In this document: positions 1-64,000 of the stretch, in pieces
Position numbering within the stretch: position 1 is the first letter of the stretch
Layout: each line of letters opens with the position of its first letter
Assembly (NCBI GenBank): GCA_963818475.1
Contig: CAWFSF010000006.1
Coordinates: 384,001 to 448,000, forward strand
Reading direction: 5' to 3'
From: Nitrospirota bacterium
GTDB taxonomy: Bacteria > Nitrospirota > UBA9217
Length of the DNA stretch: 64,000 nt
Notes under the pieces: generated by a model
Database searches by the model: none
What the model was told of the DNA's origin: nothing
The model's input: the letters and a program-made list of their open reading frames with translations, nothing else
Made by a program: the position numbers and the translations under genes

Positions 1-26
1 CGCAGTTTGTAACCGCCTAAAAAAAC

Positions 27-80
27 GAGATTGCCGCGTCGCTCCGCTCCTCGCAATGACGGCAGAGGAGACTTCTTACG
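27..80. repeat. REP-like palindrome half plus MITE-like terminal repeat (partial, at window edge)
   Basis: gagattgccgcgtcgctccgctcctcgcaatgac is the reverse complement of a GTCATTGCGAG-type REP half. It is followed by gacttcttacgagaccatcaa, which resembles the end seen at 41926-41946. Confidence 0.55.
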
Positions 81-121
81 AGACCATCAAGCTTCCTTGT
101 CGTGTTGACTGCCTTGTTCCC

Positions 122-847
122 ATGCATTTGCCGCAGAGGATATCATCGAGTATGCTGGAAAAAAACCGAACCTATGGGCTCCTCGTCTTCTCCGCCTTTC
201 TTGTGCTGCTCCTGACACTGGCGACGGTGACGCGGAACCGCGCCTTTCGCGACACCGTCAGTTTCTGGGCGGATGCCACGGAAAAATCGCCGGGAAAGCA
301 GCGGACGCACCATAACTATGGCTGTGCCCTGTCCGATGCCGGTTTGCATGACGCTGCTTTGCGTGAGTTCAGAACGACGCTGGCCATGAAGCCGGACGGG
401 AGCGTACTGTTAGGGTATCTGCTGATCGAGATGGGAATTTCCTATTACCACCTTGAACAGTACGACAATGCCATAAGCACCTGGCAGGAAGCACTGAGGC
501 ATGAACCGGACAACGCCGAAGTGCTCAATGACCTGGCCATGGCGTTCCTCAAAAAGAAGAGATTTGCCGATGCTCGCGCGTATGCGGAACGGGCGCTGAC
601 GATAGATCCATCGATGGCGGACACGTGGAATACACTGGGACAGATCCAGCTTGCCCAGGGTGATCCCGAGGGGGCGATCCGTTCTTTGCTGCTGGCCCTG
701 GAAAAAGAGCCCGACGTGGCATCACGATATTGGGACGTTATCGAGATATTTGAAAAAACAGGCCGCGATGCTTTGGCCCGTGAGTATGCAGACAGGGCGA
801 AAACGCTGGAGCAGGAGGCCTGGTCCAGGCAGCGGGCACTCAAGTGA
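122..847 (+). CDS. Membrane-anchored tetratricopeptide repeat protein (TMTC-like C-terminal module)
   Basis: One TM helix, then an RN..F.D...FW.D..EKSP.K.R motif and several TPRs. The ORF is open from 56, but that start lies inside the repeat, so ATG 122 or 152 is more likely. Confidence 0.8.
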   Translation: MHLPQRISSSMLEKNRTYGLLVFSAFLVLLLTLATVTRNRAFRDTVSFWADATEKSPGKQRTHHNYGCALSDAGLHDAALREFRTTLAMKPDGSVLLGYLLIEMGISYYHLEQYDNAISTWQEALRHEPDNAEVLNDLAMAFLKKKRFADARAYAERALTIDPSMADTWNTLGQIQLAQGDPEGAIRSLLLALEKEPDVASRYWDVIEIFEKTGRDALAREYADRAKTLEQEAWSRQRALK

Positions 848-952
848 AAAACTTTTTGGCCGCAGATTACGCAGATGGACGCAGATTTTAATAACATCAT
901 TCAGGGTTTTGTTTTAACAGGTTATTGAAAAAGGCGAAAAACCACTAGATTT

Positions 953-1022
953 GTCATTCTGAGCGTAGCGAAGAATCTCGGTTTTACAACAACTTCAGAT
1001 CCTTCACTTCGTTCAGGATGAC
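953..1022. repeat. REP-like inverted repeat pair
   Basis: gtcattctgagcgtagcgaagaatct (953-978) pairs with agatccttcacttcgttcaggatgac (997-1022). Confidence 0.75.
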
Positions 1023-1026
1023 CCTT

Positions 1027-1163
1027 TAACAGGTTGTTGAAAAAGTGTTTTGAGTGGTTCGACATGCTCACCACGAACGAATTAAAATCAATCATTTCAA
1101 TGTTCCCTCCGTTCGCCCTGAGCTTGTCGAAGGGTTAATAGAGGGTTTTTCAACAGCCTGCTA
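1027..1163. mobile_element. MITE-like element with 18-bp terminal inverted repeats enclosing a REP-like pair
   Basis: taacaggttgttgaaaaa (1027-1044) and tttttcaacagcctgcta (1146-1163) are 16/18 complementary. Internal ttcgacatgctcaccacgaacg pairs with cgttcgccctgagcttgtcgaa. A second left end, taacaggttattgaaaaa, is at 915-932. Confidence 0.65.
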
Positions 1164-1449
1164 AACCTAAAAACGGCATTTGGACAGGTCAGAATCGGAA
1201 ACATCTGATTACCAGAAGTAGGCGCTTCTAAGCGACGCGGATAAATTCTAAAGCAAAGCTTTATCCGTCCGCTTCACATGGGTTTGACTCACTCCTTCGC
1301 ATCCTACGTTTTCGCGGTCACAATGCCTGCAAATAACTGCAATTTGTTGCGTATACCCTGAAAATACCCTGACTTGAAAAATGAAAATTGAAATCAAATA
1401 CTTGAATGTCCACCATAGCTTTCTGCTCACCTCAAATTAAAATTTTGGA

Positions 1450-1477
1450 TTGACAAAAAAATATAAATAATGATACT
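1450..1477 (+). promoter_or_regulatory. Putative sigma-70 promoter
   Basis: TTGACA-N16-GATACT upstream of RBS aggagggg and ATG 1535. An IHF-like aatcaaatacttg is at about 1392-1404. Confidence 0.45.
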
Positions 1478-1534
1478 GCGCAAAGTCATAATAGGCCGAA
1501 TATCACGCATTCGAAAAATCATCAGGAGGGGACT

Positions 1535-4500
1535 ATGAAAAGGATTGGCTGGTTCGGTATTGTTTGGATCGCAGCATTTTTTGTATGTGCTCTGACCGTT
1601 CACGCAGCTTGGGTGCCATCGGGATTGGAAGGGAAAAATGTTTTGTCCGTTGCTGAAGATCCGACGACGGTGACGGCATGGTTTGCGGGTACGGCAGACG
1701 GAGAACTGTATAAATCAACCGACGGCACAAACTGGGCAGTCTTAAATACGGGCATCCCTGCAGGGGCGGCGATACAAGCCATTACGATCGATCCCGTCAA
1801 TGCTGCAACGATGTACGCGGGCACTGCCGGGCAGGGCGTTTACGTATCGCTTGATGCGGGTAATACCTGGGCCGGTTCCGGACTTGCCGAAATGTCGGTA
1901 CGAAGCATAGAGATAGACCCTTACAATACTTCGATACTGTTTGCAGCCACGAACAGCGGAATATTCAAAAGCATTGATTCCGGCGTGAACTGGCAGCAAA
2001 TTACATCCGCCGCAATCGAATCCACGGATATCAGGAAAATCACTTTTAATCCGCGGGATCTGACATTAACACCCGCTCCCACACAAACGGATATTTTGTA
2101 TTCTGCGGCAACGGGCACGGGCGGTCTGTATAAAAGCACGGACGCGGGCGCGACCTGGACCAAAATCAGTACCGGGCTTTCCAGTCCAAACTTTACCACC
2201 GTCGCAGTAGATCCGAGCCAACCGGCTAATGTATATGCAGGTACAGCCGATGCGGGGATGTATAAGAGCGCAGATGCGGGCAGCACCTGGACGCAGATCA
2301 ACACCGGGCTCGGCAGTCAGAATATATTGAAGATCACCTTTTATCCTTACGGTCCCACGAGCATCCTGGTAGGGACGCAGTCTGAAGGTATTTACCGGAC
2401 GGACACATCCGGCAACAGCTGGTATGTGTGGAATAGTGGAAATGCAGCGACGAAAGTAAATGCAATAATCTTCCTTACGCCGCAGAATAGTTCGATTTTT
2501 GCGGGGACTTCCAACGGGGTGGTTTCTTTCGATAACTTAAAAGCAGATTTGGTCATAACTTCAGTCAGCACGGACGTCTCGACAGCGGAGACGGGCCAAA
2601 CGGTGACGGTGACGGCGACGGTGAAGAACCAGGGCCAGTGGGCCGCAGGCAATTTCTACGTGCCGATCTACCTGTCCACGGACAATGCGATTACGTCTTC
2701 GGACTTGTACGTGACGAATGTATCGGTGATGAGCCTTGCTGCGGGAGCGGAGGCGACGGTGACGGCCGTATTTACGGTGCCGGTGATGAACAGCGGGACG
2801 TACTACGCCGGGGCAATAGCGGACGGGGGTTTTAAAGATTACGGCGTATTGTACGGTAACAACTTCGTGACTGAGTCGGACGAGACGAACAACGCATTAG
2901 CAGGCAACATGATAACGCTTACCCGGCTGTATGCGGATCTCATCATAAAGCCGTCGTCGGTCAGCACGGACGTCTCGACAGCGGAGACGGGCCAAACGGT
3001 GACGGTGACGGCGACGGTGAAGAACCAGGGCCAGTGGGCTGCAGGCAATTTCTACGTGCCGATCTACCTGTCCACGGACAATGCGATTACGTCTTCGGAC
3101 TTGTACGTGACGAATGTATCGGTGATGAGCCTTGCTGCGGGAGCGGAGGCGACGGTGACGGCCGTATTTACGGTGCCGGTGATGAACAGCGGGACGTACT
3201 ACGCCGGGGCAATAGCGGACGGGGGTTTTAAAGATTACGACGTATTGTACGGTAACAACTTCGTGACTGAGTCGGACGAGACGAACAACGCATTAGCAGG
3301 CAACATGATAACGCTTACCCGGCTGTATGCGGATCTCATCATAAAGCCGTCGTCGGTCAGCACGGACGTCTCGACAGCGGAAACGGGCCAAACGGTGACG
3401 GTGACGGCGACGGTGAAGAACCAGGGCCAGTGGGCTGCAGGCAATTTCTACGTGCCGATCTACCTGTCCACGGACAATGCGATTACGTCTTCGGACTTGT
3501 ACGTGACGAATGTATCGGTGATGAGCCTTGCTGCGGGAGCGGAGGCGACGGTGACGGCCGTATTTACGGTGCCGGTGATGAACAGCGGGACGTACTACGC
3601 CGGGGCAATAGCGGACGGGGGTTTTAAAGATTACGACGTATTGTACGGTAACAACTTCGTGACTGAGTCGGACGAGACGAACAACGCATTAGCAGGCAAC
3701 ATGATAACGCTTACCCGGCTGTATGCGGATCTCATCATAAAGCCGTCGTCGGTCAGCACGGACGTCTCGACAGCGGAGACGGGCCAAACGGTGACGGTGA
3801 CGGCGACGGTGAAGAACCAGGGCCAGTGGGCTGCGGGCAATTTCTACGTGCCGATCTACCTGTCCACGGACAATGCGATTACGTCTTCGGACTTGTACGT
3901 GACGAATGTATCGGTGATGAGCCTTGCTGCGGGAGCGGAGGCGACGGTGACGGCCGTATTTACGGTGCCGGTGATGAACAGCGGGACGTACTACGCCGGG
4001 GCAATAGCGGACGGGGGTTTTAAAGATTACGGCGTATTGTACGGTAACAACTTCGTGACTGAGTCGGACGAGACGAACAACACGCTCGCGGGCAACACCA
4101 TAGCTATCGGCACGATCAACTCTTACTTTGTGACTCCCTTCGCAGGGGTTAATGGGGGCATCAGCCCCGCAGCGACTCAGGCAATAGATTCCGGACAAAG
4201 TACGCAGTTCACGATTACGCCGGACACAGGTTATCACATCGCCTCGGTGACCGGGTGCGGGGGTACTCTCGATGGAAGCACTTACACCACAGGCGCGATC
4301 ACGGGTGATTGCACGATCACAGCCGCGTTTGCAATCAACACGTACACGATCACTGCCGGGGCAGGACCCAACGGCACCATCGATCCCGCTGGGAATATCA
4401 CGATGAATCACGGCGAGAACCAGACCTTCGCGATTATACCCGCCGATGCCAGATATCATGTCGCCGATGTTGTGGTTGACGGCGTATCTGTCGGGCCTGT

Positions 4501-5275
4501 GACAAGTTATACGTTCACCAACGTGACCGCAAACCATACGATCTCCGCGACGTTTGCAATTAACACGTACACGATCACTGCCGGGGCAGGACCCAACGGC
4601 ACCATCGATCCCGCTGGGAATATCACGGTGAATCACGGCGAGAACCAGACCTTCGCGATTATACCCGCCGATGCCAGATATCATGTCGCCGATGTTGTGG
4701 TTGACGGCGCATCAGTCGGACCTGTGTCGAGTTACACGTTCACCAACGTGACCGCAAACCATACGATCTCCGCGACGTTTGCGATCAACACGTACACGAT
4801 CGTTGCTGAGGCCGGGGCCAATGGAAGCATCTCCCCCTACGGGAACATCACGGTGACTGACGGTGGCAGCCAGACATTCACGGTCACGCCTGCTTCGGGC
4901 TATAACATTGTTGATGTGCTGGTGGACGGGGTCTCAGTCGGGTCGGTGACTAGCTATACCTTCACAGCCGTGAATGCCGGGCATATTATCTTTGCTTCCT
5001 TTGACCGCGGGGCATCCGGTTCCTGCACGCCGACCATATCGCCCAGGAGCAGTCTATTCAATGGAGCAGGAGGCACAGGCAGTATTACCGTGAACGTGGA
5101 CAGCCAATGCGGCTGGACCGCCGCAAGCGATAACAGCTGGATAACGGTTACGAATGGAAGCGGCACAGGCAGCGCGACCCTGACTTACTCAGTCTCTGAG
5201 AACCAGACGTCGGCTCGCAGGGTCGGCACTATAACCATTTCCGGCCAGACATTTTCAGTCATGCAGCTGCGTTGA
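1535..5275 (+). CDS. Secreted modular surface protein: BNR/Asp-box (Vps10/sortilin-like) beta-propeller, 4x CARDB, InlB-B/Flg_new-like repeats, C-terminal BACON
   Basis: Signal peptide; repeated YKSTDxGxTW Asp-boxes; ADL...TVKNQG...ESDETNN CARDB units; YTITA..GPNGTI.P.G repeats; WTAASDNSWIT...R.GTITI BACON motif. Confidence 0.85.
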   Translation: MKRIGWFGIVWIAAFFVCALTVHAAWVPSGLEGKNVLSVAEDPTTVTAWFAGTADGELYKSTDGTNWAVLNTGIPAGAAIQAITIDPVNAATMYAGTAGQGVYVSLDAGNTWAGSGLAEMSVRSIEIDPYNTSILFAATNSGIFKSIDSGVNWQQITSAAIESTDIRKITFNPRDLTLTPAPTQTDILYSAATGTGGLYKSTDAGATWTKISTGLSSPNFTTVAVDPSQPANVYAGTADAGMYKSADAGSTWTQINTGLGSQNILKITFYPYGPTSILVGTQSEGIYRTDTSGNSWYVWNSGNAATKVNAIIFLTPQNSSIFAGTSNGVVSFDNLKADLVITSVSTDVSTAETGQTVTVTATVKNQGQWAAGNFYVPIYLSTDNAITSSDLYVTNVSVMSLAAGAEATVTAVFTVPVMNSGTYYAGAIADGGFKDYGVLYGNNFVTESDETNNALAGNMITLTRLYADLIIKPSSVSTDVSTAETGQTVTVTATVKNQGQWAAGNFYVPIYLSTDNAITSSDLYVTNVSVMSLAAGAEATVTAVFTVPVMNSGTYYAGAIADGGFKDYDVLYGNNFVTESDETNNALAGNMITLTRLYADLIIKPSSVSTDVSTAETGQTVTVTATVKNQGQWAAGNFYVPIYLSTDNAITSSDLYVTNVSVMSLAAGAEATVTAVFTVPVMNSGTYYAGAIADGGFKDYDVLYGNNFVTESDETNNALAGNMITLTRLYADLIIKPSSVSTDVSTAETGQTVTVTATVKNQGQWAAGNFYVPIYLSTDNAITSSDLYVTNVSVMSLAAGAEATVTAVFTVPVMNSGTYYAGAIADGGFKDYGVLYGNNFVTESDETNNTLAGNTIAIGTINSYFVTPFAGVNGGISPAATQAIDSGQSTQFTITPDTGYHIASVTGCGGTLDGSTYTTGAITGDCTITAAFAINTYTITAGAGPNGTIDPAGNITMNHGENQTFAIIPADARYHVADVVVDGVSVGPVTSYTFTNVTANHTISATFAINTYTITAGAGPNGTIDPAGNITVNHGENQTFAIIPADARYHVADVVVDGASVGPVSSYTFTNVTANHTISATFAINTYTIVAEAGANGSISPYGNITVTDGGSQTFTVTPASGYNIVDVLVDGVSVGSVTSYTFTAVNAGHIIFASFDRGASGSCTPTISPRSSLFNGAGGTGSITVNVDSQCGWTAASDNSWITVTNGSGTGSATLTYSVSENQTSARRVGTITISGQTFSVMQLR
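2564..4081 (+). repeat. Intragenic tandem repeat, 396-bp period, about 4 near-identical copies (CARDB domains)
   Basis: gtcagcacggacgtctcg recurs at 2564, 2960, 3356 and 3752 with only a few substitutions between copies. Confidence 0.95.
4328..4800 (+). repeat. Intragenic tandem repeat, 225-bp period, 2 near-identical copies
   Basis: tttgc.at.aacacgtacacgatc occurs at 4328, 4553 and 4778. Confidence 0.9.
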
Positions 5276-5352
5276 TTTGGAAACTAAAATGTGCTGGATG
5301 TCGAGATTTTGAACACTACTTTTTGTTGAGCTGGAGACCGTAAATCACAAAT

Positions 5353-5387
5353 GAAGCGCCCTCGCTAGTCGGGGGCGCTTCTGTTTT
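5353..5387 (+). terminator. Rho-independent terminator
   Basis: gaagcgccctcg-ctagt-cgggggcgcttc followed by tgtttt. Confidence 0.7.
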
Positions 5388-5439
5388 GGTGTGCTGAGCA
5401 TGTTCGAGAGCTTGGAGTTTGCAAGTCCTCTACCCAGCC

Positions 5440-5556
5440 TGGGCAAAAATGAGCAGGCTGTGCGCATTATCGCTCATTGCGATAGCCTTTACAGTCACTA
5501 CCATTTTAAATTATTATTGTTTTTCAATTAATTACTACTATGGCACGGGTATTGCT
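5440..5556 (+). promoter_or_regulatory. Sigma-54 promoter with upstream palindromic activator sites
   Basis: TGGCAC-GGGTA-TTGCT at 5541-5556 is a perfect -24/-12 consensus. TGCGCATTATCGCTCA is at 5461-5476, with a weaker site 21 bp upstream. IHF-like tttcaattaatta is at 5522-5534. Confidence 0.8.
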
Positions 5557-5810
5557 TAATTTACCCTACTATTGATACTTTAGTCCGTCATTGTTGAAGT
5601 TGCTGGAAAAATTCCCGCCAGAATACTGGCGAAATTGAATCCAAAAACAGAAATTATCGTGAAAGGGGGCGATAGCTGCCTGTGGCAGCAACATCATTTT
5701 CTTTAGCATGAAGGTGGCAGCTTTGTTATTTTTGATAAGGTCCGGCAAGTATTAAGGGCGGGGGATCAGAATTTTTTAGTTGTAAACTAAACCTGATAAC
5801 GAGGGAAAAA

Positions 5811-6479
5811 ATGAAAAAAATGATCGTTGTAACAGTAGCACTGGCTTTTGTGCTCTTGAGCGCCGGAGCGGCACTGGCCGCTCTCGCGGGCAGCAAGCAC
5901 GACATGAGGACCTACCTGACAGGTCAGACGGGTGGATACGACGAAGTCTGCGTCTATTGCCACACGCCGCACAGCGCATCAATGACAGCTCAGCTCTGGA
6001 ACCATACGGCTTCCTCAGTAGGTTCCTACCAGACCTATACAAACACCTGGGGAACCTTGCAATCCGTTCCAGGAACCCCCGGCAATGGGTCGCTGCTCTG
6101 CTTAAGCTGTCATGACGGCACCGTTGCTGTTGATAACCTGGTCAATCCGCCGAACAGCGGCTCCCAGGGGAGTAATGACGGCGGCGGCGAACTTAATGCT
6201 TCTAAATATATCACTTCCGGAAGAGCTTCAAATTTTAGCACCGATCTCAGGAACGACCACCCGATCGGCTTCGCGTATAACGCCTCCCTCGTAACTAACG
6301 ACGGCGGACTTGTTGATGCGAATACCGTTGGAAATAGCACCTATGTGCGTATTATCAATGGTATTGGCGGTACTGTAGAGTGTGCAACCTGCCACGATGC
6401 TCACAATACAACGGTTCCACCGTTCCTGCGGAGCTCCAACGCGGCATCAGCGCTCTGCACCCGTTGCCACACTAAGTAA
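5811..6479 (+). CDS. Tetraheme c-type cytochrome, OmcE-like (doubled CXXCH family)
   Basis: Signal peptide, then SKHD...CVYCHTPH...LWN...CLSCHDG...DLRNDHP...ECATCHDAH...PFLR...LCTRCHTK. This is the motif order I recall for Geobacter OmcE. Confidence 0.88.
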   Translation: MKKMIVVTVALAFVLLSAGAALAALAGSKHDMRTYLTGQTGGYDEVCVYCHTPHSASMTAQLWNHTASSVGSYQTYTNTWGTLQSVPGTPGNGSLLCLSCHDGTVAVDNLVNPPNSGSQGSNDGGGELNASKYITSGRASNFSTDLRNDHPIGFAYNASLVTNDGGLVDANTVGNSTYVRIINGIGGTVECATCHDAHNTTVPPFLRSSNAASALCTRCHTK

Positions 6480-6504
6480 GCAGAAGATACGAATGTTACA
6501 GTTC

Positions 6505-6534
6505 AAGAGGGGAGGAGACTCCCCTCTTTTTTTT
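6505..6534 (+). terminator. Rho-independent terminator
   Basis: aagaggggag-GAGA-ctcccctctt followed by a T tract. Confidence 0.85.
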
Positions 6535-6940
6535 GGATTATGGCAGGTCGTTTGGCGCGGCAAAAGGTACTAAAAAAGTTTTGACTTTACTGTGACGGAG
6601 TGATAATCTGCTACGCTGGGTTGTAATTGAGGCGTGTAAATGGAGTTATGAATCATCCTTAAACGTTATTGCCATTGCGATGTGGAGCAGCTTCCATAGC
6701 CCAAAGCAGGATCGGTCGGGGTAAACCAGGACACTACAGGATGCGTACGCAGCGCCCTCGTTTATCGGGGGTTGTAAGGCGGCTAATTGTAACAATTGTA
6801 CCGCGGCGCCTCGTAGAAAAAGAGTATTGGGTTATGATTTCATTTCACTCGTAGGAAGAAGTTCATACACGCCCAAGCTCCCTGTATTCCCCGTATCCAT
6901 CTCTGGTCAACTGCCGTTATCAGATTCAAGAGGAATAGAA

Positions 6941-8002
6941 ATGCCTATTCGTGCGATACTTATACTTCTGATGCTTCTCGCTGGATGCGCGACAAAAGCG
7001 CCGCAACAAGAGCTGCTCGCGTGGCCTTCGCTGCCGGCTCTGCCGCGGGTCGCCTATGTGGCGAGCTACCGGGGATCGATCGATTTTTTCAAGCCCAAGT
7101 TTTGGGATAGTATTTTGGGGAGCGACGAAGTAAGAAAAAAAGACCTCAACAAGCCCTTTGGCGTGTCTGTGTATGGCGACAGAATTTATGTTTCCGATAC
7201 AGGGTTCGGCTATGTCGCCGTGATTGACACAAAAGAACGGAAGGTGTCCTACCTCGGCGCCAGCGGGAGGGCTGTTTTGAAACAGCCCTTTGGGGTCGCA
7301 GCTGCAGCTGATGGGACGATCTATGTTGCCGACGGAAAGCAGAAAAGTATCTACGCATTTAACCAGAACGGCGAGCTCCTGTCGGCTTTTGGCGATACCG
7401 GTGAGTTCAGCAGGCCGGCAGGGATCGCTGTCAACAGCGGACTGGGAAGGCTCTATGTGTGTGATGTTGCGGCGAACGCGGTCTTTGCCTTCTCCCTTAA
7501 GGGGGAGCGACTCTTCGAGTTTAAAAAAGGGGAGGAATCCGGAGACGGGGTTTTCAATTCGCCGACCCACATTGCCATTGACCGGAGAAATGGAAATGTG
7601 CTTGTTGCTGATACAAATAATTTCAGGGTGCAGGTTTTTGACAAAGACGGTACCTACTTGAGGAAATTCGGGCAGCTGGGCGACGGTCCCGGAGATTTCA
7701 GCAGGCCCAAGGGCATCGCTGTCGACTCCGAAGGCCATGTTTATGTGGCAGATGCGGCTTTTAATAATTTCCAGATATTCGATGACATGGGCCGGCTGCT
7801 GCTGACCGTAGGGCAACTGGGCAACGGAGCTGGAAATTTTCTACTGCCTGGCGGCATGTATATTGACGGTCAAGACAGGATCTATGTCGCTGATACCCTT
7901 AACAGGAGGGTCGAGGTGTTTCAATACATGAGCGATTCCTGGCAGCTGGCGCATCCTGAGGAGTTCAAAAAATACCTGCTTCCCGATACTGTGGCAGAGT
8001 GA
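6941..8002 (+). CDS. NHL-repeat (6-bladed beta-propeller) lipoprotein
   Basis: RBS gagga before ATG 6941; lipobox LAGC; repeated F..P.GIAVD..G.IYVAD..N.R.QVFD units. Confidence 0.88.
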   Translation: MPIRAILILLMLLAGCATKAPQQELLAWPSLPALPRVAYVASYRGSIDFFKPKFWDSILGSDEVRKKDLNKPFGVSVYGDRIYVSDTGFGYVAVIDTKERKVSYLGASGRAVLKQPFGVAAAADGTIYVADGKQKSIYAFNQNGELLSAFGDTGEFSRPAGIAVNSGLGRLYVCDVAANAVFAFSLKGERLFEFKKGEESGDGVFNSPTHIAIDRRNGNVLVADTNNFRVQVFDKDGTYLRKFGQLGDGPGDFSRPKGIAVDSEGHVYVADAAFNNFQIFDDMGRLLLTVGQLGNGAGNFLLPGGMYIDGQDRIYVADTLNRRVEVFQYMSDSWQLAHPEEFKKYLLPDTVAE

Positions 8003-8053
8003 CAGGTTCTCGCCACCTGAAGAGGTTGAAACTCTTGTGCTGCATATCCGCTA

Positions 8054-8081
8054 GTAGAGGCGGGTTTAAAACCCGACCCTC
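8054..8081. repeat. GTAG-type REP-like palindrome
   Basis: gtagaggcgggtttaaaacccgaccct lies in the gap between the NHL and PPIase genes. Confidence 0.45.
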
Positions 8082-8124
8082 CCTTCTGTCCATTTTTTGC
8101 GCCTGGTGTCGGGACTGGGGTAGT

Positions 8125-9045
8125 ATGAATAAATTATTATTAGTACTTATCATGCTTTTTTATGCGTTCCCACTGCAGGCCGACGGCAATGTGGTTGCAA
8201 GGGTTAACGGTGCTGCAATTTACTCGTTGCAGCTTGATATTGCTGTGCGTCAGCTTATCACCACCTCTACATTTCATGGGAGTCTTTCTGATGAAAAACG
8301 CCATGAATTCCAGGAACAGGCCCTTCAGGATCTTATCATCCGCGAACTGAAATATCAGGATGCAGTGGCTCGAGGATTTAATCCTGATAAAAATCTGGTA
8401 AAAACAAAGATAGCGGAAATTAAGAACAAATTTAATTCTGGAAAGGAATATAGAAAAGCGCTGTCCGAAGCAGGGCTTTCGGAAGACGATATACGCTCAG
8501 ATGTGGAAAAGAACCTTGTTATCGAAGGCGCGATCAATAAAATCGTAGTGGACGCGGCACGCTGGAATGATGCCGAGCTCAAGGCGTACTACGATTCGAA
8601 TGCCGATAAATTTACGCAACCGGAAAGCGTAAAACTGAGGATCATATCGTGTGCGGCTGAAAAAAAAGCAGCTGAGGCGTTGACCTTGATACGTTCAAAC
8701 GAAGCTTTTGGTGCGGTCGCAGCCAAAATGTCCGAGGATAATTATCGGACAAGGGGGGGCGATATCGGATATATTCATCGGGACAGGATCTACCCGGAGC
8801 TGGAAAACGAAGCTTTCAGGATGAAGCCGGGAGAGGTGAGCGGTCTGATACGCGCTGAAGGAATGTGGTTCATCATCAAGGTCGAAGAGAAAATCCCCGA
8901 GCGCCGGATCGCATTCGAGGAGGCAAAGGATAAACTCAAAAAAGAGCTCGAGGCAAGACGTTCCACTGAGATGCTCGAGAAATGGAGCCAGGAACTCAGG
9001 GCAAAGGCAAAGATAGAAATTCTGCTTAACAACGAAAAAAAATAA
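8125..9045 (+). CDS. Periplasmic peptidyl-prolyl isomerase/chaperone (SurA-N + PpiC/parvulin)
   Basis: Signal peptide from ATG 8125; VVARVNG..I; F..VA.KMSED.....GGDIG; AF.MKPGEVS..I....WFIIKV. Confidence 0.88.
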   Translation: MNKLLLVLIMLFYAFPLQADGNVVARVNGAAIYSLQLDIAVRQLITTSTFHGSLSDEKRHEFQEQALQDLIIRELKYQDAVARGFNPDKNLVKTKIAEIKNKFNSGKEYRKALSEAGLSEDDIRSDVEKNLVIEGAINKIVVDAARWNDAELKAYYDSNADKFTQPESVKLRIISCAAEKKAAEALTLIRSNEAFGAVAAKMSEDNYRTRGGDIGYIHRDRIYPELENEAFRMKPGEVSGLIRAEGMWFIIKVEEKIPERRIAFEEAKDKLKKELEARRSTEMLEKWSQELRAKAKIEILLNNEKK

Positions 9046-9156
9046 AAGAGGTACCTGGCGGCGAATGAATTATCTTATGGCGAAAGCAGGCGTAACCCCT
9101 CATATTTAGTATCCCTCCCCAATAAATTCTCCTTCTGTATGGTTCGTGCTCTATGG

Positions 9157-9258
9157 TGAGCGAATGTGCGCACGACGTTGCATTTCCCATTGATTAGTAA
9201 TGATAACTAATTGAAATGTAATAAAAATTTTACGGCTATTATAGGCATGTTAATTGCT
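9157..9258 (+). promoter_or_regulatory. Sigma-54 promoter with upstream palindrome
   Basis: AGGCAT-GTTAA-TTGCT at 9243-9258; TGAGCGAATGTGCGCA at 9157-9172; IHF-like site at 9204-9216. Confidence 0.65.
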
Positions 9259-9292
9259 TGTATATCTATAGTAGAAATACTGCGACTACATC

Positions 9293-11220
9293 GTGAAAGT
9301 TATGTGCTTGTATAAAATATTATATAAAATATTATATTTATCAATAATTTCCGTTCTTCTTCTTGGACCGGGACGCGCAGATGCTTATCGCGTTTCAGGC
9401 TTAGCAGCATTTACCTATACTGTTGATGAGTCTCGAACAGGAGATCGGAAAACTTCTTCACATTATTTTACCCAGGATTATAACGTCGGGTTCCAAAATC
9501 ATATCTGGGATCCGCGGTTTCTAAGATTTCACGCGGGAATCGGATATAACGTTATCACTGGTTCGACTGAAAACAAAAGCCTGACTTATGACCTTGGTAT
9601 GAACTTCTTCAGTGGCATGATGATATCCTGGAACTTGTTCGATAGAAAATCTACAAGCAAGGTGTCGACCAGAGGAAATGACTACGATCTAATGACGAGT
9701 TCCTATGGCGGATCCTTGGACCTTAATCTCAGCCGCATGGCAGGGCGGCGAAGGAATAATAACAACAACAACAACAACAACAACAATAACAACAACAATA
9801 ACTTTAATAATAACATAACAATAATAACAACAACAACAATAATAATAACAACAATAACAACGGAAGCCGGTTCCGTTTCCCTCTCCCTGATATTGAACTT
9901 TCCTTCGGACATGTTGAGTCTGAAGCACAGAATGCGCTGAATCCGATCCGTGAATCGCGTGACAACGCTGGCCTGTCTATGAAATACCGCTTTACTTCAC
10001 GGGGCGATCTGAACATAGGTCAGACCGTGGAAACGTATAAGAACTTCATTACCGGAGGAACCTATGATACGAAGTCCACGGACTTTTCATCAAAAATTCT
10101 TGTGTCCCCTGGTGCTGACCTGGTGGTGAGTGGCAACCGGCTTGACCGGACAATCACGGGCATTCCCGGGTTTGGTGCTGATAAAAGATTGCAGTCCAAG
10201 GTAGCCCTTAATTTTAAGGAGCGGGAAGGAATATCGTATGGCTACACGTATGACTTCAGCGATTCTCAGACGCCCAGCGATGAACTGACCCGCCACGATG
10301 CCGCGGCCACGGTGTCGTACCTGATCAATAGTGACCTGTCTTTGCGCGGAAACCTCAATTATAGCGTAGCGGACTATTTCATCAAAGCCACGGAAGAGAG
10401 ACAGAACCTGGAGACCGGAGGTGCTCAGACTGGGGTGGCCTACCGGAAAATCCATACGCCGGATTTTCTCGGGCCATTTGTAATGGACACTAATTATGGA
10501 TTCAATACGGGCTATTCGAAGGTCACTGGCCAGGTCAGTGAGGATACGGGGGGAGGCCTGTATTATGAAAACACCGCGGGTCTCTTATTCACGAGCAAGG
10601 GATGGACAAAGGATAGATTGTCCGCGGGTTACAATATCTCCAGCAAAAGAGACCGGTCGCCTCTTAGTAACAATGCCCGGCGGGAGAATTTTAGATTTGA
10701 TGCTTCCACATTCCGGATTCCTCAGACAACCGTGCAAGCCAATATCTCCTATAGTTCCATCGAAAATAGCAGTGCCGCCAACTATAGTGAGTTGATATAT
10801 GGATATCAAAAAAATCCGATTGCCGAACGCAGAGATCTTACCTACCAGGTGACCGCGCTTTACCTGGTCTCGCCTTCCCTGAACATTGATGTCGGAGCCT
10901 CGAAACAGCGTACTTCGGACGCTGCCTCACTTTCTACCTTGCAGCCTACTAATGCAGCGATGATCGAACAACTGGCATATATTGGCGCCCACTATGTAAA
11001 TGCTATTAGCCGCAGTCTGGTGTACCGGGCAGATGTCCGTGATGAATTCCGAAGCACATCCGGGGAAAGAATAGAAAGACGCAATGTCGAAATGAACCTC
11101 GATTACCGCATCAGGCAGGTTCTGGTAAATTTTAAATACCGCTGGAACGCGTCGATGCCTGACAACGGTCTTACTACCTACGTGCAGAGCTATTATGTGA
11201 AATTGTCGAGGCCGTTCTAA
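9293..11220 (+). CDS. Outer-membrane beta-barrel protein, split by a 1-nt deletion at about 9815 inside a poly-Asn tract
   Basis: Signal peptide, alternating Tyr/Phe-rich beta-strands and a C-terminal beta-signal YYVKLSRPF. ORFs 9293-9940 and 9979-11220 join if aac-at-aac at 9812-9819 is restored to aac-aat-aac. Confidence 0.75.
9755..9861 (+). repeat. (AAC/AAT)n trinucleotide tract encoding about 35 Asn
   Basis: 107-nt run of aac/aat triplets with one ttt codon and one missing base. Confidence 0.95.
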
Positions 11221-11568
11221 GGAGAGTGCTCGCATCGCTCCAACAAGCAAGCATGTCGTTGCCGATCCGGCATCCGCTGAGGATCAGCAGAAACATTATC
11301 CTTTGGGTCCTGTTTACATGTGAGATAGGGCTTCCGGCAGACATCATTATATTGCCACCTCAATGCCTCCCGCATCCTGCGAACGTATAAGGCGTTTTCC
11401 GATTACTGACAGCACTTTCATCGCCTGAGCAATGCTGGCATGCGCCGGTTATATTCGTTCGAGCACATGGTAGATATAGGCTTCCAGGCGTATCTCAAGT
11501 GTGGATAACGACGGATTGTTCCTTGTACAAAGGCTTCACTTTGGCGGGAATGTGGGTGAATAAACGGG

Positions 11569-12327
11569 ATGATCCACGGAAAAAAACTCATTGTTGTCAT
11601 GCCTGCCTATAACGCGGAAAAAACGCTTCGGCAGACCTATGCGGAGCTGCCTCATGAGTATGTTGATGAGGTCATTCTGGTGGATGATGCCTCCGGGGAT
11701 AATACGACCACGGTTGCCCATGATCTTGGCATCACCACAATCGTGCATGCTGAAAACAGAGGATACGGTGCAAACCAGAAGACCTGCTATCGGGAGGCGC
11801 TGAAGCTGGGCGCTGACATCGTGGTGATGGTCCACCCCGATTATCAGTATTCACCTCGGCTGGTAACCGCCATGGCATCCATGATCACTTCGGGGCATTA
11901 TGATGTTGCACTGGGATCAAGGATCCTGTGCGGCGGGACCTGGCAGGGAGGAATGCCCCTGTACAAATATATAGCCAATCGTTTTCTCACGCTGGTCGAG
12001 AACGTGATGCTCGGCATCAAATTATCCGAGTTCCATACCGGCTACCGCGCCTTCAGCCGGAAAGTGCTCCTTGCTCTGCCCTTAGGGGAAAATTCCGATG
12101 ATTTTGTTTTTGATAACGAGATGCTTGCCCAGTCGGTATACCGGGGGTTCAGGATCGGCGAGATAAGCTGTCCCACGAAATATTTTGACGATGCTTCCTC
12201 GATCTCGTTCACGCGCAGCGTTCACTACGGATTCGGTGTCCTGGGGACGTCGGGAAAATTTGTGCTTCAGAAGCTCGGTCTCGCAAAATTTGCCCTGTTT
12301 AGCAGCACCGGGAAAAAACTGTGCTGA
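11569..12327 (+). CDS. GT2 glycosyltransferase, polyprenol-phosphate mannose synthase-like
   Basis: [34 protein letters not shown] and HTGYRAF motifs. Confidence 0.9.
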
Positions 12328-12550
12328 TGCAACCCGCTCCGCACTCGCCAGCATGGCGCCTTCCGTGATCAGAACGACGAAAGACGCTCGCATCGTGCAG
12401 CACCGCCCTCATGCCCTCCTTCAGGCGTTCTTACCGGCAATGCTTGTCCAGCGCCAACCGCATCCGTCTCTCTGAGATCCCCGACCGGTCCCGACGGCCG
12501 GTATTCCAGATGCTGTTTGACAGCTCATTCGGTCACATGTCGCTTTCTGG

Positions 12551-13327
12551 CTAGTTCGTTTTTTGCTCTGCCGGTTTGGTCGGCAGCGGCTGCGGCGCCG
12601 GCGCTGCTGCTGTCCCGGTCGGAGCCGAAGCCGGCGTGGGTTGCTGGACCGCAACCGGATTCTGGACTGCCAAGTCGATCGTGGCCGGAGCCTGTATAAT
12701 GATGATGGTCTTCTGATCTCTGATCTTAAACCCGCGATCAGGCAACGCTGCCGGATATGCCGCTGCAACGAGCGATTCCTGGTTGATGCCACCTTTTTCT
12801 ACCAGATATTTTACCAGGGCGGTTGACCGTTCCGATGCAAGGATTCGCGCGTCTTTTGCCGGGATCTTTTTTTTGCCCTTGCCGCGAGCTGCGACCGGCA
12901 GGGTCATATTGCCGATGATGATCTCCCGGTCTTTCAAAACGGGATTTTTGAGCAGATTTGCAAGCTTCTGGAGCAGTGGGACGCTGTCTTTGGAAAAAGT
13001 GACCGAACGGTCCAGATAGAGCATGTTCTCAGAGATGTTCACGATGACCTGGGTGTCGGCAGCCTGCACTTCTGCCGTGCCCGCGTTCGTTTCAACGCTC
13101 AGCTCTTTTTTTGCAGCCTCGACGACCGGGGCGACCCAAGCTGTCGTTTTTTTCGCTGCTTCTTTGCACTTTTTGAGGTCTCTCTTTGCTTTCTCGAATT
13201 CCGGCATGCCGGCTTTCAGCTGCTGGTTTTCCGCGGTCATGGGTGCTGCAATGGTAAAATAATAAAACGCCGCGGCACCGAGAACGGCTGCGAGCAATGC
13301 TCCCAGGATGTATGTTACGATCTTCAT
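12551..13327 (-). CDS. MotB/OmpA-like membrane-anchored protein (degenerate)
   Basis: RBS gaaggag before ATG 13327; N-terminal TM helix, coiled coil, then LASERS..LVKYL...GI....L.A.AY resembling the OmpA-C fold; Pro/Ala tail. Confidence 0.65.
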   Translation of the reverse strand: MKIVTYILGALLAAVLGAAAFYYFTIAAPMTAENQQLKAGMPEFEKAKRDLKKCKEAAKKTTAWVAPVVEAAKKELSVETNAGTAEVQAADTQVIVNISENMLYLDRSVTFSKDSVPLLQKLANLLKNPVLKDREIIIGNMTLPVAARGKGKKKIPAKDARILASERSTALVKYLVEKGGINQESLVAAAYPAALPDRGFKIRDQKTIIIIQAPATIDLAVQNPVAVQQPTPASAPTGTAAAPAPQPLPTKPAEQKTN

Positions 13328-13385
13328 GACAATCTCCTTCGTGCGCGGGATGATGAGCAGCGGCCGGAGCTGCCAACCGGAACAC

Positions 13386-14579
13386 TCACTGCAATCGTGC
13401 AAACGCTTTTTCGATCCGGTCAAGCCCCTTCTGGATATTTTCCATGGATGTTGCGTAGGACAGCCTGATATAGGCCTCAGCGCCGAATGCATCGCCCGAC
13501 ACCAGCGCCACCTGCGCATCTTCGAGCAAATAGGTAGCGAGGTCGGCCGAACCCTTAAGGGTTTTTCCGTTCACGCTCTTGCCGAACAGCCGTGAGACAT
13601 CGGGAAACGCGTAAAATGCGCCGACTGGCATGAGACAGGAGACACCCTTCATGGCGTTCAAGCGCTCCACCATGAAGCGCCGTCTTTTATCGAATTCGAT
13701 ATTCATGGTCGCAATAAAGTCCTGAGGCCCCCTGAGCGCCTCGACAGCCGCTTTCTGTGATATGGAGCAAGGGTTCGAGGTGCTCTGGCTCTGAATGTTC
13801 GCCATGGCGGACAGGACATCCGTCGGGCCGGCTGCATAGCCGATGCGCCAGCCGGTCATGGCATGCGACTTGGAAACGCCGTTCACCACGATGGTGAGGT
13901 CCTTGATGTCCTTGCCCAGCGATGCTATGCTGCAATGGTTGAAGCCGTCATAGAGGAGCTTTTCGTATATTTCGTCGGAGATCACATAGAACTGGTGCCG
14001 AACGGCAACTGCCGCGATCTCTTCGAGCGTTTTTCTGTCGTATGCAAGGCCGGTCGGGTTCGAAGGGCTGTTGAGCACCAGCGCCTTGGTCTTTTTGGTC
14101 ACGGACTGTTCGAGTTTTTTTGCCGTCAGCGTGAAACCTTCCTCGGCGGTCGTCTCCACGATGACCGGCGTGGCATCGTTCAAAATCACCTGGTCAGGAT
14201 AGGAAACCCAGTAGGGGGCCGGGATAATGACCTCGTCGCCCGGATCGAACAGCGCTTCAGCAATATTGTACAGGCTGTGCTTGGCGCCGCAGGAAATGAG
14301 GACCTGCGGTCGCTCGTAGGCCAGGTTGTTGTCTTTTTTAAACTTATCGATCACCGCGTCCTTCAGCTCATCGGTGCCGCCTGCCGGCGTATATTTGGTA
14401 AAGCCCGACTGGATCGCCTTGATCCCGGCTTGTTTCACGTTCTCAGGCGTGTCGAAATCCGGCTCGCCGACGCCGAAATCGACCACATCGATTCCCTGTG
14501 CTTTCATGGCCTTGGCTTTGGCTGCTGTTGCCAGGGTCGGGGACGGCTTAATAGCCATAGCTCGCTTTGCAATGCCCAT
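13386..14579 (-). CDS. aspC: Aspartate aminotransferase (PLP class I/II)
   Basis: GEPDFDTP, NSPSNPTG, SDEIY and SKSHAMTGWRIGY (PLP lysine) motifs. Confidence 0.92.
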   Translation of the reverse strand: MGIAKRAMAIKPSPTLATAAKAKAMKAQGIDVVDFGVGEPDFDTPENVKQAGIKAIQSGFTKYTPAGGTDELKDAVIDKFKKDNNLAYERPQVLISCGAKHSLYNIAEALFDPGDEVIIPAPYWVSYPDQVILNDATPVIVETTAEEGFTLTAKKLEQSVTKKTKALVLNSPSNPTGLAYDRKTLEEIAAVAVRHQFYVISDEIYEKLLYDGFNHCSIASLGKDIKDLTIVVNGVSKSHAMTGWRIGYAAGPTDVLSAMANIQSQSTSNPCSISQKAAVEALRGPQDFIATMNIEFDKRRRFMVERLNAMKGVSCLMPVGAFYAFPDVSRLFGKSVNGKTLKGSADLATYLLEDAQVALVSGDAFGAEAYIRLSYATSMENIQKGLDRIEKAFARLQ

Positions 14580-14770
14580 GCTTATGGTGCCCTTTCTATC
14601 TAAAACAGAGTGAAATATGGAGTATCAAAAGTTGTCTAAGTGCTTGAATTTTTATCATACCGAACCGTCAAAGTCAAATGGTTTCTTGGATCGCAGGCGC
14701 ATGCATTGGTCAAAGTGGGCCTATTCTCAGTCCAAGAGCATCAAGGGCCTCTACGACCTGCAGGGAGCGC

Positions 14771-14809
14771 AAAAAAAGCCCAGCTTCGTCCGGGGACGAA
14801 GCTGGGCTT
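14771..14809 (-). terminator. Rho-independent terminator of the LysM gene
   Basis: aagcccagcttcgtcc/ggacgaagctgggctt hairpin preceded by A7 on the + strand. Confidence 0.85.
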
Positions 14810-14833
14810 GACATGCGAACAGCTGAATACGCG

Positions 14834-16105
14834 TTATTTGATGAGCTCGACCCTGTCGCCTTTGGCGATGGTGTCCTTACTGCTCTTTACCAGCGCGGTA
14901 GCCGTTGTGTCCTTGACCAGGACCACCTGTGCCTCACCAATGATCTTTCTCGGGAAGCCTTTTTTTAGCGGGTCAATGAAGACCATGAAACGGTCGCCCG
15001 GTTTTACGCCGTCATTGCCGCCTTTGTCCAGAAAGAGCAGGTCGAACGTTCCATTGATCGAGCGGCTGTCCATGACCTCCATGACGTGCCCGTCGATGCT
15101 CCGGCCATCGTTCTGCGGGACCGAGTAGATGAGCATCGGTTCCTGATAGGGCGCTAACAGGCTGCCTTTGGAGATGGTGTCGAAGGAGAGGGAGATCTGC
15201 GCTGTGAGGTAGGCGGCGCCGGGAGCCTTTTCGATCACCTGGAGTATGCCGAGAACCTTGATCAGGCGGCCCATTTTTTTGCCGGTTTGGGGGTGCTTCA
15301 CTTTCTTCACCGGAGCTACGATAAGGTATTTGTCCCCGATATTCACGTTCTCCGGCGCGTTCACCTTGATAAAGACGATATCGTCGTAACCAAGCATGGA
15401 TTTCGGCTCCAATGCCCCGGCAATGGATTCCTCCCAGGTGTCGGTGCTCACATAGCTTGCGCTGAGCATGGTGTACTTGTCAATGAGGGGATGCACGGCC
15501 CCTTGCTCCAGGATGAGTCCGCGCTTGACCGGTTCCTCTGCTTGTGCCGGTGCAGCGGTCGGAGGAGCGGGTGTTGCAGTTGCAGGCGGTGCTTTGGTGC
15601 CAGCCTTTTCTGCTCCCTCCGGCGGTGCGGCCTCTGCTGGCGCCTGCATGGCACGCTCAAGCATGGCAAGGCTCGGTATGGTGAGCTTGTTCCCGGGATA
15701 GATCAGATCGGGATTCTTGATAAAAGGATTTTCCTTCCAGATGAGCGGCCACAGGAACGGGTCTTTGAGCAAACTGTTCGAGATGTCCCAGAGCGTATCG
15801 CCCTTGACGACGATATAGATGCCGCTTTCCGGCGCAGCCGATTCAGTTTTTTCCGGTGTAGCCGTTTCCGTTTTTTCCGGTGTAGCCGTTTCCGTTTTTT
15901 CCGGTGTAGCCGTTTCCGTTTTTTCCGGTGTAGCCGTTTCCGTTTTTTCCGGTGCAGCCGTTTCCGTTTTTTCCGGTGCAGCCGTTTCCATTTTTTCTGT
16001 CGCAGCCGATTCCGTTTTTTCCTGGAGCCGGGCGGTGGACGGGAACAGCATGATAGTGGTTGTGATCACAAGAGTGAAAACGAGGGTATGCGACCTTTTG
16101 GTCAT
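14834..16105 (-). CDS. LysM peptidoglycan-binding protein (TsaP-like, FlgT-like C-terminus)
   Basis: Signal peptide; YIVVKGDTLWDIS...DPFLWPLIWKENPFIKNPDLIYPG; C-terminal LDKG..DGVKPGD motif. Confidence 0.85.
   Translation of the reverse strand: MTKRSHTLVFTLVITTTIMLFPSTARLQEKTESAATEKMETAAPEKTETAAPEKTETATPEKTETATPEKTETATPEKTETATPEKTESAAPESGIYIVVKGDTLWDISNSLLKDPFLWPLIWKENPFIKNPDLIYPGNKLTIPSLAMLERAMQAPAEAAPPEGAEKAGTKAPPATATPAPPTAAPAQAEEPVKRGLILEQGAVHPLIDKYTMLSASYVSTDTWEESIAGALEPKSMLGYDDIVFIKVNAPENVNIGDKYLIVAPVKKVKHPQTGKKMGRLIKVLGILQVIEKAPGAAYLTAQISLSFDTISKGSLLAPYQEPMLIYSVPQNDGRSIDGHVMEVMDSRSINGTFDLLFLDKGGNDGVKPGDRFMVFIDPLKKGFPRKIIGEAQVVLVKDTTATALVKSSKDTIAKGDRVELIK
15828..16020 (-). repeat. 24-bp coding tandem repeat x8 (KTETATPE)
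   Basis: gccgtttccgttttttccggtgta repeated on the + strand. Confidence 0.9.
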
Positions 16106-16395
16106 TCCTGCCTCCTGATCTTCTTTTGCCGGCCGGCTTGCCGGTTCTGTTTTGCAGCAACTCTCTTCTGCTCGAGGCGGGCTTCAGGTTGGGCTCGGCC
16201 TGTGCCTCTCTGCTCTACCAGTCTTCCCGCGCCTTCATCCTTATCAAAACAGGTCAATAGTTGTGGTTGATTCGTCACGTTACTGTTGGTGGCATGCTGG
16301 AGTTTTTGAAGTTCGAGAAGCTGTTTTAGCAGGATGATGACCTCGTTCTTTCGAGGATATAGTTGCCGCTGTTGAGCAGGCGTATACGCTGTCAA
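16102..16395 (-). CDS. Hypothetical protein
   Basis: 97-aa ORF whose stop overlaps the LysM start (ATGA). No recognisable motif and the start is uncertain. Confidence 0.3.
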   Translation of the reverse strand: MTAYTPAQQRQLYPRKNEVIILLKQLLELQKLQHATNSNVTNQPQLLTCFDKDEGAGRLVEQRGTGRAQPEARLEQKRVAAKQNRQAGRQKKIRRQE

Positions 16396-16627
16396 GAGCA
16401 GGCCGGCAAGCGCCTTATCGGCAGAGCAGACCAGCGTGTTCTTTCTGAACTCAGCAGTCCCCCTGTCCGTCTCACCTCACTCATCTGATACCAAATTCCG
16501 CCAAGCCGACTGACGCAAATCAGATGATGGCTTGCTGTAAGATAGCTGAGAAACCTCTTGTTTGTCAAGAGAATTAATCATATCAGGAACTTGCTTTTGC
16601 AGTATCTTTTTGGTATTCTGCCCTACC

Positions 16628-18808
16628 ATGACGACGCGGCAAAAAGAACAGCAGACGGGGTTCAAGGCAGTGCTCTACCTTCTGGGGTTCATGTTCTTGA
16701 CCGCGGTCGCCGTAGTGCTGCAGCTCAGGTTCAGGGGGTTTGAAGGACCCCTCTCGGACAGCCTCCTCATTATCGTCCTGATCAATGCCAATTTCCTGCT
16801 GCTGGCGGCGGTCATCGTCATGATCGCCCGCAGTCTCTGGAAACTGTCGATCGAGAGGAAGCAACGGGTGCTGGGGGCCAGGTTCAGGACCAAGCTGGTC
16901 ACCGCCTTCGTCAGCCTGTCGTTCATTCCGCCGGTCCTGCTGTTCATCATCGGCAGCGGCATGTTCACCAGCAGCATCGAGCGGCTCTTTAACCTCAGGA
17001 TCGAGAACTCGCTCAAAGCCTCCCGTTCCGTTGCCCAGGCATATTACGACCTCCTCGATAAAAAGGCGCTCGCCTTCGGCAGGGAGATCAGCAGGCAAAT
17101 GGCTGAGGAACAGCTGCTGAACCGCTTTGAACGGCCGGTGCTCAAGGAGTATCTTGCCCGCAAAGCGGCCGAGTACGACCTGGGCGGGATCGAGCTCATT
17201 ACCGCCTCCCGTGAACGGGCGGTTACCGTTGTTACGGGACAATTCCCGGCGAAAACGTTCAGCGCCACTTCCTCCGAGCTGGCCGCGCAGGCATTATCCG
17301 GCAGGCCCGCCTCCGGCATCATCGAGTTGGGGAGGCGGGGGCAGATCGTACGCACCGTGGTCCCGCTCCGTGCCTCCGCCGAGGACCGTCAGGTGACGGC
17401 GCTGATCAGCATCAGCTACTATGTACCCGAGAACCTTGCATCAAAAGCGGCTGAGAGCAGCACAGGATATTCGCAATACCGGGCGCTGCGGACCGAAAAG
17501 GAACCGATCAAGCTGGCCTATCGGCTCGGGTTTCTCGCGGTAACGCTGTCCCTGCTTCTCGCCGCCATCTGGGTCGCGCTCCGCGTGGCGGCCGGAATCA
17601 CCGTTCCGATCCAAAAGCTGGCCGAAGGGACGGCTGCAGTAGCAGCCGGCCGGTTCGATTACCACATCGACGAAGCGCCGGGAGACGAGGTCGGGGTACT
17701 GATCAACTCATTCAACAAAATGACGAGCGACCTGAAGCATTCCCGGGAGCGCCTGGAGCAGGAGGTCGCGTACAAGGAAACCATCCTTTCGAACATCGAT
17801 ACCGGTGTTGTGTCCATGGACCGCGCCGGCCGGATCACCACCATCAATCGGGCTGCCTCGGACATTCTGAGCGTCCAGGATCAGGATGTACTCTTCAAAC
17901 GATATGACGAGGCTTTCAGCTTTATCGAACTGGGACCGGTGCGCACGTTGTTCAGCAGACTTGAGAAAGGGCCGGGCCAGGCGGAGGAGGAACTGTCGCT
18001 GACAGTGCGCGGCAGGGTCCTGACGCTCCGCATGAGGGTCACGATGCTGCGGGACAGCGGCGGGGCGCTGGTCGGATCGGTCATCACCTTTGACGATCTG
18101 ACGGAGCTGCTCAGGGCGAAAAAGGCGGAGACCTGGCAGGATGTGGCCCGCAGGATCGCTCACGAGTTTAAAAATCCGCTCACTCCCATCAAGCTCTCGG
18201 CCGAACGCCTGCGGAAAAAACATGCCGAGGGCGCTGCGGATTTCGATGCGGTTTTCGATGATTGCAGCCGCACAATCGTTCAGGAAGCAGATGCTCTGCG
18301 AAAGTTGGTCGATGAGTTCGCGAACTTTGCCCGGATGCCGAGTTCGAATCCTGTGCCGCAGCCGCTCCACCTGGTCCTGGAGAGCGTCATATCGCTTTAC
18401 GCCGGTGCGCATAAGGACATCTCCTTTGTGAGCCGGTTCCAGGCCGATATGCCCGATGTGCTGCTGGACCGGGAGCAGGTGAAGCGGGTGTTCATCAATC
18501 TCTTCGAAAATTCCGTTGAGGCCATGGGCGGCAAGGGCACGATCTGGATCACGACGGCCATGAACGCCTCGGGCAGGGCGCTGGTGGAGGTAGCGGACAG
18601 CGGGCCCGGCATCGCGCCCGAGGATGTCCCGCGGGTGTTCGAACCGGATTTCTCCCGGAAGAAAAAGAATGGCGGTCTCGGGCTGGCCATCGTGCACAAG
18701 ATCATCGCCGACCACGGCGGCTCGATCCGTTTTGAGCAGAACACACCAAGGGGTGCACGCTTTATTATAGAACTCGCTGTCAGGGACAGGGAAGTTCAGA
18801 GTTCATAG
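16628..18808 (+). CDS. ntrY: NtrY-like sensor histidine kinase (TM, HAMP, PAS, HisKA, HATPase)
   Basis: GARFRTKLV..F, HAMP (PI.KL...DEVG.L...FN.M), H-box ARRIAHEFKNPLTPI, N box NLFENS, G boxes DSGPGI and GLGLAI. Confidence 0.85.
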   Translation: MTTRQKEQQTGFKAVLYLLGFMFLTAVAVVLQLRFRGFEGPLSDSLLIIVLINANFLLLAAVIVMIARSLWKLSIERKQRVLGARFRTKLVTAFVSLSFIPPVLLFIIGSGMFTSSIERLFNLRIENSLKASRSVAQAYYDLLDKKALAFGREISRQMAEEQLLNRFERPVLKEYLARKAAEYDLGGIELITASRERAVTVVTGQFPAKTFSATSSELAAQALSGRPASGIIELGRRGQIVRTVVPLRASAEDRQVTALISISYYVPENLASKAAESSTGYSQYRALRTEKEPIKLAYRLGFLAVTLSLLLAAIWVALRVAAGITVPIQKLAEGTAAVAAGRFDYHIDEAPGDEVGVLINSFNKMTSDLKHSRERLEQEVAYKETILSNIDTGVVSMDRAGRITTINRAASDILSVQDQDVLFKRYDEAFSFIELGPVRTLFSRLEKGPGQAEEELSLTVRGRVLTLRMRVTMLRDSGGALVGSVITFDDLTELLRAKKAETWQDVARRIAHEFKNPLTPIKLSAERLRKKHAEGAADFDAVFDDCSRTIVQEADALRKLVDEFANFARMPSSNPVPQPLHLVLESVISLYAGAHKDISFVSRFQADMPDVLLDREQVKRVFINLFENSVEAMGGKGTIWITTAMNASGRALVEVADSGPGIAPEDVPRVFEPDFSRKKKNGGLGLAIVHKIIADHGGSIRFEQNTPRGARFIIELAVRDREVQSS

Positions 18809-18868
18809 TTCGGAGTTGCACTGCACCGCTGACTGTGTGTCTCAGCTCCGAACTCCATGCTCCGAACA
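18792..18868. repeat. Heptamer-based inverted repeat
   Basis: agttcagagttcatagttcggagt pairs loosely with gctccgaactccatgctccgaac. Confidence 0.4.
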
Positions 18869-18886
18869 TAATTTAAGGGGGTCACA

Positions 18887-19255
18887 TTGGATACACCGTC
18901 AACGATACTGGTCGGGATCATCGTCGTGTTTGCACTGGTGAAGGTAATCGGGTACCTGGGTCGTCTGGGCATCAAGCAGATAAGTCCCCGGGAGCTTGAT
19001 CAGAAAAAAGGTATCATGCTGATCGATGTCCGCACGGACAGGGAGTATAGCCAGGGACACATCCCCGGCGCGGTCCATGTGCCGCTCTCCGAGGTCGGCA
19101 CCCGGATCAAAAAAGTGAAGAAGGACAAGGAACTCGTTGTGTACTGCCGGAGCGGCAACCAGAGCATCTGGGCGATCAAACGCCTGATGGGCATGGGCTA
19201 CACTCATCTCTACAACCTGAAGGGCGGCTATAGTGCCTGGAAGCGAATTCATTGA
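18887..19255 (+). CDS. Rhodanese-like domain protein with N-terminal TM helix
   Basis: LIDVRT..EY..GHIPGA, VVYCRSG and NLKGGY.AW motifs. Confidence 0.9.
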   Translation: MDTPSTILVGIIVVFALVKVIGYLGRLGIKQISPRELDQKKGIMLIDVRTDREYSQGHIPGAVHVPLSEVGTRIKKVKKDKELVVYCRSGNQSIWAIKRLMGMGYTHLYNLKGGYSAWKRIH

Positions 19256-19890
19256 CGAACTGAAGCGCGACTATCGCGCCAAACGGCCGCAGATCGTCAA
19301 ACGGCTTGCGGAGTTCAAAGAGGCGTACCGGAAGGGCGATACCGTTATCTTCGAGGAATTGTGCTACTGTATCCTGACCGCAGGAAGCAGCGCCAAGATG
19401 GGGATGCGAACGGTCGAGGCGCTTCGCGATCTTCTGCAGCAGGGGACGCAAGAAGAGCTGCAGCAGCGTGCCCGTGCAAGCCGCGTGCGGTTCTGGCGCG
19501 TCAGGCCGTCCTACATCGTGCAGACGCGGGAACGTCTCCGGGAGCGCTGCGGTCTCCAGCATGCAGTCCTTTATCGAGTCCTTTGAAAACCCCGAAGCTT
19601 TGCGGGATTTTTTCGCATCGGACAAGGGGATCAAGGGCCTGGGGTATAAGGAAGCGAGCCACTTTCTGCGGAACATCGGATTGAGCGGCTATGCGATCCT
19701 GGACAAGCACATTCTGAACAGCCTGCGCGAAATGGGTGTCATTGGAAAGCGGATGCGGCCGCCTGCGACACGCGCCCGTTATCTTGCCATAGAAAAAAAA
19801 CTGGCCCGTTTCTCCCGCGAGATCGGGATCGACATGGACCACCTGGACCTGCTCCTGTGGTCGCGAAAAACCGGAGAGATACTGAAATAG
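19233..19890 (+). CDS. ogg: 8-oxoguanine N-glycosylase/DNA lyase (Ogg2 type), split by a +1 frameshift at about 19556
   Basis: FEELCYCILTA is in the first frame and the HhH motif IKGLGYKEASHFLRNIG...AILDKHIL...LDLLLW in the second. Removing one C from ctcc joins them. Confidence 0.8.
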
Positions 19891-19948
19891 GTTTTGGAAT
19901 GCGGATGACGGATGATGCGTCTGATCAGGCGCAGACGAGGAGCTACCA

Positions 19949-20245
19949 ATGAGCGATAGCGGTCTGAAAAAAGCGGTCATCATCGGTGCGGTGCTTGGCG
20001 CCATGGTGAGCCTTGGCACCGCGCTTGCCATGGATTATGTCCTGTCGGACTCGCTCCAGGGGACTTGGCGGCAAGCTGCGGCAAAGGATGTGACAAAAAT
20101 CTTCGGCGCCTCCTGCGGGCAGAACTGGTGGGCGGTCTCGCTGGTCCTGGTGTTCGTCATGTCGTTCCTGGCAGCTTTTGGTGCTGTTCTGGGCGTTGTG
20201 GCCGGCGTGATCATGAACCGGTTCTTCAAGTTGGTGCTCAAATAA
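19949..20245 (+). CDS. Small membrane protein, two TM helices
   Basis: RBS gaggag before ATG 19949; two hydrophobic Gly-rich segments. Confidence 0.7.
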   Translation: MSDSGLKKAVIIGAVLGAMVSLGTALAMDYVLSDSLQGTWRQAAAKDVTKIFGASCGQNWWAVSLVLVFVMSFLAAFGAVLGVVAGVIMNRFFKLVLK

Positions 20246-20402
20246 ACGAAGCAGTTGGTGCGGTTCACGGCGGTCGGTTCCAGCGCGGACAGAATAGGCC
20301 AAAACGATATCGTATCTCCTTGAATCAAAACGGGATAGTTCCCGGGTTGCAGCAGGGGAACCGGCGTCAGTGGGCCGGTATGCTCAGTGAGGTCACGAAG
20401 AC

Positions 20403-21635
20403 GTGCTTTTCAATATTATCAAACGATCGTTCATGAATCAGAAAAAGGCCATGGCCGTCATGGTCGTGTCGGTGGCGGTGGGAACTGCGATCGCAGCCTC
20501 GCTGCTGTCGCTTTCGTTCGACATCGCCGCAAAGGTCTCGAAGGAACTCCGGTCCTATGGAGCGAACATCGTTGTGCAGCCAAAGGTAACTGGTCTTGCC
20601 GGTCTCAGCGGCCAGAAGCGCTATCTCCGGGAGCAGGACGTCGTCAAAGCAAAGACCATTTTCTGGAAGCACAATATTCTTGGCGTCGTGCCGATCCTGA
20701 CCGTGCCTGACGAAAAGCTGGCCGCGGTGGTGCTCGGTACCTGGTATCACAAGACCCTGCCGGTTCCGGGCGAGAAAAACGGTTTTGACACGGGTATCTC
20801 GAGCGTGATGCCCTGGTGGTCGATCGACGGCGCCTGGCCCCAGGGTGATGAAGAAGTCCTTGCAGGCGTCAGCCTTGCACAAAAGCGCGGGCTTAAGCTT
20901 CATGATACGGTCACGGTCCTGGGCCGCCGCCTCAAAATATCCGGCATACTGACAACAGGCGGGAAGGAAGACGACATGGTTGTCGGGGAACTGGCATCGG
21001 TCCAGCGCTTGTCCGGTCTTGAGGGAAAGCTCTCCCAGGTGTTCGTGAGCGCGCTCACGACTCCCATGGATGCTTTTGCCTATAAAGATCCCAACACGAT
21101 GACCAAAAAAGAATATGAAAAATGGTACTGCACCGGATACGTCACCTCGATCGCAAAGCAGCTTGAGGAAGAGAATGTGTTCGCCGGTTCGATCGCGAGG
21201 CCGATCTGGCCTGTGGCCGAGACCGAAGGCCGGGTCTTGAACAGGCTTGAGATGCTGATCGGACTCTTGACCGCCGTGTCGCTCCTGGCCGCGGCGCTCG
21301 GCGTATCAACGACCATGATCATGAGCCTGCTGCGGAGGATCGACGAAGTGGCGCTCATGAAGGCCATCGGAGCCGACCGTATATCGACCGTGACCATTTT
21401 CATGACCGAAGCGCTGCTGATCGGGCTTGCCGGCGGCATCATCGGCTACTTTCTGTCGCTCGGCATCTCGCAATATCTCGGCTACGAGGTGTTCGGCGCC
21501 GCGCTGGAGCAGAAAAGCATTCTTTTCCCGATCAGCGTCAGCGTCTCGGTGCTCATCTCGATGATGGGGGTGTATTTGCCGATCCGGCGGGCGCTCTCGA
21601 TCAAGCCTGCCATCGTCCTGAAAGGGGGCCAATAG
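20403..21635 (+). CDS. ABC transporter permease, MacB/FtsX type
   Basis: ELRSYGANI periplasmic domain, RR..E.ALMKAIGA motif and three C-terminal TMs. Confidence 0.88.
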   Translation: MLFNIIKRSFMNQKKAMAVMVVSVAVGTAIAASLLSLSFDIAAKVSKELRSYGANIVVQPKVTGLAGLSGQKRYLREQDVVKAKTIFWKHNILGVVPILTVPDEKLAAVVLGTWYHKTLPVPGEKNGFDTGISSVMPWWSIDGAWPQGDEEVLAGVSLAQKRGLKLHDTVTVLGRRLKISGILTTGGKEDDMVVGELASVQRLSGLEGKLSQVFVSALTTPMDAFAYKDPNTMTKKEYEKWYCTGYVTSIAKQLEEENVFAGSIARPIWPVAETEGRVLNRLEMLIGLLTAVSLLAAALGVSTTMIMSLLRRIDEVALMKAIGADRISTVTIFMTEALLIGLAGGIIGYFLSLGISQYLGYEVFGAALEQKSILFPISVSVSVLISMMGVYLPIRRALSIKPAIVLKGGQ

Positions 21636-21731
21636 TTCCAAATCGCAGTCCAAATACAGCCTCTCAACACCGGCGCGAGACGTCACCATTGCCATGGCTG
21701 GATACTTTTGCTGAAATCGTAGTAAACTTTT

Positions 21732-21918
21732 TTAGCCACATAAGCCACAAAAGACACAGAAATAATCTTTGTTTTTTCCGCAGCAAGAGAACGCAGAGAG
21801 CACAAAGAAGGGGAAAGCGGTTTGTATTTTCTGAGATCTTTGCGTTCTTTAGCGGCCAACCTGAATGGTTACTGTTTTTAAGGTTTTACTCTGTACTTAT
21901 GTGAATTATGACGGCAAA
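21732..21918. repeat. Nested imperfect inverted repeats (MITE/REP-like) between the permease genes
   Basis: Outer pair gccacataagccacaaaagacacaga / tctgtacttatgtgaattatgacggc. Inner pair aagagaacgcagagagcacaaagaa / ttctgagatctttgcgttcttt. cctgaatggttac at 21860 resembles cctgagtagttac at 23133. Confidence 0.5.
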
Positions 21919-21979
21919 TTTGAGTTCTTGCGAGTTTCTCAAGTTTGAATATTTGACAATTTAGAACTGGAAATTTCTT

Positions 21980-23059
21980 ATGAAAAACTGGTTCCTCTAT
22001 TTTCTAAAAAGATCGGTATCCGAGCGCAAGGGCCGGTTCATTATTGCGGCTTCAGCCGTGATGCTGACCGTTTCCGTCGTAACATCGCTGGCAACGCTCT
22101 CGCTCGGGATCAGGGACAAAATGGGCATTGAGCTCAAGCAGTATGGCGCGAATATGATCATTACCGGCAGCTCCGGAAAAGAGCTCGACCTCACCGTTGC
22201 GAACGGGATCGTGGCCATGAAAGAATATGTCAAAGGCGCGTCCTTCCAGATCTATGGAAGTGCCATGGTGAAGAACGCGGCAGTTGAGGTCATTGGAGCG
22301 GAGCCTGCGAAGATGACGGGCTATCGGCTGTATGGAACGCTACCCCGGGAATCAGACGAGATGATGGTCGGGGTCAATCTCAAGGATGCCTTGAAAATAA
22401 AACAAGGGGATATCCTGCGGTTTGACGGTTCCCCTGTGGAATTCCGGGTGACCGCGTTGTTCGAAAAGGGTTCAGATGAGGACTCCACGCTGGTAATGCC
22501 GATCGAAGGGGCCCGGCAGCTGCTGGGCGTGGCCGGCGTGAGCGCCATCCTTTTGAACGCGGATACGAAGTCGCTGCCAAAAGCTGAGGCGGCGTTCCTC
22601 CTGAGCTATCCGTTCATCGAGGTCAAAACACTCAGGCAGGTCGCCGTTGCAGAAGAACGCATCCTCGGCAGGATCCAGCTGCTCATGCTCCTGGTAACCG
22701 GCGTCGTGCTCTTTTCCTCGATCATCGCCCTGGGAAGCACCATGGGGGCCAATGTGATCGAGCGGAGGGAGGAGATCGGCGTCATGAAATCGCTGGGAGC
22801 AACGCGGAAGCATATCCGGGATTTTTTCATGTCCGAAGCGGCAGGCGCCGGCCTGGTCGGCGCGCTGGCCGGTTATCTCGCCGGCATTGTGTCGGCCGAG
22901 GTCGTATCGAAGACCGCCTTTGGGTCCTTTATCCCGGTGAACCTGCTGGTGGCCCCGCTCGCTGTTCTGCTCGGTGTGTTCATCGCGATCCTTTCAACGT
23001 ACCTGCCTGTTCGCGACGCCATGAAAGTCGTTCCTGCGCAGATCCTGCGCGGGGAGTGA
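21980..23059 (+). CDS. ABC transporter permease, MacB/FtsX type
   Basis: ELKQYGAN and ERREEIGVMKSLGA motifs; C-terminal P..ILRGE. Confidence 0.88.
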   Translation: MKNWFLYFLKRSVSERKGRFIIAASAVMLTVSVVTSLATLSLGIRDKMGIELKQYGANMIITGSSGKELDLTVANGIVAMKEYVKGASFQIYGSAMVKNAAVEVIGAEPAKMTGYRLYGTLPRESDEMMVGVNLKDALKIKQGDILRFDGSPVEFRVTALFEKGSDEDSTLVMPIEGARQLLGVAGVSAILLNADTKSLPKAEAAFLLSYPFIEVKTLRQVAVAEERILGRIQLLMLLVTGVVLFSSIIALGSTMGANVIERREEIGVMKSLGATRKHIRDFFMSEAAGAGLVGALAGYLAGIVSAEVVSKTAFGSFIPVNLLVAPLAVLLGVFIAILSTYLPVRDAMKVVPAQILRGE

Positions 23060-23166
23060 TTGATGCAAAAAGGGTGAATAGGGAGAAGGCTGAAGGTGGA
23101 AGTTGAATATGCGTCAGCTTTCAGCCTGATCTCCTGAGTAGTTACGAAAAAAATGAGGTATGCCCA

Positions 23167-23835
23167 ATGGCGATCATTTCAATAACCGAACTGTCAAAGC
23201 ATTATGATACAACGTCAGCGCTGAAGGGCGTGAACTGCGAGATCGAACAGGGAGAGTGGGTAAGCCTTGTCGGCCCCTCGGGGTCCGGCAAGAGCACGCT
23301 GCTCAATATTGTCGGAGGCCTTGACCAGCCCTCAGAAGGGGGGATCAGCATCAACGGCACCGACATCAATGCGCTGCGCGACGATGAGCTCGCCCGCTTC
23401 CGGCGGGAAACCATCGGATTCGTGTTCCAGCAGTCGCACCTGATCCCCTACCTCGATGCTACGGAAAACGTGATGCTGGCCCAGTATTTTCACAGCATTC
23501 CCGACCGGGCCGAGGCCGAGGACGCGCTCAGGCGCGTAGGGCTCGGGCACCGGCTCGGCCACCGCCCGTCACAGCTCTCCGGCGGAGAGCAGCAACGGGT
23601 CTGTATCGCCCGCGCGCTCATCAACAACCCCTCCTTGCTGCTGGCCGACGAGCCGACGGGCAATCTCGACCGGTCGAACACCAAGAACATCCTCGAACTG
23701 ATGAAGGACCTCCATGCGCAGGAAGGCTTCACGATCGTCGTGGTGACCCATGACCCTTTTGTGTCGCAATGGGCAGGCCGGATACTCTCCATGGAGGACG
23801 GAAGGATAATCAGGGATGAGCCCGTTCATCGGTGA
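23167..23835 (+). CDS. ABC transporter ATP-binding protein (LolD/MacB-like)
   Basis: GPSGSGKST, LSGGEQQR, LLADEPTGNLD and VTHD motifs. Confidence 0.95.
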   Translation: MAIISITELSKHYDTTSALKGVNCEIEQGEWVSLVGPSGSGKSTLLNIVGGLDQPSEGGISINGTDINALRDDELARFRRETIGFVFQQSHLIPYLDATENVMLAQYFHSIPDRAEAEDALRRVGLGHRLGHRPSQLSGGEQQRVCIARALINNPSLLLADEPTGNLDRSNTKNILELMKDLHAQEGFTIVVVTHDPFVSQWAGRILSMEDGRIIRDEPVHR

Positions 23836-25207
23836 CGCCTTCGTCATAGGGGTAAAAGAGGGCATACCGCTCTATCTCAGCGCCGGCCTCGTACTTGCGT
23901 ATGGCAGGAAAGAGCGTCTCGCGTCTCTGACGATGCCTCTGGTTGCGGGCGTGCTTGCTGTTCTGCTGACGTCTTTCGCGGTGTTGAACACCGGCGTTAC
24001 TCCCGAGTTCAGGGATATCATCGTTAAGATGGTCGGCTACGTCTTCGGGCTGTTCTTTCTGTTTTCCCTCGGCGCTTTGTACCATACAACGGGGACCGAT
24101 CTGCTCGGGCCGCTGAAAGCGCTTTCCCAAAAAAGAACGGTTATGGTCCCGGTCATCCTTCTGCTTACCCTGCTGTATTGTGCACCCGATATGGCGGGAT
24201 CGTCCCTGTACGTTGCGGACCTGTACTCCATGGCGGAAGGGAACAAGAGCGTGTTTCTTGCCGCCGCTGGGGGGTTCGGCCTGGCGGTCCTGCTTACCCA
24301 CGTTGTTGCAACGCGGATCAGATTCGACGTGATGCGCTTTTTCGATTTGCCCCAGGTATTATTGTCTCTAGCACTCATGAAACTGATCGCCGGCGGCGTG
24401 CGGGGTTTCGCCGAACTGTCCCTGATCCCGTCAATGCAGTCGGGATTGATGAAGCTCATTCATGATATGGTGCATCAGACCTTCGTGTTCCTTCTGGTCC
24501 CGGATCATCCGCTTCTCTCCACGACGACCTGGAGCTTTATCGGTTTCCTGTTCGGTCCGGCCGTGGGCCTGTGGCTTTCCCTCGGCATCATGCTCCTGCC
24601 GCTCATCATCTTCATAAAAATGCATTTCACCGAAGCGGTTGCTCTCCCTGCGGAGATCAGCGTTCCTGCACGAAAGAGGATCTTCATCAGGGCCGTCCGC
24701 GACCAGCGCATCATGAAATCCATCCCGGTGTTCTTGTTCATGGTATTCATCGTGAGCACGTGGTTCGCGCAAAAGGGAGAGCAGGCCGATCGCTTGTACA
24801 CGCCGCAACCGAGGCCGATCATGGCAGAGAATGGAAAAGTGACCATCCCGCTCCAGTCGACCCTGGATGATCTGCGCGACGGGGCACTGCATAAGTTCTC
24901 AGTAACAGTGGCAGGGGAAGAGGTGCGGCTTTTGATCATGAAAAAACCGGATGGCACGCTCGCGGTCTGTCTCGATGCCTGCGAGATCTGCCAACCTGAA
25001 GGGTATGGCCAGGCCCCGGAACATGTTGTGTGCCTTTATTGCAAGACGCCCATTCTGTTCGCTTCGCTCGGCAAACCGGGCGGATGCAATCCCATCCCCC
25101 TTGCCGCACTGGTCACGGAGAAGGATGTGCAGGTCGATCTTGCAGAGATCTCCGGACAGTGGGCGAAGGTAAAAAGCGGCGATGCGAAAGGAATGGTCAC
25201 GCAATGA
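23816..25207 (+). CDS. Polytopic membrane protein with C-terminal DUF2318 (FtrD-like Fe-S) domain
   Basis: About 8 TM helices followed by CLDACEIC...GY...VVCLYC...GGCNPIPL. Confidence 0.8.
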   Translation: MSPFIGDAFVIGVKEGIPLYLSAGLVLAYGRKERLASLTMPLVAGVLAVLLTSFAVLNTGVTPEFRDIIVKMVGYVFGLFFLFSLGALYHTTGTDLLGPLKALSQKRTVMVPVILLLTLLYCAPDMAGSSLYVADLYSMAEGNKSVFLAAAGGFGLAVLLTHVVATRIRFDVMRFFDLPQVLLSLALMKLIAGGVRGFAELSLIPSMQSGLMKLIHDMVHQTFVFLLVPDHPLLSTTTWSFIGFLFGPAVGLWLSLGIMLLPLIIFIKMHFTEAVALPAEISVPARKRIFIRAVRDQRIMKSIPVFLFMVFIVSTWFAQKGEQADRLYTPQPRPIMAENGKVTIPLQSTLDDLRDGALHKFSVTVAGEEVRLLIMKKPDGTLAVCLDACEICQPEGYGQAPEHVVCLYCKTPILFASLGKPGGCNPIPLAALVTEKDVQVDLAEISGQWAKVKSGDAKGMVTQ

Positions 25208-26220
25208 AGCTTCCGCACAAGCTCATTTCTTTTATTGCTTCCAGGACCGTTACCCTGTGGCTTATCGGCCTGTTCATCGTTTATTATCTGACGAAGGCTG
25301 TCTGGTCGAAGGAAGCTTTTGGAGCGTTTATTTCCCATCTGGGAAATCATGCGGTATTCAGGCTGCTGTACGCGGTTTTCTTCCTGAACGTGACTTGCAG
25401 GGCGTCAGCTGCCCTGAAGCGGTCCTGGCCGTGCAAACCCCGTTTTTTTTTGCGCCTTCCCTTGTACCTGGGATTGATCATTTTCCTTTTCTCCTTGTTC
25501 ATGAGCTTGAATGTCCGGAAAACCCTGTGGTCTCCGCCGTTGGGAGAAGGAGATCCGGTGGTAATTCCCTGGGAAGCGGAACAGTTGCAGGTCGTTCAGG
25601 TCGAGCCGGCGCTCAAAAAAAAGGCGCTCAGGGCCGAGGGGTCCGCGATTTTTGATTATGAGCCTATTGTTACCCTGCAGGACGCTGTTGGTAAACGGTT
25701 CAGCGTGGGAGCTTTTCCTCCAACACAGATACATTCAACGTATCTTCATATACTGCAATTCGGCATTGGTCCTGGTGTGGAACTGAAAAAGGACGGGGAG
25801 GTGGTTTCTCAAGGCTATGTGGCGCTGAATCTCACTCCCTTTGGTGTGGTGGACACCTTTCAGCTCCAACCCTATCACTATCAGTTTTATATCAGCGTTG
25901 TTCCGAACGGGACTGTCAAAAAAGGGAGGGAAATTGCCCGAAACTATGACCTTGAGAAACCACGGTATCACCTCGAGATCGTGGCGGGAGATCGTGCCAT
26001 CTATGCGGGAGACGTGGAAACGGGCAGGGAAATGGCATTCGATGGCCAGATGACAGTGCGTTTTATTGCACCCTCTGACTGGGTGCTCCTCGATATCGTT
26101 CATGATCCCTTCCTTTTCTGGTTCGTAGGCGGGATCTTGCTGCTTGTTGCCGGAGCACTGCTTTACCCGTTGTCTCTGCTTATGAAAAAGTGCGACAGCG
26201 AATTAAAAAATGCAGCTTGA
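25204..26220 (+). CDS. ResB-like membrane protein (divergent cytochrome c biogenesis protein)
   Basis: Start overlaps the upstream stop (ATGA). Layout is 3 TM, periplasmic domain, 1 TM. FGIGPGVEL...GYVALNL parallels LGVAPLVIL...GAYVKLNV of the ResB at 55835. Confidence 0.6.
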   Translation: MKLPHKLISFIASRTVTLWLIGLFIVYYLTKAVWSKEAFGAFISHLGNHAVFRLLYAVFFLNVTCRASAALKRSWPCKPRFFLRLPLYLGLIIFLFSLFMSLNVRKTLWSPPLGEGDPVVIPWEAEQLQVVQVEPALKKKALRAEGSAIFDYEPIVTLQDAVGKRFSVGAFPPTQIHSTYLHILQFGIGPGVELKKDGEVVSQGYVALNLTPFGVVDTFQLQPYHYQFYISVVPNGTVKKGREIARNYDLEKPRYHLEIVAGDRAIYAGDVETGREMAFDGQMTVRFIAPSDWVLLDIVHDPFLFWFVGGILLLVAGALLYPLSLLMKKCDSELKNAA

Positions 26221-26301
26221 AAATAAGAAGTTGCCCTTAGACATGATTTTTTTGTTTTTTCATGAATTAAATGCTCAGTAGATAGAAAACCAACAGTATT
26301 T

Positions 26302-26417
26302 TGAGCATAATCACTCATAATTTGAGACTTTAGGATGTTTTTTCCGTTATATTTTAAAACCAATATAAATAAGTTATTGATATAAAAGGCCAATGATGTC
26401 GTGGTATGTGTATTGCA
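26302..26417 (+). promoter_or_regulatory. Sigma-54 promoter with upstream palindrome and IHF site
   Basis: TGGTAT-GTGTA-TTGCA at 26402-26417; TGAGCATAATCACTCA at 26302-26317; IHF consensus match (reverse complement TATCAATAACTTA) at 26370-26382. Confidence 0.7.
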
Positions 26418-26505
26418 TATTAACATTGCAACAATCATAAAAGGGCAATAGTTGTATGACGATAAATTGCTCTTTAAGTAGTTGAATTTATTTAGGAGTA
26501 TTGAA

Positions 26506-27261
26506 ATGTCAAGAAAAAGCATGCTGGTTAATCTGATGATAATATGTTTTATGTTTACCTTCTCAGGTATGGCTTCCGGTGGCACTATTGCCGGCAGCAA
26601 GCATGACTTTTCGAAGAACGAATTGCCAATTGTAACCTATTTTGCCGGAAACTTCACGTCCGGAGGTGATGAAATCAGAGAGACGTGCGTGTTCTGCCAC
26701 ACCCCGCATGCTGCTTCGACAGCGGTGACAGGGTTTCTCTGGAACCGGACCGGTTCTTCTGTGGCTAACTATGATATGTACACCAGCACAACGCTTTCCG
26801 TCGTCCCTGACTCGAGGCCGACCGGCTTGACGCTTATGTGCATGAGCTGTCATGACGGCGTAACCTCCATAGCGGTTGGAACGCTTATAAATGCGCCCGG
26901 GGCAGGCCCTGTTGACCTGGTCGCTCCTGGTGCCTATCAGTTTATCGGCGAGATTTACTACCCCAGTCCTTTTTTCGGTGGTGAATGGCAGGCGAATATC
27001 GGCAACCTTACCCCGGATGGCACCTTCGGCACGAGGGCGAACCTTAGTGATGACCACCCGGTATCGTTTACGTGGAATAATAATGTCCCCGGCATTTTCG
27101 ATCCAGGCGAGTGGACGGGAGTTGGTGCGACAGCGCTCAAACTTTTTAATAACAGGATGGAATGCTCCACGTGTCACAATGTGCATGATAACACAAACGC
27201 GCCTTTTTTAAGGATGTCGAATGCTGATAGCGCTATGTGCACAACGTGCCACGACAAGTAA
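26506..27261 (+). CDS. Tetraheme c-type cytochrome, OmcE-like (paralog of 5811)
   Basis: RBS aggag; signal peptide; IAGSKHD...CVFCHTPH...LWNR...CMSCHDG...DDHPVSF...ECSTCHNVHDNTNAPFLR...MCTTCHDK. Confidence 0.88.
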   Translation: MSRKSMLVNLMIICFMFTFSGMASGGTIAGSKHDFSKNELPIVTYFAGNFTSGGDEIRETCVFCHTPHAASTAVTGFLWNRTGSSVANYDMYTSTTLSVVPDSRPTGLTLMCMSCHDGVTSIAVGTLINAPGAGPVDLVAPGAYQFIGEIYYPSPFFGGEWQANIGNLTPDGTFGTRANLSDDHPVSFTWNNNVPGIFDPGEWTGVGATALKLFNNRMECSTCHNVHDNTNAPFLRMSNADSAMCTTCHDK

Positions 27262-27317
27262 CGACGGCTTCGGTGAAACTGGGCGATCCTGATTTTAAAG
27301 CTACCTCGGAGGTGTGT

Positions 27318-30056
27318 ATGAACCGGAAAAGATATCTGATGGTCGCAGTTATCCTGGCAGCATTGTTTTTTCTCCTGTCGGGTGCCGGCTATGCAGCCCC
27401 TGCGCTAATCGGTGCTATTACGGATACTGTGTATCGTCCGGCATGCCTCGCCATAGATTCCCAGGGAAACCTCTATGTGTCCGAGACGTCGAACGATATG
27501 TTTAAGGTTTATAATCGAAAAGGCAAGCTGCTTAAACAGTTCTCGGTCCAGCGTCCGATGGGTGTGGCGGTGGACGCCTCCGGATATATCTATATAGGAT
27601 CGGCAACCAGGGGCGCTGTTGATATTTATGCTCCGGATTACAAATATGTACGCAGTCTTGGCGCGGGCCAGGGCGAAATCGTCCGGCCGATGTCCATTGC
27701 CGTTGACGGCGGAAAGGTGTACGTCCTTGACAGCGACACAAGCATGGTCCGTATCTACGATTCGTCAACAGCTCAGTTCCTGTTCAGCTTCGGCGGCAGC
27801 GGCAGCACGGACGGTCTTTTTAACGTGCCAACTGCCGTTGCCGTAAATGACGCTACGAACGAGATCTTTGTTGCCGATCTTCGGAAGACACTGGATAGTA
27901 CCGGCGTACTCATCAATGGCGCAAAAATACAGGTATTTGACAAGGCGGGCGCATTCAAGAGATCTTTTGGTACTTACGGTTTCGAGGCGGGAAAGATCGG
28001 CAAACCGGTAGGCCTGGCTTTGGATGGTTCCGGCAATATTTTTATTTGCGACCTTATTCAGGGCGCGGTCCTTTCCTTTGATGCGGCAACAGGAGCGTTC
28101 AACAATACCGCACTCTATAAAGCTGAAAGCTCGAAGCCCCTGGGCGTAGCAATCGGAAAAAACAAGATCGCTTATGTATCGTTAGCGAACTACCTCAGGA
28201 GTATTGACGTCTACGGTCTTGATGGATTCACGACCATGGATGAGGCGCCGGCCGCCCTGACCTTCGAAAGCAAACAGCTGACCGCGAACGCCGAAGCCCA
28301 GACTGTCACGATCACCAACACGGGAAATGGTTCTTTAGGATGGACCGCAGCGGCTGATAGCAACTGGATAACATTGGGTGCCGCGAGCGGGACCGCAGGC
28401 CCGAACAGCACGAGCAGCCTTGCCATTGGTACGAATAACGCGGACCTGACGGCCGGCACGTACCAGGGCGTGGTAACGGTAACGTCTGATTTCGGCCAGA
28501 TAGACAGGATTCCCGTAACGTTTACGGTAACTCCTGCGGCAACGATCGGCTTCAGCAATGGATCGGTCGCGGTTGCCGCCAAAAAGGGCAAAACGCCCGA
28601 TGCTCAACCAATAACGATCACGGTACAGAATGCAGAATCGCTGCCGTGGTCCGCTTCCTCTGATTCCTCCTGGCTTCTCATTTCCCCGGCCAATGGCACG
28701 GCAACCGCAGCATCAGCTCTCTCTATTAATATGGCGGGTGTCAATCCCGGAACGCATACCGGCCATATCACGCTTTCCGCGCCGACTGCCATAGGAGACG
28801 GCAGCAAGATGACCGTCACCCTCACGGTGACCGCAGGTACGAAGATCAGCGTGGCTTCGAACATTCCGGAGGCCAGGTTTACCGTCGTAAGCACAGCCGC
28901 TACCTATACGGGCTCCGGCGTGGCATGGAGCGTCGAGGACGTTCCGCTGGGAGATTACACTGTTACCTTTGATGCGGTAAGCGGATATCGGAAGCCCCTT
29001 GCCCAAACAAAAAGCCTGACTGATACGGAAATTGCACTGTCGGGAAACTACCGTTCTCATGCCGATATCGCAAGCCGCACGAATATCATTGTCGGCAAAG
29101 GCGCGCATCCGAACAATGACTCCAGGGTCAGGATATACAGGAACGACGGCGCCCCGGCTGCTGATATCATGGCTTTCGGTTTGGACAGCAGATTCGGGAC
29201 CAATGTAACATCAGCTGATATCGACGGAGATGGGATTGCAGAGCTTATCGCGGAAAGCGGCGCTGGTGCGGACAAGCCATCCGTTGTGCGAGTGCTCAAA
29301 TCCGATGGAACAACGCTGGTTGAGCTTGCGCCCTTTACTGCGCCCGGCAGGGCCAATGTGGCCGCAGGTGATCTGAACGGCGATGGCAGGGCGGAGCTCG
29401 TGGTCGCCCCGGCGGATAATGATATGAACGCCTTGGTCAAGGTGTATACCTACAGGGCGGACACGAAGGAGATGGTGGCAACGGGGATCGAGCTTACCGC
29501 TCTTGGATACGATCAGGCGGTAGCGGTTGCCGTTGCGGATACCGACGGCAGTCCTGCGTCGAAGCTCGTTACCGCGTCTCATATGGTTATGAGCGTCTGG
29601 ACGATCGATGCCTCGAAGGGCGTCGGAAGCTGGTCAGCCTCACTCATGAATGATTTTAAAATCCTCGGCAGAGGCAACAAGGTTTCGCTCTCGGCCGGCG
29701 ATATTGATGGTGACGGCAGGGATGAACTTATTGCCGGCGATGGGGCAGGTGTGGCCAATGCCTCATCATCGAATGCGCCATCAGGGGTCATGATCTTCAA
29801 AACCGATGGCGCCATGGCGGGGAATTTTGCTCCCGCCGCTAACTTCCCGAACGGGATGAGCGTGGCGGCAGCCGACCTGACCGGCGATGGTATCGCTGAA
29901 GTGATCGTCGGTTCCGGGGTGGATCAGCGCACTGGAGGACGTAAATCTTCAAGCGTCATGATATTTGACGCGTCAGGAAAGCTTTTGAATACCATAACGC
30001 CCGACGCAAGTTCGCAAAGCGGTCTGAACGTCACGGTTGGAGAGATGGGATTATGA
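27318..30056 (+). CDS. Secreted protein: NHL beta-propeller, 2x BACON-like, PEGA-like, FG-GAP repeats
   Basis: RBS ggagg; signal peptide; NHL repeats; WTAAADSNWIT and WSASSDSSWL; repeated ADIDGDG..ELI / AGDLNGDG. Confidence 0.85.
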   Translation: MNRKRYLMVAVILAALFFLLSGAGYAAPALIGAITDTVYRPACLAIDSQGNLYVSETSNDMFKVYNRKGKLLKQFSVQRPMGVAVDASGYIYIGSATRGAVDIYAPDYKYVRSLGAGQGEIVRPMSIAVDGGKVYVLDSDTSMVRIYDSSTAQFLFSFGGSGSTDGLFNVPTAVAVNDATNEIFVADLRKTLDSTGVLINGAKIQVFDKAGAFKRSFGTYGFEAGKIGKPVGLALDGSGNIFICDLIQGAVLSFDAATGAFNNTALYKAESSKPLGVAIGKNKIAYVSLANYLRSIDVYGLDGFTTMDEAPAALTFESKQLTANAEAQTVTITNTGNGSLGWTAAADSNWITLGAASGTAGPNSTSSLAIGTNNADLTAGTYQGVVTVTSDFGQIDRIPVTFTVTPAATIGFSNGSVAVAAKKGKTPDAQPITITVQNAESLPWSASSDSSWLLISPANGTATAASALSINMAGVNPGTHTGHITLSAPTAIGDGSKMTVTLTVTAGTKISVASNIPEARFTVVSTAATYTGSGVAWSVEDVPLGDYTVTFDAVSGYRKPLAQTKSLTDTEIALSGNYRSHADIASRTNIIVGKGAHPNNDSRVRIYRNDGAPAADIMAFGLDSRFGTNVTSADIDGDGIAELIAESGAGADKPSVVRVLKSDGTTLVELAPFTAPGRANVAAGDLNGDGRAELVVAPADNDMNALVKVYTYRADTKEMVATGIELTALGYDQAVAVAVADTDGSPASKLVTASHMVMSVWTIDASKGVGSWSASLMNDFKILGRGNKVSLSAGDIDGDGRDELIAGDGAGVANASSSNAPSGVMIFKTDGAMAGNFAPAANFPNGMSVAAADLTGDGIAEVIVGSGVDQRTGGRKSSSVMIFDASGKLLNTITPDASSQSGLNVTVGEMGL

Positions 30057-30085
30057 GGCGCTTAAAGCACGAAGGAGCGGGGACT

Positions 30086-33000
30086 ATGAAGAAATCGAAT
30101 TACACACTGATCTCACTCGTACTACTGGTAGGAATGTACTGTGCTGCAAGCGTGTCATACGCGCTCGATGCGCCGCATAACCCCGCTAACACCGCGGTCC
30201 CAGTCGTCTGCAATAAGTGCCACTACCCCGCGGGTCAGGTGCCGGGCTGGGTGACGAGAACTCCTCCGGTAGGCAGCACGTACCTGAACGAGCTCTGCAT
30301 AGTTTGTCATTCTTCAAATAGCGGCTTCGTCGCGAACGCGAAGTCTGAGGACGTCCTCACCCATTCAAGCTATGTGACCCTTCCCACGAATACTAACATC
30401 CCCGTCTATCTCATGGAATGCCGCAACTGCCATAACCCGCATACGCAGGACCAGATGAGGGCAAATCCCTCCCTGGGTGATATTGAGTCAGGTGTTACGT
30501 CCGCCGTATTTGCTTCCTCGCTGACAGACAGCACTAAAAACTGGGTGGTAAACCGGTTTAAGGATGCATTGCTGCTGCCGAATGGGGCTTACGTGTCGAA
30601 TGCATATGTGATCACGGGTAATACCGCGACTACGCTTAACGTCATCGGCCCCATGAACATAAAGTCTCCCTATGCAGGCGCAGGTACAACCTATAAGATC
30701 AAATATGGCAAACTGGTGAAGACGTCTGTCAAATTACCGGCCGGCGGCACAATGCCCGTCACATTCGTGTCCAATACCGGGGCCAATTCCTTTGTAAACA
30801 CGCCGACCGTGAATGGGGTATGTCAGGTATGCCACACCCTTACCAAGGGCTTCAAAAGAGACGGATCCATGAGTTGGTCAGGTCATGCCGGTCAACCAGG
30901 CGCTAATTGCACCGAGTCCTGCCATCTGCACAAGAACGGGTTCAAAGGCCTTCTTGGCCTGGGCGCTGGTTGCAACGCCTGCCACGGCGCTCCGCCAACA
31001 GACTCAACGCTAATCACTGTTGATAAAAATCAGGTGGGCGTCACCTCACAGTCTAACGGCGCCGGCGCTCACGCGATACACACGGCACTTGACCCTGTCA
31101 ACACCTGCGTAAACTGTCATCTCGGCGGCATGGCTCCGCTGCTTGGAGCGACTGAGGCTGGCAACAAAATAACCATGGGCTTTTCCTTGGCGACCGTTAC
31201 TATCCCTGGCACCTATGATGGTGAATCCGGACGGACCACTTTTGATTATGAGCAAAAAGGAACGACTGTTGTTACCAGAAACAATAACTTTACCTGTACG
31301 AACCTGTATTGTCACAGCAATGTGCAGACGGGAACCGGCGGTACTGCCTCTGCTGCTACCTCAACGCCGAGCTGGTACAATACAGCAAGCGGCCAGTGCG
31401 GCACCTGCCACTTGGGAGATGGCGTACAGGGCAACGCGAGCCTGATCAGTACGGGAAGCCATACCAAGCATGTGACCCTGGCAACCTATAACTTTTCCTG
31501 CGGCCAGTGCCATAATAACGCCGGCACCGGGAACGCGAACCACGTTGACAATAATATTCAAGTATCGCTCCTTGGCACCGGCGCTTACAGTCAGGTGCCC
31601 AATACCCCGAAAAACGGCTACGGCAACTGCTCGACGAGCTATTGCCACAGCACCGGCCAGTCTTCGACGGGCGGCTTACCGGCAACCTACGTCACGGCCA
31701 CCTGGGGCACCACGCTGGGCTGCAACGGCTGCCATGTGAACATGAACTCCAGCCCCGTTGCTCCGGGCAGCCACATCAGCCATGTCCAGTCCGCGCCCAA
31801 CTACGCGTGTTCGGTCTGTCACAATGGTTATACTGCGTCTGCGGTCAATCCTTCTACCCACGTAAAAAATGGTTCCATCGATGTCGCGATTACCGGCTAT
31901 GGCGCTGGCGCGTATTACACAGGCGGCACGACCAGCGGCAATCACGCCAGCGGCGGAGGATACGGCACCTGTAACGCATCGATGTGCCACGGCAGCAAGT
32001 CTCCTGCGTGGGGCGCCGGCTATAAAAATTATGATAATTGCACGGTCTGCCACGGCGTTCCGACGACCGGCAACGACGGATCGGTAATTTCGGTCAACCC
32101 TGAAAAAACAGCGCCCGGCGGAACGGGTACGGACACCAACGGCGACACGGCGTCAACAGACCCCCAGGTCGGCATGCACCAGGCCCATCTTACGGCGGCC
32201 AGAAATTACAGCGATCCCATTGCCTGCGGCGAGTGTCATACCGTGCCAACGCCTGCAACGCTTACCACCCATATTAATGACCTGCTTCCCGCCGAAGTGC
32301 CGCTGGCAGGAGGGCTCACGACCACAAATCCCCGCTCACTACCGCAAACGCCGGCGTATTCCGGAGGGCAATGCAACAATACCTATTGCCACGACTACAA
32401 CAGGTTCAAAAACGGTTTTCCTGATGACGCAACCCCTCCGTTTGCAACAAACGCGCCGATATGGAACACGACGCTTCTGAACGGAACGAGCGCCGACTGC
32501 CAGCAGTGCCATGGATATCCTCCGGGGGGCAGTCACCCGCAGCCCGCTACCGATTGCGCCGGTTGCCATCCTGATGTGGCTCCCAATAATATATCCTTCT
32601 CGATCGTTTACCAGCATATAAACGGGTCAATTGAGGGCGGCGGATGCAACGGCTGTCACGGCCAGTCCAATTCGACCGGCGCACCGTACACCTATAACGA
32701 TCGGGTAACCACTAATGGTGGGACGGGCCATATAACAGCTGGCGTTGTGGGAGCGCACCAGAAACACGTGGCAACGCTCTTGTACACAGACTGCAATCTC
32801 TGCCATGCGGGCAACACCATGCCGACCGTCGATAGCAAGATGACCATGAGCTTCAGCGGCATAGCGAGATTCGGCGGAGCTCCCGGCTTGTACATGGGCA
32901 AAACCTTAGCGGGCAGCCCGGCGTATGTCTATGACCCCGGCACGATCTCCACCGCCGGCCCTATGAGCTGTTCCAACATCTACTGCCACAGTGACGGCGG

Positions 33001-36000
33001 CAACTATGCGGGAACGAAAGTTTACAGCTCCGTAACCTGGACTGGCGCAGCTCTCACCTGCGATAAGTGCCATGGAAACGGTGCAGGCACGCTCGTGACC
33101 ACGAATGTCCACCCGAAACATGTCACGAGCTACTCCCTGGGCTGCCAGGAGTGCCATTACAACACGACGACGGACGGCGCCACGATCACGACCCCGGCAA
33201 ACCACGTCAATACCGTGAAAAACGTGGACTGGAAAGTTGGCGGACTTAATGCCGGCGGAAGCGCTTATGCGCGGCCGAACTGTTCCACCATATACTGCCA
33301 CAGCCAGGGTATCAGCACCACGGCTCCTTACGGAGGTGCGGCGAACACGACAGCGGCCTGGAATGGAACAGCGTTGACCTGCGAAGGCTGCCACAGCTAC
33401 GATGCAGCGGCAACGAACAAGATGGCCACGGGCAAGCACACCCAGCACATCAACCAGAGCGCCGTGCTCGGTACCAACTACGGCTGTCAGGAATGCCATA
33501 ACACCACCACGACGAACGGCACGACGATCACGACGATAGCTAACCATGTCAACGGGACGCGGAACGTTTCGATGGTCAGAGGCGGCACCTGGACGTCGCC
33601 GAACTGCACGGCCACCTATTGCCACAGCACGGGCCAGGCCACACCGACTTCGGTGAATCCCGGTACCTGGACTGCAGGCGCAGCGCTGACCTGCGATAGC
33701 TGCCACGGCACGGAAGGCGGAACGGCCTTTGGCGAGCCTGCTTATACCAACGGAGTTCAGCCGGCCGTGGCCGAGAACAATGACAACAGCCATGCCGCGC
33801 ACGTGACTGCGGCAGCGGACTGCGTGAATTGCCATACGGACACGGTAAGCGCGACCGGCACGGCGATCAAGGCCGCATCGATACTGCATACGAACCAGGC
33901 GCGGAACGTAAACTTCGCCGCATCCCTGGACACCAACGGCGGAACGAACTCGGACAACTACAATGCCGGTGCCAAGACCTGCTCGTCAATTGTCTGTCAT
34001 GGAGCAGGAACCCCGATGTGGGGCGGCGCGACCCTTGCCTGCGATCAGTGCCATCTGGCGAACAACACCCTGGCCGGCAAGCACGCCAGGCATTACGGCG
34101 TGGCAACAGTAGCCGTGACCGCGGACAAGACACCGTCAAACACCTCGTCCGCAACGGTCTATGAATACAGCTGCGGCGTCTGCCACAACGCGACGCCCCA
34201 TGCCACCGGCAACGCAAGTGCGAACCAGGCGGCCAATGTGGTGTTTGACTCAACCATAGCAGGAGGAGGCACCTATACCGCCGGCGGCGCTCTTGCGGGC
34301 ACTGATACGGGCGGCATGGAGTGGACGAACGGCACCTGCGGGACCACGTACTGCCACAGCCAGGGTGCAAGCACCACGTCTCCGTTCGGCGGAGCGCCGA
34401 ACAGCACGGCCACCTGGAATGGTGGGGCCATGAACTGCGAAAGCTGCCACAACTTCAATGCGGCGGCAACGAACAAGATGGCCACGGGCAAGCACACCGC
34501 GCATATCAACGACGGAACAATCATGCCGAATGTGGCCTGCAGCGCCTGCCACACGTCGACGACGAGCGACAGCACCACGATCACTACTGAATCGAACCAT
34601 GTGAACAAGCTGAGGGATGTAACCATAGCAGCCACCTACGACAGCGACGCGACGCCGGGGAACAACTGGGCGACCAGCACCTGCTCCAATGTCTACTGCC
34701 ACAGCACGGGCGAAGCAACGCCGACGTATAAGCCGGTTCTCTGGACGGCCACGATAACGAACTGCGAAGCCTGCCACAACTACGATGCGGCCGCAACGAA
34801 CAAGATGGCCACGGGCAAACACTCCCAGCACATCAACCAGAGCGCCGTGCTCGGTACCAACTACGGCTGCCAGGAATGCCATAACACCACCACGACGAAC
34901 GGCACGACGATCACGACCCCGGCAAGCCACGTTGATAAAGTACGTGACGTGTCCATGCTCAGGGGCGGCACCTGGACGTCGCCGAACTGCACGGCCACCT
35001 ATTGCCACAGCACGGGCCAGGCCACACCGACTTCGGTGAATCCCGGTACCTGGACTGCAGGCGCAGCGCTGACCTGCGATAGCTGCCACGGCACGGAAGG
35101 CGGAACGGCCTTTGGCGAGCCTGCTTATACCAACGGAGTTCAGCCGGCCGTGGCCGAGAACAATGACAACAGCCATGCCGCGCACGTGACTGCGGCAGCG
35201 GACTGCGTGAATTGCCATACGGACACGGTAAGCGCGACCGGCACGGCGATCAAGGCCGCATCGATACTGCATACGAACCAGGCGCGGAACGTAAACTTCG
35301 CCGCATCCCTGGACACCAACGGCGGAACGAACTCGGACAACTACAATGCCGGTGCCAAGACCTGCTCGTCAATTGTCTGTCATGGAGCAGGAACCCCGAT
35401 GTGGGGCGGCGCGACCCTTGCCTGCGATCAGTGCCATCTGGCGAACAACACCCTGGCCGGCAAGCACGCCAGGCATTACGGCGTGGCAACAGTAGCCGTG
35501 ACCGCGGACAAGACACCGTCAAACACCTCGTCCGCAACGGTCTATGAATACAGCTGCGGCGTCTGCCACAACGCGACGCCCCATGCCACCGGCAACGCAA
35601 GTGCGAACCAGGCGGCCAATGTGGTGTTTGACTCAACCATAGCAGGAGGAGGCACCTATACCGCCGGCGGCGCTCTTGCGGGCACTGATACGGGCGGCAT
35701 GGAGTGGACGAACGGCACCTGCGGGACCACGTACTGCCACAGCCAGGGTGCAAGCACCACGTCTCCGTTCGGCGGAGCGCCGAACAGCACGGCCACCTGG
35801 AACGGTGGGGCCATGAACTGCGAAAGCTGCCACAACTTCAATGCGGCGGCAACGAACAAGATGGCCACGGGCAAGCACACCCAGCACATCAACCAGAGCG
35901 CCGTACTCGGTACGAACTACGGCTGCCAGGAATGTCATAACACGACCACGACCGACGGCACGACTATCACGAATGAGGCAAATCACGTCAACAAGACGCG

Positions 36001-38422
36001 TGACGTATCAATGCTCAGGGGCGGCACCTGGACTTCGCCGAACTGCACGGCCACCTATTGCCACAGCACGGGCCAGGCCACACCGACCTCTGTGAACCCG
36101 GGCACCTGGACTGCCGGCGCGGCAATGACCTGCGACAGCTGCCACGGAACGGAAGGCGGAACGGCCTTTGGCGAGCCCGCGTACACCAACGGAGTTCAGC
36201 CGGCCGTGGCCGAGAACAATGACAACAGCCATGCCGCGCACGTGACCGCGGCAATAGATTGCGTGAACTGTCATACGGACACGGTAAGCGCGACCGGTAC
36301 GGCGATAAAGGCCGCATCGATACTGCATACGAACCAGGCGCGGAACGTAAACTTCGCCGCGACCTTGGACAATAACGGCGGCACAAACTCCGACAACTAC
36401 AATGCTGGTGCCAAGACCTGCTCGTCAATTGTCTGCCATGGAGCGGGAACACCCATGTGGGGAGGTGCCTCTCTCAAATGTTCGGATTGCCACAGCGGAG
36501 CGTCCGATGTGGTTGATTACACAAGCAATGGTACCATCGCAACGATCAACAACACGCAGTGGGGCTACTCCGGCCACGGCAAGCCATCGTCAACCTATGA
36601 TATAACGGGCAATACGGCGGCCAACTTCCCTGGCGCGGTCACCACGGGAGATCCTTGCCAGTATTGCCATGACAGCACTGTTGCGCACAATGACGCGAAC
36701 AACCCGCTCAGACTGCGGAACTTCGCCGACGGGACATACGGCAAAAACGGCGTGTGCATGAAGTGTCACGGAACGGGCCAGACGGGCGTGAACCCGGGCA
36801 CGGGCTACTCACTTAAGACCGCCACCAAGAAGGTCGACAAGTACCACTATGCCGCCAAACACGGCGGGAGCTACACAGGCGGTCAGTACTGCTGGGATTG
36901 CCACGACGGCCACGGCGATTCGACCACCACTGCCGGACCCATCGCCATGATCCAGTTGAACCCGGCCAGCGCGTCCAACAGCACGACGGCGATACCCACG
37001 ACCATCGTGTCGACAGCGGTCACGATGACCGGCCGTACTCTTCCATCGAACTACGGCAAGACCGTTACTCCCTTTAACGGCATATGCAACGTCTGCCATA
37101 CCGCGGGGGCGAACGGTCTCAGCAGCCATTACACGTCAACGACGTCGGACGGACACAACTCGACCACGCTCTGCACCGATTGCCATAAGCACAGTGTAAA
37201 TACGACCTATGAAAACAAGGCATGGGAAGGCGCGGGCGGCGATTGTCTCGGGTGCCACAACTCGGCGCAGAGCGATGGCGCCAACACGGACATCGACAAC
37301 AACGGCGTGCGGGTGGTGGCGTCGGAGTTCACCAAACAGTCGCACCATGTAACCGGCAAGACCTTGTCCAAATTCGACTGCGCGGTCTGCCACGGAGAGG
37401 GCGATTATCTGACCGGCAGCACCACGGCGCTGCATAAGAACGGCCAGATCGATCTGCGAAACGCGGACAACGCGAGCGCCTACTATACCTGGACCGGGTC
37501 CGAGCATACGAACATGGATAACTTCTGCATGAGTTGCCATGATGCGAACGGAGCTTCGGTAACCTATTCACGTGATCCGCTGGCGACAAGTCCGAGCAGG
37601 ACGAACCCTTTCGGTGACACGCGTCAGAACTCCTATGACCAGGTTGTGCGCACGGTCGTGGTCGACGTTTTCACGGCATTCAACCCCGGCACAGGCGGCT
37701 CGGGCACCGGCTACAACGGGAATTACTCGCAGCATGCGGTCCGCGGGGCCCGGTATTCCAATGATGCCGATGCCGGCAGCATGTATACGAACGGCCGGTT
37801 TGATGCCGCCTATACGCCGCTCGGTGGAAGTGTGTCCGTACGTGATTCCTCGACGCTCCACTGCGGCGATTGCCATACGAACGGCCAGTATAGTACGGCA
37901 ACCGCGCCGGTGATCGGCGCTCATGGATCGAACAACGAGTACCTGCTCAGGACAATCAACAGCAGTGACGCGGAGCATACCAAGACGACCTACGGCTGCT
38001 TCAAGTGCCACCTCCTGGCCAGATATAGCGCCACGCACTCTAATGGAAACGCATCTGACTTCGTCGATTCGTCTACGTTGACCGGCATTGCCGGCCGCGC
38101 CGCGAGCAACGCGAACATTACCGGCATTTCCTGCACGAACTGTCATAACTCCGGAGATGCGAAGTTTGGCGGGGTGCACGGTGGCAACGCCACGTACACG
38201 GACAATCAAGGCTATACGGCGAAGACCTACCGGTTCATGCCGGGTTTGGGCAACAACAAGTACTCACCGACGCAGAGCGGGTCAAGCGCGGAAGCAGACT
38301 GGGAACAGCCCACTGCTTACGGATGCTACACTACGCCGACCGCAAATTGGGGAAGCTGCACCAAGCATAGCGGCGGAGCCAAGACGGTGACAAGAGGCCA
38401 ATCACGGAAACTCAGGTACTAA
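30086..38422 (+). CDS. Giant multiheme c-type cytochrome, Geobacter CxxxxCH/CxxCH repeat type (about 64 heme motifs)
   Basis: Signal peptide. Manual count gives 48 CXXCH, 15 CX4CH and 1 CX3CH. An alternative start at 30053 overlaps the upstream stop. Confidence 0.92.
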   Translation: MKKSNYTLISLVLLVGMYCAASVSYALDAPHNPANTAVPVVCNKCHYPAGQVPGWVTRTPPVGSTYLNELCIVCHSSNSGFVANAKSEDVLTHSSYVTLPTNTNIPVYLMECRNCHNPHTQDQMRANPSLGDIESGVTSAVFASSLTDSTKNWVVNRFKDALLLPNGAYVSNAYVITGNTATTLNVIGPMNIKSPYAGAGTTYKIKYGKLVKTSVKLPAGGTMPVTFVSNTGANSFVNTPTVNGVCQVCHTLTKGFKRDGSMSWSGHAGQPGANCTESCHLHKNGFKGLLGLGAGCNACHGAPPTDSTLITVDKNQVGVTSQSNGAGAHAIHTALDPVNTCVNCHLGGMAPLLGATEAGNKITMGFSLATVTIPGTYDGESGRTTFDYEQKGTTVVTRNNNFTCTNLYCHSNVQTGTGGTASAATSTPSWYNTASGQCGTCHLGDGVQGNASLISTGSHTKHVTLATYNFSCGQCHNNAGTGNANHVDNNIQVSLLGTGAYSQVPNTPKNGYGNCSTSYCHSTGQSSTGGLPATYVTATWGTTLGCNGCHVNMNSSPVAPGSHISHVQSAPNYACSVCHNGYTASAVNPSTHVKNGSIDVAITGYGAGAYYTGGTTSGNHASGGGYGTCNASMCHGSKSPAWGAGYKNYDNCTVCHGVPTTGNDGSVISVNPEKTAPGGTGTDTNGDTASTDPQVGMHQAHLTAARNYSDPIACGECHTVPTPATLTTHINDLLPAEVPLAGGLTTTNPRSLPQTPAYSGGQCNNTYCHDYNRFKNGFPDDATPPFATNAPIWNTTLLNGTSADCQQCHGYPPGGSHPQPATDCAGCHPDVAPNNISFSIVYQHINGSIEGGGCNGCHGQSNSTGAPYTYNDRVTTNGGTGHITAGVVGAHQKHVATLLYTDCNLCHAGNTMPTVDSKMTMSFSGIARFGGAPGLYMGKTLAGSPAYVYDPGTISTAGPMSCSNIYCHSDGGNYAGTKVYSSVTWTGAALTCDKCHGNGAGTLVTTNVHPKHVTSYSLGCQECHYNTTTDGATITTPANHVNTVKNVDWKVGGLNAGGSAYARPNCSTIYCHSQGISTTAPYGGAANTTAAWNGTALTCEGCHSYDAAATNKMATGKHTQHINQSAVLGTNYGCQECHNTTTTNGTTITTIANHVNGTRNVSMVRGGTWTSPNCTATYCHSTGQATPTSVNPGTWTAGAALTCDSCHGTEGGTAFGEPAYTNGVQPAVAENNDNSHAAHVTAAADCVNCHTDTVSATGTAIKAASILHTNQARNVNFAASLDTNGGTNSDNYNAGAKTCSSIVCHGAGTPMWGGATLACDQCHLANNTLAGKHARHYGVATVAVTADKTPSNTSSATVYEYSCGVCHNATPHATGNASANQAANVVFDSTIAGGGTYTAGGALAGTDTGGMEWTNGTCGTTYCHSQGASTTSPFGGAPNSTATWNGGAMNCESCHNFNAAATNKMATGKHTAHINDGTIMPNVACSACHTSTTSDSTTITTESNHVNKLRDVTIAATYDSDATPGNNWATSTCSNVYCHSTGEATPTYKPVLWTATITNCEACHNYDAAATNKMATGKHSQHINQSAVLGTNYGCQECHNTTTTNGTTITTPASHVDKVRDVSMLRGGTWTSPNCTATYCHSTGQATPTSVNPGTWTAGAALTCDSCHGTEGGTAFGEPAYTNGVQPAVAENNDNSHAAHVTAAADCVNCHTDTVSATGTAIKAASILHTNQARNVNFAASLDTNGGTNSDNYNAGAKTCSSIVCHGAGTPMWGGATLACDQCHLANNTLAGKHARHYGVATVAVTADKTPSNTSSATVYEYSCGVCHNATPHATGNASANQAANVVFDSTIAGGGTYTAGGALAGTDTGGMEWTNGTCGTTYCHSQGASTTSPFGGAPNSTATWNGGAMNCESCHNFNAAATNKMATGKHTQHINQSAVLGTNYGCQECHNTTTTDGTTITNEANHVNKTRDVSMLRGGTWTSPNCTATYCHSTGQATPTSVNPGTWTAGAAMTCDSCHGTEGGTAFGEPAYTNGVQPAVAENNDNSHAAHVTAAIDCVNCHTDTVSATGTAIKAASILHTNQARNVNFAATLDNNGGTNSDNYNAGAKTCSSIVCHGAGTPMWGGASLKCSDCHSGASDVVDYTSNGTIATINNTQWGYSGHGKPSSTYDITGNTAANFPGAVTTGDPCQYCHDSTVAHNDANNPLRLRNFADGTYGKNGVCMKCHGTGQTGVNPGTGYSLKTATKKVDKYHYAAKHGGSYTGGQYCWDCHDGHGDSTTTAGPIAMIQLNPASASNSTTAIPTTIVSTAVTMTGRTLPSNYGKTVTPFNGICNVCHTAGANGLSSHYTSTTSDGHNSTTLCTDCHKHSVNTTYENKAWEGAGGDCLGCHNSAQSDGANTDIDNNGVRVVASEFTKQSHHVTGKTLSKFDCAVCHGEGDYLTGSTTALHKNGQIDLRNADNASAYYTWTGSEHTNMDNFCMSCHDANGASVTYSRDPLATSPSRTNPFGDTRQNSYDQVVRTVVVDVFTAFNPGTGGSGTGYNGNYSQHAVRGARYSNDADAGSMYTNGRFDAAYTPLGGSVSVRDSSTLHCGDCHTNGQYSTATAPVIGAHGSNNEYLLRTINSSDAEHTKTTYGCFKCHLLARYSATHSNGNASDFVDSSTLTGIAGRAASNANITGISCTNCHNSGDAKFGGVHGGNATYTDNQGYTAKTYRFMPGLGNNKYSPTQSGSSAEADWEQPTAYGCYTTPTANWGSCTKHSGGAKTVTRGQSRKLRY
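33581..36465 (+). repeat. Intragenic duplication: about 0.9-kb near-identical block at 1383-bp offset plus a third partial copy
   Basis: ggcggcacctggac..cgccgaactgc starts at 33581, 34964 and 36020. Identical shadow ORFs at 33829 and 35212 confirm the offset. Confidence 0.92.
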
Positions 38423-38439
38423 CGAAGAGCTGCATTCAC

Positions 38440-38474
38440 GGCGGGAAGTTCGAAAGAACTTCCCGCCTTTTTTA
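38440..38474 (+). terminator. Rho-independent terminator
   Basis: ggcgggaagttc-GAAA-gaacttcccgcc followed by a T tract. Confidence 0.88.
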
Positions 38475-38851
38475 TTGTCAGCGGGACGTTCTATTCAGGA
38501 GGGGTGTATCATGGTTTCGGCACTAACGCGCCTCATCCCGATAACGATTGTTGACAGGAATATCCGCAGAGAAGGGATGGGGGCTTCACCTTATCCGACA
38601 TGGGTTTAACTGAAAAGTTTTAAAGATGAAGACCATCAAAGGGTGCGGAAGAAGCCGGTTCCGCGATCAATGCCAGATTCAGGAAAAAGAATTATGCGCA
38701 TCAATAGGGATAGAGGTCTGGCAGGCGGCGTTCGGACTGGCGGGGAAAGGTAGAGACAGCATGTCGCTGGTTTCATCGCTCTTTCAGCGCCGCTGTTGTG
38801 TGTGAGATCTATCTTGTGGTTCTTTTACCAGGTACTCTGCTTTGTGCCGGG

Positions 38852-40441
38852 TTAGTCGTTGATTCCCCTGATGATATTATTGACGGTATTGAACTCCAGG
38901 AGGGGCAGATCATCGGTATTTATCGCGACATCGGACCTCTCCACGATTTCCCGCACCTGCTGGGGATCTCTTGAAAGGCTGATTTCGAGGGGGATCCCCG
39001 ACTTATTGAGCGCCGCCACCCGTTTTATGGTTTCATCCCGGGTGAACGGGAACGGCTCTACCGATGCGACCGCGATAAGGTCAAAGCTGTCCCCGACCTT
39101 CCAAAGGTATACATTCTTAAAAACCGAGCCGATCGTTTTGAGCATCATTGTAACGTCGTCGTTGGTGAGCGTGTAATAGGGAAGCCACTGGCAGTATATC
39201 CCTCCCGGCAGGAGCCTGTTTTTGGCCAATTCGTAGTACTCCCGGGTGAACAGATTTGCGACGGCGGACTCCGCAGGATAGGACGGTTCGGAGGAGATGA
39301 TGTCGTACCGTTTTTCCTCGTGGATAAAATGCCGCCTCGCGTCGTCGATATGGACATCTACCCCTTCGAAGATGCCTGGAGGGCCGTACCTGCCAATAGC
39401 CTCCGCCACGCCGGGGTTTATCTCAATGACACCGGTGTCTTTTATGTGCTCTTTCGCCGCCATGAGCGTTACGCCCGCTCCGAGCCCGATCGTCAGAAAA
39501 CTGCCGGGATTCCGGTGAGAGGCTATGGGCAGGTAGGCAAGGAGGAGCGTGTTGGGCATGTCTTCTTTCGTGGTCCCTTCCATTTTCCCGCCGGTCTGGA
39601 GGACAAGATAGCCGTCCCGTTCTCGATAGAGCCTGACGGCGCCCTCGGGAAACTCCTTGTAGTAGAGCAGCTCGTGGCCCATTTTGTTTTTCTGAAGCAG
39701 ATAGCGAGGGGGTATGTTCTGGAACCGACTGAGAGTATAAAAGGTTACGAAGGTTGTTTTTTCCTCTGACCAGGCTGATACGCTTCCCGCCATTAGAACG
39801 AACATCCCAAGTCCTGCGATGACTCTCCGGCTGCCGCCGAGGAGAAGCAGGACCAGCAGCGCAATGGCTAGGTTCATTCCGGCCGCAAAGAAGGTCGTTA
39901 TCTTCAGTCCGAGATGGGGGATGAGAATGAAACCGCCGGAGAGCGCCCCGGCTATGGCCCCCAGGGTATTTACAGCGTAGGCGTTCCCTACCGTTCTCCC
40001 TATTTCCCCCATTTCACCGGCTATCGCCCTCGATACGAGGGGGAATGACATTCCCATGAGGGTCGTGGGAACGATCATGACAGCGGCGGCGAGGAACAAT
40101 TGAACTTCCAGAAAAAGGGCGAGGTCCATATGAAAGAGCCGGTGAAGATGCAGGTAGGCGGTGGGGATAGCGTATATCATCGGAATGGTAAGGAGACCGA
40201 AGATGCCTATACCGGCTTCACAGAAAGCGAACAGCCTGACGGGATCCCTGTCCGTGTCCGCCAGCTTGCCTCCTATGTATCCCCCGAGGGCAAGCCCTGC
40301 CATAAATGTGGAAAGCATTGAAGAAAGGGCATAGGTGGTGGATCCGAAAACGAGTGACAGCGCACGTGTCCACGTAACTTCATAAATAAGCGCGGCGGTT
40401 CCCGATAACCCGAATGCAGCCAGTATCCATTTTTTTTTCAT
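38852..40441 (-). CDS. Fused membrane domain/spermidine synthase-like SAM-dependent transferase
   Basis: SG.AALIYEV.W.R...FGST membrane domain; IGLGAGVT, IEINP, DDAR, YDIISSEP and NTDD.P.LEF motifs. The start could be 40450. Confidence 0.85.
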   Translation of the reverse strand: MKKKWILAAFGLSGTAALIYEVTWTRALSLVFGSTTYALSSMLSTFMAGLALGGYIGGKLADTDRDPVRLFAFCEAGIGIFGLLTIPMIYAIPTAYLHLHRLFHMDLALFLEVQLFLAAAVMIVPTTLMGMSFPLVSRAIAGEMGEIGRTVGNAYAVNTLGAIAGALSGGFILIPHLGLKITTFFAAGMNLAIALLVLLLLGGSRRVIAGLGMFVLMAGSVSAWSEEKTTFVTFYTLSRFQNIPPRYLLQKNKMGHELLYYKEFPEGAVRLYRERDGYLVLQTGGKMEGTTKEDMPNTLLLAYLPIASHRNPGSFLTIGLGAGVTLMAAKEHIKDTGVIEINPGVAEAIGRYGPPGIFEGVDVHIDDARRHFIHEEKRYDIISSEPSYPAESAVANLFTREYYELAKNRLLPGGIYCQWLPYYTLTNDDVTMMLKTIGSVFKNVYLWKVGDSFDLIAVASVEPFPFTRDETIKRVAALNKSGIPLEISLSRDPQQVREIVERSDVAINTDDLPLLEFNTVNNIIRGIND

Positions 40442-40652
40442 GGGATGCATTGTACCGGATAGGTGTTTGAATTTCAATTAAAATTGCGACATGAAGGTCC
40501 GAATTCAGAATGACAGGAGCGCATCGGATGGAGACGAACTCCGCCTGTGAGGAGACTTTGCAGGCGGACTGCAACATGCAGCATGGAACTTGCTGTTTTT
40601 CATGACTTGTTTTTAATAGACTTGAACTATTGATTCTGTTATTATAAATTTA

Positions 40653-41852
40653 ATGACTTTCATTGGCTTCCTCAAGAGACTTTTCCATGCGCCTTGGATC
40701 GTTCTCGCCTTTCTGGTCCTTCCCGGCATACTGATTACCCAGCGCATGCTGCATCTCCCCCTTATCGATCCGCGCTTCGTCATGTACGATGTCATTCTGT
40801 TCGTTGTCTATCTGCTTGCGGTGCTCGGCATGCGGATCAGTCGTCTGCGCCGGCGGATCAGGCTGGGAGACACAAAACCCTTTTTCTTAAAGAGAGTCGA
40901 CACCATGGGCAGCCCTGCAGTGATCCGAAAAGCCCTGGAGGCGGACGGATATTTTTTTACCGATCAAGGTAATTATGCCGAAAAGCGGGACCGGGGGTAT
41001 GGGGGCGGCATTCTGTTCCTTGTCGGTTTCGTCATACTGCTCACGGTGGGGTCCTACGATAACCTGCGGAACCTTTCCGGAACGGTTCTCCTGGCGGTTG
41101 GGCAGCCGATCAAGCTTTTTGACCGGGTGTCGTACACAGAGATCGGCGCTGGACCGTGGGCAGACCTCGAAAAGTTTCCTTATCAGCTCCAGGTCAGCAA
41201 TCAGATCCATCCCACGACGCAGGCTCCGAAAGGCGCGGCGGAGATTAACCTGCTCGGGCGCGACGGGGCGCTGATCCGGCAGGCGGCGATTAATCCTGAA
41301 ACACCACTTTCCATCGACGATTTTCGCATCCACATGGCGGGCTTCGTGTATGATGCGTGGGTAGTCATTGTCACGTCGAAGGACCACACCATATTTACCG
41401 ACTGGGTCAAACTGAAGCTCGATAAAAAAAGAGAGGGCGCCTACCTGTATTCCGGGGCTTTTCGCGATGATTTCGCGAAGGTGGAGGGCCGTGCCCGGTA
41501 CGCCCCTGAAACCGAACGGCTTAAAATCGAGGCTGCGCTGGATGGGAAAAAAATCGTCGATGCGGTCCTCGCCTACCGGCATGAGGAAGGCGGGTATATT
41601 ACGACCATGCCGGGGATCGGCAAGTGGTGTGAATTTCGCGTGGTGCGGAAACGCCACCTTTTTATTCTGGCCGCGGGGGCGATCATGACCGTCCTGGGAG
41701 GCGCGCTGCGTCTGTGGTTCAGGCCGAAGCGGGTCTGGATCGAGGAACGAGCGGGAATCAGCCGAATCGCAACAACAGATACGGACGTGAAAAAACTGTT
41801 TTTCCCTAAAGTGTTCCCTGATCAGGAAAGACGACCTAAAATAGAAAGTTGA
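40653..41852 (+). CDS. ResB-like membrane protein (divergent)
   Basis: YAEK...GGILFLVGFVILL.VG parallels YAVK...ATILFHLSFLLILAGG of the ResB at 55835. C-terminal TM followed by PKRVWI. Confidence 0.65.
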   Translation: MTFIGFLKRLFHAPWIVLAFLVLPGILITQRMLHLPLIDPRFVMYDVILFVVYLLAVLGMRISRLRRRIRLGDTKPFFLKRVDTMGSPAVIRKALEADGYFFTDQGNYAEKRDRGYGGGILFLVGFVILLTVGSYDNLRNLSGTVLLAVGQPIKLFDRVSYTEIGAGPWADLEKFPYQLQVSNQIHPTTQAPKGAAEINLLGRDGALIRQAAINPETPLSIDDFRIHMAGFVYDAWVVIVTSKDHTIFTDWVKLKLDKKREGAYLYSGAFRDDFAKVEGRARYAPETERLKIEAALDGKKIVDAVLAYRHEEGGYITTMPGIGKWCEFRVVRKRHLFILAAGAIMTVLGGALRLWFRPKRVWIEERAGISRIATTDTDVKKLFFPKVFPDQERRPKIES

Positions 41853-41946
41853 TGCCTTTGATAAAAAAGTCGTCATTCCCGCTTGTTTCCCAGACTGCCC
41901 CGGCATGGGTCCTTTGGCGATTTTCGACTTTTTACGAAACAATAAA
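41849..41946. mobile_element. Degenerate MITE-like element
   Basis: ttgatgcctttgataaaaaagtc and gactttttacgaaacaataaa form imperfect terminal repeats. gtcattcccgc lies inside, and the right end resembles 60-80. Confidence 0.45.
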
Positions 41947-41980
41947 ATTTAACATTACCTGACTTGCACGAGGCTTATTT

Positions 41981-42508
41981 ATGATACCGAAACGACACTG
42001 GATACTTCTCCTGACTGCGGGAGCACTGCTTTTTGTCCTGCCGGGATGCAAGAACAAGGGCAAAAATGATCCTGCGGTCATTTTGCAGGAAGGCAACACG
42101 TCTTTTGCGCAAGGGCAATATAAAGAAGCCGCGGAAATTTACACCCGCGCGCTTTCCCTTAAACCCGACTACATCGAGGCATTCGTAAACCGCGGCTTTG
42201 CCAATGAGAAGATGGGCAAGCTGGATGAAGCCCTCCGGGATTATTCCGCGATAATCGCGATCCGGCCTGATTATCATTACGCGTACTTTATCCGCGGCAA
42301 TGTATTTCATCACCGGCATGAATCGAAAGAGGCGATCGCCGATTACACGAAGGCCGTCGAGTTAAAACCCGGTTACCTCGAGTGTTACTATAACCGTGCC
42401 CTTGAGTATCGGGCCATGGGAAAAATGAAGCAGGCGCGCCTTGATTATAAGAAGGCGTGCGACCTCGGGTTCAAGCAGGCCTGCGAGGACTATCGCAAGC
42501 TCCGATAA
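41981..42508 (+). CDS. TPR lipoprotein
   Basis: Lipobox LPGC, about 4 TPRs and a C-terminal KACDLG...AC motif. Confidence 0.85.
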   Translation: MIPKRHWILLLTAGALLFVLPGCKNKGKNDPAVILQEGNTSFAQGQYKEAAEIYTRALSLKPDYIEAFVNRGFANEKMGKLDEALRDYSAIIAIRPDYHYAYFIRGNVFHHRHESKEAIADYTKAVELKPGYLECYYNRALEYRAMGKMKQARLDYKKACDLGFKQACEDYRKLR

Positions 42509-42711
42509 ACCCGCGCATGAATTCGACCGTGCGCGTACCGGCATGCATTTCGGCGCTGTAATACCGGAGTGCGGACAGCTTCTTTTCATCGGCACAGGAG
42601 AGGTGGTCCGCCCGGATGCCTCTGTCCCGACGGCCCCGAAGCGGGCAATGGACGATGCTTCAGCGAACCAGGTAGATACAATTAGAAGACTATTAATAAG
42701 TAATTCTTAAC

Positions 42712-43920
42712 GTGTCTGAGGCGAAGTCCATGCGCGAACAATTGAAAAACGGCTTTCTCCTTGTATGTTCCGTTGTTCTCGTGCTCCTGATGCTGGAACT
42801 GGCGCTCGCGCTTTTTTGGCCCCATAAAGTCACGTTTCATCCTTATCAGGCGGAACACTGCCAATACGACGAATTCCTGGGATGGGTAAACAAGCCGGAC
42901 CTCGACGGTTTTGTGAAGGTCAGTGACCGGATCGCTTTTCACCGACGACATAACAGCAAAGGCATGCGGAGTCTCAGAGAGACGGGCTATGAGAAGCTGG
43001 CGGGAGTCAAGCGGGTCCTGGTCCTGGGCGATTCGTTCACCTGGGGGTTCGGGGTTGACGATCAACAGGTCCTGACGCACCTTCTCCAGCAAAAGACCGG
43101 AAGCGGGATCGAGATCCTGAACGGGTCGGTCGTCGGCTACGGTACGGACCAGGAATTCTTGTGGCTCGAGCGGGAGGGGTTGCGCTACTTGCCGGATCTG
43201 GTGGTCCTCGCTTTTTATGTCGGCAACGATTATGAAGAGGTATCCCAGTCTCTCTCCTACGGCTATCCCAAGCCGTATTTCGATATTGACGAGCAGGGAC
43301 TGCTTCTCGGCAATGTGCCGGTGCCGGACACCCGGGAAACCCGCCGGAAAGGGTTTGATAAACCTTCATCGATGTTCGGCAGATTCAAGAAATTCCTGCG
43401 TTACAACACGCATACCTATCCGTTTCTTGCCGGTCGCCTCAATTCTATTCCCCGGCTCCGGCATTTTATTCTGAAGACCGGGATCGGCGAGGAGTTCTCG
43501 CGAAATCTGCCGGGCGTTCCCTATCGCCGTGTCGCACCCGAGAAGGTGAAGCCCATTGTCGAAGCCTTGATCCGGTCGATCCGTGACATTGCGGCCAGCC
43601 GGGGAGCGCAGCTCCTCCTGATGCCGATACCGGCGATCGAGGAAAACCCTAATAAGGCGATCGGCTACCGCGGCCAAGTTGACTGGAATGAGGCGTTTGC
43701 GGATAATGAAAAGGAGAATAACTATCTGAAGTCCTTTGCCAGGGCGAACGGGATTCAATTTCTCGACCTGCTGCAGATAATCAGGGCTCAGCACCGAAAG
43801 GGTTTAGCGCTTTATAATATCAACCCGGACGACCATCACTGGAACTCGGAAGGCCATCGGGTTGCCGCAGAGGCTCTGTATGATTGGATCAAAGCATATG
43901 ACTGGAACCGGAAGAAATAA
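42712..43920 (+). CDS. SGNH/GDSL-family membrane-anchored esterase/acyltransferase
   Basis: VLGDSFTWG, GYGTDQ, GND and DHHWN..GH motifs. Confidence 0.85.
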   Translation: MSEAKSMREQLKNGFLLVCSVVLVLLMLELALALFWPHKVTFHPYQAEHCQYDEFLGWVNKPDLDGFVKVSDRIAFHRRHNSKGMRSLRETGYEKLAGVKRVLVLGDSFTWGFGVDDQQVLTHLLQQKTGSGIEILNGSVVGYGTDQEFLWLEREGLRYLPDLVVLAFYVGNDYEEVSQSLSYGYPKPYFDIDEQGLLLGNVPVPDTRETRRKGFDKPSSMFGRFKKFLRYNTHTYPFLAGRLNSIPRLRHFILKTGIGEEFSRNLPGVPYRRVAPEKVKPIVEALIRSIRDIAASRGAQLLLMPIPAIEENPNKAIGYRGQVDWNEAFADNEKENNYLKSFARANGIQFLDLLQIIRAQHRKGLALYNINPDDHHWNSEGHRVAAEALYDWIKAYDWNRKK

Positions 43921-44158
43921 CTGCACCGGCGCGCTAACGGACAGAAAAACGCTTGCGAGACGGCTTTTGCATTGGTGGCGCATTTTTGCCGCGGCGCTGG
44001 GGAGAGTGAATACAATGCTGCTTCTCGGTGTTCTGTTTCTTCTTGTGGTCACGCCGATCGGTCTTTTAGGCCGGCTGTTCCGAAAAGAAAAAATTCTGCG
44101 CGGTAATTCCGCCTGGACCTCACGCAGTGACGATGGCACCTATGAAAGGCAGTTTTGA
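43898..44158 (+). CDS. SxtJ-family small membrane protein
   Basis: W..FA.ALG.VNT.LLL..LF.LV.TPIGL..RLF and a terminal RQF; adjacent to the carbamoyltransferase. Confidence 0.75.
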   Translation: MTGTGRNNCTGALTDRKTLARRLLHWWRIFAAALGRVNTMLLLGVLFLLVVTPIGLLGRLFRKEKILRGNSAWTSRSDDGTYERQF

Positions 44159-45847
44159 ATGCATATCCTGGGTCTGTCCTGTTTCTATCACGACGCGGCA
44201 GCATGCCTTATCCATGATGGGAAACTGGTTGCCGCTGCCCAGGAGGAGCGCTTTTCCCGGGTCAAGCATGACTGGCGGTTTCCGGAAAAAGCCATTCAAT
44301 ACTGTCTTAGCGAAGCGGGGATATCGGTCGACGATGTCTCCCTCGTGGCATTTTATGAAAAGCCGATTTTAAAGTTCGAGAGGGTCCTCGAGACCTTTCT
44401 TGCTGTCGCGCCGCGCGGGATCCTGGCCTTCATGGAAACCATCCCCTCCTGGTTGAACCAGAAGCTCCGGGTCCCCGATATTATCCGCAAGAATCTGGGC
44501 TACCGGGGTCCTCTTATCTTCGTTGAACACCACATGGCACACGCTGCGAGCAGTTTTTTTTTCTCTCCCTTTGACGAAGCCGCTGTCCTGGTCCTGGACG
44601 GCGTAGGTGAGTGGGCTACTGCCTCCTATGGAACGGGGAATGGCAACCGATTGTCGCTTTCTCATGAAGTTACTTTTCCTCATTCTCTCGGCCTTTTATA
44701 CAGCGCGTTTACCGCATATCTCGGTTTTGAAGTTAACGATGCCGAATACAAGGTAATGGGCATGGCCTCCTATGGATCGCCCGTTTTCCGGGAAACGATC
44801 ACGCAAAATCTGGCGCATATCAACCCGGACGGCAGCCTGACGTTAAATATGAAGTATTTCTCCTTTCAGCACGGGAAAAAGATGTTTAACGGCCACTTCG
44901 AGCGTCTGTTCGGAAGTCCCGGCCGGACGCCTGAATCGGAACTTTTGCAAAAGCATTTCGACATCGCCGCCAGTATTCAGGCCGTAACCGAAGATGTCGT
45001 GCTTTCCATGGCCCGTTATGTGCATCAGCAGACCGGTATGCGGTGTTTATGCCTGGCTGGCGGGGTGGCCTTGAACAGCGTGAGCAACGGCAAGCTGCTG
45101 CGGGAAGGGCCTTTTGACGAGCTGTTCATTCAGCCGGCTGCGGGAGATGCGGGGGCCGCCCTGGGAGCGGCCTATGCGGGGCATCACCTGTACTTAAAAA
45201 AAGAAGAGCGGCACCGGCTTGGCAATGTGTACCTCGGTCCCTTTTATCAAGACGCAGATCCCTCATCGCTAGCCGGGCCTGGTGTGCTTACGCGTATATT
45301 GGACGATCCTCTTCTGGTTGAGGAAGTCGCCCGGCTCCTTTCAGAGGGGAAGGTCATCGGGTGGCACCAGGGGAGGATGGAGTTCGGCCCTCGCGCTCTG
45401 GGGAACAGGAGTATCCTGGCTGACCCGCGTAAATCCGGCATGAAGGACACCGTGAACAGGATGGTCAAGTTCCGTGAAGCCTTCAGGCCTTTTGCGCCGG
45501 TTGTTACGGTGGAAGACGCAGAACGTTTTTTCTCTATTCGTGGAGAGAGTCCCTTCATGCTCTTGACCTTTCCGGTCAAAACCGATAAACTTCCGGCAGT
45601 GACGCACGTTGACGGCTCCGCGCGGGTCCAGACCGTGTCAAAGGAGCAGAACGAAAAACTCTATGCCCTGCTTCGCGCTTTTGAGCGGCTTACCGGCGTG
45701 CCGGTGCTGCTCAATACCTCGCTGAATCTGCGGGGCGAACCGATCGCCTGCTCTCCCGAGGATGCATATCACTGTTTTGTCCGGAGCGGCATGGACGGCC
45801 TGGTTGTCGGACAGGCCTTGTTCATGAAGGAAGCGGCATCCCCGTAA
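44159..45847 (+). CDS. O-carbamoyltransferase (NodU/CmcH family)
   Basis: YHDAAA, AAQEERFSR.KH, EHH.AHA.S, GGVALN, GRMEFGPRALGNRSIL, HVDGSAR.QTV and NTS.N..GEPI motifs. Confidence 0.95.
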   Translation: MHILGLSCFYHDAAACLIHDGKLVAAAQEERFSRVKHDWRFPEKAIQYCLSEAGISVDDVSLVAFYEKPILKFERVLETFLAVAPRGILAFMETIPSWLNQKLRVPDIIRKNLGYRGPLIFVEHHMAHAASSFFFSPFDEAAVLVLDGVGEWATASYGTGNGNRLSLSHEVTFPHSLGLLYSAFTAYLGFEVNDAEYKVMGMASYGSPVFRETITQNLAHINPDGSLTLNMKYFSFQHGKKMFNGHFERLFGSPGRTPESELLQKHFDIAASIQAVTEDVVLSMARYVHQQTGMRCLCLAGGVALNSVSNGKLLREGPFDELFIQPAAGDAGAALGAAYAGHHLYLKKEERHRLGNVYLGPFYQDADPSSLAGPGVLTRILDDPLLVEEVARLLSEGKVIGWHQGRMEFGPRALGNRSILADPRKSGMKDTVNRMVKFREAFRPFAPVVTVEDAERFFSIRGESPFMLLTFPVKTDKLPAVTHVDGSARVQTVSKEQNEKLYALLRAFERLTGVPVLLNTSLNLRGEPIACSPEDAYHCFVRSGMDGLVVGQALFMKEAASP

Positions 45848-45904
45848 CGGTATCCGCGGACTGCGCAGAGGAAGACATTCACAGATGCATAAATGAGGTG
45901 GCTT

Positions 45905-46063
45905 ATGGGACACATCACACTTCTCAAGGAATTATGGGCATTTCTCCGGGTCAGGAAAAAATACTGGCTCCTCCCTATTATTTTCATGCTGCTGCTGCTG
46001 GGCGCTTTGATCGTATTCACGGAAGGCAGCGCCCTTTCGCCATTCATCTATATTCTTTTCTAA
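45905..46063 (+). CDS. DUF5989/SxtK-family small membrane protein (52 aa, not in the ORF track)
   Basis: Hand translation: MGHITLLKELWAFLRVRKKYWLLPIIFMLLLLGALIVFTEGSALSPFIYILF. RBS gaggtg. Confidence 0.85.
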   Translation: MGHITLLKELWAFLRVRKKYWLLPIIFMLLLLGALIVFTEGSALSPFIYILF

Positions 46064-46140
46064 TATAAGTTCGACCCGCCTCATTCAAGCCTCGCCTGTT
46101 GGACTGCAAACTTTAACACAGTTGGGATTCCAACATTATT

Positions 46141-46241
46141 TGAGCGAAAAAGCTCATCTGATCCCGTTCTTTGTTGCACAAAGCCGCTAAGTATTTGATT
46201 TTTAGCTTTATTTAATAAAAGACTATGGCAACTGTATTGCA
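46141..46241 (+). promoter_or_regulatory. Sigma-54 promoter with upstream palindrome and IHF site
   Basis: TGGCAA-CTGTA-TTGCA at 46226-46241; TGAGCGAAAAAGCTCA at 46141-46156; IHF match (reverse complement AATCAAATACTTA) at 46188-46200. Confidence 0.72.
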
Positions 46242-46503
46242 TGTTTTTTAAATGTTGTAGTTTTCAATTTATCCTGTCCTGCAAGCACTACCATCTTAAC
46301 TCAGTACGAATATCAAGAATTTTACAGCAGTCGGCCGAGGCATAAGCAGCACTCGATAACATGATATTCGATCAGCATATTTTTAAAAGGATACCGCGGC
46401 TATGACCGGCAATTCCGGATTTAGAAGTGCCGAAGAATGCGATGCTCTGATTGACCTGAAACGGCATTTAATCCATTAAACTCGAGCTGATCAGGGAGAA
46501 TGT

Positions 46504-48915
46504 ATGAATGGTCTGTCGCAGGATAGGTTTGCTACCCGGCGTTTAGGCCTTGTCATTTTCATCATAGCCGCGCTGATCTATCTGAATTCCCTGTCGAATG
46601 GCTTCGTCTGGGATGATACTCCTATCATCTCTCAAAACCGCCTGCTGACCGGTCTGGAAAATCTGCCCCGCCTGATCGCCTCCCCGGACAGTGCTCCCGG
46701 CATCGGCACAACTTACTATCGGCCCGTCACGTATCTCTCTTTTTTTGTGAACCGGATGACCGGTGGGGAAAATCCTTTCGGCTTTCATCTGGTAAATATT
46801 CTGCTGCATGCCGCGGTATCCCTGGCGCTGTTCGCTCTCATCACCCTGCTGTTCGGTGACCGTCTCCTTGCGTTCCTGGCGGCAATCCTTTTTGCAGCAC
46901 ATCCGATCAATTCGGAAACGGTCAATTTTCTCTCCGGCGGCAGGAACACCCTGCTCTCGGCGCTGTTTGCGCTACTCACGTTCATCGACTACGTCAAAGG
47001 ACGCAGCCGCAGATCGCTGCTTTGGTTCAGCCTGTCGGTCTTCTCAAAGGAATTCGGACTGGTTTTGCCATTGATGCTGTATGCCCATGACCGGTTGGTC
47101 AGCAGGGAGCGGAAACCTTTCGGCGCCTACGCGCCTTATATCGCGGTTGTTGTTCTGTACCTCGCGGCCCGGACGGTTGTTCTGAAGGGCGCCGGGACCC
47201 TTGACCTCGAGATCCTCGGCGACCGGCTGTTGTTCGTTCCCCGTCAGTTTGCCGACTACCTGCGGGTGCTCCTGTTCTCGGTCGTGCCGCAATTGCCGGG
47301 CAGAACGGAGCTTCCCCTGGCCCTTGATGGGGGCGCCGGTATCGCGGCCCTGATTCTTATTGGCGCCGGAGTTTTTTTCTACCGGTTCCGGTCATTCCCG
47401 GTAGTGCGCTTTGCGGGGTTCTGGCTGCTGCTTTTTTTCCTCCCGGTCAGCAACATTCTTCCCATCGGCTATACTCTTATGGCTGACAGATACGCCTATT
47501 TCATGTCCATGGCCGTGAGCCTGCTCATTGCTTTTGCGCTTCTTTCGGTTTTCCGGAACAGGCAAAAGGCCATTGCGGTCGCTGCACTGATGTGCATAGT
47601 GTTCAGCGTCATGGTCGTGCGTCGCAATATGGTATGGCGCAGCGACGAAACGCTCTATCGGCAAATGATCGTTGATTCACCCGATTCAAGCATCGGCTAC
47701 TATAATCTCGGTCTGCTTCTCTATGAAAAAGGAGAAACGGAACAGGCACTGAATCATCTGCAAAAAGCCGCCTCCACGGTCCCCTATTCCAGTGACGCTC
47801 CCTACCTGCTCGGGTTCGCGTCGGCTGAACTGGGCATGATCGACAATGCGCTGTCTTCATTCCATAAGACCATAGCCCGGGACCCGGAGCATTTTATGGC
47901 ATACCTTCTGCTCAGCCGCCTTTATGAAAGCCGGGGAGACCACGTTTTGGCCGAATCATACCGCTCCAAAGCGCTGGAGCTGTTGCCGAACCTGGAAAGA
48001 ATTATTTCCCCGCGTGCCGAAAGGATAGCAGGCGATGCATGGAGAATGCAGGCCCGTGGAGCGATGGCAAATGCAAAGTCTCTTTTTCAGAGGGCGCTGC
48101 TGTTCGATCCCCTGTTCCCCGAAGCACTCGTAGGATTGACCGCGATTCAGCCGGGAAAGGGCGATTCAGACCCCGGTCCGTTCTTTGAACAGTCCGATAA
48201 CTGCTCTAAGTGCCACTCAATGAGGGAGGCCTATGACAGCTGGAAAGCGTCACCGCATTCAAGGGCCGGATGCCTCGAATGCCACGAGTACGATGCAAAG
48301 CGTATGGCGGGCAATCAGCTTAATCATCTCGAAGGAAATCACGGTGCGAAACACAGAACTATTGTCAATAGAGCGTCTTGCCTTGCCAAGGGATGCCACG
48401 AACAGAGATTGACCGACCCGATCGTTCGTTATTCACGCAGGGATATATTCTTTGATCATACTCATGCAACAGGGATGCGGCGGGGGATCATCTCACTGCG
48501 TTGCCGGAGTTGCCATGCTGAAGTCGGGCATGGAAAAGAAAAAAACGTGGCTAAGGAAGTGTGTTTTCTCTGCCATTTCAAAAATACGGGTAAACCGCAA
48601 CAGGCCTTTACCGGCTGTCCCTCCTGTCATCCGGCCCCGAAGGGGAATATTGTCTTCAAAGGAATGGTTTTTTCGCACGAGAAAAAGCTGCGGCAAGGCT
48701 ATACGTGCCAGGACTGCCATAGGAAAGTTGTGAAGGGGAACGGTAATGTCCCGAGAGAGCGCTGCAGCCATTGCCACCCCGACAGGTCCGCGAAATACGG
48801 TGATAAGGCGTTGATCCACAAAAAACATGTGGAGGGGATGCAGATCTACTGCTTTGAATGCCACGAAAAGATCGAGCACGGGAAGATCGAAGTCTCGGAT
48901 CGAAGCCGCAAATAG
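46504..48915 (+). CDS. Fusion protein: TMTC-like GT-C glycosyltransferase, TPRs and a nonaheme cytochrome c
   Basis: FVWDD, YYRP, FH..N..LH, HPI..E.V, SKE and ADRY.Y motifs, then TPRs, then 8 CXXCH plus 1 CX4CH from 48202. Confidence 0.85.
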   Translation: MNGLSQDRFATRRLGLVIFIIAALIYLNSLSNGFVWDDTPIISQNRLLTGLENLPRLIASPDSAPGIGTTYYRPVTYLSFFVNRMTGGENPFGFHLVNILLHAAVSLALFALITLLFGDRLLAFLAAILFAAHPINSETVNFLSGGRNTLLSALFALLTFIDYVKGRSRRSLLWFSLSVFSKEFGLVLPLMLYAHDRLVSRERKPFGAYAPYIAVVVLYLAARTVVLKGAGTLDLEILGDRLLFVPRQFADYLRVLLFSVVPQLPGRTELPLALDGGAGIAALILIGAGVFFYRFRSFPVVRFAGFWLLLFFLPVSNILPIGYTLMADRYAYFMSMAVSLLIAFALLSVFRNRQKAIAVAALMCIVFSVMVVRRNMVWRSDETLYRQMIVDSPDSSIGYYNLGLLLYEKGETEQALNHLQKAASTVPYSSDAPYLLGFASAELGMIDNALSSFHKTIARDPEHFMAYLLLSRLYESRGDHVLAESYRSKALELLPNLERIISPRAERIAGDAWRMQARGAMANAKSLFQRALLFDPLFPEALVGLTAIQPGKGDSDPGPFFEQSDNCSKCHSMREAYDSWKASPHSRAGCLECHEYDAKRMAGNQLNHLEGNHGAKHRTIVNRASCLAKGCHEQRLTDPIVRYSRRDIFFDHTHATGMRRGIISLRCRSCHAEVGHGKEKNVAKEVCFLCHFKNTGKPQQAFTGCPSCHPAPKGNIVFKGMVFSHEKKLRQGYTCQDCHRKVVKGNGNVPRERCSHCHPDRSAKYGDKALIHKKHVEGMQIYCFECHEKIEHGKIEVSDRSRK

Positions 48916-48967
48916 GCGAATAGAATATGTTCCCGAGGCAACCCAATGATCATGCGCACTCGCGCAG

Positions 48968-50137
48968 CTATTTTGCCAGGTTGTCATCCCTCAGTTTCCC
49001 GGAGATGGCCCTGGCCGCGTAGCGGTGTCCCTCGGCGTTGAAATGATCGTCCATGGGGTGGTACAGGGGCACGCCTTTTCGGGCTGCGGACCTGATCGCC
49101 GGGAGGAGGTCGAGGTAGCTGACTCCGTTCACGTCCGAAAACATTCGCAGGTGATACGCCATTACGTCGTTTTCCTCCCCTTCGATAATAATCCGCTTAT
49201 AGCCGAGGCGGGCGTCGGGTAATTCCTCCTTGCCGGGGATATGCACGAGCAGGAACCCTGCCCCGTTCAGCCGCGCGACAGCGCGCATTTCCCGTATAAG
49301 GGCAAAGGTCAGATCCATTTTGTCTTCGATACTGGGAAGTTCGTAGTAGGATAGGCCGGCATATTTTTTTGTATATTCTTCTCCAAGCCCTGTCGCAAGG
49401 AACAGGCTCCTGAGGAAGGGAACCGAATTTAAGCGGCCCACCAGAAAATTGTACGAGTGGATATTACGGCGAAGGAATTTTTTCAATTTGCCGAAGGCCG
49501 TCGGGGGGTTGTCGAACATCTTCCTCTCTATCTCGGTGGTGTGGGGCACCGGTGTGAACATGAGCCTGAGCGGGGAGCCGAGGCCGAACATGGGCTTGGG
49601 ATACCCATAGCTGATATTCGCGCCATTTTCGCCCACGTCGTTTCCGTAAAAAGCGTAGATGACGACGTCCGGTTGATATTTCAGCCCTTCTTCAAGCAGG
49701 AAGAGGAGGGATTGGTCGGTGCCGTATCCGGAACACCCCATGTTAATGACCTCCGTACCGGTGAGTTCCCGGTTGAGCACCTCTGAAAAAGTTTCGTTAT
49801 CATCGACCGCGGAACCCCAGGCAAAGGAATCCCCTATGACCGCGATCCGCCTCACACCAGGTGGTTTTTCGTAATCCGCTTCGTGCGCCCTCAGCCCCTT
49901 GCTGTTGATGGTCACGTAGGTCGAAAAGTCGGTTGAAGAGAAAACTCCTTCCGTCAGCGGCTTGTTTCTCCAGCCCAGCACGCGGTCGTATTGGCAGAAA
50001 TACCGTTGGATGAAGAATGGCCTGGCAATGAATTTGGAGGGATGGAAGAGGACGAGAGTAATTTCCAGGAAAATAAGGAAAAAGAGGACGCTTCCAAGGA
50101 GCAACAAGGCATTTATGGTCCGTTGCTTAAGTCTCAC
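48968..50137 (-). CDS. SGNH/GDSL-family protein (paralog of 42712)
   Basis: IGDSFAWG, GYGTDQ, GND and DDHFN..GH motifs. Confidence 0.85.
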   Translation of the reverse strand: MRLKQRTINALLLLGSVLFFLIFLEITLVLFHPSKFIARPFFIQRYFCQYDRVLGWRNKPLTEGVFSSTDFSTYVTINSKGLRAHEADYEKPPGVRRIAVIGDSFAWGSAVDDNETFSEVLNRELTGTEVINMGCSGYGTDQSLLFLLEEGLKYQPDVVIYAFYGNDVGENGANISYGYPKPMFGLGSPLRLMFTPVPHTTEIERKMFDNPPTAFGKLKKFLRRNIHSYNFLVGRLNSVPFLRSLFLATGLGEEYTKKYAGLSYYELPSIEDKMDLTFALIREMRAVARLNGAGFLLVHIPGKEELPDARLGYKRIIIEGEENDVMAYHLRMFSDVNGVSYLDLLPAIRSAARKGVPLYHPMDDHFNAEGHRYAARAISGKLRDDNLAK

Positions 50138-50245
50138 GACTTATACTATATACAAATTATCAGGTTTCGTCCAATGATTTTTCCCACACGTTTTTTATTT
50201 GACAATAGCAGGCGATTCCTTTAATTTGTAGCATTGCTCTTCTCT

Positions 50246-51067
50246 ATGAAGGTAAAAATTAAAAATAAAAAGCTCAAAATCGTCTTTTTTTTATGCCTCG
50301 CTTTCGCGGTATTTGCCATCCTGGCATTCGCCATTACCAGTGTTGTTTTCAAAAATCCCGACAACTGCATCAAATGTCACTACATGAGGCCTTTTTATGA
50401 CACCTGGAAGTCCTCGGCCCATGCGGGATCCGGCTGCCTTACCTGCCATGATTACGGACCTACGCGAATGATCGGAAATCAACTCAAGTATCTTGCCGGC
50501 ACGTATAACCCGAAACCCCGGACCATTGTGCCGAGGCTGGTTTGTATTGCCGAGGGGTGTCATGACGAGCGACTGGTGGATCCGGTCGTCAAATACTCGC
50601 GCAGGGGGATCTTTTTCAGCCATACTCACGCGACCGAGGTGAGGAGGGACATCATCAAACTTCGATGCCGCAGTTGCCACGTGAGTGTGGGCCATTCGAA
50701 AGGGAAAAGCGTCGCAAAGGAGGTCTGCTTTATCTGCCATTTTATCAATACGGGCGACCTCCAGAAGGCGGTGACGGGCTGTCCGTCGTGTCATCCCTCA
50801 CCGAAGGGGGATATCCTCCACGACGGCAAGAGGTTCTCCCACGAGGCGGCGCTCCGGAAAGGCCGTGTGTGCAGAGATTGCCATGTAAAAATCGTAAAGG
50901 GAAGAGGGGAAGTCCCCCGGGAACGCTGCCATCTTTGCCACGTAGACCGGTTTGACAAATACGGCGATAAAGCGCTGATCCATAAAAAACATGTGGAGGA
51001 CCTGCAGATATACTGTCTTTACTGTCATGAAAAAATCGAACATGGAAAGATAGAAGTCTCGCATTGA
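50246..51067 (+). CDS. Membrane-anchored nonaheme cytochrome c (NapC/NirT-like N-terminus)
   Basis: N-terminal TM; CIKCH..W..S.H..CLTCH; CIAEGCH; six further CXXCH motifs. Confidence 0.88.
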   Translation: MKVKIKNKKLKIVFFLCLAFAVFAILAFAITSVVFKNPDNCIKCHYMRPFYDTWKSSAHAGSGCLTCHDYGPTRMIGNQLKYLAGTYNPKPRTIVPRLVCIAEGCHDERLVDPVVKYSRRGIFFSHTHATEVRRDIIKLRCRSCHVSVGHSKGKSVAKEVCFICHFINTGDLQKAVTGCPSCHPSPKGDILHDGKRFSHEAALRKGRVCRDCHVKIVKGRGEVPRERCHLCHVDRFDKYGDKALIHKKHVEDLQIYCLYCHEKIEHGKIEVSH

Positions 51068-51077
51068 CCGGCTGGCT

Positions 51078-52733
51078 ATGAGCGAGCAGGAACGCCGTCC
51101 AGTTCTCCGCTACCTTGCCCTCGTCGTTTTTATCGCGGCTGGTTTGCTCTATGTAAATTCGCTTGGTAATGGATTCGTCTGGGACGATTCTTTTATCATC
51201 GTCCAGAACCCCCTGATGCAGGGAATAAAAAATCTGCCTCGTCTCCTGGTTTCCGAGGACACGTTCCCCGGGGTACGGATCGGATGTTACCGTCCCGTCG
51301 CCTATTTCAGTTTTTTTCTCAACCGCCTGATCGGGGGCGGGGGCCCCTTCAGTTTTCATCTCGTAAATCTGCTGCTCCATGCCACAATATCCGCGGCGTT
51401 GTATGTCCTGATCGCCAGGCTGTTTCAGGACCACGTCCTGGGGTTCCTTGCGGCACTCCTCTTTGCCGCCCATCCGATCAACGCGGAAACCGTCAATTTT
51501 CTGTCGGGCGGCAGGAACACCCTCCTTGCCGCGCTGTTTACACTCATGTCTTTTATCACCTATGCGCGGGGACAGCGCCGCTGGTCCATCGTCTGGTTCG
51601 GCCTTTCGGCCTTCTCCAAGGAATTCGGTCTGATCACGCCGGCGATGCTGTATGTTTATGACCGCTTCGTAAAAAAGGAACGGAAGCCCTTCAGGAACTA
51701 CGCTCCCTATATTGCAGCGGGTGTCGTGTACCTCGCTGTCCGGAGCTTTGTTCTGGGCGGTGTCGGCCCCCTGGGGCTCGAAGCTCTCGGCAGCCGGCTT
51801 CTGTTCGTCCCCCGGCTTTTCGCGGACTACATGCGTGTGTTCCTGTTTGCCGTCCAGCCGAAACTCCCTCGCTGGACTGAGTTTCCAGAGGCGTTCGATA
51901 CCGTCGCCATCACCGCCGTGCTGGCTCTTTTCGCCGTAGGAGCGCTTATTTATTGGTTCCGGTCTTTCCCGGCAATCCGCTTTTCCGGCTTCTGGCTGCT
52001 GTTGTATTTTCTTCCTGCTGCCAACATTCAGCCGATCGGTTATATTCTGATGGCCGACCGGCATGCGTATTTCATGTCCATGGGCATCAGCCTGCTGGCG
52101 GCTTTTACAGTTCTCCGTCTGTTCCGGAGCGATCGGCGGGCGATGGCCACGGTCGTCGTTGTTTGTTTGCTGTTCAGTGCCATGGTTGTCCGGCGCAATG
52201 CCGCCTGGCGCAGCAATGAAACACTCTATCGCCAGATGATCGCCGATGCTCCCGACTCCAGCATCGGCTACCAGAATCTGGGAATGCTCCTCTACGACAG
52301 CGGGGAATCGGAGCAGGCGTTGGCCCCGCTTGAACGGGCCGTGGCCACGTCCCCGGTGTCCGAAGACGCGTTGTTTGCGCTCGGCACGTTGTACGCCGAA
52401 CTCGGCATGCCCGACAGGGCGGTAGTCTCCTTGCAAAAAACAGCGGCCCTGAATCCCGATGATTTCAGGGTTTTCCTCATGCTCAGCCGGCTTTATGAGG
52501 GCAGGGGAGAACTCGCGCTAGCGAGGTCGTATCGCGATAAAGCACTTGGGCTCATGCCGCAAATAGAGCGGATTCTCGCTCTCCGCGCGAAACGAATGTT
52601 CGAGCAGGCTGAGGAGGCACGGGCACTTGGCAGCGTCATGAAGGCCGAACGATTTTACCGCCGGGCGTTGCTCTATGACCCCCAGTCCGCGGCCGCACAG
52701 GCCGGACTGAGGGCAGTCGTCACGGAGAAATAA
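51078..52733 (+). CDS. TMTC-like GT-C glycosyltransferase with C-terminal TPRs
   Basis: Same motifs as the N-terminal ~550 aa of 46504 (FVWDD, YRP, HPINAETV, SKE, ADRH.Y, RN..W). Confidence 0.85.
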   Translation: MSEQERRPVLRYLALVVFIAAGLLYVNSLGNGFVWDDSFIIVQNPLMQGIKNLPRLLVSEDTFPGVRIGCYRPVAYFSFFLNRLIGGGGPFSFHLVNLLLHATISAALYVLIARLFQDHVLGFLAALLFAAHPINAETVNFLSGGRNTLLAALFTLMSFITYARGQRRWSIVWFGLSAFSKEFGLITPAMLYVYDRFVKKERKPFRNYAPYIAAGVVYLAVRSFVLGGVGPLGLEALGSRLLFVPRLFADYMRVFLFAVQPKLPRWTEFPEAFDTVAITAVLALFAVGALIYWFRSFPAIRFSGFWLLLYFLPAANIQPIGYILMADRHAYFMSMGISLLAAFTVLRLFRSDRRAMATVVVVCLLFSAMVVRRNAAWRSNETLYRQMIADAPDSSIGYQNLGMLLYDSGESEQALAPLERAVATSPVSEDALFALGTLYAELGMPDRAVVSLQKTAALNPDDFRVFLMLSRLYEGRGELALARSYRDKALGLMPQIERILALRAKRMFEQAEEARALGSVMKAERFYRRALLYDPQSAAAQAGLRAVVTEK

Positions 52734-52889
52734 TGATCCATGCAGGGATGGTGGTATGATAACTAAAGAATGCCCAGTGCCGGCACTGAACTCTTGTTGC
52801 TCCAGGATGCAGCCTCGGCACCTCTCCGCCAGGGGCGGAGGGACCGGAACGTTTTATTATTGCCTTTTTGAGACGGTTAATGAGGAGCC

Positions 52890-53630
52890 ATGTTGCGCAC
52901 AAGAATGGTTTGGATAATCGCGGTTGCGATACTTCTTTTTTTCCTTGCTACAACGTTCTTCCTGGACCTCAAAGGGCGGAGCGCAAGGTCTTACGGTGAA
53001 CGAGTCCATGATGTTTCGGAAACCCAATTGCCGGTGACCATGATCGCCAGTTCGGGAGAATTGTATCGTCTTTATAAATCCCGCGGTGTGCAGGGAAGGC
53101 TTTTGGTACATATCGGAACGCACCTGCATTTCGTCGACGGCAATGATGACAAAGGACCTTTTTCGCCGCTGCCCCGTCCAGACGCTTTGGGCGTTCTCCA
53201 CGCATACGAACAACGGATAGACTATACTAATGTGTTCTGGGTGGCGATGCAGGCGAATATCGTTCGCGGAATTTATTACGTTTTGCCGGACCAGGTATAT
53301 CAGGAAATAAGAAAGGCGGCGCGCGAGGACGACTTTGATATTGCTTACATGGATACGGAACGTATTGTGGCCCATGAATGGGGTTTCCGCCGCGAAATTT
53401 CCAATTCAATCCCCGTTCTTCCCGAACCGGTGCTGTTGAACATTGACGCCTCGGTGTTCGAGTATCGGGAAGTGTCCGATATCCTTCGCATGGTTAAGCA
53501 GTCGCGCTTGAAAGCCGATCTTATTACGGCGAACCTGTCGGAGGACAGCCCGGACGTATCGCCGGCAAGCAGGGGGAAAATGAGGTTGTTCATATCGCTC
53601 TTGACCGGGGGGGGCAGTGGAAAACAATAA
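52890..53630 (+). CDS. Hypothetical exported protein (possibly UPF0489/arginase-like fold)
   Basis: N-terminal TM; GRLLVHIG.H, IVRGIYYVLP, VLLNIDAS and ADLIT motifs; paralog of 60121. Confidence 0.65.
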   Translation: MLRTRMVWIIAVAILLFFLATTFFLDLKGRSARSYGERVHDVSETQLPVTMIASSGELYRLYKSRGVQGRLLVHIGTHLHFVDGNDDKGPFSPLPRPDALGVLHAYEQRIDYTNVFWVAMQANIVRGIYYVLPDQVYQEIRKAAREDDFDIAYMDTERIVAHEWGFRREISNSIPVLPEPVLLNIDASVFEYREVSDILRMVKQSRLKADLITANLSEDSPDVSPASRGKMRLFISLLTGGGSGKQ

Positions 53631-54843
53631 AAAAGAGTTTCTTGCGCTGCTGCTGTTAATAACCCTGCTTGGCATATGTCTCCGCGTATATGGGGTCTTC
53701 GGGCAGCCTCTCCTGGAGGACGAAACTCTGATGGCCTCCACGGCGCGCAATTACATGGAGCGGGGACATTTCGTGCCTTCCATGCCTCACCACCCCAATT
53801 TGCGCAATATCCTTGTTTTTTTGTCCATGAATACGTTCGGTGAGAACGGCCTCGGGGTACGGTTCTTCAGCCTTCTCTTCGGTATCCTGAGCGTCCCGCT
53901 TCTGGGGCTCCTGCTGTACAGGCTGACCTCGAATGTAACCGCTTCCAGCCTGGCCGCGTTTTTCCTTGCAGTGGATCCCGTCCATATCCTCTACAGCAGG
54001 CACGCCATCCAAGAGGTCCATACGGCATTTTTTTTCCTCGCAGGCACGCTTCTCTTTGTCCATGCGGCGACCCGGAACGATCGTTGGTGGCTTCTACCGG
54101 CAAGCGGGGTATTTTTCGGGTTCGGACTCGCGTCCAAGGCCCATGCCGCATTCCCGCTCCTCGTCTGCCTGGTCTCTGTGTTTTTATCAGCGAAGGAGTT
54201 GAGAAAGAAAGAGTTTCGTATCCTGGCGGTAGTATCTCTTACGGTGCTGCCCCTCACGGTGTTCATGCTGACCGATGCAGCGTGGTTCAGCCGGGGGTAT
54301 GATCTTGCCGACTGGCTGTTCATGAGAAAAACGCTCATTGGCCCCATGACGGCGAAATTTACCCCGCCGACCACGGAAATCAATGTGGACACGTTGGCCT
54401 GGCAGTGGTTCCTTGTTCCCTTTCTCGGGTATCATGAATTTTCCTATGGCAGCGGAAAACCGGTTCTCTTTGTCGCCATGGGGAACCCTCTTGTCTGGAT
54501 GCTCGTGCTGCCCGCCGCTTTTTATATCCTGTACAGGTGGAGGAGCATACAAGGCGCATTGTTTATGCAGGCCCTCTTCTGGCTTTCCTATCTGCCGCTC
54601 GTAGTTGCTCCCCGAAGAATATTTCTACTTTCGTCCATAGCAGTCACGCCCTTCGCCTATGGTCTCGTAGGTCTCGCGGTTTCCCATGCGGCAACGCGTT
54701 GGGGGAAAAAAATAGTATATGTCTATCTCGGCGCTGTTCTGGCAATAAGCCTGCTGCTGTACCCTTTGACCTTGGGGCAGGGATGGAATTATCAGTACCT
54801 CCGTCCGATGGTAGAACGATTTAATCCCCATCAAAACCGTTAA
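53617..54843 (+). CDS. Pmt-like (GT39/GT-C) phospholipid carrier-dependent glycosyltransferase
   Basis: DE motif, HHP, G.R..S.LFG, DP.H..YSR, GLASK, AWQW and GNPLVW motifs. Confidence 0.85.
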   Translation: MENNKKEFLALLLLITLLGICLRVYGVFGQPLLEDETLMASTARNYMERGHFVPSMPHHPNLRNILVFLSMNTFGENGLGVRFFSLLFGILSVPLLGLLLYRLTSNVTASSLAAFFLAVDPVHILYSRHAIQEVHTAFFFLAGTLLFVHAATRNDRWWLLPASGVFFGFGLASKAHAAFPLLVCLVSVFLSAKELRKKEFRILAVVSLTVLPLTVFMLTDAAWFSRGYDLADWLFMRKTLIGPMTAKFTPPTTEINVDTLAWQWFLVPFLGYHEFSYGSGKPVLFVAMGNPLVWMLVLPAAFYILYRWRSIQGALFMQALFWLSYLPLVVAPRRIFLLSSIAVTPFAYGLVGLAVSHAATRWGKKIVYVYLGAVLAISLLLYPLTLGQGWNYQYLRPMVERFNPHQNR

Positions 54844-54932
54844 CAATTATATATTCGCCGCCTGGTGTATGCGATGGCGGTTGAACGGGAAGAGAGACCT
54901 TGCTTCCGGGCGGACCTCCGGATTCCTTTTAT

Positions 54933-54961
54933 TTGACAAAGTACAGGGGAAAATAGATAAT
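54933..54961 (+). promoter_or_regulatory. Sigma-70 promoter of ccsA-resB
   Basis: TTGACA-N17-GATAAT. Confidence 0.65.
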
Positions 54962-55001
54962 AGCATACTCGGGCAGAATGCCTCACTTTGAAAGGAGTAT
55001 T

Positions 55002-55838
55002 ATGTCTCCCGTAGAAACCGTCTTATTCTGGATATGTCTTCTTGCCTATGCATTGGCAACAGGCGGATATATCTATTCGTTTGTCTTCAAAAACGAAAAG
55101 GTCCTTCCCAAGCTGATGCTCCTGGTTACGGTTGGTTTTGTTCTCCATACCGCTACTATCGCTGCGCGATATTACGCCCAAGGGCATCTTCCCTGGAGCG
55201 GAGATTATGAAAACGGGCTCATGGGGGGCTGGTTCGTCATGGTATTGACGGTGTATGTCGTACGGCAGCAGAAACAACTCCAGGCACTGGCGGCGGTGAC
55301 TGTGCCTTTTACCCTGTTAATGATGGGCTTCGGCGTAATGCGGAACCCGACACTCGGGCCCATGGCGGCTTCTCTCAAGTCCTTCTGGCTGTTGATCCAC
55401 GTATATTTCGCCTGGCTGGCTTTCGGAGCGTTCGCGCTCGCCATGGCCGCCGGCATTCTTTATTTGCTCAAGGAAAAAGACGCTGCGCAGCCGGCACAAA
55501 ACCCGGTTTATGGTCGTTTTCCCTCTATCACCAGACTCGATGAATTGATGTTTCGCTACATAATCTTCGGGTTCATCACCGATGCTATCATGATCGCCGC
55601 GGGCGCCATCTGGGCCAAGGATTTGTGGGGAAGCTACTGGAGCTGGGACCCGGTCGAGACGTGGTCCCTGGTGTCATGGCTCATGTACGGCATCATCATC
55701 CATCTCCGCATGACCTTCGGGTGGCGGGGCCGAAGGCTTTCCTGGCTGACGATTTTCGCTATCGTCGGCATGATCATCACCTTTTTCGGCGTCAACTTCG
55801 TCGTCGAAAGCAGCTTCCACCTTTTTAACGTCAGATGA
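55002..55838 (+). CDS. ccsA: Cytochrome c biogenesis protein CcsA/ResC (system II)
   Basis: RBS aaggag; L.S.WL.IHV; WWD domain GAIWA...WGSYWSWDPVETW; conserved His residues. Confidence 0.93.
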   Translation: MSPVETVLFWICLLAYALATGGYIYSFVFKNEKVLPKLMLLVTVGFVLHTATIAARYYAQGHLPWSGDYENGLMGGWFVMVLTVYVVRQQKQLQALAAVTVPFTLLMMGFGVMRNPTLGPMAASLKSFWLLIHVYFAWLAFGAFALAMAAGILYLLKEKDAAQPAQNPVYGRFPSITRLDELMFRYIIFGFITDAIMIAAGAIWAKDLWGSYWSWDPVETWSLVSWLMYGIIIHLRMTFGWRGRRLSWLTIFAIVGMIITFFGVNFVVESSFHLFNVR

Positions 55839-57237
55839 TCCGCAAAGTCCTTTCCATAGCGTCATCACTGCGTTTTACGCTGATCTTGATCGTGGCGCTG
55901 TCGATCATATTCCTTCTCGGCCTATGGATACCCCAGAAGGGGTTGTTCACCCGTGAGGTTTACGTTCAATGGAAGACCAATTCTCCCGGGTCTCGTAACA
56001 GCGCTCGAAACCCTGGGGTTTACGGATATCTATACTGCCCCGATAACCATGGCCCTCTGGGTTCTTTTTTTCCTCAATCTCGTGTTTGGTCATGTTCAGA
56101 CGGCTGGATGTCGTCAAGGCTAAAATACGCCTCTCCGAGGACAAGCAGGAAGACCCGTCGACGAGTTCGCGATACCGGTACCGCAAGAGCATTCCTCTGT
56201 CAACGGAACTAGAACGCGATGCAGTCGCGCGAGCGCTTAAGCAGGAGGGGTATCGGGTTTTCGGACAGCCTGAGCGTTTTTACGCCGTAAAAAATCGTTT
56301 TTCGCCGGTTGCCACGATACTGTTCCATTTAAGTTTTCTTCTCATTCTTGCCGGAGGCATAGTTGGCCTCTATACACGTTTTTCCGCTTATCTCGATTTG
56401 GCTGCCGGAGAAGAGATCGACGGTTCCCTTGACCGGTTCACGAAACCTCTGACAATCCCTAAGATCGGCGCAATCCCGTCGGGAAGCTTCAAAGTCACGG
56501 ATATCCGTCCCGAGATGATTGGTGACACTCCGGCCGGTCTGCAAGTCGACATCCTCGATCCCGCCGGGAAGATCACGACTGCGGATATTAACAAACCATA
56601 CAAACCGGGAAAAGTGTCTTTCGTAGTCAAGGACCTCGGGGTGGCTCCGCTGGTAATTCTGCAGGACCGTTCGGGGAAGGAAGTGGACGGCGCCTATGTG
56701 AAGCTCAATGTGCTGCGCGGTAAGCAGGACCACTTCAAATTGCAGGGCGTCACCTTTACGGTCGATTTTTTCCCGGATTATGCTGTTCAGGACGGCATTG
56801 AAATATCACGTTCTGAAGAAGTTCGGAATCCTGCCTTCAGGTTTGCTTTGCAAGGGAGGGATTCCGTGCCCCTGCAGAGCACGATCCGTCCCGGTGAAGA
56901 GGCAGCGCTCGGCGCTTACCGGCTGAAGGTGCCCTCGGTACTGTACTGGGTCCGCTTCTACGTTGTGAAGGAGGAAGGGCTGGAATTGGTCTACGCAGGA
57001 TTCTTTCTCTCCGTTTTCGCGCTGATCTGGCGTTTTGGCTATTATCAGCGGGAACTCGTGGGCCGCAGGATAAACCAGGAAGGGAAAGAAGTTCTGCTCC
57101 TGGCCGGGCGGGCGGAGTTTTACCCCGCGCTTTACGAGGATGAATTCAATGAGCTGACGGAGAGGATAATGAAATTTTCCAACCGGGTGAACTCAGATAT
57201 GAAGCGGCCAAGTGCGGACAGCCGGGAGCCCTTGTGA
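55835..57237 (+). CDS. resB: Cytochrome c biogenesis protein ResB/CcsB, interrupted by two +1 indels (about 55988 and 56085)
   Basis: ASSL.F..ILI...G.WIPQ, then GFTDIYTAP...FFLNL in an intermediate frame, then LFHLSFLLILAGG and INKP. Coupled to ccsA by ATGA. Confidence 0.82.
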
Positions 57238-58100
57238 AAAGAAAAACTGTTAAAAGCGTAAGCAACTCAACTCAACTCAACTCAACTCAAGGAAGTCATC
57301 CCCTTCAAATCGCCCTCGTGTTCTTGCTGGTAATTGTCCTCTGTGCCGCTGCTTTTAAAAGAAATACGATTTGGCACGATAAAGTTCGTCTCTGGAACGA
57401 CGTGGTCGAGAAAAGCCCGTATATGGCAAGGGGATATATCAATCGCGCCAACGCCTTTAGAGAAGCCCGGCAGTATAGAGAGGCAATCGAGGATTGCGCT
57501 CGTGGGCTTGAACTTCATGAACTAAATCCCCGCCTCAATGAAGCGCACTTTACCTGCGGAATTATCTATTACGAGACCGGGGACTACGGAAACGCTATAC
57601 GGGAATACAGCCGGGAAATAGCTATAAATCCCGGTTTCGCAAGGGCTTATTTCAATCGGGGTAATATCTATTATCTGCAGGGAAATTATGATAGTGCGAT
57701 CCAGGATTACAGCGCGGAAATAGCGATAAATCCGGAGGATGCAAAATCTTACTTCAATCGAGCCAATGCCTTCAATACTATCGGCCTTCACGACAAGGCA
57801 ATCTCGGACTACACCAGAGAAATAACGGTCAATCCCCTGAATTCCGTGGCGTATTGCAATCGTGCGATAGCCTTGAGCGCAAAGGGGCATTATGATGCGG
57901 CGCTTGAAGATTTCAACAAGGCCATAGCTCTGAATCAGGGGAATGCCCAGCTCTTCTTCAGCCGGGGAAATGAATATCTCAGGCGGGCGCAATATGAACT
58001 GGCGATCGAGGATTATAACAAGGCAATCGAAATCAAGCCTGATTACAGGGATGCTGACATCAATAGGGGTATCGCATTGAGGAACATAAGAGGACGCTGA
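57234..58100 (+). CDS. Membrane-anchored TPR protein
   Basis: TM helix, RN.IW.D...LW.D...KSP...R motif and about 6 TPRs. The GTG start overlaps the resB stop. Confidence 0.85.
   Translation: MKRKTVKSVSNSTQLNSTQGSHPLQIALVFLLVIVLCAAAFKRNTIWHDKVRLWNDVVEKSPYMARGYINRANAFREARQYREAIEDCARGLELHELNPRLNEAHFTCGIIYYETGDYGNAIREYSREIAINPGFARAYFNRGNIYYLQGNYDSAIQDYSAEIAINPEDAKSYFNRANAFNTIGLHDKAISDYTREITVNPLNSVAYCNRAIALSAKGHYDAALEDFNKAIALNQGNAQLFFSRGNEYLRRAQYELAIEDYNKAIEIKPDYRDADINRGIALRNIRGR
57263..57290 (+). repeat. (CAACT)5.6 pentanucleotide simple sequence repeat
   Basis: caactcaactcaactcaactcaactcaa, about 30 nt after the start codon. Confidence 0.9.
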
Positions 58101-58492
58101 GAAAGCAAAAGCTGACGCTCCAAAAGCCTTATAAACTACTCATGGGAAAATAAATGGCAACAGTGACGACCTATCGATTACAGACCACACCGTAACTTAA
58201 AGCTGACCACTGGAAAGCGCGATTCTCCGATTTAGCACACGGCGCGCGATACCGAACAAATGCACTGATTACGGGATTGCTTCCCCGGGTAGCGGCTAAT
58301 TTAAAGAAAGAAGTGATATGAAATTTAGTCAGCAGTTGCCTTATTATCGAAACGTGTTTGTGCACCCTGCCCTCTCCAGTAAATATAGTAGAAAATGTTA
58401 TTGCATCAAGTATGAACAATGAGTATGATGGCCCTGAGGAGAAAAAATACTTCTTCCAGGGCCACAATTTTTATGTTACCCGATATCCGTAA

Positions 58493-59332
58493 ATGTACCG
58501 TAAATTTATGAGCAAATTCTTAAACGTAACTCGCCGCTGGCACATCACGACTGCATTGGCTATTTCTGTGGTTATATTGCTGTCTTACACTGCATACAAG
58601 AGAAATTCCGCCTGGCAAAATGATCTAACGTTAATGACTGATATTACAAACAAATCTCCCCAGAAATCACGCGGATACATCTATCTTGGAAATTATCATT
58701 ATTTTACAGGTTCGTTTGATAATGCAATAATAAATTTTCAGACAGCTTTGCGACTCACCGGCAAGCAGCCGGACTTATTGCCCGGAATATATGTTAGTTT
58801 AGGCAATGCCTATGTCTCTACGGGGCAAATAGAGAAGGCAATCGAATATTATGTGAAAGCCGTAGAAATCAATCCCGATTATGATTCAGCATATGCCAAC
58901 CTCGGCAATGCGTATAGTTCTCAAGGGGCGCTGGATAAAGCAATAGATTATTATCAAATTGCACTGAGGCTTAATCCGAATTCCGCCAATGCTTATAATA
59001 ATATTGCTAATGCCTACTTCAAGAAAAACGAGCTAGATAAAGCCATTGAATATTATCGGCTGTCCTTAAGACTAAATCCCGATTCAGCTTATTTATACAA
59101 TAATATCGCCAGTGCTTATTTTGCAAAAGGACTGCCTAAAGAAGCAATTGAGAATTTTGATAAAGCCATAGAGTTAAAAAATGATATGGCGCTTTTTTAT
59201 GTTAACCGAGGCGACGCGCATCTTAAACTAGGGCAGAGAAGAGAAGCAATGTCAGACTATGGAGAGGCATGCGCATTAAGTGACGAACCGGGATGTAGAG
59301 AACTTCGGAAATTAGGATTTGCTCACGATTAA
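58493..59332 (+). CDS. Membrane-anchored TPR protein (AT-rich)
   Basis: TM helix, RNSAW.N...KSPQK.R motif and 6 TPRs. Confidence 0.85.
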   Translation: MYRKFMSKFLNVTRRWHITTALAISVVILLSYTAYKRNSAWQNDLTLMTDITNKSPQKSRGYIYLGNYHYFTGSFDNAIINFQTALRLTGKQPDLLPGIYVSLGNAYVSTGQIEKAIEYYVKAVEINPDYDSAYANLGNAYSSQGALDKAIDYYQIALRLNPNSANAYNNIANAYFKKNELDKAIEYYRLSLRLNPDSAYLYNNIASAYFAKGLPKEAIENFDKAIELKNDMALFYVNRGDAHLKLGQRREAMSDYGEACALSDEPGCRELRKLGFAHD

Positions 59333-59379
59333 CTTGAACATATTATTATTCCATGACGTTTTTGGCCTAAATATATAAT

Positions 59380-59585
59380 CCGCACGTGAATCAGCCTTTT
59401 ACCGGGCGCTTTGATTATAGCCGGTAAAAAGACTGGACCAGGTTTTTCGTAATGCGCTCCCATTGCATAGCCTACGATTTCACCGTTGAAAAGATTGATA
59501 TCATTGTGACTCGCAAGATATAGCCACTCTTCATCGGTCGGTATATAGGATAATATTCACTCACCCAGACACAGTTGGACGTTGC
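59380..59585 (-). pseudogene. IS3-family transposase (integrase core) remnant
   Basis: The minus strand reads NCVWVSE then, after a shift, YIPTDEEWLYLASHNDINLFNGEIVGYAMG. This matches the IS3 W..DITYI.T..GW.YLA...D.F...IVG signature. Confidence 0.7.
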
Positions 59586-59841
59586 TTCTCATTCCCCGTA
59601 TGTCGTTTGGACCAATTACTTCTTGATCCTTGACATCTTCAGCCGGGACATAGCCGGCTAGAGGATCGCCTCCAGGGAATCGGCTGCAAAGGAACTCTGT
59701 CCTACGATGGGAGAGGGTAGGTGGTGGTTTGCCGCCTCATGCCAGGCGTACGTCGGCATGCAAATTTTTCTTTTGCATTTGTAAAAACGCAAACCCTCTT
59801 TTCGCAACTCTGCAAAAAAATAACAAAACTTTTTATCATTA

Positions 59842-59875
59842 ATTCAATAAGTTACGTTTTGGCATACGAGATGCA
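59842..59875 (+). promoter_or_regulatory. Putative sigma-54 promoter with IHF-like site
   Basis: TGGCAT-ACGAG-ATGCA at 59860-59875; attcaataagtta at 59842-59854. Confidence 0.5.
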
Positions 59876-60120
59876 ATAATCCAGGCAAGACTGCACGTTC
59901 CATTCCCATGATTTGATTGAAAAATACTGCCAATGCTGTCCCAGCAAGACAGCCCTTGGCATGCCCCGCGTTACCTGATTGGTCTCCTTAGTCTCCAGTT
60001 TGAAAATAACACTGGAGCGTCGGCTTAATCTCGGCTGGATTGCGGCAGGCGCTTTTGATCGTCGGAGGAAACGCAGTGCGCCCATCTTATTACTCCCCCA
60101 TAACAATTCAAAAGAAAAGG

Positions 60121-60723
60121 ATGATCATTTTCAATATCCTTATCGTTGTTGTCTCTACTTCAATTTTAGTGTTTTTCTCTCTCTATGGAACGTCCCGGAG
60201 GGTGTTTTTACAAACGGGACTCATTCAGGTGTTGAAGGAACCGAAGGAATGCATATACGCATGGCGCAACGCCGGTGTTTCCGGGCGGGTCCTTTTCCAC
60301 ATTGACAGGCGACTGCGCGCCGAGTATGACCCCGATGATCCGATTCTGGACAATGACAACTATATGTATACCGCGAGGAGCGAGGCTGTTGTCAGAAAAA
60401 TTTACCATATCGTTCCCGAAGAATCTTGGACGGAAGTGGCGTCCAATCTCTCGAAACTCCCAAACGTGGCAGCTGCCGGCCCCGGTTTTCGATATTCGCT
60501 GGAGGGGACCCCGGTGTTCATTATGCGTGCAAAAGACATTGTCCCAATGAAGGAAAAGGTCCTCATCCATATCAACGGTGATTCCTGGGGAGGTGAGGGT
60601 ATTGAACAGATAATCGGGCTGCTTACTGATAACGTCCTCAGCGCAGACTTCATCACAATAACCGGGAAGATGGAAAATAGTCATGTGCAGTCGTTCAAAT
60701 CGTCGATGAATGAGTATCTTTAA
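60121..60723 (+). CDS. Hypothetical exported protein (paralog of 52890)
   Basis: TM helix; GRVLFHID, VVRKIYHIVP, VLIHINGD and ADFIT motifs. Confidence 0.65.
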   Translation: MIIFNILIVVVSTSILVFFSLYGTSRRVFLQTGLIQVLKEPKECIYAWRNAGVSGRVLFHIDRRLRAEYDPDDPILDNDNYMYTARSEAVVRKIYHIVPEESWTEVASNLSKLPNVAAAGPGFRYSLEGTPVFIMRAKDIVPMKEKVLIHINGDSWGGEGIEQIIGLLTDNVLSADFITITGKMENSHVQSFKSSMNEYL

Positions 60724-61958
60724 TAGACAAGTTGTGATCGTGGCGCTCCTGACCGTCCTCGCGCTGGGATTACGGTTGTGGGGAATTTCCGACATGGAGG
60801 CCCACACCGGCGACGAGGCGGGGCAGGTGTCTTCAGCAAAGCATTTCATCCGGACCGGCCATACTGATTCTACTTTTTGGCACCACCCTCCTTTTGGTCT
60901 CATTCTCATCGCTGCCAGCATCGAGGTTTTCGGAGACAACCCCGCGGGCTGGCGCCTGCGAAACGCCGTGTTGGGCGGCATGACCCCGCTGTTGTTGTTT
61001 CTGATCGCCGCGGAATTATTTGCCTCGCAACGCGTTGCGTTCATGGCAGGCTTGCTTCTGGCGCTCGACCCCCTCCATATTTTTCTGTCTCGTTCGACCA
61101 TGGACGAGATTCCTGCTGTTTTTTTCTTTCTCCTGGCCCTCCTTGTCGACGTGAAATACCTGAAGGGAAAGATCGAGACGCCGCTTGCGTCAGGGCTCTT
61201 TCTCGGTCTTTCTCTTGCTTCGAAGCAATACTACGCTCTCGCAATATTACCTCTTTTTATTTTCAATCTGGTACTCCCGGCGAAGGGTGAGAAGGCGGGC
61301 TGGTATAAGACCATGCACGTCACGCTGGTGTTTCTCCTGCTGCCGCTGGTCGTTTTTACGGCATGCTACTTCCCGTGGTTTGCCGGAGGGCACGGGCTTC
61401 GCGATTTTTATCGCTTCCAACTTGATGCATATTATGATCTGCAAAGCATGACGTATAACTGGTTTGCGCTGGGAGAACTATTGCGGGAAACAGGTGCGCC
61501 ATGGGAATGGTTCGTGCGGCCGAAATATACCATGCTCTTCGGGGCCGGCTGGGGCCAATGGGGCTGCTATCTCTGCCTGACTAATAATCCGGTCATATGG
61601 CTCTTGACGCTGCCGGCATTGTTCTTCATGACCCTTCGATACAGAAAGGAAAAAGACCGCTGGCTTTTGATGACAGTCGTTCTTTTCCTGGCTGTTTATG
61701 TGCCGTTACTGTTGGCAAAAAGGCCGATTTTTCTGTACTCTGCGACCGCAGTCCTTCCCTTTGCCTTCCTGGCGGTCGCATATCTGGTGACTTCGCTGGC
61801 GCAAAAGGCCAGGATGCATGAATTAGCATATTCTATTTGCCACCGCGTGCGTTATTGCGATAGGTTTATACCATTATCCGTTGGCGACGGCGAAGCCCGT
61901 GCCGGCCGTTCTTTACACCCCCATTCTGACCGAAGAGGTGGCGACGCGGAATCTTTAG
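60710..61958 (+). CDS. Pmt-like (GT39) glycosyltransferase with a +1 indel near 61837 affecting the last TM helix
   Basis: GDE, HHPPFG...FGDNPAGWR, DPLH..LSR, PWEW and NNPVIW motifs. The shifted frame reads IATACVIAIGLYHYPLAT...RNL* like the paralog's tail; the uncorrected ORF ends at 61993. Confidence 0.82.
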
Positions 61959-62169
61959 CGCGTTGCCGTCTCAAACCCTTCCCCACCACGTAAAGATATT
62001 ATTCTCTCCGCGGCTTTACCAAATGCAAGTATGCCGGAGTTTATGGCGGTAACTATGATCTTATTTCCTGCTCTCTCAAATAAATAAAGCAGGAAATAAG
62101 TTGCATCGGGTCCGAAGAATAGATATGATGGCCCTCAGAAGAAAAAATACTTCTTTCAGCGCCACAATT

Positions 62170-63474
62170 TTAGCGGGAGTTTTCCATAATAAAGTCGAGA
62201 TCGCTCTTGTCCATCAGCAGCTGCGGTTTCACGGGGATATGTGTCTTTTCGTCGACGCCCGACGCCATGCCGATGGCCAGGATGATAGCTTCCGACTGGC
62301 CCGGACGCAGAATTCTCGGCCCCCATTCCAGAAAAATGACCCTGTTGCTGATGCTCGCCAGCGGGACTTTTTCAGATTCCTGCGCGAACCGTCCTATGCT
62401 GTTGGAAAAGTAGACGGTATCGGGCCTGACCTCACCCAGCCATTCGATGAAATTTGCCATACCCGAGAACGTTTTCGATTTCCCTGACGGTATCATCTTA
62501 TTCCCATAGTCATACTGCCCGGCGTACGAGTATTTCGCGGCGTCTACCATTCCTTCATAGTAGAAGAGCCTGTCTTTTACCCACCCCACATTTCCTTCAG
62601 AGGAGCCGAAATTACCGACCCACGGTTCGTCTCCGTAAATATAGAAATAGGGCACGTCATAGCTGTTCCTGTTTTTTAAAACGATCATCAGAATAAAATA
62701 GGCATCATCGGTTCTGAAAACGGCGTACCGGTCCATATGCAGGGGAACCCCCTGGAATTCGACCTTGTGGCTGCTTTTCAGGATCAGCTTTGATTTGCTT
62801 TTATTCAGGATCTTGCTGCCAAGAAATTCCCAATGGGAAGGAGTCAGCATGTGGTCCGGATCAAATCCGATGCCAAGCGCTTCGTTTGCATTGCACCAGA
62901 GATGCTGCCATTCCTTCCCGTTAAAAAAAGCCATCCCGGTTTCGTTTTTTGTGACGTTGGGATCTTCCAGCTTTGCTCCCGGCAATCCGCCTCCGACAAA
63001 AATTCCTTTAGGAGCGACGCCGTTGCCGCTGTCCTTGAACCGGCTGAAACAGGTGATGAGTCTTTTATTGTCTGGAAAATGAGACTCGACATATCCTCTT
63101 CCGGTTCGTTCGCTCCATCGGTAATGGATTTGGGACTCTTCAGTCGCATTGGTATCAACGCCCATCAAGTGCAAAAGAGGGATCAACCCAGGAATGCTTT
63201 TGCGCTTGATTAAGAAATCGAAAACTGGCTGGAAATCCACTCGGAAAATAATTTTATGCTCGTCTCCCAAAAAATCCTCATTCTGAAGATCGAAGACCGC
63301 GCCGTGGCTGCATCTCAGGAGATATATTCCCTCATAATCTCCTGAAAAGTCGAAGTGAGTTATGGAGATGAAGACCGTGAGCGGCAGTATGAGGATTGCA
63401 AGAAAGAGTATAGGGAGGCGGTTACTTGGAACAAGGAAGGAAAGTCTTCTGAGTTGATTTTTAACAGTATTCAT
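62170..63474 (-). CDS. Hypothetical membrane-anchored protein of unknown function
   Basis: 434-aa ORF with a single N-terminal TM and an aromatic-rich, beta-like soluble domain (GGGLP, ETGMA, WCNANE, YGDEPWVG). Confidence 0.75.
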   Translation of the reverse strand: MNTVKNQLRRLSFLVPSNRLPILFLAILILPLTVFISITHFDFSGDYEGIYLLRCSHGAVFDLQNEDFLGDEHKIIFRVDFQPVFDFLIKRKSIPGLIPLLHLMGVDTNATEESQIHYRWSERTGRGYVESHFPDNKRLITCFSRFKDSGNGVAPKGIFVGGGLPGAKLEDPNVTKNETGMAFFNGKEWQHLWCNANEALGIGFDPDHMLTPSHWEFLGSKILNKSKSKLILKSSHKVEFQGVPLHMDRYAVFRTDDAYFILMIVLKNRNSYDVPYFYIYGDEPWVGNFGSSEGNVGWVKDRLFYYEGMVDAAKYSYAGQYDYGNKMIPSGKSKTFSGMANFIEWLGEVRPDTVYFSNSIGRFAQESEKVPLASISNRVIFLEWGPRILRPGQSEAIILAIGMASGVDEKTHIPVKPQLLMDKSDLDFIMENSR

Positions 63475-64000
63475 GTGAGTGGAATAATTTATTAATGAGG
63501 AAAGGCCTCAGGCCGATAAGGTAAAATCACCATCAACAAAAAGCGTCTTTCGCATAGCAGCCAAGGACGGAAAGGAAATGCGTCAATACCGGTTTTAAAC
63601 CCAAAGGATATATCTTTCCTTGCGATCTTTGCGTCTCAGAGAGGGACGCTTAAAGGGCCATTGCGAGAAATTCGCTGGTTTTTTGGTTCAACTCAAAAAC
63701 TTGACTCAAAATTCAGGATGAGACGAACTAAAGTTACCTTTACAGCGTGCGAAATAATACAATACTTTACTGTCAATTGCCAGAACTATTTTGACCCCTC
63801 ATGATTCCGTTCAGAGGACCTTTTGCTATGAATCCGCGCTGCGATTCCGCTGAAAACCTAAGAAAACGAAAGCCCGAAAGAGGCGCCAGAGCGGAATGGG
63901 GATATTCCGCAGTCCAGCCCGCCCGTTAAAAGTCCCTTGATAATTGACGCAAAATGGTTATAATATACCGTGTTGCATCGTGCTGATCTGCCGCTTACGC

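Follow-up and report, generated by a model that had tools for sequence, protein, structure and literature searches.

Two OmcE-type cytochrome modules and a GT-C/TPR protein fused to an octaheme cytochrome domain in a probable Nitrospirota genome

Does a stretch of DNA that encodes OmcE-like cytochromes and several glycosyltransferases specify the building and glycosylation of extracellular heme wires? A sequence-only reading of the 64,000 nucleotides analysed here (the window) had proposed this, describing one island and an integrated pathway, possibly in a non-Geobacter host. Searches of the open reading frame translations (Pfam, n=43; NCBIfam, n=41) recovered all gene classes that it had listed, and Pfam found the NHL proteins, PPIase, GT2, TPR, SGNH and carbamoyltransferase genes. 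The window nevertheless holds two OmcE modules rather than a single island, with ~14 kb of unrelated genes between them; ~12.5-26.2 kb is occupied by unrelated, housekeeping-type genes. Module 1 (5.5-12.3 kb) comprises OmcE1, an NHL lipoprotein, a SurA/PrsA-like PPIase, a barrel, and a GT2; in module 2 (26.4-38.4 kb), OmcE2 is accompanied by another propeller protein and by a cytochrome with 64 hemes. Maturation genes are intermixed with GT-C, SGNH, and O-carbamoyltransferase genes at 40-63 kb. The GT-C genes lie at least 8 kb from module 2 and at least 34 kb from module 1, and an opposite-strand gene separates module 2 from the GT-C region. Three genes in the window appear frameshifted. The features of the two modules are:

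5541..5556, + strand: sigma-54-type -24/-12 promoter TGGCAC-N5-TTGCT, exact consensus, ~255 nt upstream of OmcE1
5811..6479, + strand: OmcE1, 222-aa tetraheme cytochrome with Sec signal peptide, candidate OmcE-family nanowire subunit
6827..8002, + strand: NHL six-bladed beta-propeller lipoprotein (Pfam NHL, E=1e-32)
7999..9045, + strand: SurA-N/PPIC-type periplasmic peptidyl-prolyl isomerase (Pfam Rotamase_2, E=7e-21; SurA_N_3, E=7e-13)
9293..11220, + strand: large outer-membrane beta-barrel gene, in two frames (9293-9940 and 9979-11220; tblastn with the orthologue of the nearest relative)
11569..12327, + strand: GT2 resembling polyprenyl-phosphate sugar synthases (DPM1/AglJ/PpgS-like), last gene of the OmcE1 operon (Pfam Glycos_transf_2, E=1e-21)
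26402..26417, + strand: sigma-54-type promoter TGGTAT-N5-TTGCA, exact consensus, upstream of OmcE2
26482..27261, + strand: OmcE2, 259-aa tetraheme OmcE-family paralogue
27237..30056, + strand: 939-aa protein with NHL propeller, BACON, and FG-GAP domains (Pfam)
30053..38422, + strand: giant cytochrome, 2789 aa, 64 heme motifs by count (TIGR01904, 14 stretches)

Judged by homology, both tetrahemes are OmcE-family proteins, as the sequence-only reading had it. Each has four CXXCH motifs, and both match filament-forming OmcE structures over their full length: OmcE1 best matches 9yuq_N (E=2.3e-34), followed by 7tfs_A of Geobacter sulfurreducens (E=7.8e-28), and OmcE2 matches 7tfs_A (E=3.7e-22) and 9YUQ (E=3e-20). 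They share 38% identity and retain all eight heme-ligating histidines, OmcE2 having exactly eight histidines in total; the four CXXCH motifs and four further histidines are invariant in 21/21 aligned sequences. OmcE-like tetrahemes are very widespread (1873 proteins at E<=1e-8), and their phyletic spread, broader than published, seems to be new.

We compared the window with 77 other OmcE-like loci (+-10 kb, many truncated). The closest belongs to a metagenome-assembled genome of an uncultured bacterium, labelled Nitrospirota (aminotransferase 95%, GT2 89%, and OmcE 66% identity), and the suggestion of a non-Geobacter host is thus very probably right. This relative is collinear in the order OmcE-NHL-PPIase-barrel-GT2 and retains only this five-gene module, among housekeeping genes; no GT-C gene lies within 10 kb of it. 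The NHL lipoprotein, whose true start is probably at ~6941 and is followed by an LAGC lipobox, has a homologue in 74 of the 77 loci, the barrel family occurs in 53, and the PPIase, 69% identical to its orthologue in the relative, in 12. By homology, the NHL lipoprotein and the large barrel are the defining OmcE-family partners, and the window has both. The frame break of the barrel gene falls inside an (AAC/AAT)n poly-Asn tract (~9756-9862). The intact orthologue in the relative has 646 aa, and its all-beta AF2 model (pLDDT 74.5), which best matches MtrB (6r2q_B) at a weak TM-score of 0.43, supports an outer-membrane barrel fold for the product. The GT2, which gene order places in the OmcE1 operon and which is kept in the relative, is predicted to be DPM-synthase-like: its sole PDB match is the Dol-P-Man synthase 5mlz (E=2.6e-8), and its NCBIfam matches to AglJ, PpgS, and Dol-P-hexose transferases are all below cut-offs.

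In module 2, the gene for the 939-aa protein begins before the OmcE2 stop and runs past the start of the giant cytochrome gene. The giant's 64 motifs, a number that the sequence-only reading had given approximately, comprise 48 CXXCH, one CX3CH, and 15 CX4CH; they form ~15 repeated CX4CH-CXXCH-CXXCH triads, encoded by internal DNA repeats that are up to 99% identical. The protein is rich in Ser and Thr.

A sigma-54 pattern set a priori (TGGYAYN5TTGCW) matches the window twice, against 0.19 matches expected (two were reached in 2/100 shuffles), and both exact matches lie upstream of the OmcE-like genes. The OmcE1 site and the AT-rich block upstream of it are kept in the nearest relative. In the 77 loci the pattern has 18 exact matches, of which 8 fall within the 1.4% of sequence that directly precedes OmcE-like genes (binomial p=5e-11), an enrichment of putative promoters across phyla that appears to be new. 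The statement that the genes lie partly behind matching sigma-54 promoters holds for both OmcE genes and, with one mismatch, for the gene at 46504. The features of the remaining region are:

40653..41852, + strand: ResB-like membrane protein, weak match (Pfam ResB, E=7e-6, 25.6 bits; cut-off 24.6)
42712..43920, + strand: SGNH/AlgX-like membrane-anchored esterase or acyltransferase, copy 1 (Pfam)
43862..46063, + strand: SxtJ-like small protein, O-carbamoyltransferase (44159-45847), and DUF5989 small protein (Pfam)
46226..46241, + strand: sigma-54-like site TGGCAA-N5-TTGCA, one mismatch, upstream of the fusion gene
46504..48915, + strand: 803-aa fusion of a TMTC/PMT-like GT-C, TPR, and a C-terminal octaheme NapC/NirT-like domain
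48968..50137, - strand: SGNH/AlgX-like protein, copy 2, 44% identical to copy 1 (Pfam)
50234..51067, + strand: membrane-anchored octaheme NapC/NirT-like cytochrome, 277 aa (NrfH 2j7a_C, E=1.4e-4)
51078..52733, + strand: GT-C/TPR protein, 551 aa, unfused counterpart of the fusion (59% identity to its residues 1-550)
52890..54843, + strand: anchored 246-aa protein and overlapping PMT/PMT_2 GT-C (53617-54843; Pfam PMT, E=1e-16)
54978..57237, + strand: system II cytochrome c biogenesis genes CcsA and ResB (Pfam, NCBIfam)
57234..59332, + strand: two TPR proteins, the second with CcmH/CycH-type and NrfG-like TPR matches
60040..61993, + strand: anchored 227-aa protein and overlapping PMT_2 GT-C (60710-61993; Pfam PMT_2, E=5e-16)

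The fusion physically couples GT-C/TPR enzymes to cytochromes. Its GT-C membrane domain has a GFVWDD motif, and the same protein is encoded on an independent contig of a second assembly (802/803 residues identical). The 277-aa octaheme is the unfused counterpart of the fused domain (66% identity), and its gene lies 11 nt from that of the 551-aa GT-C/TPR protein; the pairing of GT-C/TPR and octaheme thus occurs twice in the window, once fused and once as neighbours. The octaheme fusion is absent from the other 119 homologues among the matches listed and from 150 cytochrome-domain representatives, and a GT-C/TPR/octaheme fusion with a split paralogue appears, from these comparisons, to be new. 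The homologues include a fish TMTC, whose BLAST alignment spans just 15% of the query. The sequence-only reading had overlooked both octahemes. It had counted four GT-C enzymes, two of which (53617-54843 and 60710-61993, members of paralogous gene pairs with 52890 and 60040) exceed the Pfam PMT/PMT_2 cut-offs; the two TPR-bearing enzymes have sub-threshold Pfam GT-C matches and are linked to a PMT_2 gene by hhalign (96.2% probability), and a fold search left their GT-C fold unconfirmed.

CcsA (54978-55838) scores 189.2 bits with TIGR03144 (cut-off 187.6) and has its own sigma-70-like promoter at 54933-54961, preceded by a hairpin. ResB (55835-57237; Pfam, 57.2 bits) is read in two frames that overlap at 56047-56212 around a T7 run. 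Of the three ResB-like genes claimed alongside ccsA, this one and 40653..41852 stand, and the third (25030-26220; Pfam E=0.039) is weak. The second TPR protein matches TPR_CcmH_CycH (E=1.5e-10) in Pfam and, below cut-off, NrfG (E=1.3e-11) in NCBIfam. These genes, with the ResB-like paralogues, could constitute a heme lyase devoted to the CX4CH and CX3CH sites of the giant, comparable to the dedicated CcsBA isoenzymes of Wolinella. We regard this as a tentative possibility, compatible with the explanation preferred below; it would account for the maturation genes with or without glycosylation. The 16 unusual motifs, the CcsA score above an equivalog cut-off, the up to three ResB-like genes, and the TPR matches point towards it. 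Against it, sequence does not reveal specificity, a ccsA/resB pair that is the sole one of the genome would be the general system, and resB/ccsB lie in a conserved flank that nearly all Desulfuromonadia genomes have, whether an omcE cluster is there or not (PMC13712944).

The association of omcE with glycosylation genes is itself not new. In Geobacter/Geomonas, PMC13712944 describes an omcE cluster followed by GT2, GT4, GT39, and TPR genes; resB/ccsB belong to the shared flank, and G. sulfurreducens OmcE is glycosylated (PMC13712944 and PMC9473688). The window resembles that cluster in its full-length homologous tetraheme subunit (7TFS), beta-propeller lipoprotein, large barrel, and further multiheme cytochromes, and in having GT2, GT39-type (PMT), and TPR genes and resB/ccsB nearby. 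It differs in its probable Nitrospirota host, in having two OmcE modules that unrelated genes keep apart, in TMTC-like GT-C/TPR enzymes (one octaheme-fused), SGNH and carbamoyltransferase genes, in a PPIase inside the module and a 64-heme partner cytochrome, and in that Pfam found no GT4 among its translations. Module 1 resembles the minimal subunit/propeller/barrel set of the Desulfuromonas soudanensis WTL OmcE bundle (9YUQ), yet ends with a GT2, whereas the D. soudanensis cluster is described in PMC13712944 as lacking glycosylation genes and its filament as lacking glycan density. As in PMT/TMTC O-mannosyltransferase systems with Dol-P/polyprenyl-P-mannose synthase, there are two PMT/PMT_2 genes, a GT2 that matches 5MLZ, and two GT-C enzymes with a C-terminal TPR domain; unlike those systems, the enzymes are bacterial and one has a C-terminal octaheme domain.

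We lean towards reading the window as two sigma-54-driven OmcE-type filament modules with a GT-C region that would glycosylate exported cytochromes. Another reading, possible though on balance doubtful, keeps the OmcE modules and takes 40-63 kb as a cluster that modifies envelope or exopolysaccharide glycans in general and does not have the cytochromes as substrates. SGNH/AlgX-like enzymes and NodU/CmcH-type carbamoyltransferases act on glycans and are typical of polysaccharide modification, and the cassette of SxtJ (E=1.6e-6), carbamoyltransferase (Carbam_trans_N, E=2e-92; Carbam_trans_C, E=4e-71), and DUF5989 (E=1e-23; all Pfam) has no link to cytochromes. GT-C/TPR homologues occur in only 2 of the 77 loci (+-10 kb, many truncated), GT2 in 1, and PMT1, PMT2, SGNH, and carbamoyltransferase homologues in none. 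The expected conserved co-occurrence of OmcE-like, GT-C, and carbamoyltransferase genes is thus not borne out within this range, and of the integrated pathway the OmcE-family subunits and partner genes stand, whereas the near-absence of the other genes beside OmcE loci and the separate ccsA promoter speak against it. D. soudanensis OmcE, unglycosylated, also suits a glycan cluster. What argues for cytochrome substrates is the covalent fusion and its 11-nt-spaced paralogue, the interleaving of CcsA/ResB and CcmH/NrfG-like TPR genes on the same strand, the GT2 within the OmcE1 operon, and the Geobacter precedent.

That the tetrahemes instead serve as short carriers, in the periplasm or at the surface, within a barrel-based, Mtr-comparable porin-cytochrome conduit, rather than subunits of micrometre filaments, we consider unlikely. 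Like MtrCAB (6R2Q chain B), the window has a large outer-membrane barrel beside multiheme cytochromes, MtrB gives the barrel model its top score, such tetrahemes are extremely common, sequence does not reveal polymerisation, and the authors of PMC13712944 warn that some of these proteins may not be nanowires. However, the barrel has no sequence similarity to MtrB, the structural match is weak, and the window yielded no homologue of MtrA or MtrC. Each tetraheme aligns along its whole length with two OmcE proteins that form filaments, and neither has lost a heme ligand, the His pattern required for inter-subunit ligation included. The barrel and propeller that PMC13712944 uses as a criterion are both present.

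Under the preferred reading of two filament modules with a glycosylating region, apo-subunits would be exported by Sec, and heme would be attached by the system II CcsA/ResB (55-57 kb), perhaps a version adapted to the 16 non-standard CX3-4CH sites of the giant. The PPIase and lipoprotein would handle subunits in the periplasm, the barrel would serve passage or anchoring, and polymerisation would proceed via inter-subunit His-heme ligation, as in solved OmcE filaments. By analogy to Geobacter, the GT2 would charge polyprenyl phosphate with a sugar, which the GT-C enzymes on the periplasmic side (a TPR-bearing TMTC-like pair and a PMT_2-like pair) would move to Ser/Thr of OmcE1, OmcE2, and the giant; the glycan may afterwards be acylated or carbamoylated.

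Because D. soudanensis filaments are unglycosylated, OmcE glycosylation is optional, and because GT-C, SGNH, and carbamoyltransferase genes accompany so few OmcE-like loci, the glycosylation link is not a conserved trait of the family. In this lineage, nanowire glycosylation is plausible.

We searched the window, which contains 136 ORFs of ≥100 aa, by comparing 43 translations with Pfam and 41 with NCBIfam and by counting heme motifs with a script. All gene classes named in the sequence-only reading are present, and the main features are:

5811-6479 and 26482-27261, the tetraheme cytochromes OmcE1 and OmcE2, with four CXXCH motifs each
6827-8002 and 27237-30056, NHL propellers (Pfam)
7999-9045, SurA-N/PPIC isomerase
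11569-12327, GT2, the last gene of the OmcE1 operon
12.5-26.2 kb, aminotransferase, LysM protein, histidine kinase, rhodanese, Ogg glycosylase, FtsX/ABC transporter, and FtrD-like protein
30053-38422, giant cytochrome of 2,789 aa, with 48 CXXCH, one CX3CH, and 15 CX4CH (64 motifs)
43862-46063, cassette in which SxtJ-like and DUF5989 small ORFs enclose a carbamoyltransferase
46504-48915 and 51078-52733, GT-C/TPR genes
53617-54843 and 60710-61993, PMT/PMT_2 GT-C genes

The window also encodes ResB, two weaker ResB-like proteins, several TPR proteins, and two SGNH/AlgX-like proteins that share 44% identity.

Both tetraheme cytochromes resemble the subunits of solved filaments. OmcE1 matches end to end the OmcE bundle subunit of D. 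soudanensis (9yuq_N, E=2.3e-34) and the OmcE filament of G. sulfurreducens (7tfs_A, E=7.8e-28), and OmcE2, which is 38% identical to OmcE1, matches the same two structures (7tfs_A, E=3.7e-22; 9yuq_N, E=2.8e-20). The four CXXCH histidines and H30, H54, H150, and H198 are invariant in 21/21 rows of the OmcE1 family alignment, and OmcE2 has exactly eight histidines, matching these invariant eight. The ninth histidine of OmcE1 was considered as the mark of an "anchor" subunit and ruled out, as nine histidines occur in 67 and the motif LWNH in 85 of 120 homologues. PMC13712944 applies two further criteria to nanowire-competent homologues, namely that genes for a beta-propeller lipoprotein and for a large outer-membrane barrel lie nearby. 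NHL proteins follow both OmcE genes (Pfam), with an LAGC lipobox in the one at 6827-8002, and a barrel gene (9293-11220), here in two reading frames, adjoins OmcE1; the OmcE2 operon has none. Among 77 other OmcE-like loci (±10 kb), 74 have an NHL homologue and 53 a member of this barrel family (iterative profile), which nearly always shares the strand of the OmcE-like gene. The intact 646-aa barrel orthologue from L001, the locus of the nearest relative, was modeled with a signal helix and approximately 26-28 long strands (pLDDT 74.5, pTM 0.68), and its PDB matches are exclusively large outer-membrane barrels (top TM-score 0.43, MtrB). A complex prediction of the NHL lipoprotein with mature OmcE1 (residues 26-222) scored 0.00 against a mark of 0.32 and bears neither way. 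Judged from gene content, the window probably encodes OmcE-type nanowire modules, whose candidate subunits would polymerise through His-heme ligation between neighbours.

The OmcE-like family comprises 1,873 proteins at E<=1e-8, and of 646 pattern matches listed from species-representative genomes, at least 632 code for a relative. The best locus among the matches listed is L001, from a MAG labelled Nitrospirota bacterium. Its gene order agrees with the window through OmcE (66% identity), NHL (79%), PPIase (69%), barrel (58% and 55%, aligned in two frames), GT2 (89%, the best-conserved gene of the module), an uncharacterised gene (75%), and aspartate aminotransferase (95%), except that L001 carries after GT2 a GGDEF gene that the window lacks. 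In L001, the five-gene module lies amid housekeeping genes, with HtrA, YebC, RuvCAB, QueH, and SpoIID upstream. From this collinearity and these identities, we infer that the organism is a close relative of the L001 MAG, which supports the proposal of a non-Geobacter host. A quick tree groups OmcE1 with the L001 protein as its sister (SH-aLRT 100) and places OmcE2 elsewhere on a long branch, so the two are old paralogues; more than one OmcE-like gene occurs in 47 of 75 loci. The trio of OmcE-like, NHL, and barrel genes is found in MAGs with 18 phylum-level labels, including Calditrichota, Bacteroidota, Acidobacteriota, Planctomycetota, and Verrucomicrobiota. On the tree, these labels change 64 times versus a minimum of 17, a scatter that suggests transfer or old paralogy. 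PMC13712944 mentions OmcE clusters in Nitrospirota; our 18 MAG labels, read with the usual caution about binning, suggest a spread wider than the five phyla in print.

The matching sigma-54 promoters posited from the sequence are supported in the window and across loci. Against 0.19 expected, the window has two matches to the a priori pattern TGGYAYN5TTGCW (2/100 shuffles reach two), each correctly oriented and upstream of one of the two OmcE-like genes. Another site, which has one mismatch, lies ahead of the 46504-48915 gene. Across the 77 loci, eight of 18 exact matches (either strand) fall in the approximately 400-nt window upstream of an OmcE-like gene, a stretch that covers 1.4% of the searched sequence (binomial p=5e-11). 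A sigma-54 promoter thus appears, from motif occurrence, to be a trait of the OmcE-like family. The variant TGGCACN5TTGCW with one mismatch was not enriched alone (six matches versus 2.47 expected), and a pattern built from the three sites themselves was rejected as circular for an enrichment test. No gene for an enhancer-binding protein was found in the window. L001 retains the OmcE1 site, the AT-rich block upstream of it, and a hairpin in the leader. This perfect hairpin (GCTGCC-TGT-GGCAGC, 5676-5690; approximately 9880-9900 in L001) lies in the long OmcE1 5' leader and has no Rfam match. The whole window gave nothing at Rfam gathering thresholds, with only sub-threshold noise in the OmcE1 leader, and therefore no known riboswitch.

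The window encodes system II cytochrome c biogenesis proteins, with CcsA (TIGR03144 equivalog, 189.2 bits versus 187.6) and ResB (57.2 bits versus 24.6, frame broken) both scoring above threshold. The giant cytochrome has 64 heme motifs; among neighbours at the 77 other loci, the maximum is 20 CXXCH. TRF detected no tandem repeats of period <=500 in the giant, and a repeat search found internal DNA repeats at 33287-36302 that are at least 300 nt long, up to 99% identical, and spaced 1,383 and 1,056 nt. These are recent internal duplications, and their copy number, and thus the heme count, could be mis-assembled. Three genes are in two frames: the barrel, Ogg (19233-19890), and ResB (55835-57237). 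The Ogg halves (Pfam 2-85 and 84-173) lie in overlapping frames and the ResB frames share 56047-56212, with a T7 run inside, suggesting homopolymer-type assembly errors in the contig; the overall pattern likewise suggests assembly indels rather than decay. The barrel breaks inside an (AAC/AAT)n poly-Asn tract (9756-9862) in a barrel loop, where the L001 orthologue has only approximately 28 residues, corresponding to the low-confidence stretch 157-189 of its model. This could be another assembly indel, or a tract prone to slippage in vivo that could switch the barrel on and off.

The genes do not form the one island that had been proposed, since the two OmcE modules are separated by genes (12.5-26.2 kb) with no evident link to cytochromes or glycans. 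Module 2 consists of OmcE2, an NHL/BACON/FG-GAP protein, and the giant, the stop of each gene overlapping the start of the next, and in gene order is followed by an opposite-strand gene and then the 40-63 kb region. Directly 5' of the OmcE2 promoter (20403-26220) are two FtsX permeases, an ABC ATPase, an FtrD-like membrane protein, and a weak ResB-like gene. The glycosylation region is bracketed on the minus strand by a fused MFS/spermidine-synthase-like membrane protein (38852-40477) and a 434-aa membrane protein without a family match (62170-63474); atlas searches with the latter and with 52890-53630 returned unnamed clusters only. BACON-type domains, which are putative glycan-binding modules, occur in both large secreted proteins, 27237-30056 and 1535-5275. 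The latter (Sortilin/BNR, CARDB, and BACON; 1,246 aa) is not at the same position in L001.

Whether the cytochromes are glycosylated is a separate question, on which the evidence divides. Profiles place 53617-54843 (PMT, 61.7 bits versus a cut-off of 22.7) and 60710-61993 (PMT_2, 59.8 versus 26.1) among GT-C enzymes, and the only PDB match of the GT2 is Dol-P-mannose synthase (5mlz, E=2.6e-8). In favor of a link, the GT2 closes the OmcE1 operon, a GT-C/TPR protein is paired with an octaheme cytochrome twice, and genes for cytochrome maturation are interspersed with GT-C genes on the same strand. Published work reports extensive glycosylation of G. sulfurreducens OmcE (PMC9473688), unglycosylated filaments in D. 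soudanensis (PMC13712944), and, in Geobacter/Geomonas, an omcE cluster followed by 15-70 genes including GT2, GT4, GT39, and TPR proteins, with resB/ccsB in the shared flanking region (PMC13712944). The window may follow this pattern in part: it has GT2, PMT-type (GT39-like) GT-C, TPR, SGNH, and carbamoyltransferase genes; Pfam found no GT4, and the glycosylation genes do not directly follow either module. Against a link, ccsA has its own strong sigma-70-like promoter with a hairpin before it, and a polysaccharide pathway would accommodate the SGNH and carbamoyltransferase enzymes just as well. Co-occurrence with OmcE-like genes is also rare: homologues of the GT-C/TPR membrane domain occur in 2/77 loci (profile), GT2 in 1/77, and PMT1, PMT2, SGNH, and carbamoyltransferase in 0/77 (iterated searches), in a set where many loci are <20 kb and only one has a Desulfuromonadales label. 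Weighing both sides, we regard nanowire modules as probable and cytochromes as glycosylation substrates as possible, though somewhat doubtful. The earlier observation is confirmed and its interpretation partly supported, for the OmcE modules, sigma-54 promoters, and host though not for the single island.

The carbamoyltransferase is, by Pfam, a member of the broader NodU/CmcH family only; it scored 171.6 bits against the NCBIfam NodU equivalog, whose cut-off of 1,000 was not reached. Its cassette, with an SxtJ-like small protein on one side and a DUF5989 small protein on the other, marks a putative carbamoylation unit. The family names derive from a toxin operon, and a literature search for DUF5989 returned no paper with the term. 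A two-gene unit is duplicated at 52890-54843 and 60040-61993. Each copy pairs a membrane-anchored protein of approximately 230-250 aa (21% mutual identity, E=1e-7) with a PMT_2-type GT-C gene (30% mutual identity), whose start the first gene overlaps.

The sequence-only reading overlooked a gene fusion. The 803-aa protein of 46504-48915 has a putative GT-C membrane domain, TPRs, and a C-terminal cytochrome domain with eight CXXCH. The same parts occur split nearby, as a membrane-anchored NapC/NirT-like octaheme protein (50234-51067, 66% identical to the fused cytochrome domain) and an unfused GT-C/TPR counterpart (51078-52733, 59% identical to the first 550 residues of the fusion). In the fusion, cytochrome homology begins approximately eight residues past the end of TPR homology, leaving no space for a separate signal anchor. 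The fusion is real and not an assembly slip, because the ORF recurs, with 802/803 residues identical, in another contig that was assembled independently. Among the best 120 of 312 GT-C/TPR homologues, only two have cytochrome domains or at least two CXXCH: P0001, a near-identical fusion twin (802/803), and P0060, which matches the cytochrome part only. An exhaustive cytochrome-domain search (554 hits) found a GT-C domain in none of the 150 listed and TPR or PMT domains in 0/17 scanned with Pfam, although 50%-identity clustering of the searched proteins could hide fusions under GT-C representatives. Literature searches on the combination of GT-C and cytochrome returned only PMC13712944.

The Pfam GT-C matches of the fusion and 51078-52733 are sub-threshold (PIG-V 0.0019, GT87 0.0017), and the TPR domain is clear. 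The GT-C/TPR profile aligned with the PMT_2 gene of the window at 96.2% probability over 117 columns (hhalign), and a GFVWDD motif is kept in the consensus of the GT-C/TPR alignment; in GT-C enzymes, an acidic motif in the first periplasmic loop has a catalytic role. Modeling of the fusion gave confident membrane and TPR parts (pLDDT >90 over most of residues 1-550). A fold search with this model returned TPR proteins only, the GT-C fold being swamped by TPR matches, and PDB sequence searches with the GT-C/TPR and PMT_2 proteins gave TPR-only matches or none. The fusion and split paralogue might represent a new class of cytochrome-coupled periplasmic protein glycosyltransferase, in which a membrane-bound NapC/NirT-type multiheme module would be physically joined to a TMTC-like enzyme, and either docking between cytochromes would direct the glycosylation of nanowire subunits and the giant, or the redox state of the quinone pool would gate it. 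We consider this unlikely.

The core idea is not new, as an OmcE cluster with glycosylation genes is already described for Geobacter relatives in PMC13712944, so that the surprise is limited; its Discussion names nanowire secretion, assembly, and modification as unanswered. New in the window are the different glycosyltransferase set, the natural GT-C/cytochrome fusion, the 64-heme partner, and the added sigma-54 evidence. The window adds a second lineage with OmcE modules close to genes for lipid-linked glycosylation, and the compact module of subunit, lipoprotein, PPIase, barrel, and GT2 kept in the relative offers a minimal set for expression. A natural gene fusion joins a predicted GT-C enzyme to a multiheme cytochrome, and the sigma-54 signal, which recurs ahead of OmcE-like genes from several phyla, suggests that they share a regulatory input. 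If the glycosyltransferase coupling were true, then, with sigma-54 control, glycosylated OmcE wires would be a regulated trait well outside Desulfuromonadia.

Follow-up and report, generated by a model that had tools for sequence, protein, structure and literature searches.

A reduced OmcE/Uet-type cytochrome cluster with a putative role in wire assembly and export in a Nitrospirota bacterium

Five plus-strand genes of a Nitrospirota bacterium (5811–12327 of the 64-kb window, by which we mean the whole stretch of DNA analysed) make up a reduced form of two published gene clusters—uetABC...HIJ of Tenderiales and Gallionella, and the OmcE cluster of Desulfuromonadia—and are not new in kind. The reading we favour, to which we give an even chance, is that the locus, in a genome closest to Nitrospirota MAGs, belongs in reduced form to the widespread OmcE/Uet extracellular-electron-transfer clusters and would serve to assemble and export a cytochrome wire.

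The first gene (5811–6479) encodes a 222-aa tetrahaem c-type cytochrome with a signal peptide, which the initial annotation had called OmcE-like. Alignment to OmcE, the check it had proposed, ran end to end: a PDB search returned 9yuq_N (E 2.3e-34, residues 1–222 on 1–218) and 7tfs_A (E 7.8e-28), both over the full length. These are the two solved OmcE filaments, 9YUQ being the D. soudanensis OmcE bundle. The third-best match, a reaction-centre cytochrome, followed at E 0.0036; the protein groups with OmcE filament subunits rather than with other tetrahaems, the contrary outcome held out having been a grouping with non-polymerising ones. Pfam gave generic cytochrome matches only. The four CXXCH motifs start at residues 47, 97, 191, and 216, and the protein has nine histidines in total. 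Eight of them (H30, H51, H54, H101, H150, H195, H198, and H220) are invariant, together with all eight cysteines, in 27 of 27 aligned sequences; the distal ligands H30, H54, H150, and H198, the type of histidine that gives OmcE its bis-His ligation, align with histidines in both 9YUQ and 7TFS, while H65 is extra. By these alignments, the cytochrome is a full-length homologue of two solved filament subunits with all eight haem-ligating histidines kept; it is a putative polymerising and exported subunit.

The same annotation had credited this gene with a perfect sigma-54 promoter, a long leader, and a strong terminator, and each of the three held up. The –24/–12 element TGGCACGGGTATTGCT (5541–5556) is the sole exact match to TGGCAC-N5-TTGCW in the window and is conserved in the closest relative, L001, a Nitrospirota MAG locus that matches the window in all five genes, in their order, and in the flanks. 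Allowing up to one mismatch, six matches occur in the 64 kb against 2.47 expected; since six of 100 shuffles also reach six, this count is by itself not significant, and the site draws its weight from L001, which preserves not only the element but also an inverted repeat upstream of it and an AT-rich stretch. The inverted repeat (AATGAGC-N17-GCTCATT, 5448–5478), which precedes the IHF-like AT-rich stretch within this conserved block, may be where a sigma-54 activator binds. Of 81 related tetra- or pentahaem genes, 7 also have the consensus upstream (expected, 0.0036 per 450 nt), and these seven sites are seven of the nine found in 1.11 Mb.

The ATG lies 254 nt from the –12 element, corresponding to a leader of about 245 nt. 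This region (5557–5810) folds at –67.4 kcal/mol (z = –2.5) and contains a hairpin, GCTGCC-TGT-GGCAGC, in a block conserved in L001; no Rfam family was found for it. Behind the gene lies an intrinsic terminator (6505–6536) whose GC-rich stem of 10 pairs (6505–6528; –19.7 kcal/mol, z = –3.1) is followed by T8, the hairpin being identical in L001. Similar hairpins with a T-run stand 3′ of 27 of 88 related tetrahaem genes; among NHL genes the count is 2 of 110, and among genes with at least nine haems 1 of 47, a distribution consistent with a major-subunit role. The tetrahaem gene stands alone as a transcription unit, its sigma-54 promoter and its strong terminator both being conserved. Further downstream, a sigma-70-like element (TTGACT, 17 nt, TG-n-TAATCT; 6581–6609), whose hexamers were read from the sequence in a block conserved in L001 and which the scan that listed the terminator does not list, might possibly give the accessory genes a promoter of their own.

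The next two genes bear out the products first proposed for them. At 6941–8002, a six-bladed NHL beta-propeller (Pfam NHL, 1e-32; TRIM71 NHL propeller, 1e-58) follows a lipobox, LLAGC, read from the sequence, and a conserved N-terminal linker, P-x-x-P-x-x-x-R. In 41 NHL relatives encoded 3′ of a tetrahaem gene, the cysteine is kept in 88% and P29, P32, and R36 in 100, 100, and 93%, respectively. The product is a predicted outer-membrane-type lipoprotein with an NHL propeller. The gene at 8125–9045 encodes a periplasmic, UetB-like SurA-N/parvulin chaperone-isomerase, according to its Pfam (Rotamase_2, 7e-21; SurA_N_3, 7e-13) and PDB matches (SurA, PrsA, and Cbf2); His51 in its N-terminal domain occurs without exception in the homologues linked to a cluster (10 of 10) and in the closest ones (120 of 120). 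The fifth gene (11569–12327) resembles GT2 polyprenyl-phosphate-sugar synthases by its family matches and has a counterpart at the same position in L001.

Between them, the fourth gene (9293–11220) vindicated the earlier claim of a beta-barrel only in part: a member of the family is present, but not as one intact gene, for a frameshift in an (AAC)34 tract had been missed. The 5′ piece (9293–9940; start at 9293 or 9302) comprises a signal peptide and ~170 homologous residues, runs out of frame after about 9808, and stops at 9938–9940. The 3′ piece (9814–11220) has 468 open codons and ends ...KLSRPF. The frame changes at about 9808–9814, inside the 34-unit tract (9761–9861), which encodes poly-Asn. 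Both pieces match a family profile built without them (E 2e-20 and 8e-26, respectively), for which we collected 4776 representatives at E ≤ 1e-3 and which found this one barrel in the window. The gene would encode ~640 aa if unbroken, and the two pieces align to residues 2–184 and 169–647 of a single 646-aa ORF in L001, with 60% and 55% identity and no further stops.

Searches of Pfam, NCBIfam, and PDB sequences gave no match for the barrel, and none of 57 family members matched MtrB_PioB. Indirect indications of a barrel fold come from 18 period-2 amphipathic segments (5.3 ± 2.4 in shuffles, and above every shuffle) and from a C-terminal ...SRPF in pieces that have no cysteine and no helix-like hydrophobic stretch. 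ESM-Atlas look-alikes are named outer-membrane barrels, which we take as leads only, and hhalign remotely matched the family to barrels at the uetC position (98.5% probability, E 4e-15). The gene belongs to a large unnamed, putatively barrel-like family.

In the present sequence, this frameshift leaves two options: an error of the record in a low-complexity tract, or a pathway that is currently off. In the latter case, the barrel gene would be a fresh pseudogene or a hypervariable-repeat switch, and there would be no export. The two frames and the stop at 9938–9940 favour such an inactive locus, as does the state of the relatives, of which 15 of 17 are full length (616–665 aa; the other two are C-terminal pieces) and all nine full-length ones inspected are uninterrupted. 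An Asn-rich tract occupies the same site in close relatives and is missing from the wider family; that its length varies among the former also speaks for inactivity. On the other side, both pieces are otherwise clean, the frame used by the 3′ piece still gives Asn across the downstream repeat, and the change falls where assembly and base-calling errors are common; moreover, triplet repeats usually slip in frame, and the tract has no homopolymer slippery site. We hold an inactive locus to be a serious prospect, though an unlikely one.

To place the cluster among its relatives, we kept 77 related loci out of 633 relatives. Across their many phyla, an NHL gene was linked to the tetrahaem gene in 73, a member of the barrel family in 52, a PPIase in 11, and GT2 in L001 alone. 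The usual order is tetrahaem–NHL–barrel–NHL–11-haem, and the second NHL and the 11-haem are absent from 5811–12327, making the description of the module as minimal a fair one. Its gene types likewise match those tied to nanowire loci in print, in keeping with what the annotation had stated.

One of the two published counterparts, uetABCDEFGHIJ, is known from 'Ca. Tenderia electrophaga' and other Tenderiales and also from Gallionella (bioRxiv 10.1101/2022.05.06.490989; PMC10734462). There, UetA is a tetrahaem predicted to be extracellular, UetB a peptidyl-prolyl isomerase, UetC a large barrel, and UetH and UetI are NHL propellers. Four of our loci (L047, L050, L062, and the Gallionella locus L058) have the uet gene order, and by homology to them the window shares the tetrahaem–isomerase–barrel core: its tetrahaem is 35% identical to that of the Gallionella locus, the PPIases align, and the barrels are joined by the hhalign match given above. 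However, uet includes the undecahaem UetJ, whereas no ORF in the window has 11 motifs and no further multihaem ORF adjoins the cluster, and the trihaem c7 proteins UetD, UetE, and UetG with the cupredoxin UetF, of which 5811–12327 has no equivalents (c7 domains are present at L062, L047, and L050). The window cluster further differs in having one NHL gene in place of two, in the position of that gene between the 'uetA' and 'uetB' equivalents, in GT2 following the barrel, and in a barrel that is split and has a poly-Asn insert.

With the OmcE cluster of Geobacter and Desulfuromonas (7TFS, 9YUQ; PMC13712944), the window shares the full-length subunit homology with all haem ligands; the linked genes for a large barrel (here interrupted) and a beta-propeller lipoprotein, which that study uses as its working criterion; and glycosyltransferase and ccs/resB genes in the wider neighbourhood, as described there for Geobacter. 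In contrast, two propellers and two additional multihaem cytochromes belong to the minimal cluster as published, where the window cluster has no extra cytochrome and one propeller; the window has a parvulin, while the word 'isomerase' occurs 0 times in PMC13712944; and H65 of the window subunit replaces an Arg of both solved subunits. Our literature search found no paper pairing UetA with OmcE, bar one review in which OmcE appears in a reference title only.

The uet genes have themselves been read differently. In the 2022 work (Eddie et al.; bioRxiv 10.1101/2022.05.06.490989), uetA, uetB, and uetC with the NHL proteins are interpreted as a porin-cytochrome conduit for electron uptake, a rival that the initial annotation had left out of account. 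Applied to the window, this would make the barrel an MtrB-like sheath and the tetrahaem, in or on it, a fixed, non-polymerising electron conduit across the outer membrane, possibly serving electron uptake, with the propeller stabilising the complex and the isomerase only folding. The uet-order loci among our relatives fit this model, as does a quick tree that groups cytochromes linked to a PPIase, and the two paralogues of the window, with loci of iron oxidisers and Sulfurimonas on the same side. MtrAB and other porin-cytochrome complexes, too, pair a gene for a large barrel with an adjoining multihaem cytochrome gene for electron transfer across the outer membrane; however, the window cluster has neither an MtrB_PioB match nor a ~10-haem cytochrome. 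The closest solved relatives of the subunit are polymers, the terminators behind tetrahaem genes favour excess subunit over a 1:1 complex, and the undecahaem and trihaems on which the conduit depends are lacking in the window. The authors of the uet work themselves allow that one of these cytochromes may polymerise. We consider a conduit possible but doubtful.

Under the wire reading that we favour, the cytochrome would be exported by Sec and receive its haems in the periplasm, where the parvulin chaperone would hold it competent for assembly. The large barrel, to whose periplasmic side the propeller lipoprotein would dock, would then let it through or hold it, and it would polymerise head to tail outside the cell, one His per subunit completing the neighbour's haem as in OmcE. 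Electrons might flow out to minerals or in from a donor. The terminator would keep subunit mRNA far above accessory mRNA, as in major pilin genes. Against this reading counts the absence from the window of the canonical second propeller and undecahaem, and with them of an explanation for the link from periplasm to wire.

Literature on other wires supports this reading. For the osc (omcS companion) cluster of G. sulfurreducens, a published proposal assigns the folding of OmcS to OscH and its secretion to OscE/F/G (PMC13194489, citing Shen et al. 2025), and OmcZ wires need a prolyl isomerase (bioRxiv 10.64898/2026.07.18.739370). By gene type alone, osc resembles the window in combining an isomerase-type folding factor, a secretion set, and a filament cytochrome, but its subunit OmcS is a hexahaem unrelated in sequence to OmcE (PMC9473688). 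The initial suggestion of a chaperone/usher-like pathway stands as an analogy, one already in print (Discussion of PMC13712944), and fails as homology, with neither a PapD-like chaperone nor a FimD/PapC-type usher among the family matches of all five cluster proteins. Purely by analogy, chaperone-usher pili (Pap/Fim/CupE) share a subunit in excess with a terminator, a chaperone in the periplasm, a barrel in the outer membrane, a cluster without an ATPase, and a subunit completed by part of its neighbour, although here the complementing element would be a His–Fe bond and not a beta-strand.

Taken further, the first four genes (tetrahaem, NHL lipoprotein, parvulin chaperone, and UetC-like barrel) could constitute a self-sufficient, ATP-independent outer-membrane pathway in which 'donor-histidine exchange' builds the haem filaments. 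As long as a subunit is free, its own H65 or His51 of the chaperone would cap its open haem; on arrival at the barrel, this placeholder would give way to the following subunit's N-terminal His. Uet and OmcE would then be one ancient multi-phylum system, with the undecahaem, which has an OmcE-like N-terminal module, as base or adaptor. This extension is speculative, and we think it improbable.

H65 also bears on whether the first cytochrome is the wire subunit at all. It lies in an L-W-N-H motif at a position that is Arg in both solved filament formers, which counts against the polymer reading, and in the view of Petersen et al. a relative with nine His and four haems might serve as an anchor in place of a polymerising subunit; according to PMC13712944, OmcE-like tetrahaems are widespread and perhaps only some make wires. 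The window encodes a paralogue (26482–27261) that, like 9YUQ and 7TFS, has L-W-N-R and exactly eight histidines. Given the single barrel in the window, this paralogue could be the wire subunit and use the same barrel, the first cytochrome being a cap, an anchor, or a self-satisfied monomer whose H65 completes its haem. Yet His is the majority state at this site (50 of 77 locus tetrahaems, 85 of 120 top homologues), also at loci with a single tetrahaem, and is therefore no mark of a rare specialised subunit; the first gene, moreover, is flanked by a strong promoter and a strong terminator, as an abundant part should be. We regard a cap or anchor as a minor, poorly favoured option. That the protein is an ordinary periplasmic tetrahaem carrier with unrelated neighbours, as such proteins commonly are and as generic Pfam matches would permit, deserves almost no credence in view of its specific full-length similarity to OmcE and the NHL and barrel linkage across many phyla.

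The Discussion of PMC13712944 still asks how nanowires of cytochromes get across the outer membrane and polymerise, and a cluster that keeps little more than a subunit, a propeller, an isomerase, and a barrel offers a small candidate set for reconstitution, which at least one other genome (L001) has intact and in the same order. The reduction suggests electrical connection, and not assembly, as the task of the second propeller, the undecahaem, and the trihaems of the usual clusters, and the terminators seen behind tetrahaem genes across the family provide a simple, testable argument for polymer-type stoichiometry. The comparison also links two literatures, in which homologous gene sets bear different names and models: uet as electron-uptake conduit and OmcE as secreted wire. 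Across the window, the ORFs with at least two CXXCH carry 4, 4, 8, 8, and 48 motifs, and a 939-aa NHL/FG-GAP protein (27237–30056) belongs to another locus.

Five co-directional genes occupy the region 5400–12400 on the + strand, the first of which (5811–6479) encodes a 222-aa cytochrome. This protein opens with a hydrophobic signal sequence, contains four CXXCH motifs and has nine histidines in total. Pfam assigned it generic multihaem signatures alone (Paired_CXXCH_1, 5e-11). A comparison with all PDB chains bore out its initial annotation as OmcE-like: both solved OmcE subunits were matched, 9yuq_N at E 2.3e-34 (residues 1–222 on 1–218) and 7tfs_A—which we take to be the G. sulfurreducens OmcE filament—at E 7.8e-28. 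Beyond the OmcE chains, five further PDB sequences appeared at E ≤ 10, headed by a reaction-centre cytochrome (0.0036). The family comprises 1896 proteins at E ≤ 1e-5, and the top non-self match is 68% identical. 9YUQ is given as the D. soudanensis OmcE bundle in the Data availability section of PMC13712944; the G. sulfurreducens filament is described in PMC9473688 and PMC12307469, on which our naming of 7TFS draws.

The two genes downstream kept their assignments as an NHL lipoprotein and a parvulin. The 353-aa product of 6941–8002 starts MPIRAILILLMLLAGC, with a lipobox, carries Pfam NHL repeats (1e-32) and has the six-bladed NHL propeller of TRIM71 as its top PDB match (1e-58). None of its His or Met residues is conserved (14% at most among 41 class-A relatives), making NHL proteins unlikely haem-ligand donors, and we rejected a role of this one in supplying His or Met to haem. 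In the 306-aa parvulin (8125–9045), a signal peptide precedes the SurA_N_3 and parvulin domains; Cbf2, SurA and PrsA are its closest solved proteins. A histidine in its N-terminal chaperone domain, His51 (8275–8277, counted from M1 at 8125), is invariant in all ten cluster-linked parvulins (21–71% identity) and in 120 of the 120 closest database homologues, picked by sequence whatever their genomic context; against solved structures, the N-domain gave one weak match, with the His51 position outside it. The last gene of the cluster, GT2 (11569–12327), encodes a polyprenyl-phosphate sugar synthase-like protein, whose scores against the models for PpgS, AglJ and dolichyl-phosphate hexose transferase all stayed under the respective cut-offs.

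The fourth gene (9293–11220), initially described as encoding a beta-barrel, is split by a frame switch inside an (AAC)n tract comprising 34 repeats (9761–9861). Its 5′ frame, starting at 9293 or 9302, encodes a signal peptide and ~170 residues, then poly-Asn and Ile/Thr nonsense up to a stop at 9940, and its 3′ frame, open from 9814, encodes poly-Asn followed by 452 residues ending ...KLSRPF at 11220. The two pieces correspond to residues 2–184 (60% identity) and 169–647 (55% identity) of a single uninterrupted 646-aa ORF in the closest related locus, from a Nitrospirota MAG (L001). Fifteen of 17 non-self relatives of the 3′ piece measure 616–665 aa, the other two being C-terminal fragments, and nine full-length relatives have an Asn-rich tract of variable length at the same place, among which the window tract would be the longest. 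Neither piece is otherwise defective, which suggests that the frameshift is a mutation of very recent origin or else an error in the low-complexity tract. Triplet repeat units slip in frame and the tract offers no homopolymer slippery site, which makes programmed frameshifting or phase variation at this position improbable.

The protein itself is barrel-like, and we regard it as a putative outer-membrane barrel. It has a signal peptide, a C-terminal aromatic residue and no Cys, is rich in Ser, Asn, Thr, Gly and Tyr, and reaches a 19-residue hydropathy of 0.80 at most, and thus has no membrane helix. It contains 18 period-2 amphipathic segments versus 5.3 ± 2.4 (maximum 12) in 200 shuffles scored at the same threshold. 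Look-alikes in the ESM-Atlas (scores 0.93–0.98) were unnamed or carried the labels of outer-membrane barrel families and serve as leads only, and sub-threshold matches to Omp85, OMP_b-brl and Porin_4 occurred sporadically, in 4 of 57 family members. Known barrel families were rejected as its identity, since the family profile matched no PDB sequence and no curated Pfam or NCBIfam family covers it (the L001 barrel fell into 0 families). Searching with the 57-member profile nevertheless retrieved 4776 cluster representatives at E ≤ 1e-3, of which 2117 remain at E ≤ 1e-30. Of the 57 members, 14 match a model for a 'phage tail tube protein' (NCBIfam NF052337, best E 6e-9), the L001 and window proteins not being among them; these matches, in members outside the Nitrospirota subfamily, are probably due to a soluble domain that interrupts the barrel.

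To place the cluster among its relatives, species-representative genomes were scanned, which confirmed at least 633 relatives; the best 80 gave 77 loci (two overlapping on one contig, many clipped at contig ends), whose genes were found by phmmer with the window proteins and by an iterated profile that started from the L001 barrel. Within these loci from the best 80 of at least 633 relatives, an NHL gene is present in 73 of 77, the barrel family in 52, the parvulin in 11 (two weak and 3 kb off) and GT2 in one. The order seen most frequently is tetrahaem–NHL–barrel–NHL–cytochrome, the last being a ~580-aa protein with 11 CXXCH motifs. L001 has exactly the gene order of the window and a 66% identical cytochrome, and its cluster is flanked, as in the window, by TPR, OmpA-like and aminotransferase genes. 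Wherever close relatives of the barrel or of the parvulin are named, they come from Nitrospirota or Nitrospiraceae MAGs. In a quick tree, a branch supported at aLRT 97 had ten of ten PPIase-linked cytochromes and both window paralogues on the same side, and a clade of 47 rows, from loci of Bacteroidota, Calditrichota and Gammaproteobacteria, contained no PPIase-linked cytochromes. In the canonical clusters, the 11-haem cytochromes open with an entire OmcE-like module (query 3–222, E 1e-30 to 1e-39) that includes the N-terminal x-K-H-N/D His and is followed by seven haems (e.g., L020:15568–17271, L003:5580–7331 and L013:4304–6025, from three of the related loci); they could be base, adaptor, anchor or tip subunits able to co-polymerise.

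Clusters of this kind have been described before. Petersen et al. 2026 report homologues with such neighbours in five phyla including Nitrospirota, and treat the barrel as a putative secretion pore or anchor (PMC13712944); the word 'isomerase' is absent from that article. The uetABCDEFGHIJ cluster, as presented by Eddie et al. 2022 (bioRxiv 10.1101/2022.05.06.490989), comprises a tetrahaem (uetA), a peptidyl-prolyl isomerase (uetB), a barrel (uetC; 28 strands and a ~5 nm pore predicted in Tenderia), trihaems (uetDEG), a cupredoxin (uetF), NHL proteins (uetH/I) and an undecahaem (uetJ), and the set is reported from six Gallionella genomes (Hoover et al., PMC10734462). We found the uet order, including the c7 trihaems, in four of our loci (L047, L050, L062 and the Gallionella locus L058). 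These loci have tetrahaems homologous to the first one in the window (35% identity with L058), PPIases that align with the window parvulin, and barrel-position ORFs that match the window's barrel family in profile–profile comparison (98.5%, E 4e-15, 532 columns). Prolyl isomerases have also been tied to OmcS, through OscH of the omcS companion cluster (as cited in PMC13194489), and to OmcZ wires (bioRxiv 10.64898/2026.07.18.739370). Because of these three homologies and the isomerase ties, the window, judged by sequence, holds a reduced uet/OmcE cluster in the order uetA–NHL–uetB–uetC–GT2. The initial annotation, which had proposed a minimal haem filament assembly and export module resembling a chaperone/usher pathway, was right in direction; its proposal is not new in kind, leaves the mechanism unproven and overlooked the uet model.

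The sigma-54 promoter and strong terminator initially noted for the cytochrome gene both hold up. TGGCACGGGTATTGCT at 5541–5556 is an exact match to the −24/−12 consensus and the sole one in 64 kb; taken alone it is weak, because six window sites match with one mismatch tolerated versus 2.5 expected. The site is conserved in L001, together with an AT-rich block, a leader hairpin and an upstream inverted repeat (AATGAGC-N17-GCTCATT, 5448–5478). Across the related loci, 7 of 81 tetra/pentahaem genes have TGGCAY-N5-TTGCW in the preceding 450 nt, and these seven sites are among only nine in 1.11 Mb. The terminator (6505–6528 plus T8; −19.7 kcal/mol) has an identical hairpin in L001. In our own crude and uncalibrated scan, a terminator-like hairpin and T-run followed 27 of 88 related tetrahaem genes, whereas the figure was only 2 of 110 for NHL genes and 1 of 47 for genes encoding at least nine haems. 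The contrast is large, and it is what one would predict if far more tetrahaem than accessory protein has to be made. Among the window ORFs scanned there was no sigma-54 activator gene; an AtoS/ZraS-like kinase is encoded at 16562–18808. As to a leader RNA element, Rfam returned just a sub-threshold CrcZ match (25.6 bits; gathering score, 95) on the AAC repeat at 9815–9894, which we dismissed as a low-complexity artefact. By eye, the leaders of both genomes contain a uORF for a hydrophobic peptide of 15–17 residues (5709–5756; about 9871–9924 in L001), which has no obvious ribosome-binding site and may mean nothing.

Homology, gene linkage and transcriptional layout are shown by the data; the mechanism is inferred and, taken as a whole, has in our judgement an even chance of being correct. 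The tetrahaem would be exported by Sec and receive its haems in the periplasm (System II genes lie at 54978–57237), be chaperoned by the parvulin, and pass through or be mounted in the barrel, on whose periplasmic face the propeller lipoprotein would sit; outside the cell, it would polymerise head to tail via an inter-subunit His–Fe bond. The main rival, which we hold to be distinctly less probable, follows the published view of uet as an MtrAB-like electron-uptake conduit, one component of which might polymerise (bioRxiv 10.1101/2022.05.06.490989). The absence of the undecahaem and trihaems from the window and the terminator statistics argue against the conduit. A third reading turns on the ninth histidine of the cytochrome, H65 (6003–6005, motif L-W-N-H), which may cap the open haem. 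Arg takes its place in both solved OmcE filaments, in the eight-His second window paralogue (26482–27261) and in most undecahaem N-terminal modules; yet His is the majority residue among relatives (50 of 77 locus tetrahaems, 85 of 120 top homologues). Both a nine-His 'anchor' and the chaperone-usher analogy are discussed in PMC13712944. The reduced cluster is chiefly of value as a candidate minimal set for testing haem filament export.

The second OmcE-like tetrahaem (26482–27261; 259 aa) is 38% identical to the first, has exactly eight His and reads L-W-N-R at the H65 motif. It opens a region (26482–38422) that continues with an NHL/BACON/FG-GAP protein of 939 aa and a cytochrome of 2789 aa containing 48 CXXCH and 15 CXXXXCH motifs; no second barrel gene was found in the 64-kb window. 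Within the giant cytochrome gene, three near-identical one-mismatch sigma-54-like strings lie on the − strand (33959–36413), two reading TGGCACCGGCATTGTA and the third TGGCACCAGCATTGTA; they stem from repeats within the gene and are not promoters. Upstream of the cluster, 1535–5275 encodes a secreted 1246-aa BNR/CARDB protein with a BNR/sortilin propeller, InlB-type repeats, BACON and four CARDB domains, three of which are near-identical tandem copies. This gene has its own terminator (5353–5381) and is missing between the same flanks in L001, and we rejected its product as part of the module. Further downstream, 40653–61993 is rich in envelope and cytochrome functions: two 8-CXXCH cytochromes (46504–48915 and 50234–51067), ResB-like and CcsA-like cytochrome c biogenesis genes (54978–57237), two PMT_2/GT39-like glycosyltransferases (53617–54843 and 60710–61993), several TPR proteins, a carbamoyltransferase and two GDSL/AlgX-like proteins. 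The region recalls both the glycosylation genes beside omcE in Geobacter and the ccsAB-nrfG genes beside uet.

Follow-up and report, generated by a model that had tools for sequence, protein, structure and literature searches.

What does a bacterium gain from a single polypeptide that carries 64 heme-binding motifs? A gene for such a protein, the giant cytochrome, lies in a 64,000-nucleotide stretch of DNA from a Nitrospirota bacterium; this whole stretch was analysed and is called the window. Two questions follow. The first is what kind of protein this is: how its motifs are arranged and whether anything like it has been seen before. The second is what the protein does. Tens of hemes in one chain could carry electrons out of the cell, hold them in the periplasm or serve a filament built by another cytochrome. 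In the literature that we searched, the largest solved multiheme chain that is named has 16 hemes. We consider it probable, at roughly 0.6, that the giant cytochrome is a 64-heme modular chain forming one continuous heme wire for extracellular electron transfer in Nitrospirota.

A giant member of a known cytochrome family

The gene divides into the following parts:
30086..38422, + strand: giant multiheme cytochrome gene, third and last gene of a predicted operon
30086..30163, + strand: predicted signal peptide, 26 aa, MKKSNYTLISLVLLVGMYCAASVSYA
30164..31294, + strand: N-terminal cap (N-cap), 7 putative hemes (6 CXXCH and the CX3CH) and a heme-free conserved insert of about 110 aa
31295..36655, + strand: array of 15 three-heme units, 46 putative hemes (15 CX4CH and 31 CXXCH)
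36656..37369, + strand: C-terminal module C1, 6 CXXCH
37370..38419, + strand: C-terminal module C2, 5 CXXCH, two free Cys, end ...SRKLRY

The open reading frame at 30053..38422 (+) runs for 2789 codons without a stop. Its true start is the ATG at 30086, the position chosen in an earlier reading of the DNA: AGGAG lies 8 nt 5', the same MKK opens the N-termini of homologues, and the database copy of the protein has 2778 aa. A regular-expression search of the translation returns 48 CXXCH, 1 CX3CH and 15 CX4CH motifs, 64 in all, the very numbers that this sequence-only reading had reached by hand. Shuffling the residues (n = 1000) yields a mean of 0.88 motifs and a maximum of 6. The same type of search finds no CXXCK, CX5CH, CX11CH or CX15CH in the translation. 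Nearly all of the cysteines (128 of 131) fall inside heme motifs, the exceptions being C30 in the signal peptide, C2758 and C2769. There are 136 histidines, 64 in motifs and 72 elsewhere; since these 72 suffice, bis-His ligation is possible for all 64 hemes. We expect covalent hemes at the 48 CXXCH, the CX3CH and the 15 CX4CH sites, nearly all of them bis-His.

Heme attachment occurs outside the cytoplasm and requires an export signal. The sole hydrophobic segment of the giant cytochrome is an N-terminal signal peptide of the Sec type, which has no lipobox because Y precedes the Cys. The hydrophobic segment is conserved, and nearly all relatives carry A-[LIV]-D-x-P-H directly after the signal peptide. 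Beyond the Sec signal, no known kind of sorting signal was seen. The product would be a c-type cytochrome exported through Sec, with 2752 residues in its mature form and a predicted mass of about 283 kDa for the apoprotein, rising to about 323 kDa once all 64 hemes are counted.

The protein is rich in Thr, Asn and Gly, as had been remarked (T 14.1, G 11.6, A 11.0, N 8.7 and S 8.1%); T, N, G and S together make up 42.6% and charged residues only 10.2%. OmcE1, OmcE2 and a CARDB/BACON protein of the window resemble it in this respect, whereas charged residues amount to 21-24% in the window's cytoplasmic proteins and to 32.9% in its periplasmic PPIase. Hematite-type [ST]P[ST] motifs are in weak excess, at 11 where shuffles give 5.7 +/- 2.3, and N-x-S/T sequons show no enrichment (58, with 51.8 +/- 6.1 in shuffles).

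The central part of the protein is periodic. Between aa 415 and 2201, CX4CH, CXXCH and CXXCH follow one another in this order 15 times, and two units deviate: unit 4 contains four CXXCH, and unit 15, the last and a short one, contains a single CXXCH. The three-heme region described in the sequence-only reading is thus present, at about 1790 aa and not the roughly 1900 it was given. Flanks with CXXCH motifs alone had also been described; CX4CH is indeed absent from both the N-terminal (7 motifs) and C-terminal (11 motifs) parts, but the N-terminal one holds the CX3CH. Within the array, the motif Cys and His are intact at all 15 CX4CH sites, and a CXXCH comes 20-42 residues after each CX4CH (15/15). 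The H..H pattern of distal ligands noticed earlier recurs as a conserved HxxH followed by another His, with exactly three non-motif His in 12 of the 15 units. Met is absent from four of the 15.

Curated profiles recognize these units. TIGR01904 (NCBIfam), the CxxxxCH/CxxCH repeat model with which a scan had been proposed, matches 15 stretches (E 6.5e-99, 323.8 bits, cut-off 27). PF09698 scores 116.5 bits over 11 stretches (cut-off 21.7); when single CXXCH-CX4CH-CXXCH segments are searched, 11 of the 15 pass the cut-off and 14 have E<=0.01. The c7 profile PF14522 gives 204.4 bits for the whole protein, and PF14537 matches as well. Single segments match PF14522 over nearly its full length at E<=0.01 in 13 of 15 cases, with four of the 15 above the 24.8-bit cut-off. 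Do the CX4CH sites bind heme? Tetraheme cytochrome c3 contains CXXXXCH twice, according to the available part of the published account. This analogy, the preserved Cys and His and the matching number of spare His per unit point indirectly to a putative heme at each site. The 15 c7-like units probably arose by tandem duplication.

The giant cytochrome belongs to a known family, the CxxxxCH/CxxCH domain c-type cytochromes (TIGR01904/PF09698). The novelty implied by the sequence-only reading does not hold: the curated TIGR01904 matches all 15 units, and larger members exist in databases and in print, so this is not a new kind of protein. We count at least 504 long relatives; among the 119 listed, from which motif counts were taken, 15 have 64 to 94 motifs. 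Related ORFs have 8 to 50 motifs, compared with 64 here and about 74 in the orthologue at locus L002, and published long cytochromes have 87, 113 and 116. The best non-self relative among the matches listed shows only 43% identity, across 45% of the length. None of the family relatives found has been named from experiment or had its structure solved; the Geobacter sulfurreducens relative AAR36274.2 is annotated merely as 'cytochrome c'. The 'cytochrome c, 53 heme-binding sites' of Geotalea daltonii FRC-32 (P0103, 2427 aa) has the same repeated domain. TIGR01904 relatives show the same mix of PF09698, PF14522, PF14537 and PF22113, and many share the N-cap and the C-terminal modules. They differ in host: relatives such as that of Geotalea are from Desulfuromonadia, the giant cytochrome from Nitrospirota. 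A direct search of the PDB with the whole protein gave 0 matches.

The ends of the chain are conserved in their own right. The N-cap stands at the N-terminus of 84 of the 119 listed long relatives, and its relatives amount to 557 stretches in species-representative genomes; a protein atlas returned chance-level matches for its insert, all below 0.9. At the other end, nine loci and many long relatives share the opening ~260-300 aa of aa 2143-2789, a stretch that takes in most of C1. PF22113 (MtrC/MtrF domains II/IV) matches aa 2143-2789 with E 2.1e-16 (60.4 bits, cut-off 30), its best stretch, aa 2371-2499, straddling the border between C1 and C2. On C2 alone it scores 36.3 bits, and it is found in five of the nine members of the C2 alignment (A4); PF09699 also matches C2, weakly. 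C2 has relatives in 288 representatives at E<=1e-3, and R-x-x-x-Y forms the C-terminal end in 138 of the best 149. We looked for C2 as a free-standing protein and rejected the candidates, short matches that have no signal peptide and look like contig-edge fragments. In the PDB, the C-terminal 647 aa gave a single chance-level match (E 5.9) and the C2 profile none better than E 0.014. The protein atlas places the C-terminal 290 aa with small Paired_CXXCH proteins (score 0.94, 188 shared features), at low recognition (1668).

The chain is modular, with a putative 7-heme N-cap, 15 c7-like units and an 11-heme C-terminal part that bears an MtrC/MtrF-type multiheme domain and the conserved R-x-x-x-Y end.

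The operon and its neighbourhood

The giant gene is preceded by two others:
26221..26505, + strand: AT-rich upstream intergenic region, likely promoter region
26506..27261, + strand: first gene, OmcE-like tetraheme cytochrome 'OmcE2', 4 CXXCH
27318..30056, + strand: second gene, 'P2', predicted secreted protein with an NHL beta-propeller, 2 BACON and FG-GAP (Pfam)
38440..38477, + strand: predicted intrinsic terminator closing the operon, 12-bp stem with 8 GC pairs, then TTTTTTATTG

OmcE2, P2 and the giant cytochrome form, as read from the DNA, one operon in which the giant gene is last, and would be co-transcribed. One promoter-like match, a match to the consensus only, lies at 26283..26311, and a strong terminator begins 18 nt after the stop codon of the giant cytochrome. 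Rfam finds no family anywhere in the 64-kb window, so a riboswitch leader is absent. OmcE2 starts at ATG 26506 with AGGAG 8 nt 5' and matches the OmcE filament chain 7TFS_A over aa 21-259 (phmmer, E 3.7e-22); the alignment of OmcE-like proteins (A3, 21 relatives) has eight invariant His and eight invariant Cys. P2, of 912 aa, starts at ATG 27318 just after GGAGG. It matches NHL, BACON_2, FG-GAP and FG-GAP_3 in Pfam and NHL propellers in the PDB (E 1e-24 to 6e-26), its N-terminus, MNRKRYLMVAVILAALFFLLSGAGYA, lacks a lipobox Cys, and its identity across three orthologous loci is 72-81%. The operon contains no secretion system or porin genes.

How widely does this arrangement occur? The triad of OmcE-like gene, NHL gene and N-cap cytochrome recurs at 15 Nitrospirota loci, all in one half of the N-cap tree. 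An NHL gene lies directly upstream of 28 of the 68 testable N-cap genes and is absent from the other 40. Of the 27 testable NHL-linked loci, 15 also have an OmcE-like gene and 12 do not. We found no paper describing an OmcE-like/NHL-BACON-FG-GAP/N-cap cytochrome operon in a search that covered few subscription journals. What is new here is this genomic context of the giant cytochrome.

Other genes of the window belong to the same theme:
5811..11220, + strand: second OmcE-type module, 20 kb upstream of the triad
5811..6479, + strand: OmcE-like tetraheme cytochrome of this module (9YUQ_N, E 2.3e-34; 7TFS_A, E 7.8e-28)
6827..8002, + strand: NHL lipoprotein of this module (Pfam NHL; lipobox LLAGC)
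7999..9045, + strand: PPIase of this module (Pfam Rotamase)
9293..9940 and 9979..11220, + strand: probable outer-membrane barrel in two ORFs, weak Omp85 match
54978..57237, + strand: System II cytochrome c maturation genes, a CcsB-type heme lyase subunit, then a ResB-like protein

The barrel candidate matches Omp85 weakly (E 1.1e-3), and its C-terminal residue (in ORF u413) is F. An equivalent of the second module sits directly upstream of the triad at loci L037, L040, L056 and L074. The CcsB-type gene matches TIGR03144 (E 1e-55, 189.2 bits, cut-off 187.6), and PF01578 and PF05140 also match the System II genes. The window further encodes GT2/PMT glycosyltransferases and TPR proteins.

Much of this resembles the OmcE clusters of G. 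sulfurreducens (7TFS) and D. soudanensis (9YUQ). The window has two OmcE homologues, each with an NHL beta-propeller gene after it, and, as far as the available descriptions of those clusters extend, shares with them the PPIase, the barrel candidate, System II, glycosyltransferases and TPR proteins. The minimal OmcE cluster is there described as including 'two multiheme cytochromes'. The available parts of these descriptions do not mention a third gene like the 64-heme TIGR01904 protein of our operon, and they give a small lipoprotein propeller where the operon has the 912-aa NHL/BACON/FG-GAP protein. The propeller at 6827..8002 does carry a lipobox; P2 has none. The Uet cluster of Tenderiales and Gallionella comprises the tetraheme UetA, the PPIase UetB, the barrel UetC, the NHL proteins UetH/I and the undecaheme UetJ. 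Compared by description only, it is like the window in its tetraheme, PPIase, NHL protein, large multiheme cytochrome and CcsA/CcsB, but its large cytochrome has 11 hemes and not 64.

Possible roles: wire, store or filament partner

By analogy, the reading with most support is a single-chain heme wire, and it is a plausible one: it draws on the c7-like units, on the match to GSU1996 and on published models of relatives. A profile search of the PDB gives 3OV0 (GSU1996) as the best match, in four stretches (E 2.4e-10). The accessible account of that protein, a 'nanowire of hemes', describes four c7-type domains with 12 hemes in line over 12 nm; both proteins string three-heme domains in tandem along one chain, c7-type in GSU1996 and c7-like in the giant cytochrome, with 12 hemes against 64. 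In Soares 2024 a 27-heme cytochrome predicted to be extracellular is modelled as a wire of 350 Å, against a periplasm of 170 Å. Scaled from solved and modelled relatives, the giant cytochrome would be roughly 64-83 nm long, its hemes most likely forming one unbroken chain. With this estimated length, electrons could be carried or stored beyond the width of the periplasm. We infer heme occupancy, linear shape, location and the direction of electron flow from such comparisons.

Where would such a wire lie? Most likely the protein takes part in extracellular electron transfer, either at the outer membrane of this Nitrospirota bacterium or beyond it. The operon partners, the MtrC/MtrF-type domain and the surface-like composition point indirectly to an extracellular place. 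The surface decahemes MtrC, MtrF and OmcA share the PF22113 multiheme domain with the C-terminal part; the match of MtrF 3PMQ to the giant cytochrome profile is weak (E 2.2e-4), and neither a sequence match to MtrC-type domains I/III nor the four-domain architecture was found in the giant cytochrome. Several points speak against an extracellular wire. The operon encodes neither a secretion system nor a porin, and the sole barrel candidate lies at a distance of 20 kb, divided between two ORFs. The nearest solved relative is periplasmic, single segments pass the PF14522 cut-off in just 4 of 15 cases, and the NHL/OmcE synteny is missing in 40 of 68 cases.

Another possibility is that the protein lies along the membrane as a periplasmic electron store, a capacitor that buffers electrons when no acceptor is present, as proposed for GSU1996 and the 27-heme GSU2210. 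The available part of the account places GSU1996, the best solved profile relative, in the periplasm as a presumed capacitor; the giant cytochrome has a Sec signal only, and electron storage is one of the two reasons given in Soares 2024 for very long cytochromes. We nonetheless regard a store as unlikely. The operon partners come from an extracellular filament family and from surface-type domain families, the C-terminal part has the MtrC/MtrF-type domain, and the composition fits the window's surface proteins and not its highly charged periplasmic PPIase. Nor do the units behave like GSU1996 domains, which, in the same account, have CXXCH only and one His-Met heme each: the middle motif here is CX4CH, and three spare His per unit in 12 of 15 leave the His-Met feature missing.

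Could the giant cytochrome instead be the base, anchor or feeder of an OmcE-like filament, docking through one of its caps? The gene order kept in 15 loci would fit such a partnership, and a recent paper (mBio 2026) leaves the anchor and tip of OmcE filaments unknown. Profile comparison (hhalign) aligns the OmcE family with the first two hemes of the N-cap (probability 94.2%, E 1.2e-7) and with the first two hemes of C2 (95.7%, E 1e-8), while the N-cap and C2 align with each other at 48%. These matches span just 48 and 71 columns, however, and heme motifs dominate them. Pairwise BLASTP of the C-terminal 410 aa with both OmcE-like proteins finds heme-motif matches only (E >= 0.02), and the OmcE-like gene is missing beside 12 of the 27 testable relatives. 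We find a docking role distinctly improbable.

A bolder picture, which we think quite unlikely, would join the three proteins in one machine. In it, a single 64-heme polypeptide would cross the envelope as a stalk of tens of nanometres, and one of its caps, with an OmcE-like two-heme element, would dock onto a tetraheme filament and feed or nucleate it. The stalk's length would be tuned by quick gain and loss of three-heme units, and R-x-x-x-Y would be an undescribed signal for recognition or attachment in this class of cytochromes.

Duplicated units and the length of the chain

Part of the length of the gene comes from near-identical repeats:
33376..34510, + strand: duplication copy 1, 4 units, 12 putative hemes per 461-aa period
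34759..35893, + strand: duplication copy 2 (repeat search and blastn)
35815..36462, + strand: third, older partial copy, 88-90% identity

Copies 1 and 2 are 97.2% identical over 1137 aligned nt (blastn), with 839 nt fully identical and a spacing of 1383 nt; this duplication is recent. Tandem Repeats Finder reported nothing because the repeat period exceeds 500. Outside the 839-nt core the copies differ at 34 bases, giving 14 synonymous and 12 non-synonymous codon changes. The exact heme number is uncertain, as it hangs on a repeat with 839 identical bases, at 12 hemes per copy.

Such repeats raise the question of whether assembly has inflated the gene or whether it is turning into a pseudogene. 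The same 839 bases occur twice, 1383 nt apart; the orthologue in the closest genome (L001) ends at a contig edge; and that at L002 shows about ten frame switches. Yet the frame here is unbroken across 8.3 kb on a 2.35 Mb contig, Cys and His are preserved in 15 of 15 units, the 34 flanking differences show the pattern expected of a true duplication, and L002, with 74 motifs across the same span, displays a comparable size again, all of which makes an artefact or a decaying gene very improbable.

Very long single-chain cytochromes were already known from sequence alone, and the giant gene adds nothing on their existence or size. What it offers is a clean, intact example, one of three genes in a clear operon with a tie to the OmcE nanowire family. 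Its near-identical repeats reveal how long cytochromes lengthen and why assemblies often break them. The host phylum, Nitrospirota, has seen little study of extracellular electron transfer. If the OmcE link is functional, the operon would bear on what anchors, feeds or caps OmcE filaments, the question raised in mBio 2026.

The giant cytochrome and its family

The open frame on the + strand runs from 30053 to 38422. The gene itself starts at ATG 30086, with AGGAG 8 nt 5' of it; the same MKK opens its relatives, and the database copy of the protein, on a 2.35-Mb contig, has 2778 aa. A strong terminator lies 18 nt 3' of the stop. A regular-expression count finds 48 CXXCH, 15 CX4CH and 1 CX3CH motifs, 64 in all, which hold 128 of the 131 cysteines; shuffling the residues 1000 times gave a mean of 0.88 motifs and a maximum of 6. 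Between aa 415 and 2201 the order CX4CH, CXXCH, CXXCH recurs 15 times, with two departures: four CXXCH in unit 4 and a single one in the short last unit. Exactly three extra histidines (a conserved HxxH and one later His) occur in 12 of the 15 units, and the protein has 72 non-motif histidines for 64 hemes. Because these counts agree with them, the motif numbers, three-heme periodicity and H..H ligand pattern put forward in the sequence-only reading are correct; its repeat region of about 1900 aa shrinks to about 1790. The giant cytochrome is real, as first described. Its parts, all encoded on the + strand, are:

Signal peptide, 26 residues: the sole hydrophobic segment, without a lipobox
aa 38-414: N-terminal cap (N-cap), 7 hemes and a heme-free insert of ~110 aa
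aa 415-2201: array of three-heme units, 46 hemes
aa 2202-2439: module C1, 6 hemes
aa 2440-2789: module C2, 5 hemes, two free Cys, end SRKLRY

The mature protein has 2752 aa (283 kDa without hemes, ~323 kDa with them; pI 6.5). Its N-terminus, L-D-A-P-H, is near-universal in relatives, and its two C-terminal modules carry 11 hemes.

How did the array arise? It contains a 1135-nt stretch in two copies with 97 % identity, spaced 1383 nt apart, besides a third copy with 88-90 % identity. Each period spans four units with their 12 hemes. The 34 positions that differ between the young copies all lie near the copy ends; therefore the middle 839 nt are identical. These near-identical four-unit repeats indicate that unequal recombination has lengthened the gene recently. 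Whether the count is exactly 64 hemes depends on how correctly this repeat was assembled. Inside the giant gene, open frames of as much as 340 aa on the opposite strand (32906..33889 (-), 34250..35272 (-) and others) overlap the duplicated region, with AT skew up to 0.33; we take them for probable by-products of skewed codon composition.

The CxxxxCH/CxxCH model scan suggested at the outset gives a match to NCBIfam TIGR01904 ('CxxxxCH/CxxCH domain c-type cytochrome') at E 6.5e-99 over 15 stretches, and Pfam adds PF09698, PF14522 (cytochrome c7) and PF14537. When the array was cut into 15 CXXCH-CX4CH-CXXCH segments, PF09698 matched 14 of them singly; the c7 profile PF14522 (67 positions) matched 13 nearly full-length at E<=0.01, with the curated cut-off exceeded in 4. 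A direct search of PDB chains with the protein sequence gave no match. A profile of the N-terminal 770 aa found 3OV0 best (E 2.4e-10, four stretches). This is GSU1996, described as a periplasmic, 12-nm protein with twelve linearly arranged hemes in four c7-type domains, each with one His-Met heme. The units here, in contrast, have CX4CH as their middle motif and three His to spare, and Met is missing from some of them. The C-terminal part exceeds the cut-off of PF22113, the multiheme domains II/IV of MtrC/MtrF.

A word-index search at E<=0.001 returned at least 504 proteins, 1533-4881 aa long. Among them are many that already bear the label 'CxxxxCH/CxxCH domain' and come from Geobacter, Geotalea, Anaeromyxobacter and Nitrospirae, and one from Geotalea daltonii is named 'cytochrome c, 53 heme-binding sites'. 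Among the 119 relatives listed, 15 have 64 or more motifs, up to 94 (3889 aa). Soares et al. (2024) found as many as 87 motifs in Desulfuromonadia, quote 113 as the record and present models of long members as wires; a 2026 peat preprint goes up to 116. The size is unexceptional, and the curated family already has larger members.

Relatives of C2 number 288 among 1.84 billion representatives. Of the best 149, 138 end in R-x-x-x-Y and 105 in RP[LVI]xY, as compared with a terminal Y in 37 of 859 locus frames. The protein of the window has the same R-x-x-x-Y-COOH end (38405..38419), with two non-heme Cys in the preceding CYT...WG.C..H. This end could be a recognition signal; no sorting signal of this kind is known to us from published descriptions.

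The operon and its conservation

The giant cytochrome is the last gene of an operon of three:

26506..27261 (+): tetraheme cytochrome, a homologue of the OmcE filament subunit (7TFS_A, E 3.7e-22)
27318..30056 (+): secreted protein with an NHL propeller, two BACON domains and FG-GAP (Pfam and PDB propeller matches)
30086..38422 (+): giant cytochrome (motif count, TIGR01904)

The gaps are 56 and 29 nt, and a Shine-Dalgarno sequence precedes every gene. Scanning species-representative genomes with an N-cap alignment gave at least 557 related stretches, from which 78 loci were kept; the best are Nitrospirota MAGs, and none of the 78 is identical to the window, so its genome does not belong to the species representatives. 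Of the N-cap genes, 68 are preceded by 3 kb or more of sequence; 28 of these have an NHL-type gene directly upstream, and an OmcE-like gene comes before that one in 15 of the 27 with room to test. The N-cap tree places all 15 such loci in the same half (26 rows, at a weak support of 76) and none among its remaining 44 rows. With full support, the window clusters with L002, L001 and L021. Against these three loci it is 72-81 % identical in the NHL protein, 50-63 % in the OmcE-like protein and 50-52 % in the N-cap. Its aspartate aminotransferase (13386..14579), by comparison, shares 96 % identity with the one from 'Nitrospirae bacterium GWC2_56_14', and likewise 96 % with the one in the L001 genome. 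This variation between proteins fits the fast evolution that has been reported for outer-surface cytochromes.

Related ORFs carry 6 to 50 heme motifs, which are lower bounds: the contig edge falls inside the L001 orthologue, L006, L018 and L021 have more heme-rich frames right after the related ORF, and L002 has 74 motifs over three frames with many frame switches. The L002 gene changes frame about ten times within 2.7 kb (L002 13600..16350) with heme motifs retained, which may reflect either indel errors where the sequence is repetitive or decay of the gene. A sister group in the tree (23 rows, support 99; L025, L043, L051, L052, L057, L063, L071 and others) consists of proteins that are 1000-3300 aa long but have no more than 11-17 heme motifs, so that most of the chain is heme-free and the N-cap forms a cytochrome head.

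A second OmcE-type module and other genes of the window

Some 20 kb upstream of the operon lies a second OmcE-type module, which also includes an NHL lipoprotein and a SurA-like PPIase; in four relatives a module of this type adjoins the operon on its upstream side.

5811..6479 (+): tetraheme cytochrome of the second module (9YUQ_N, an OmcE filament chain, E 2.3e-34)
9293..9940 and 9979..11220 (+): probable outer-membrane barrel in two frames (weak Omp85 match)

The first barrel frame has a signal peptide, the second ends ...LSRPF, and the split falls at a run of ~17 Asn in an AT-rich tract. They look like one gene, the split perhaps reflecting a frameshift or sequencing error, though they may also be two genes. 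The window also encodes System II maturation genes, GT2 and PMT-type glycosyltransferases and TPR proteins. OmcE clusters of this make-up have been described. The set of parts also resembles that of Uet clusters.

The OmcE paralogues (alignment A3: both window genes, L037, L040, L056, L074 and 11 others) are of two types. Those adjoining the giant cytochrome have LWN[RK] (16/16) and mostly exactly 8 His (11/16); those adjoining the NHL lipoprotein and PPIase have LWNH and at least nine His (5/5). According to a proposal published in 2026, the anchor of an OmcE filament should carry nine His and four hemes.

Just upstream of the second module, 1535..5275 (+) encodes a secreted protein of 1246 aa with a Sortilin/BNR-type propeller, four CARDB and a BACON domain; its composition, with 10.3 % charged residues, is similar to that of the giant cytochrome. 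An odd pairing is found at 46504..48915 (+), where a multi-pass membrane N-terminus and TPR repeats are fused to a multiheme C-terminal domain (803 aa in all; 8 CXXCH and 1 CX4CH) resembling NrfH and c3. The window has genes for one CcsB-type lyase subunit and for two ResB-like proteins, of which one is a weak match (40653..41852, 54978..55838, 56086..57237); these might be paralogues that serve the maturation of unusual motifs, for instance CX4CH. The stretch 20403..25207 (+), which immediately precedes the operon, encodes an FtrD-like membrane protein and, with two FtsX permeases and an ATPase, a LolCDE/MacB-like ABC transporter; these genes are absent from the corresponding place in L001.

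Cell surface or periplasm

The protein carries an export signal and 64 heme-attachment motifs, all intact, with distal His to match; it is built of c7-like modules, and its gene sits in an operon with conserved partners. A System II lyase would load all of its heme sites, and the hemes would form one long chain. Scaling from published figures of 12 hemes in 12 nm (GSU1996) and 27 in 35 nm, the protein would be ~64-83 nm long, several times the quoted 17 nm of the periplasm. Charged residues make up 10.2 % of it, as compared with 21-24 % in the window's cytoplasmic proteins and 33 % in the PPIase, and in overall composition it is like the window's surface proteins. This composition, the partners of a filament family and with surface domains, and the MtrC/MtrF-type domain all point to the cell surface; therefore we favour extracellular electron transfer, with a probability of roughly 0.6, and regard electron storage in the periplasm, against which the same three observations stand, as unlikely. 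No secretion route is evident in the operon.

A direct link to the OmcE filament is a possible alternative, not our main reading: N-cap or C2 may share a two-heme element with OmcE. In profile comparisons the first two OmcE hemes match the first two of the N-cap (prob 94 %, 48 columns) and of C2 (96 %, 71 columns), while N-cap against C2 gives only 48 %. The aligned stretches are short, with many heme motifs in them, and a pairwise BLASTP search of the C-terminal 410 aa against both OmcE-like proteins found nothing beyond heme motifs. What goes beyond the sequence-only reading is the operon that joins the giant cytochrome to an OmcE-type subunit in Nitrospirota.
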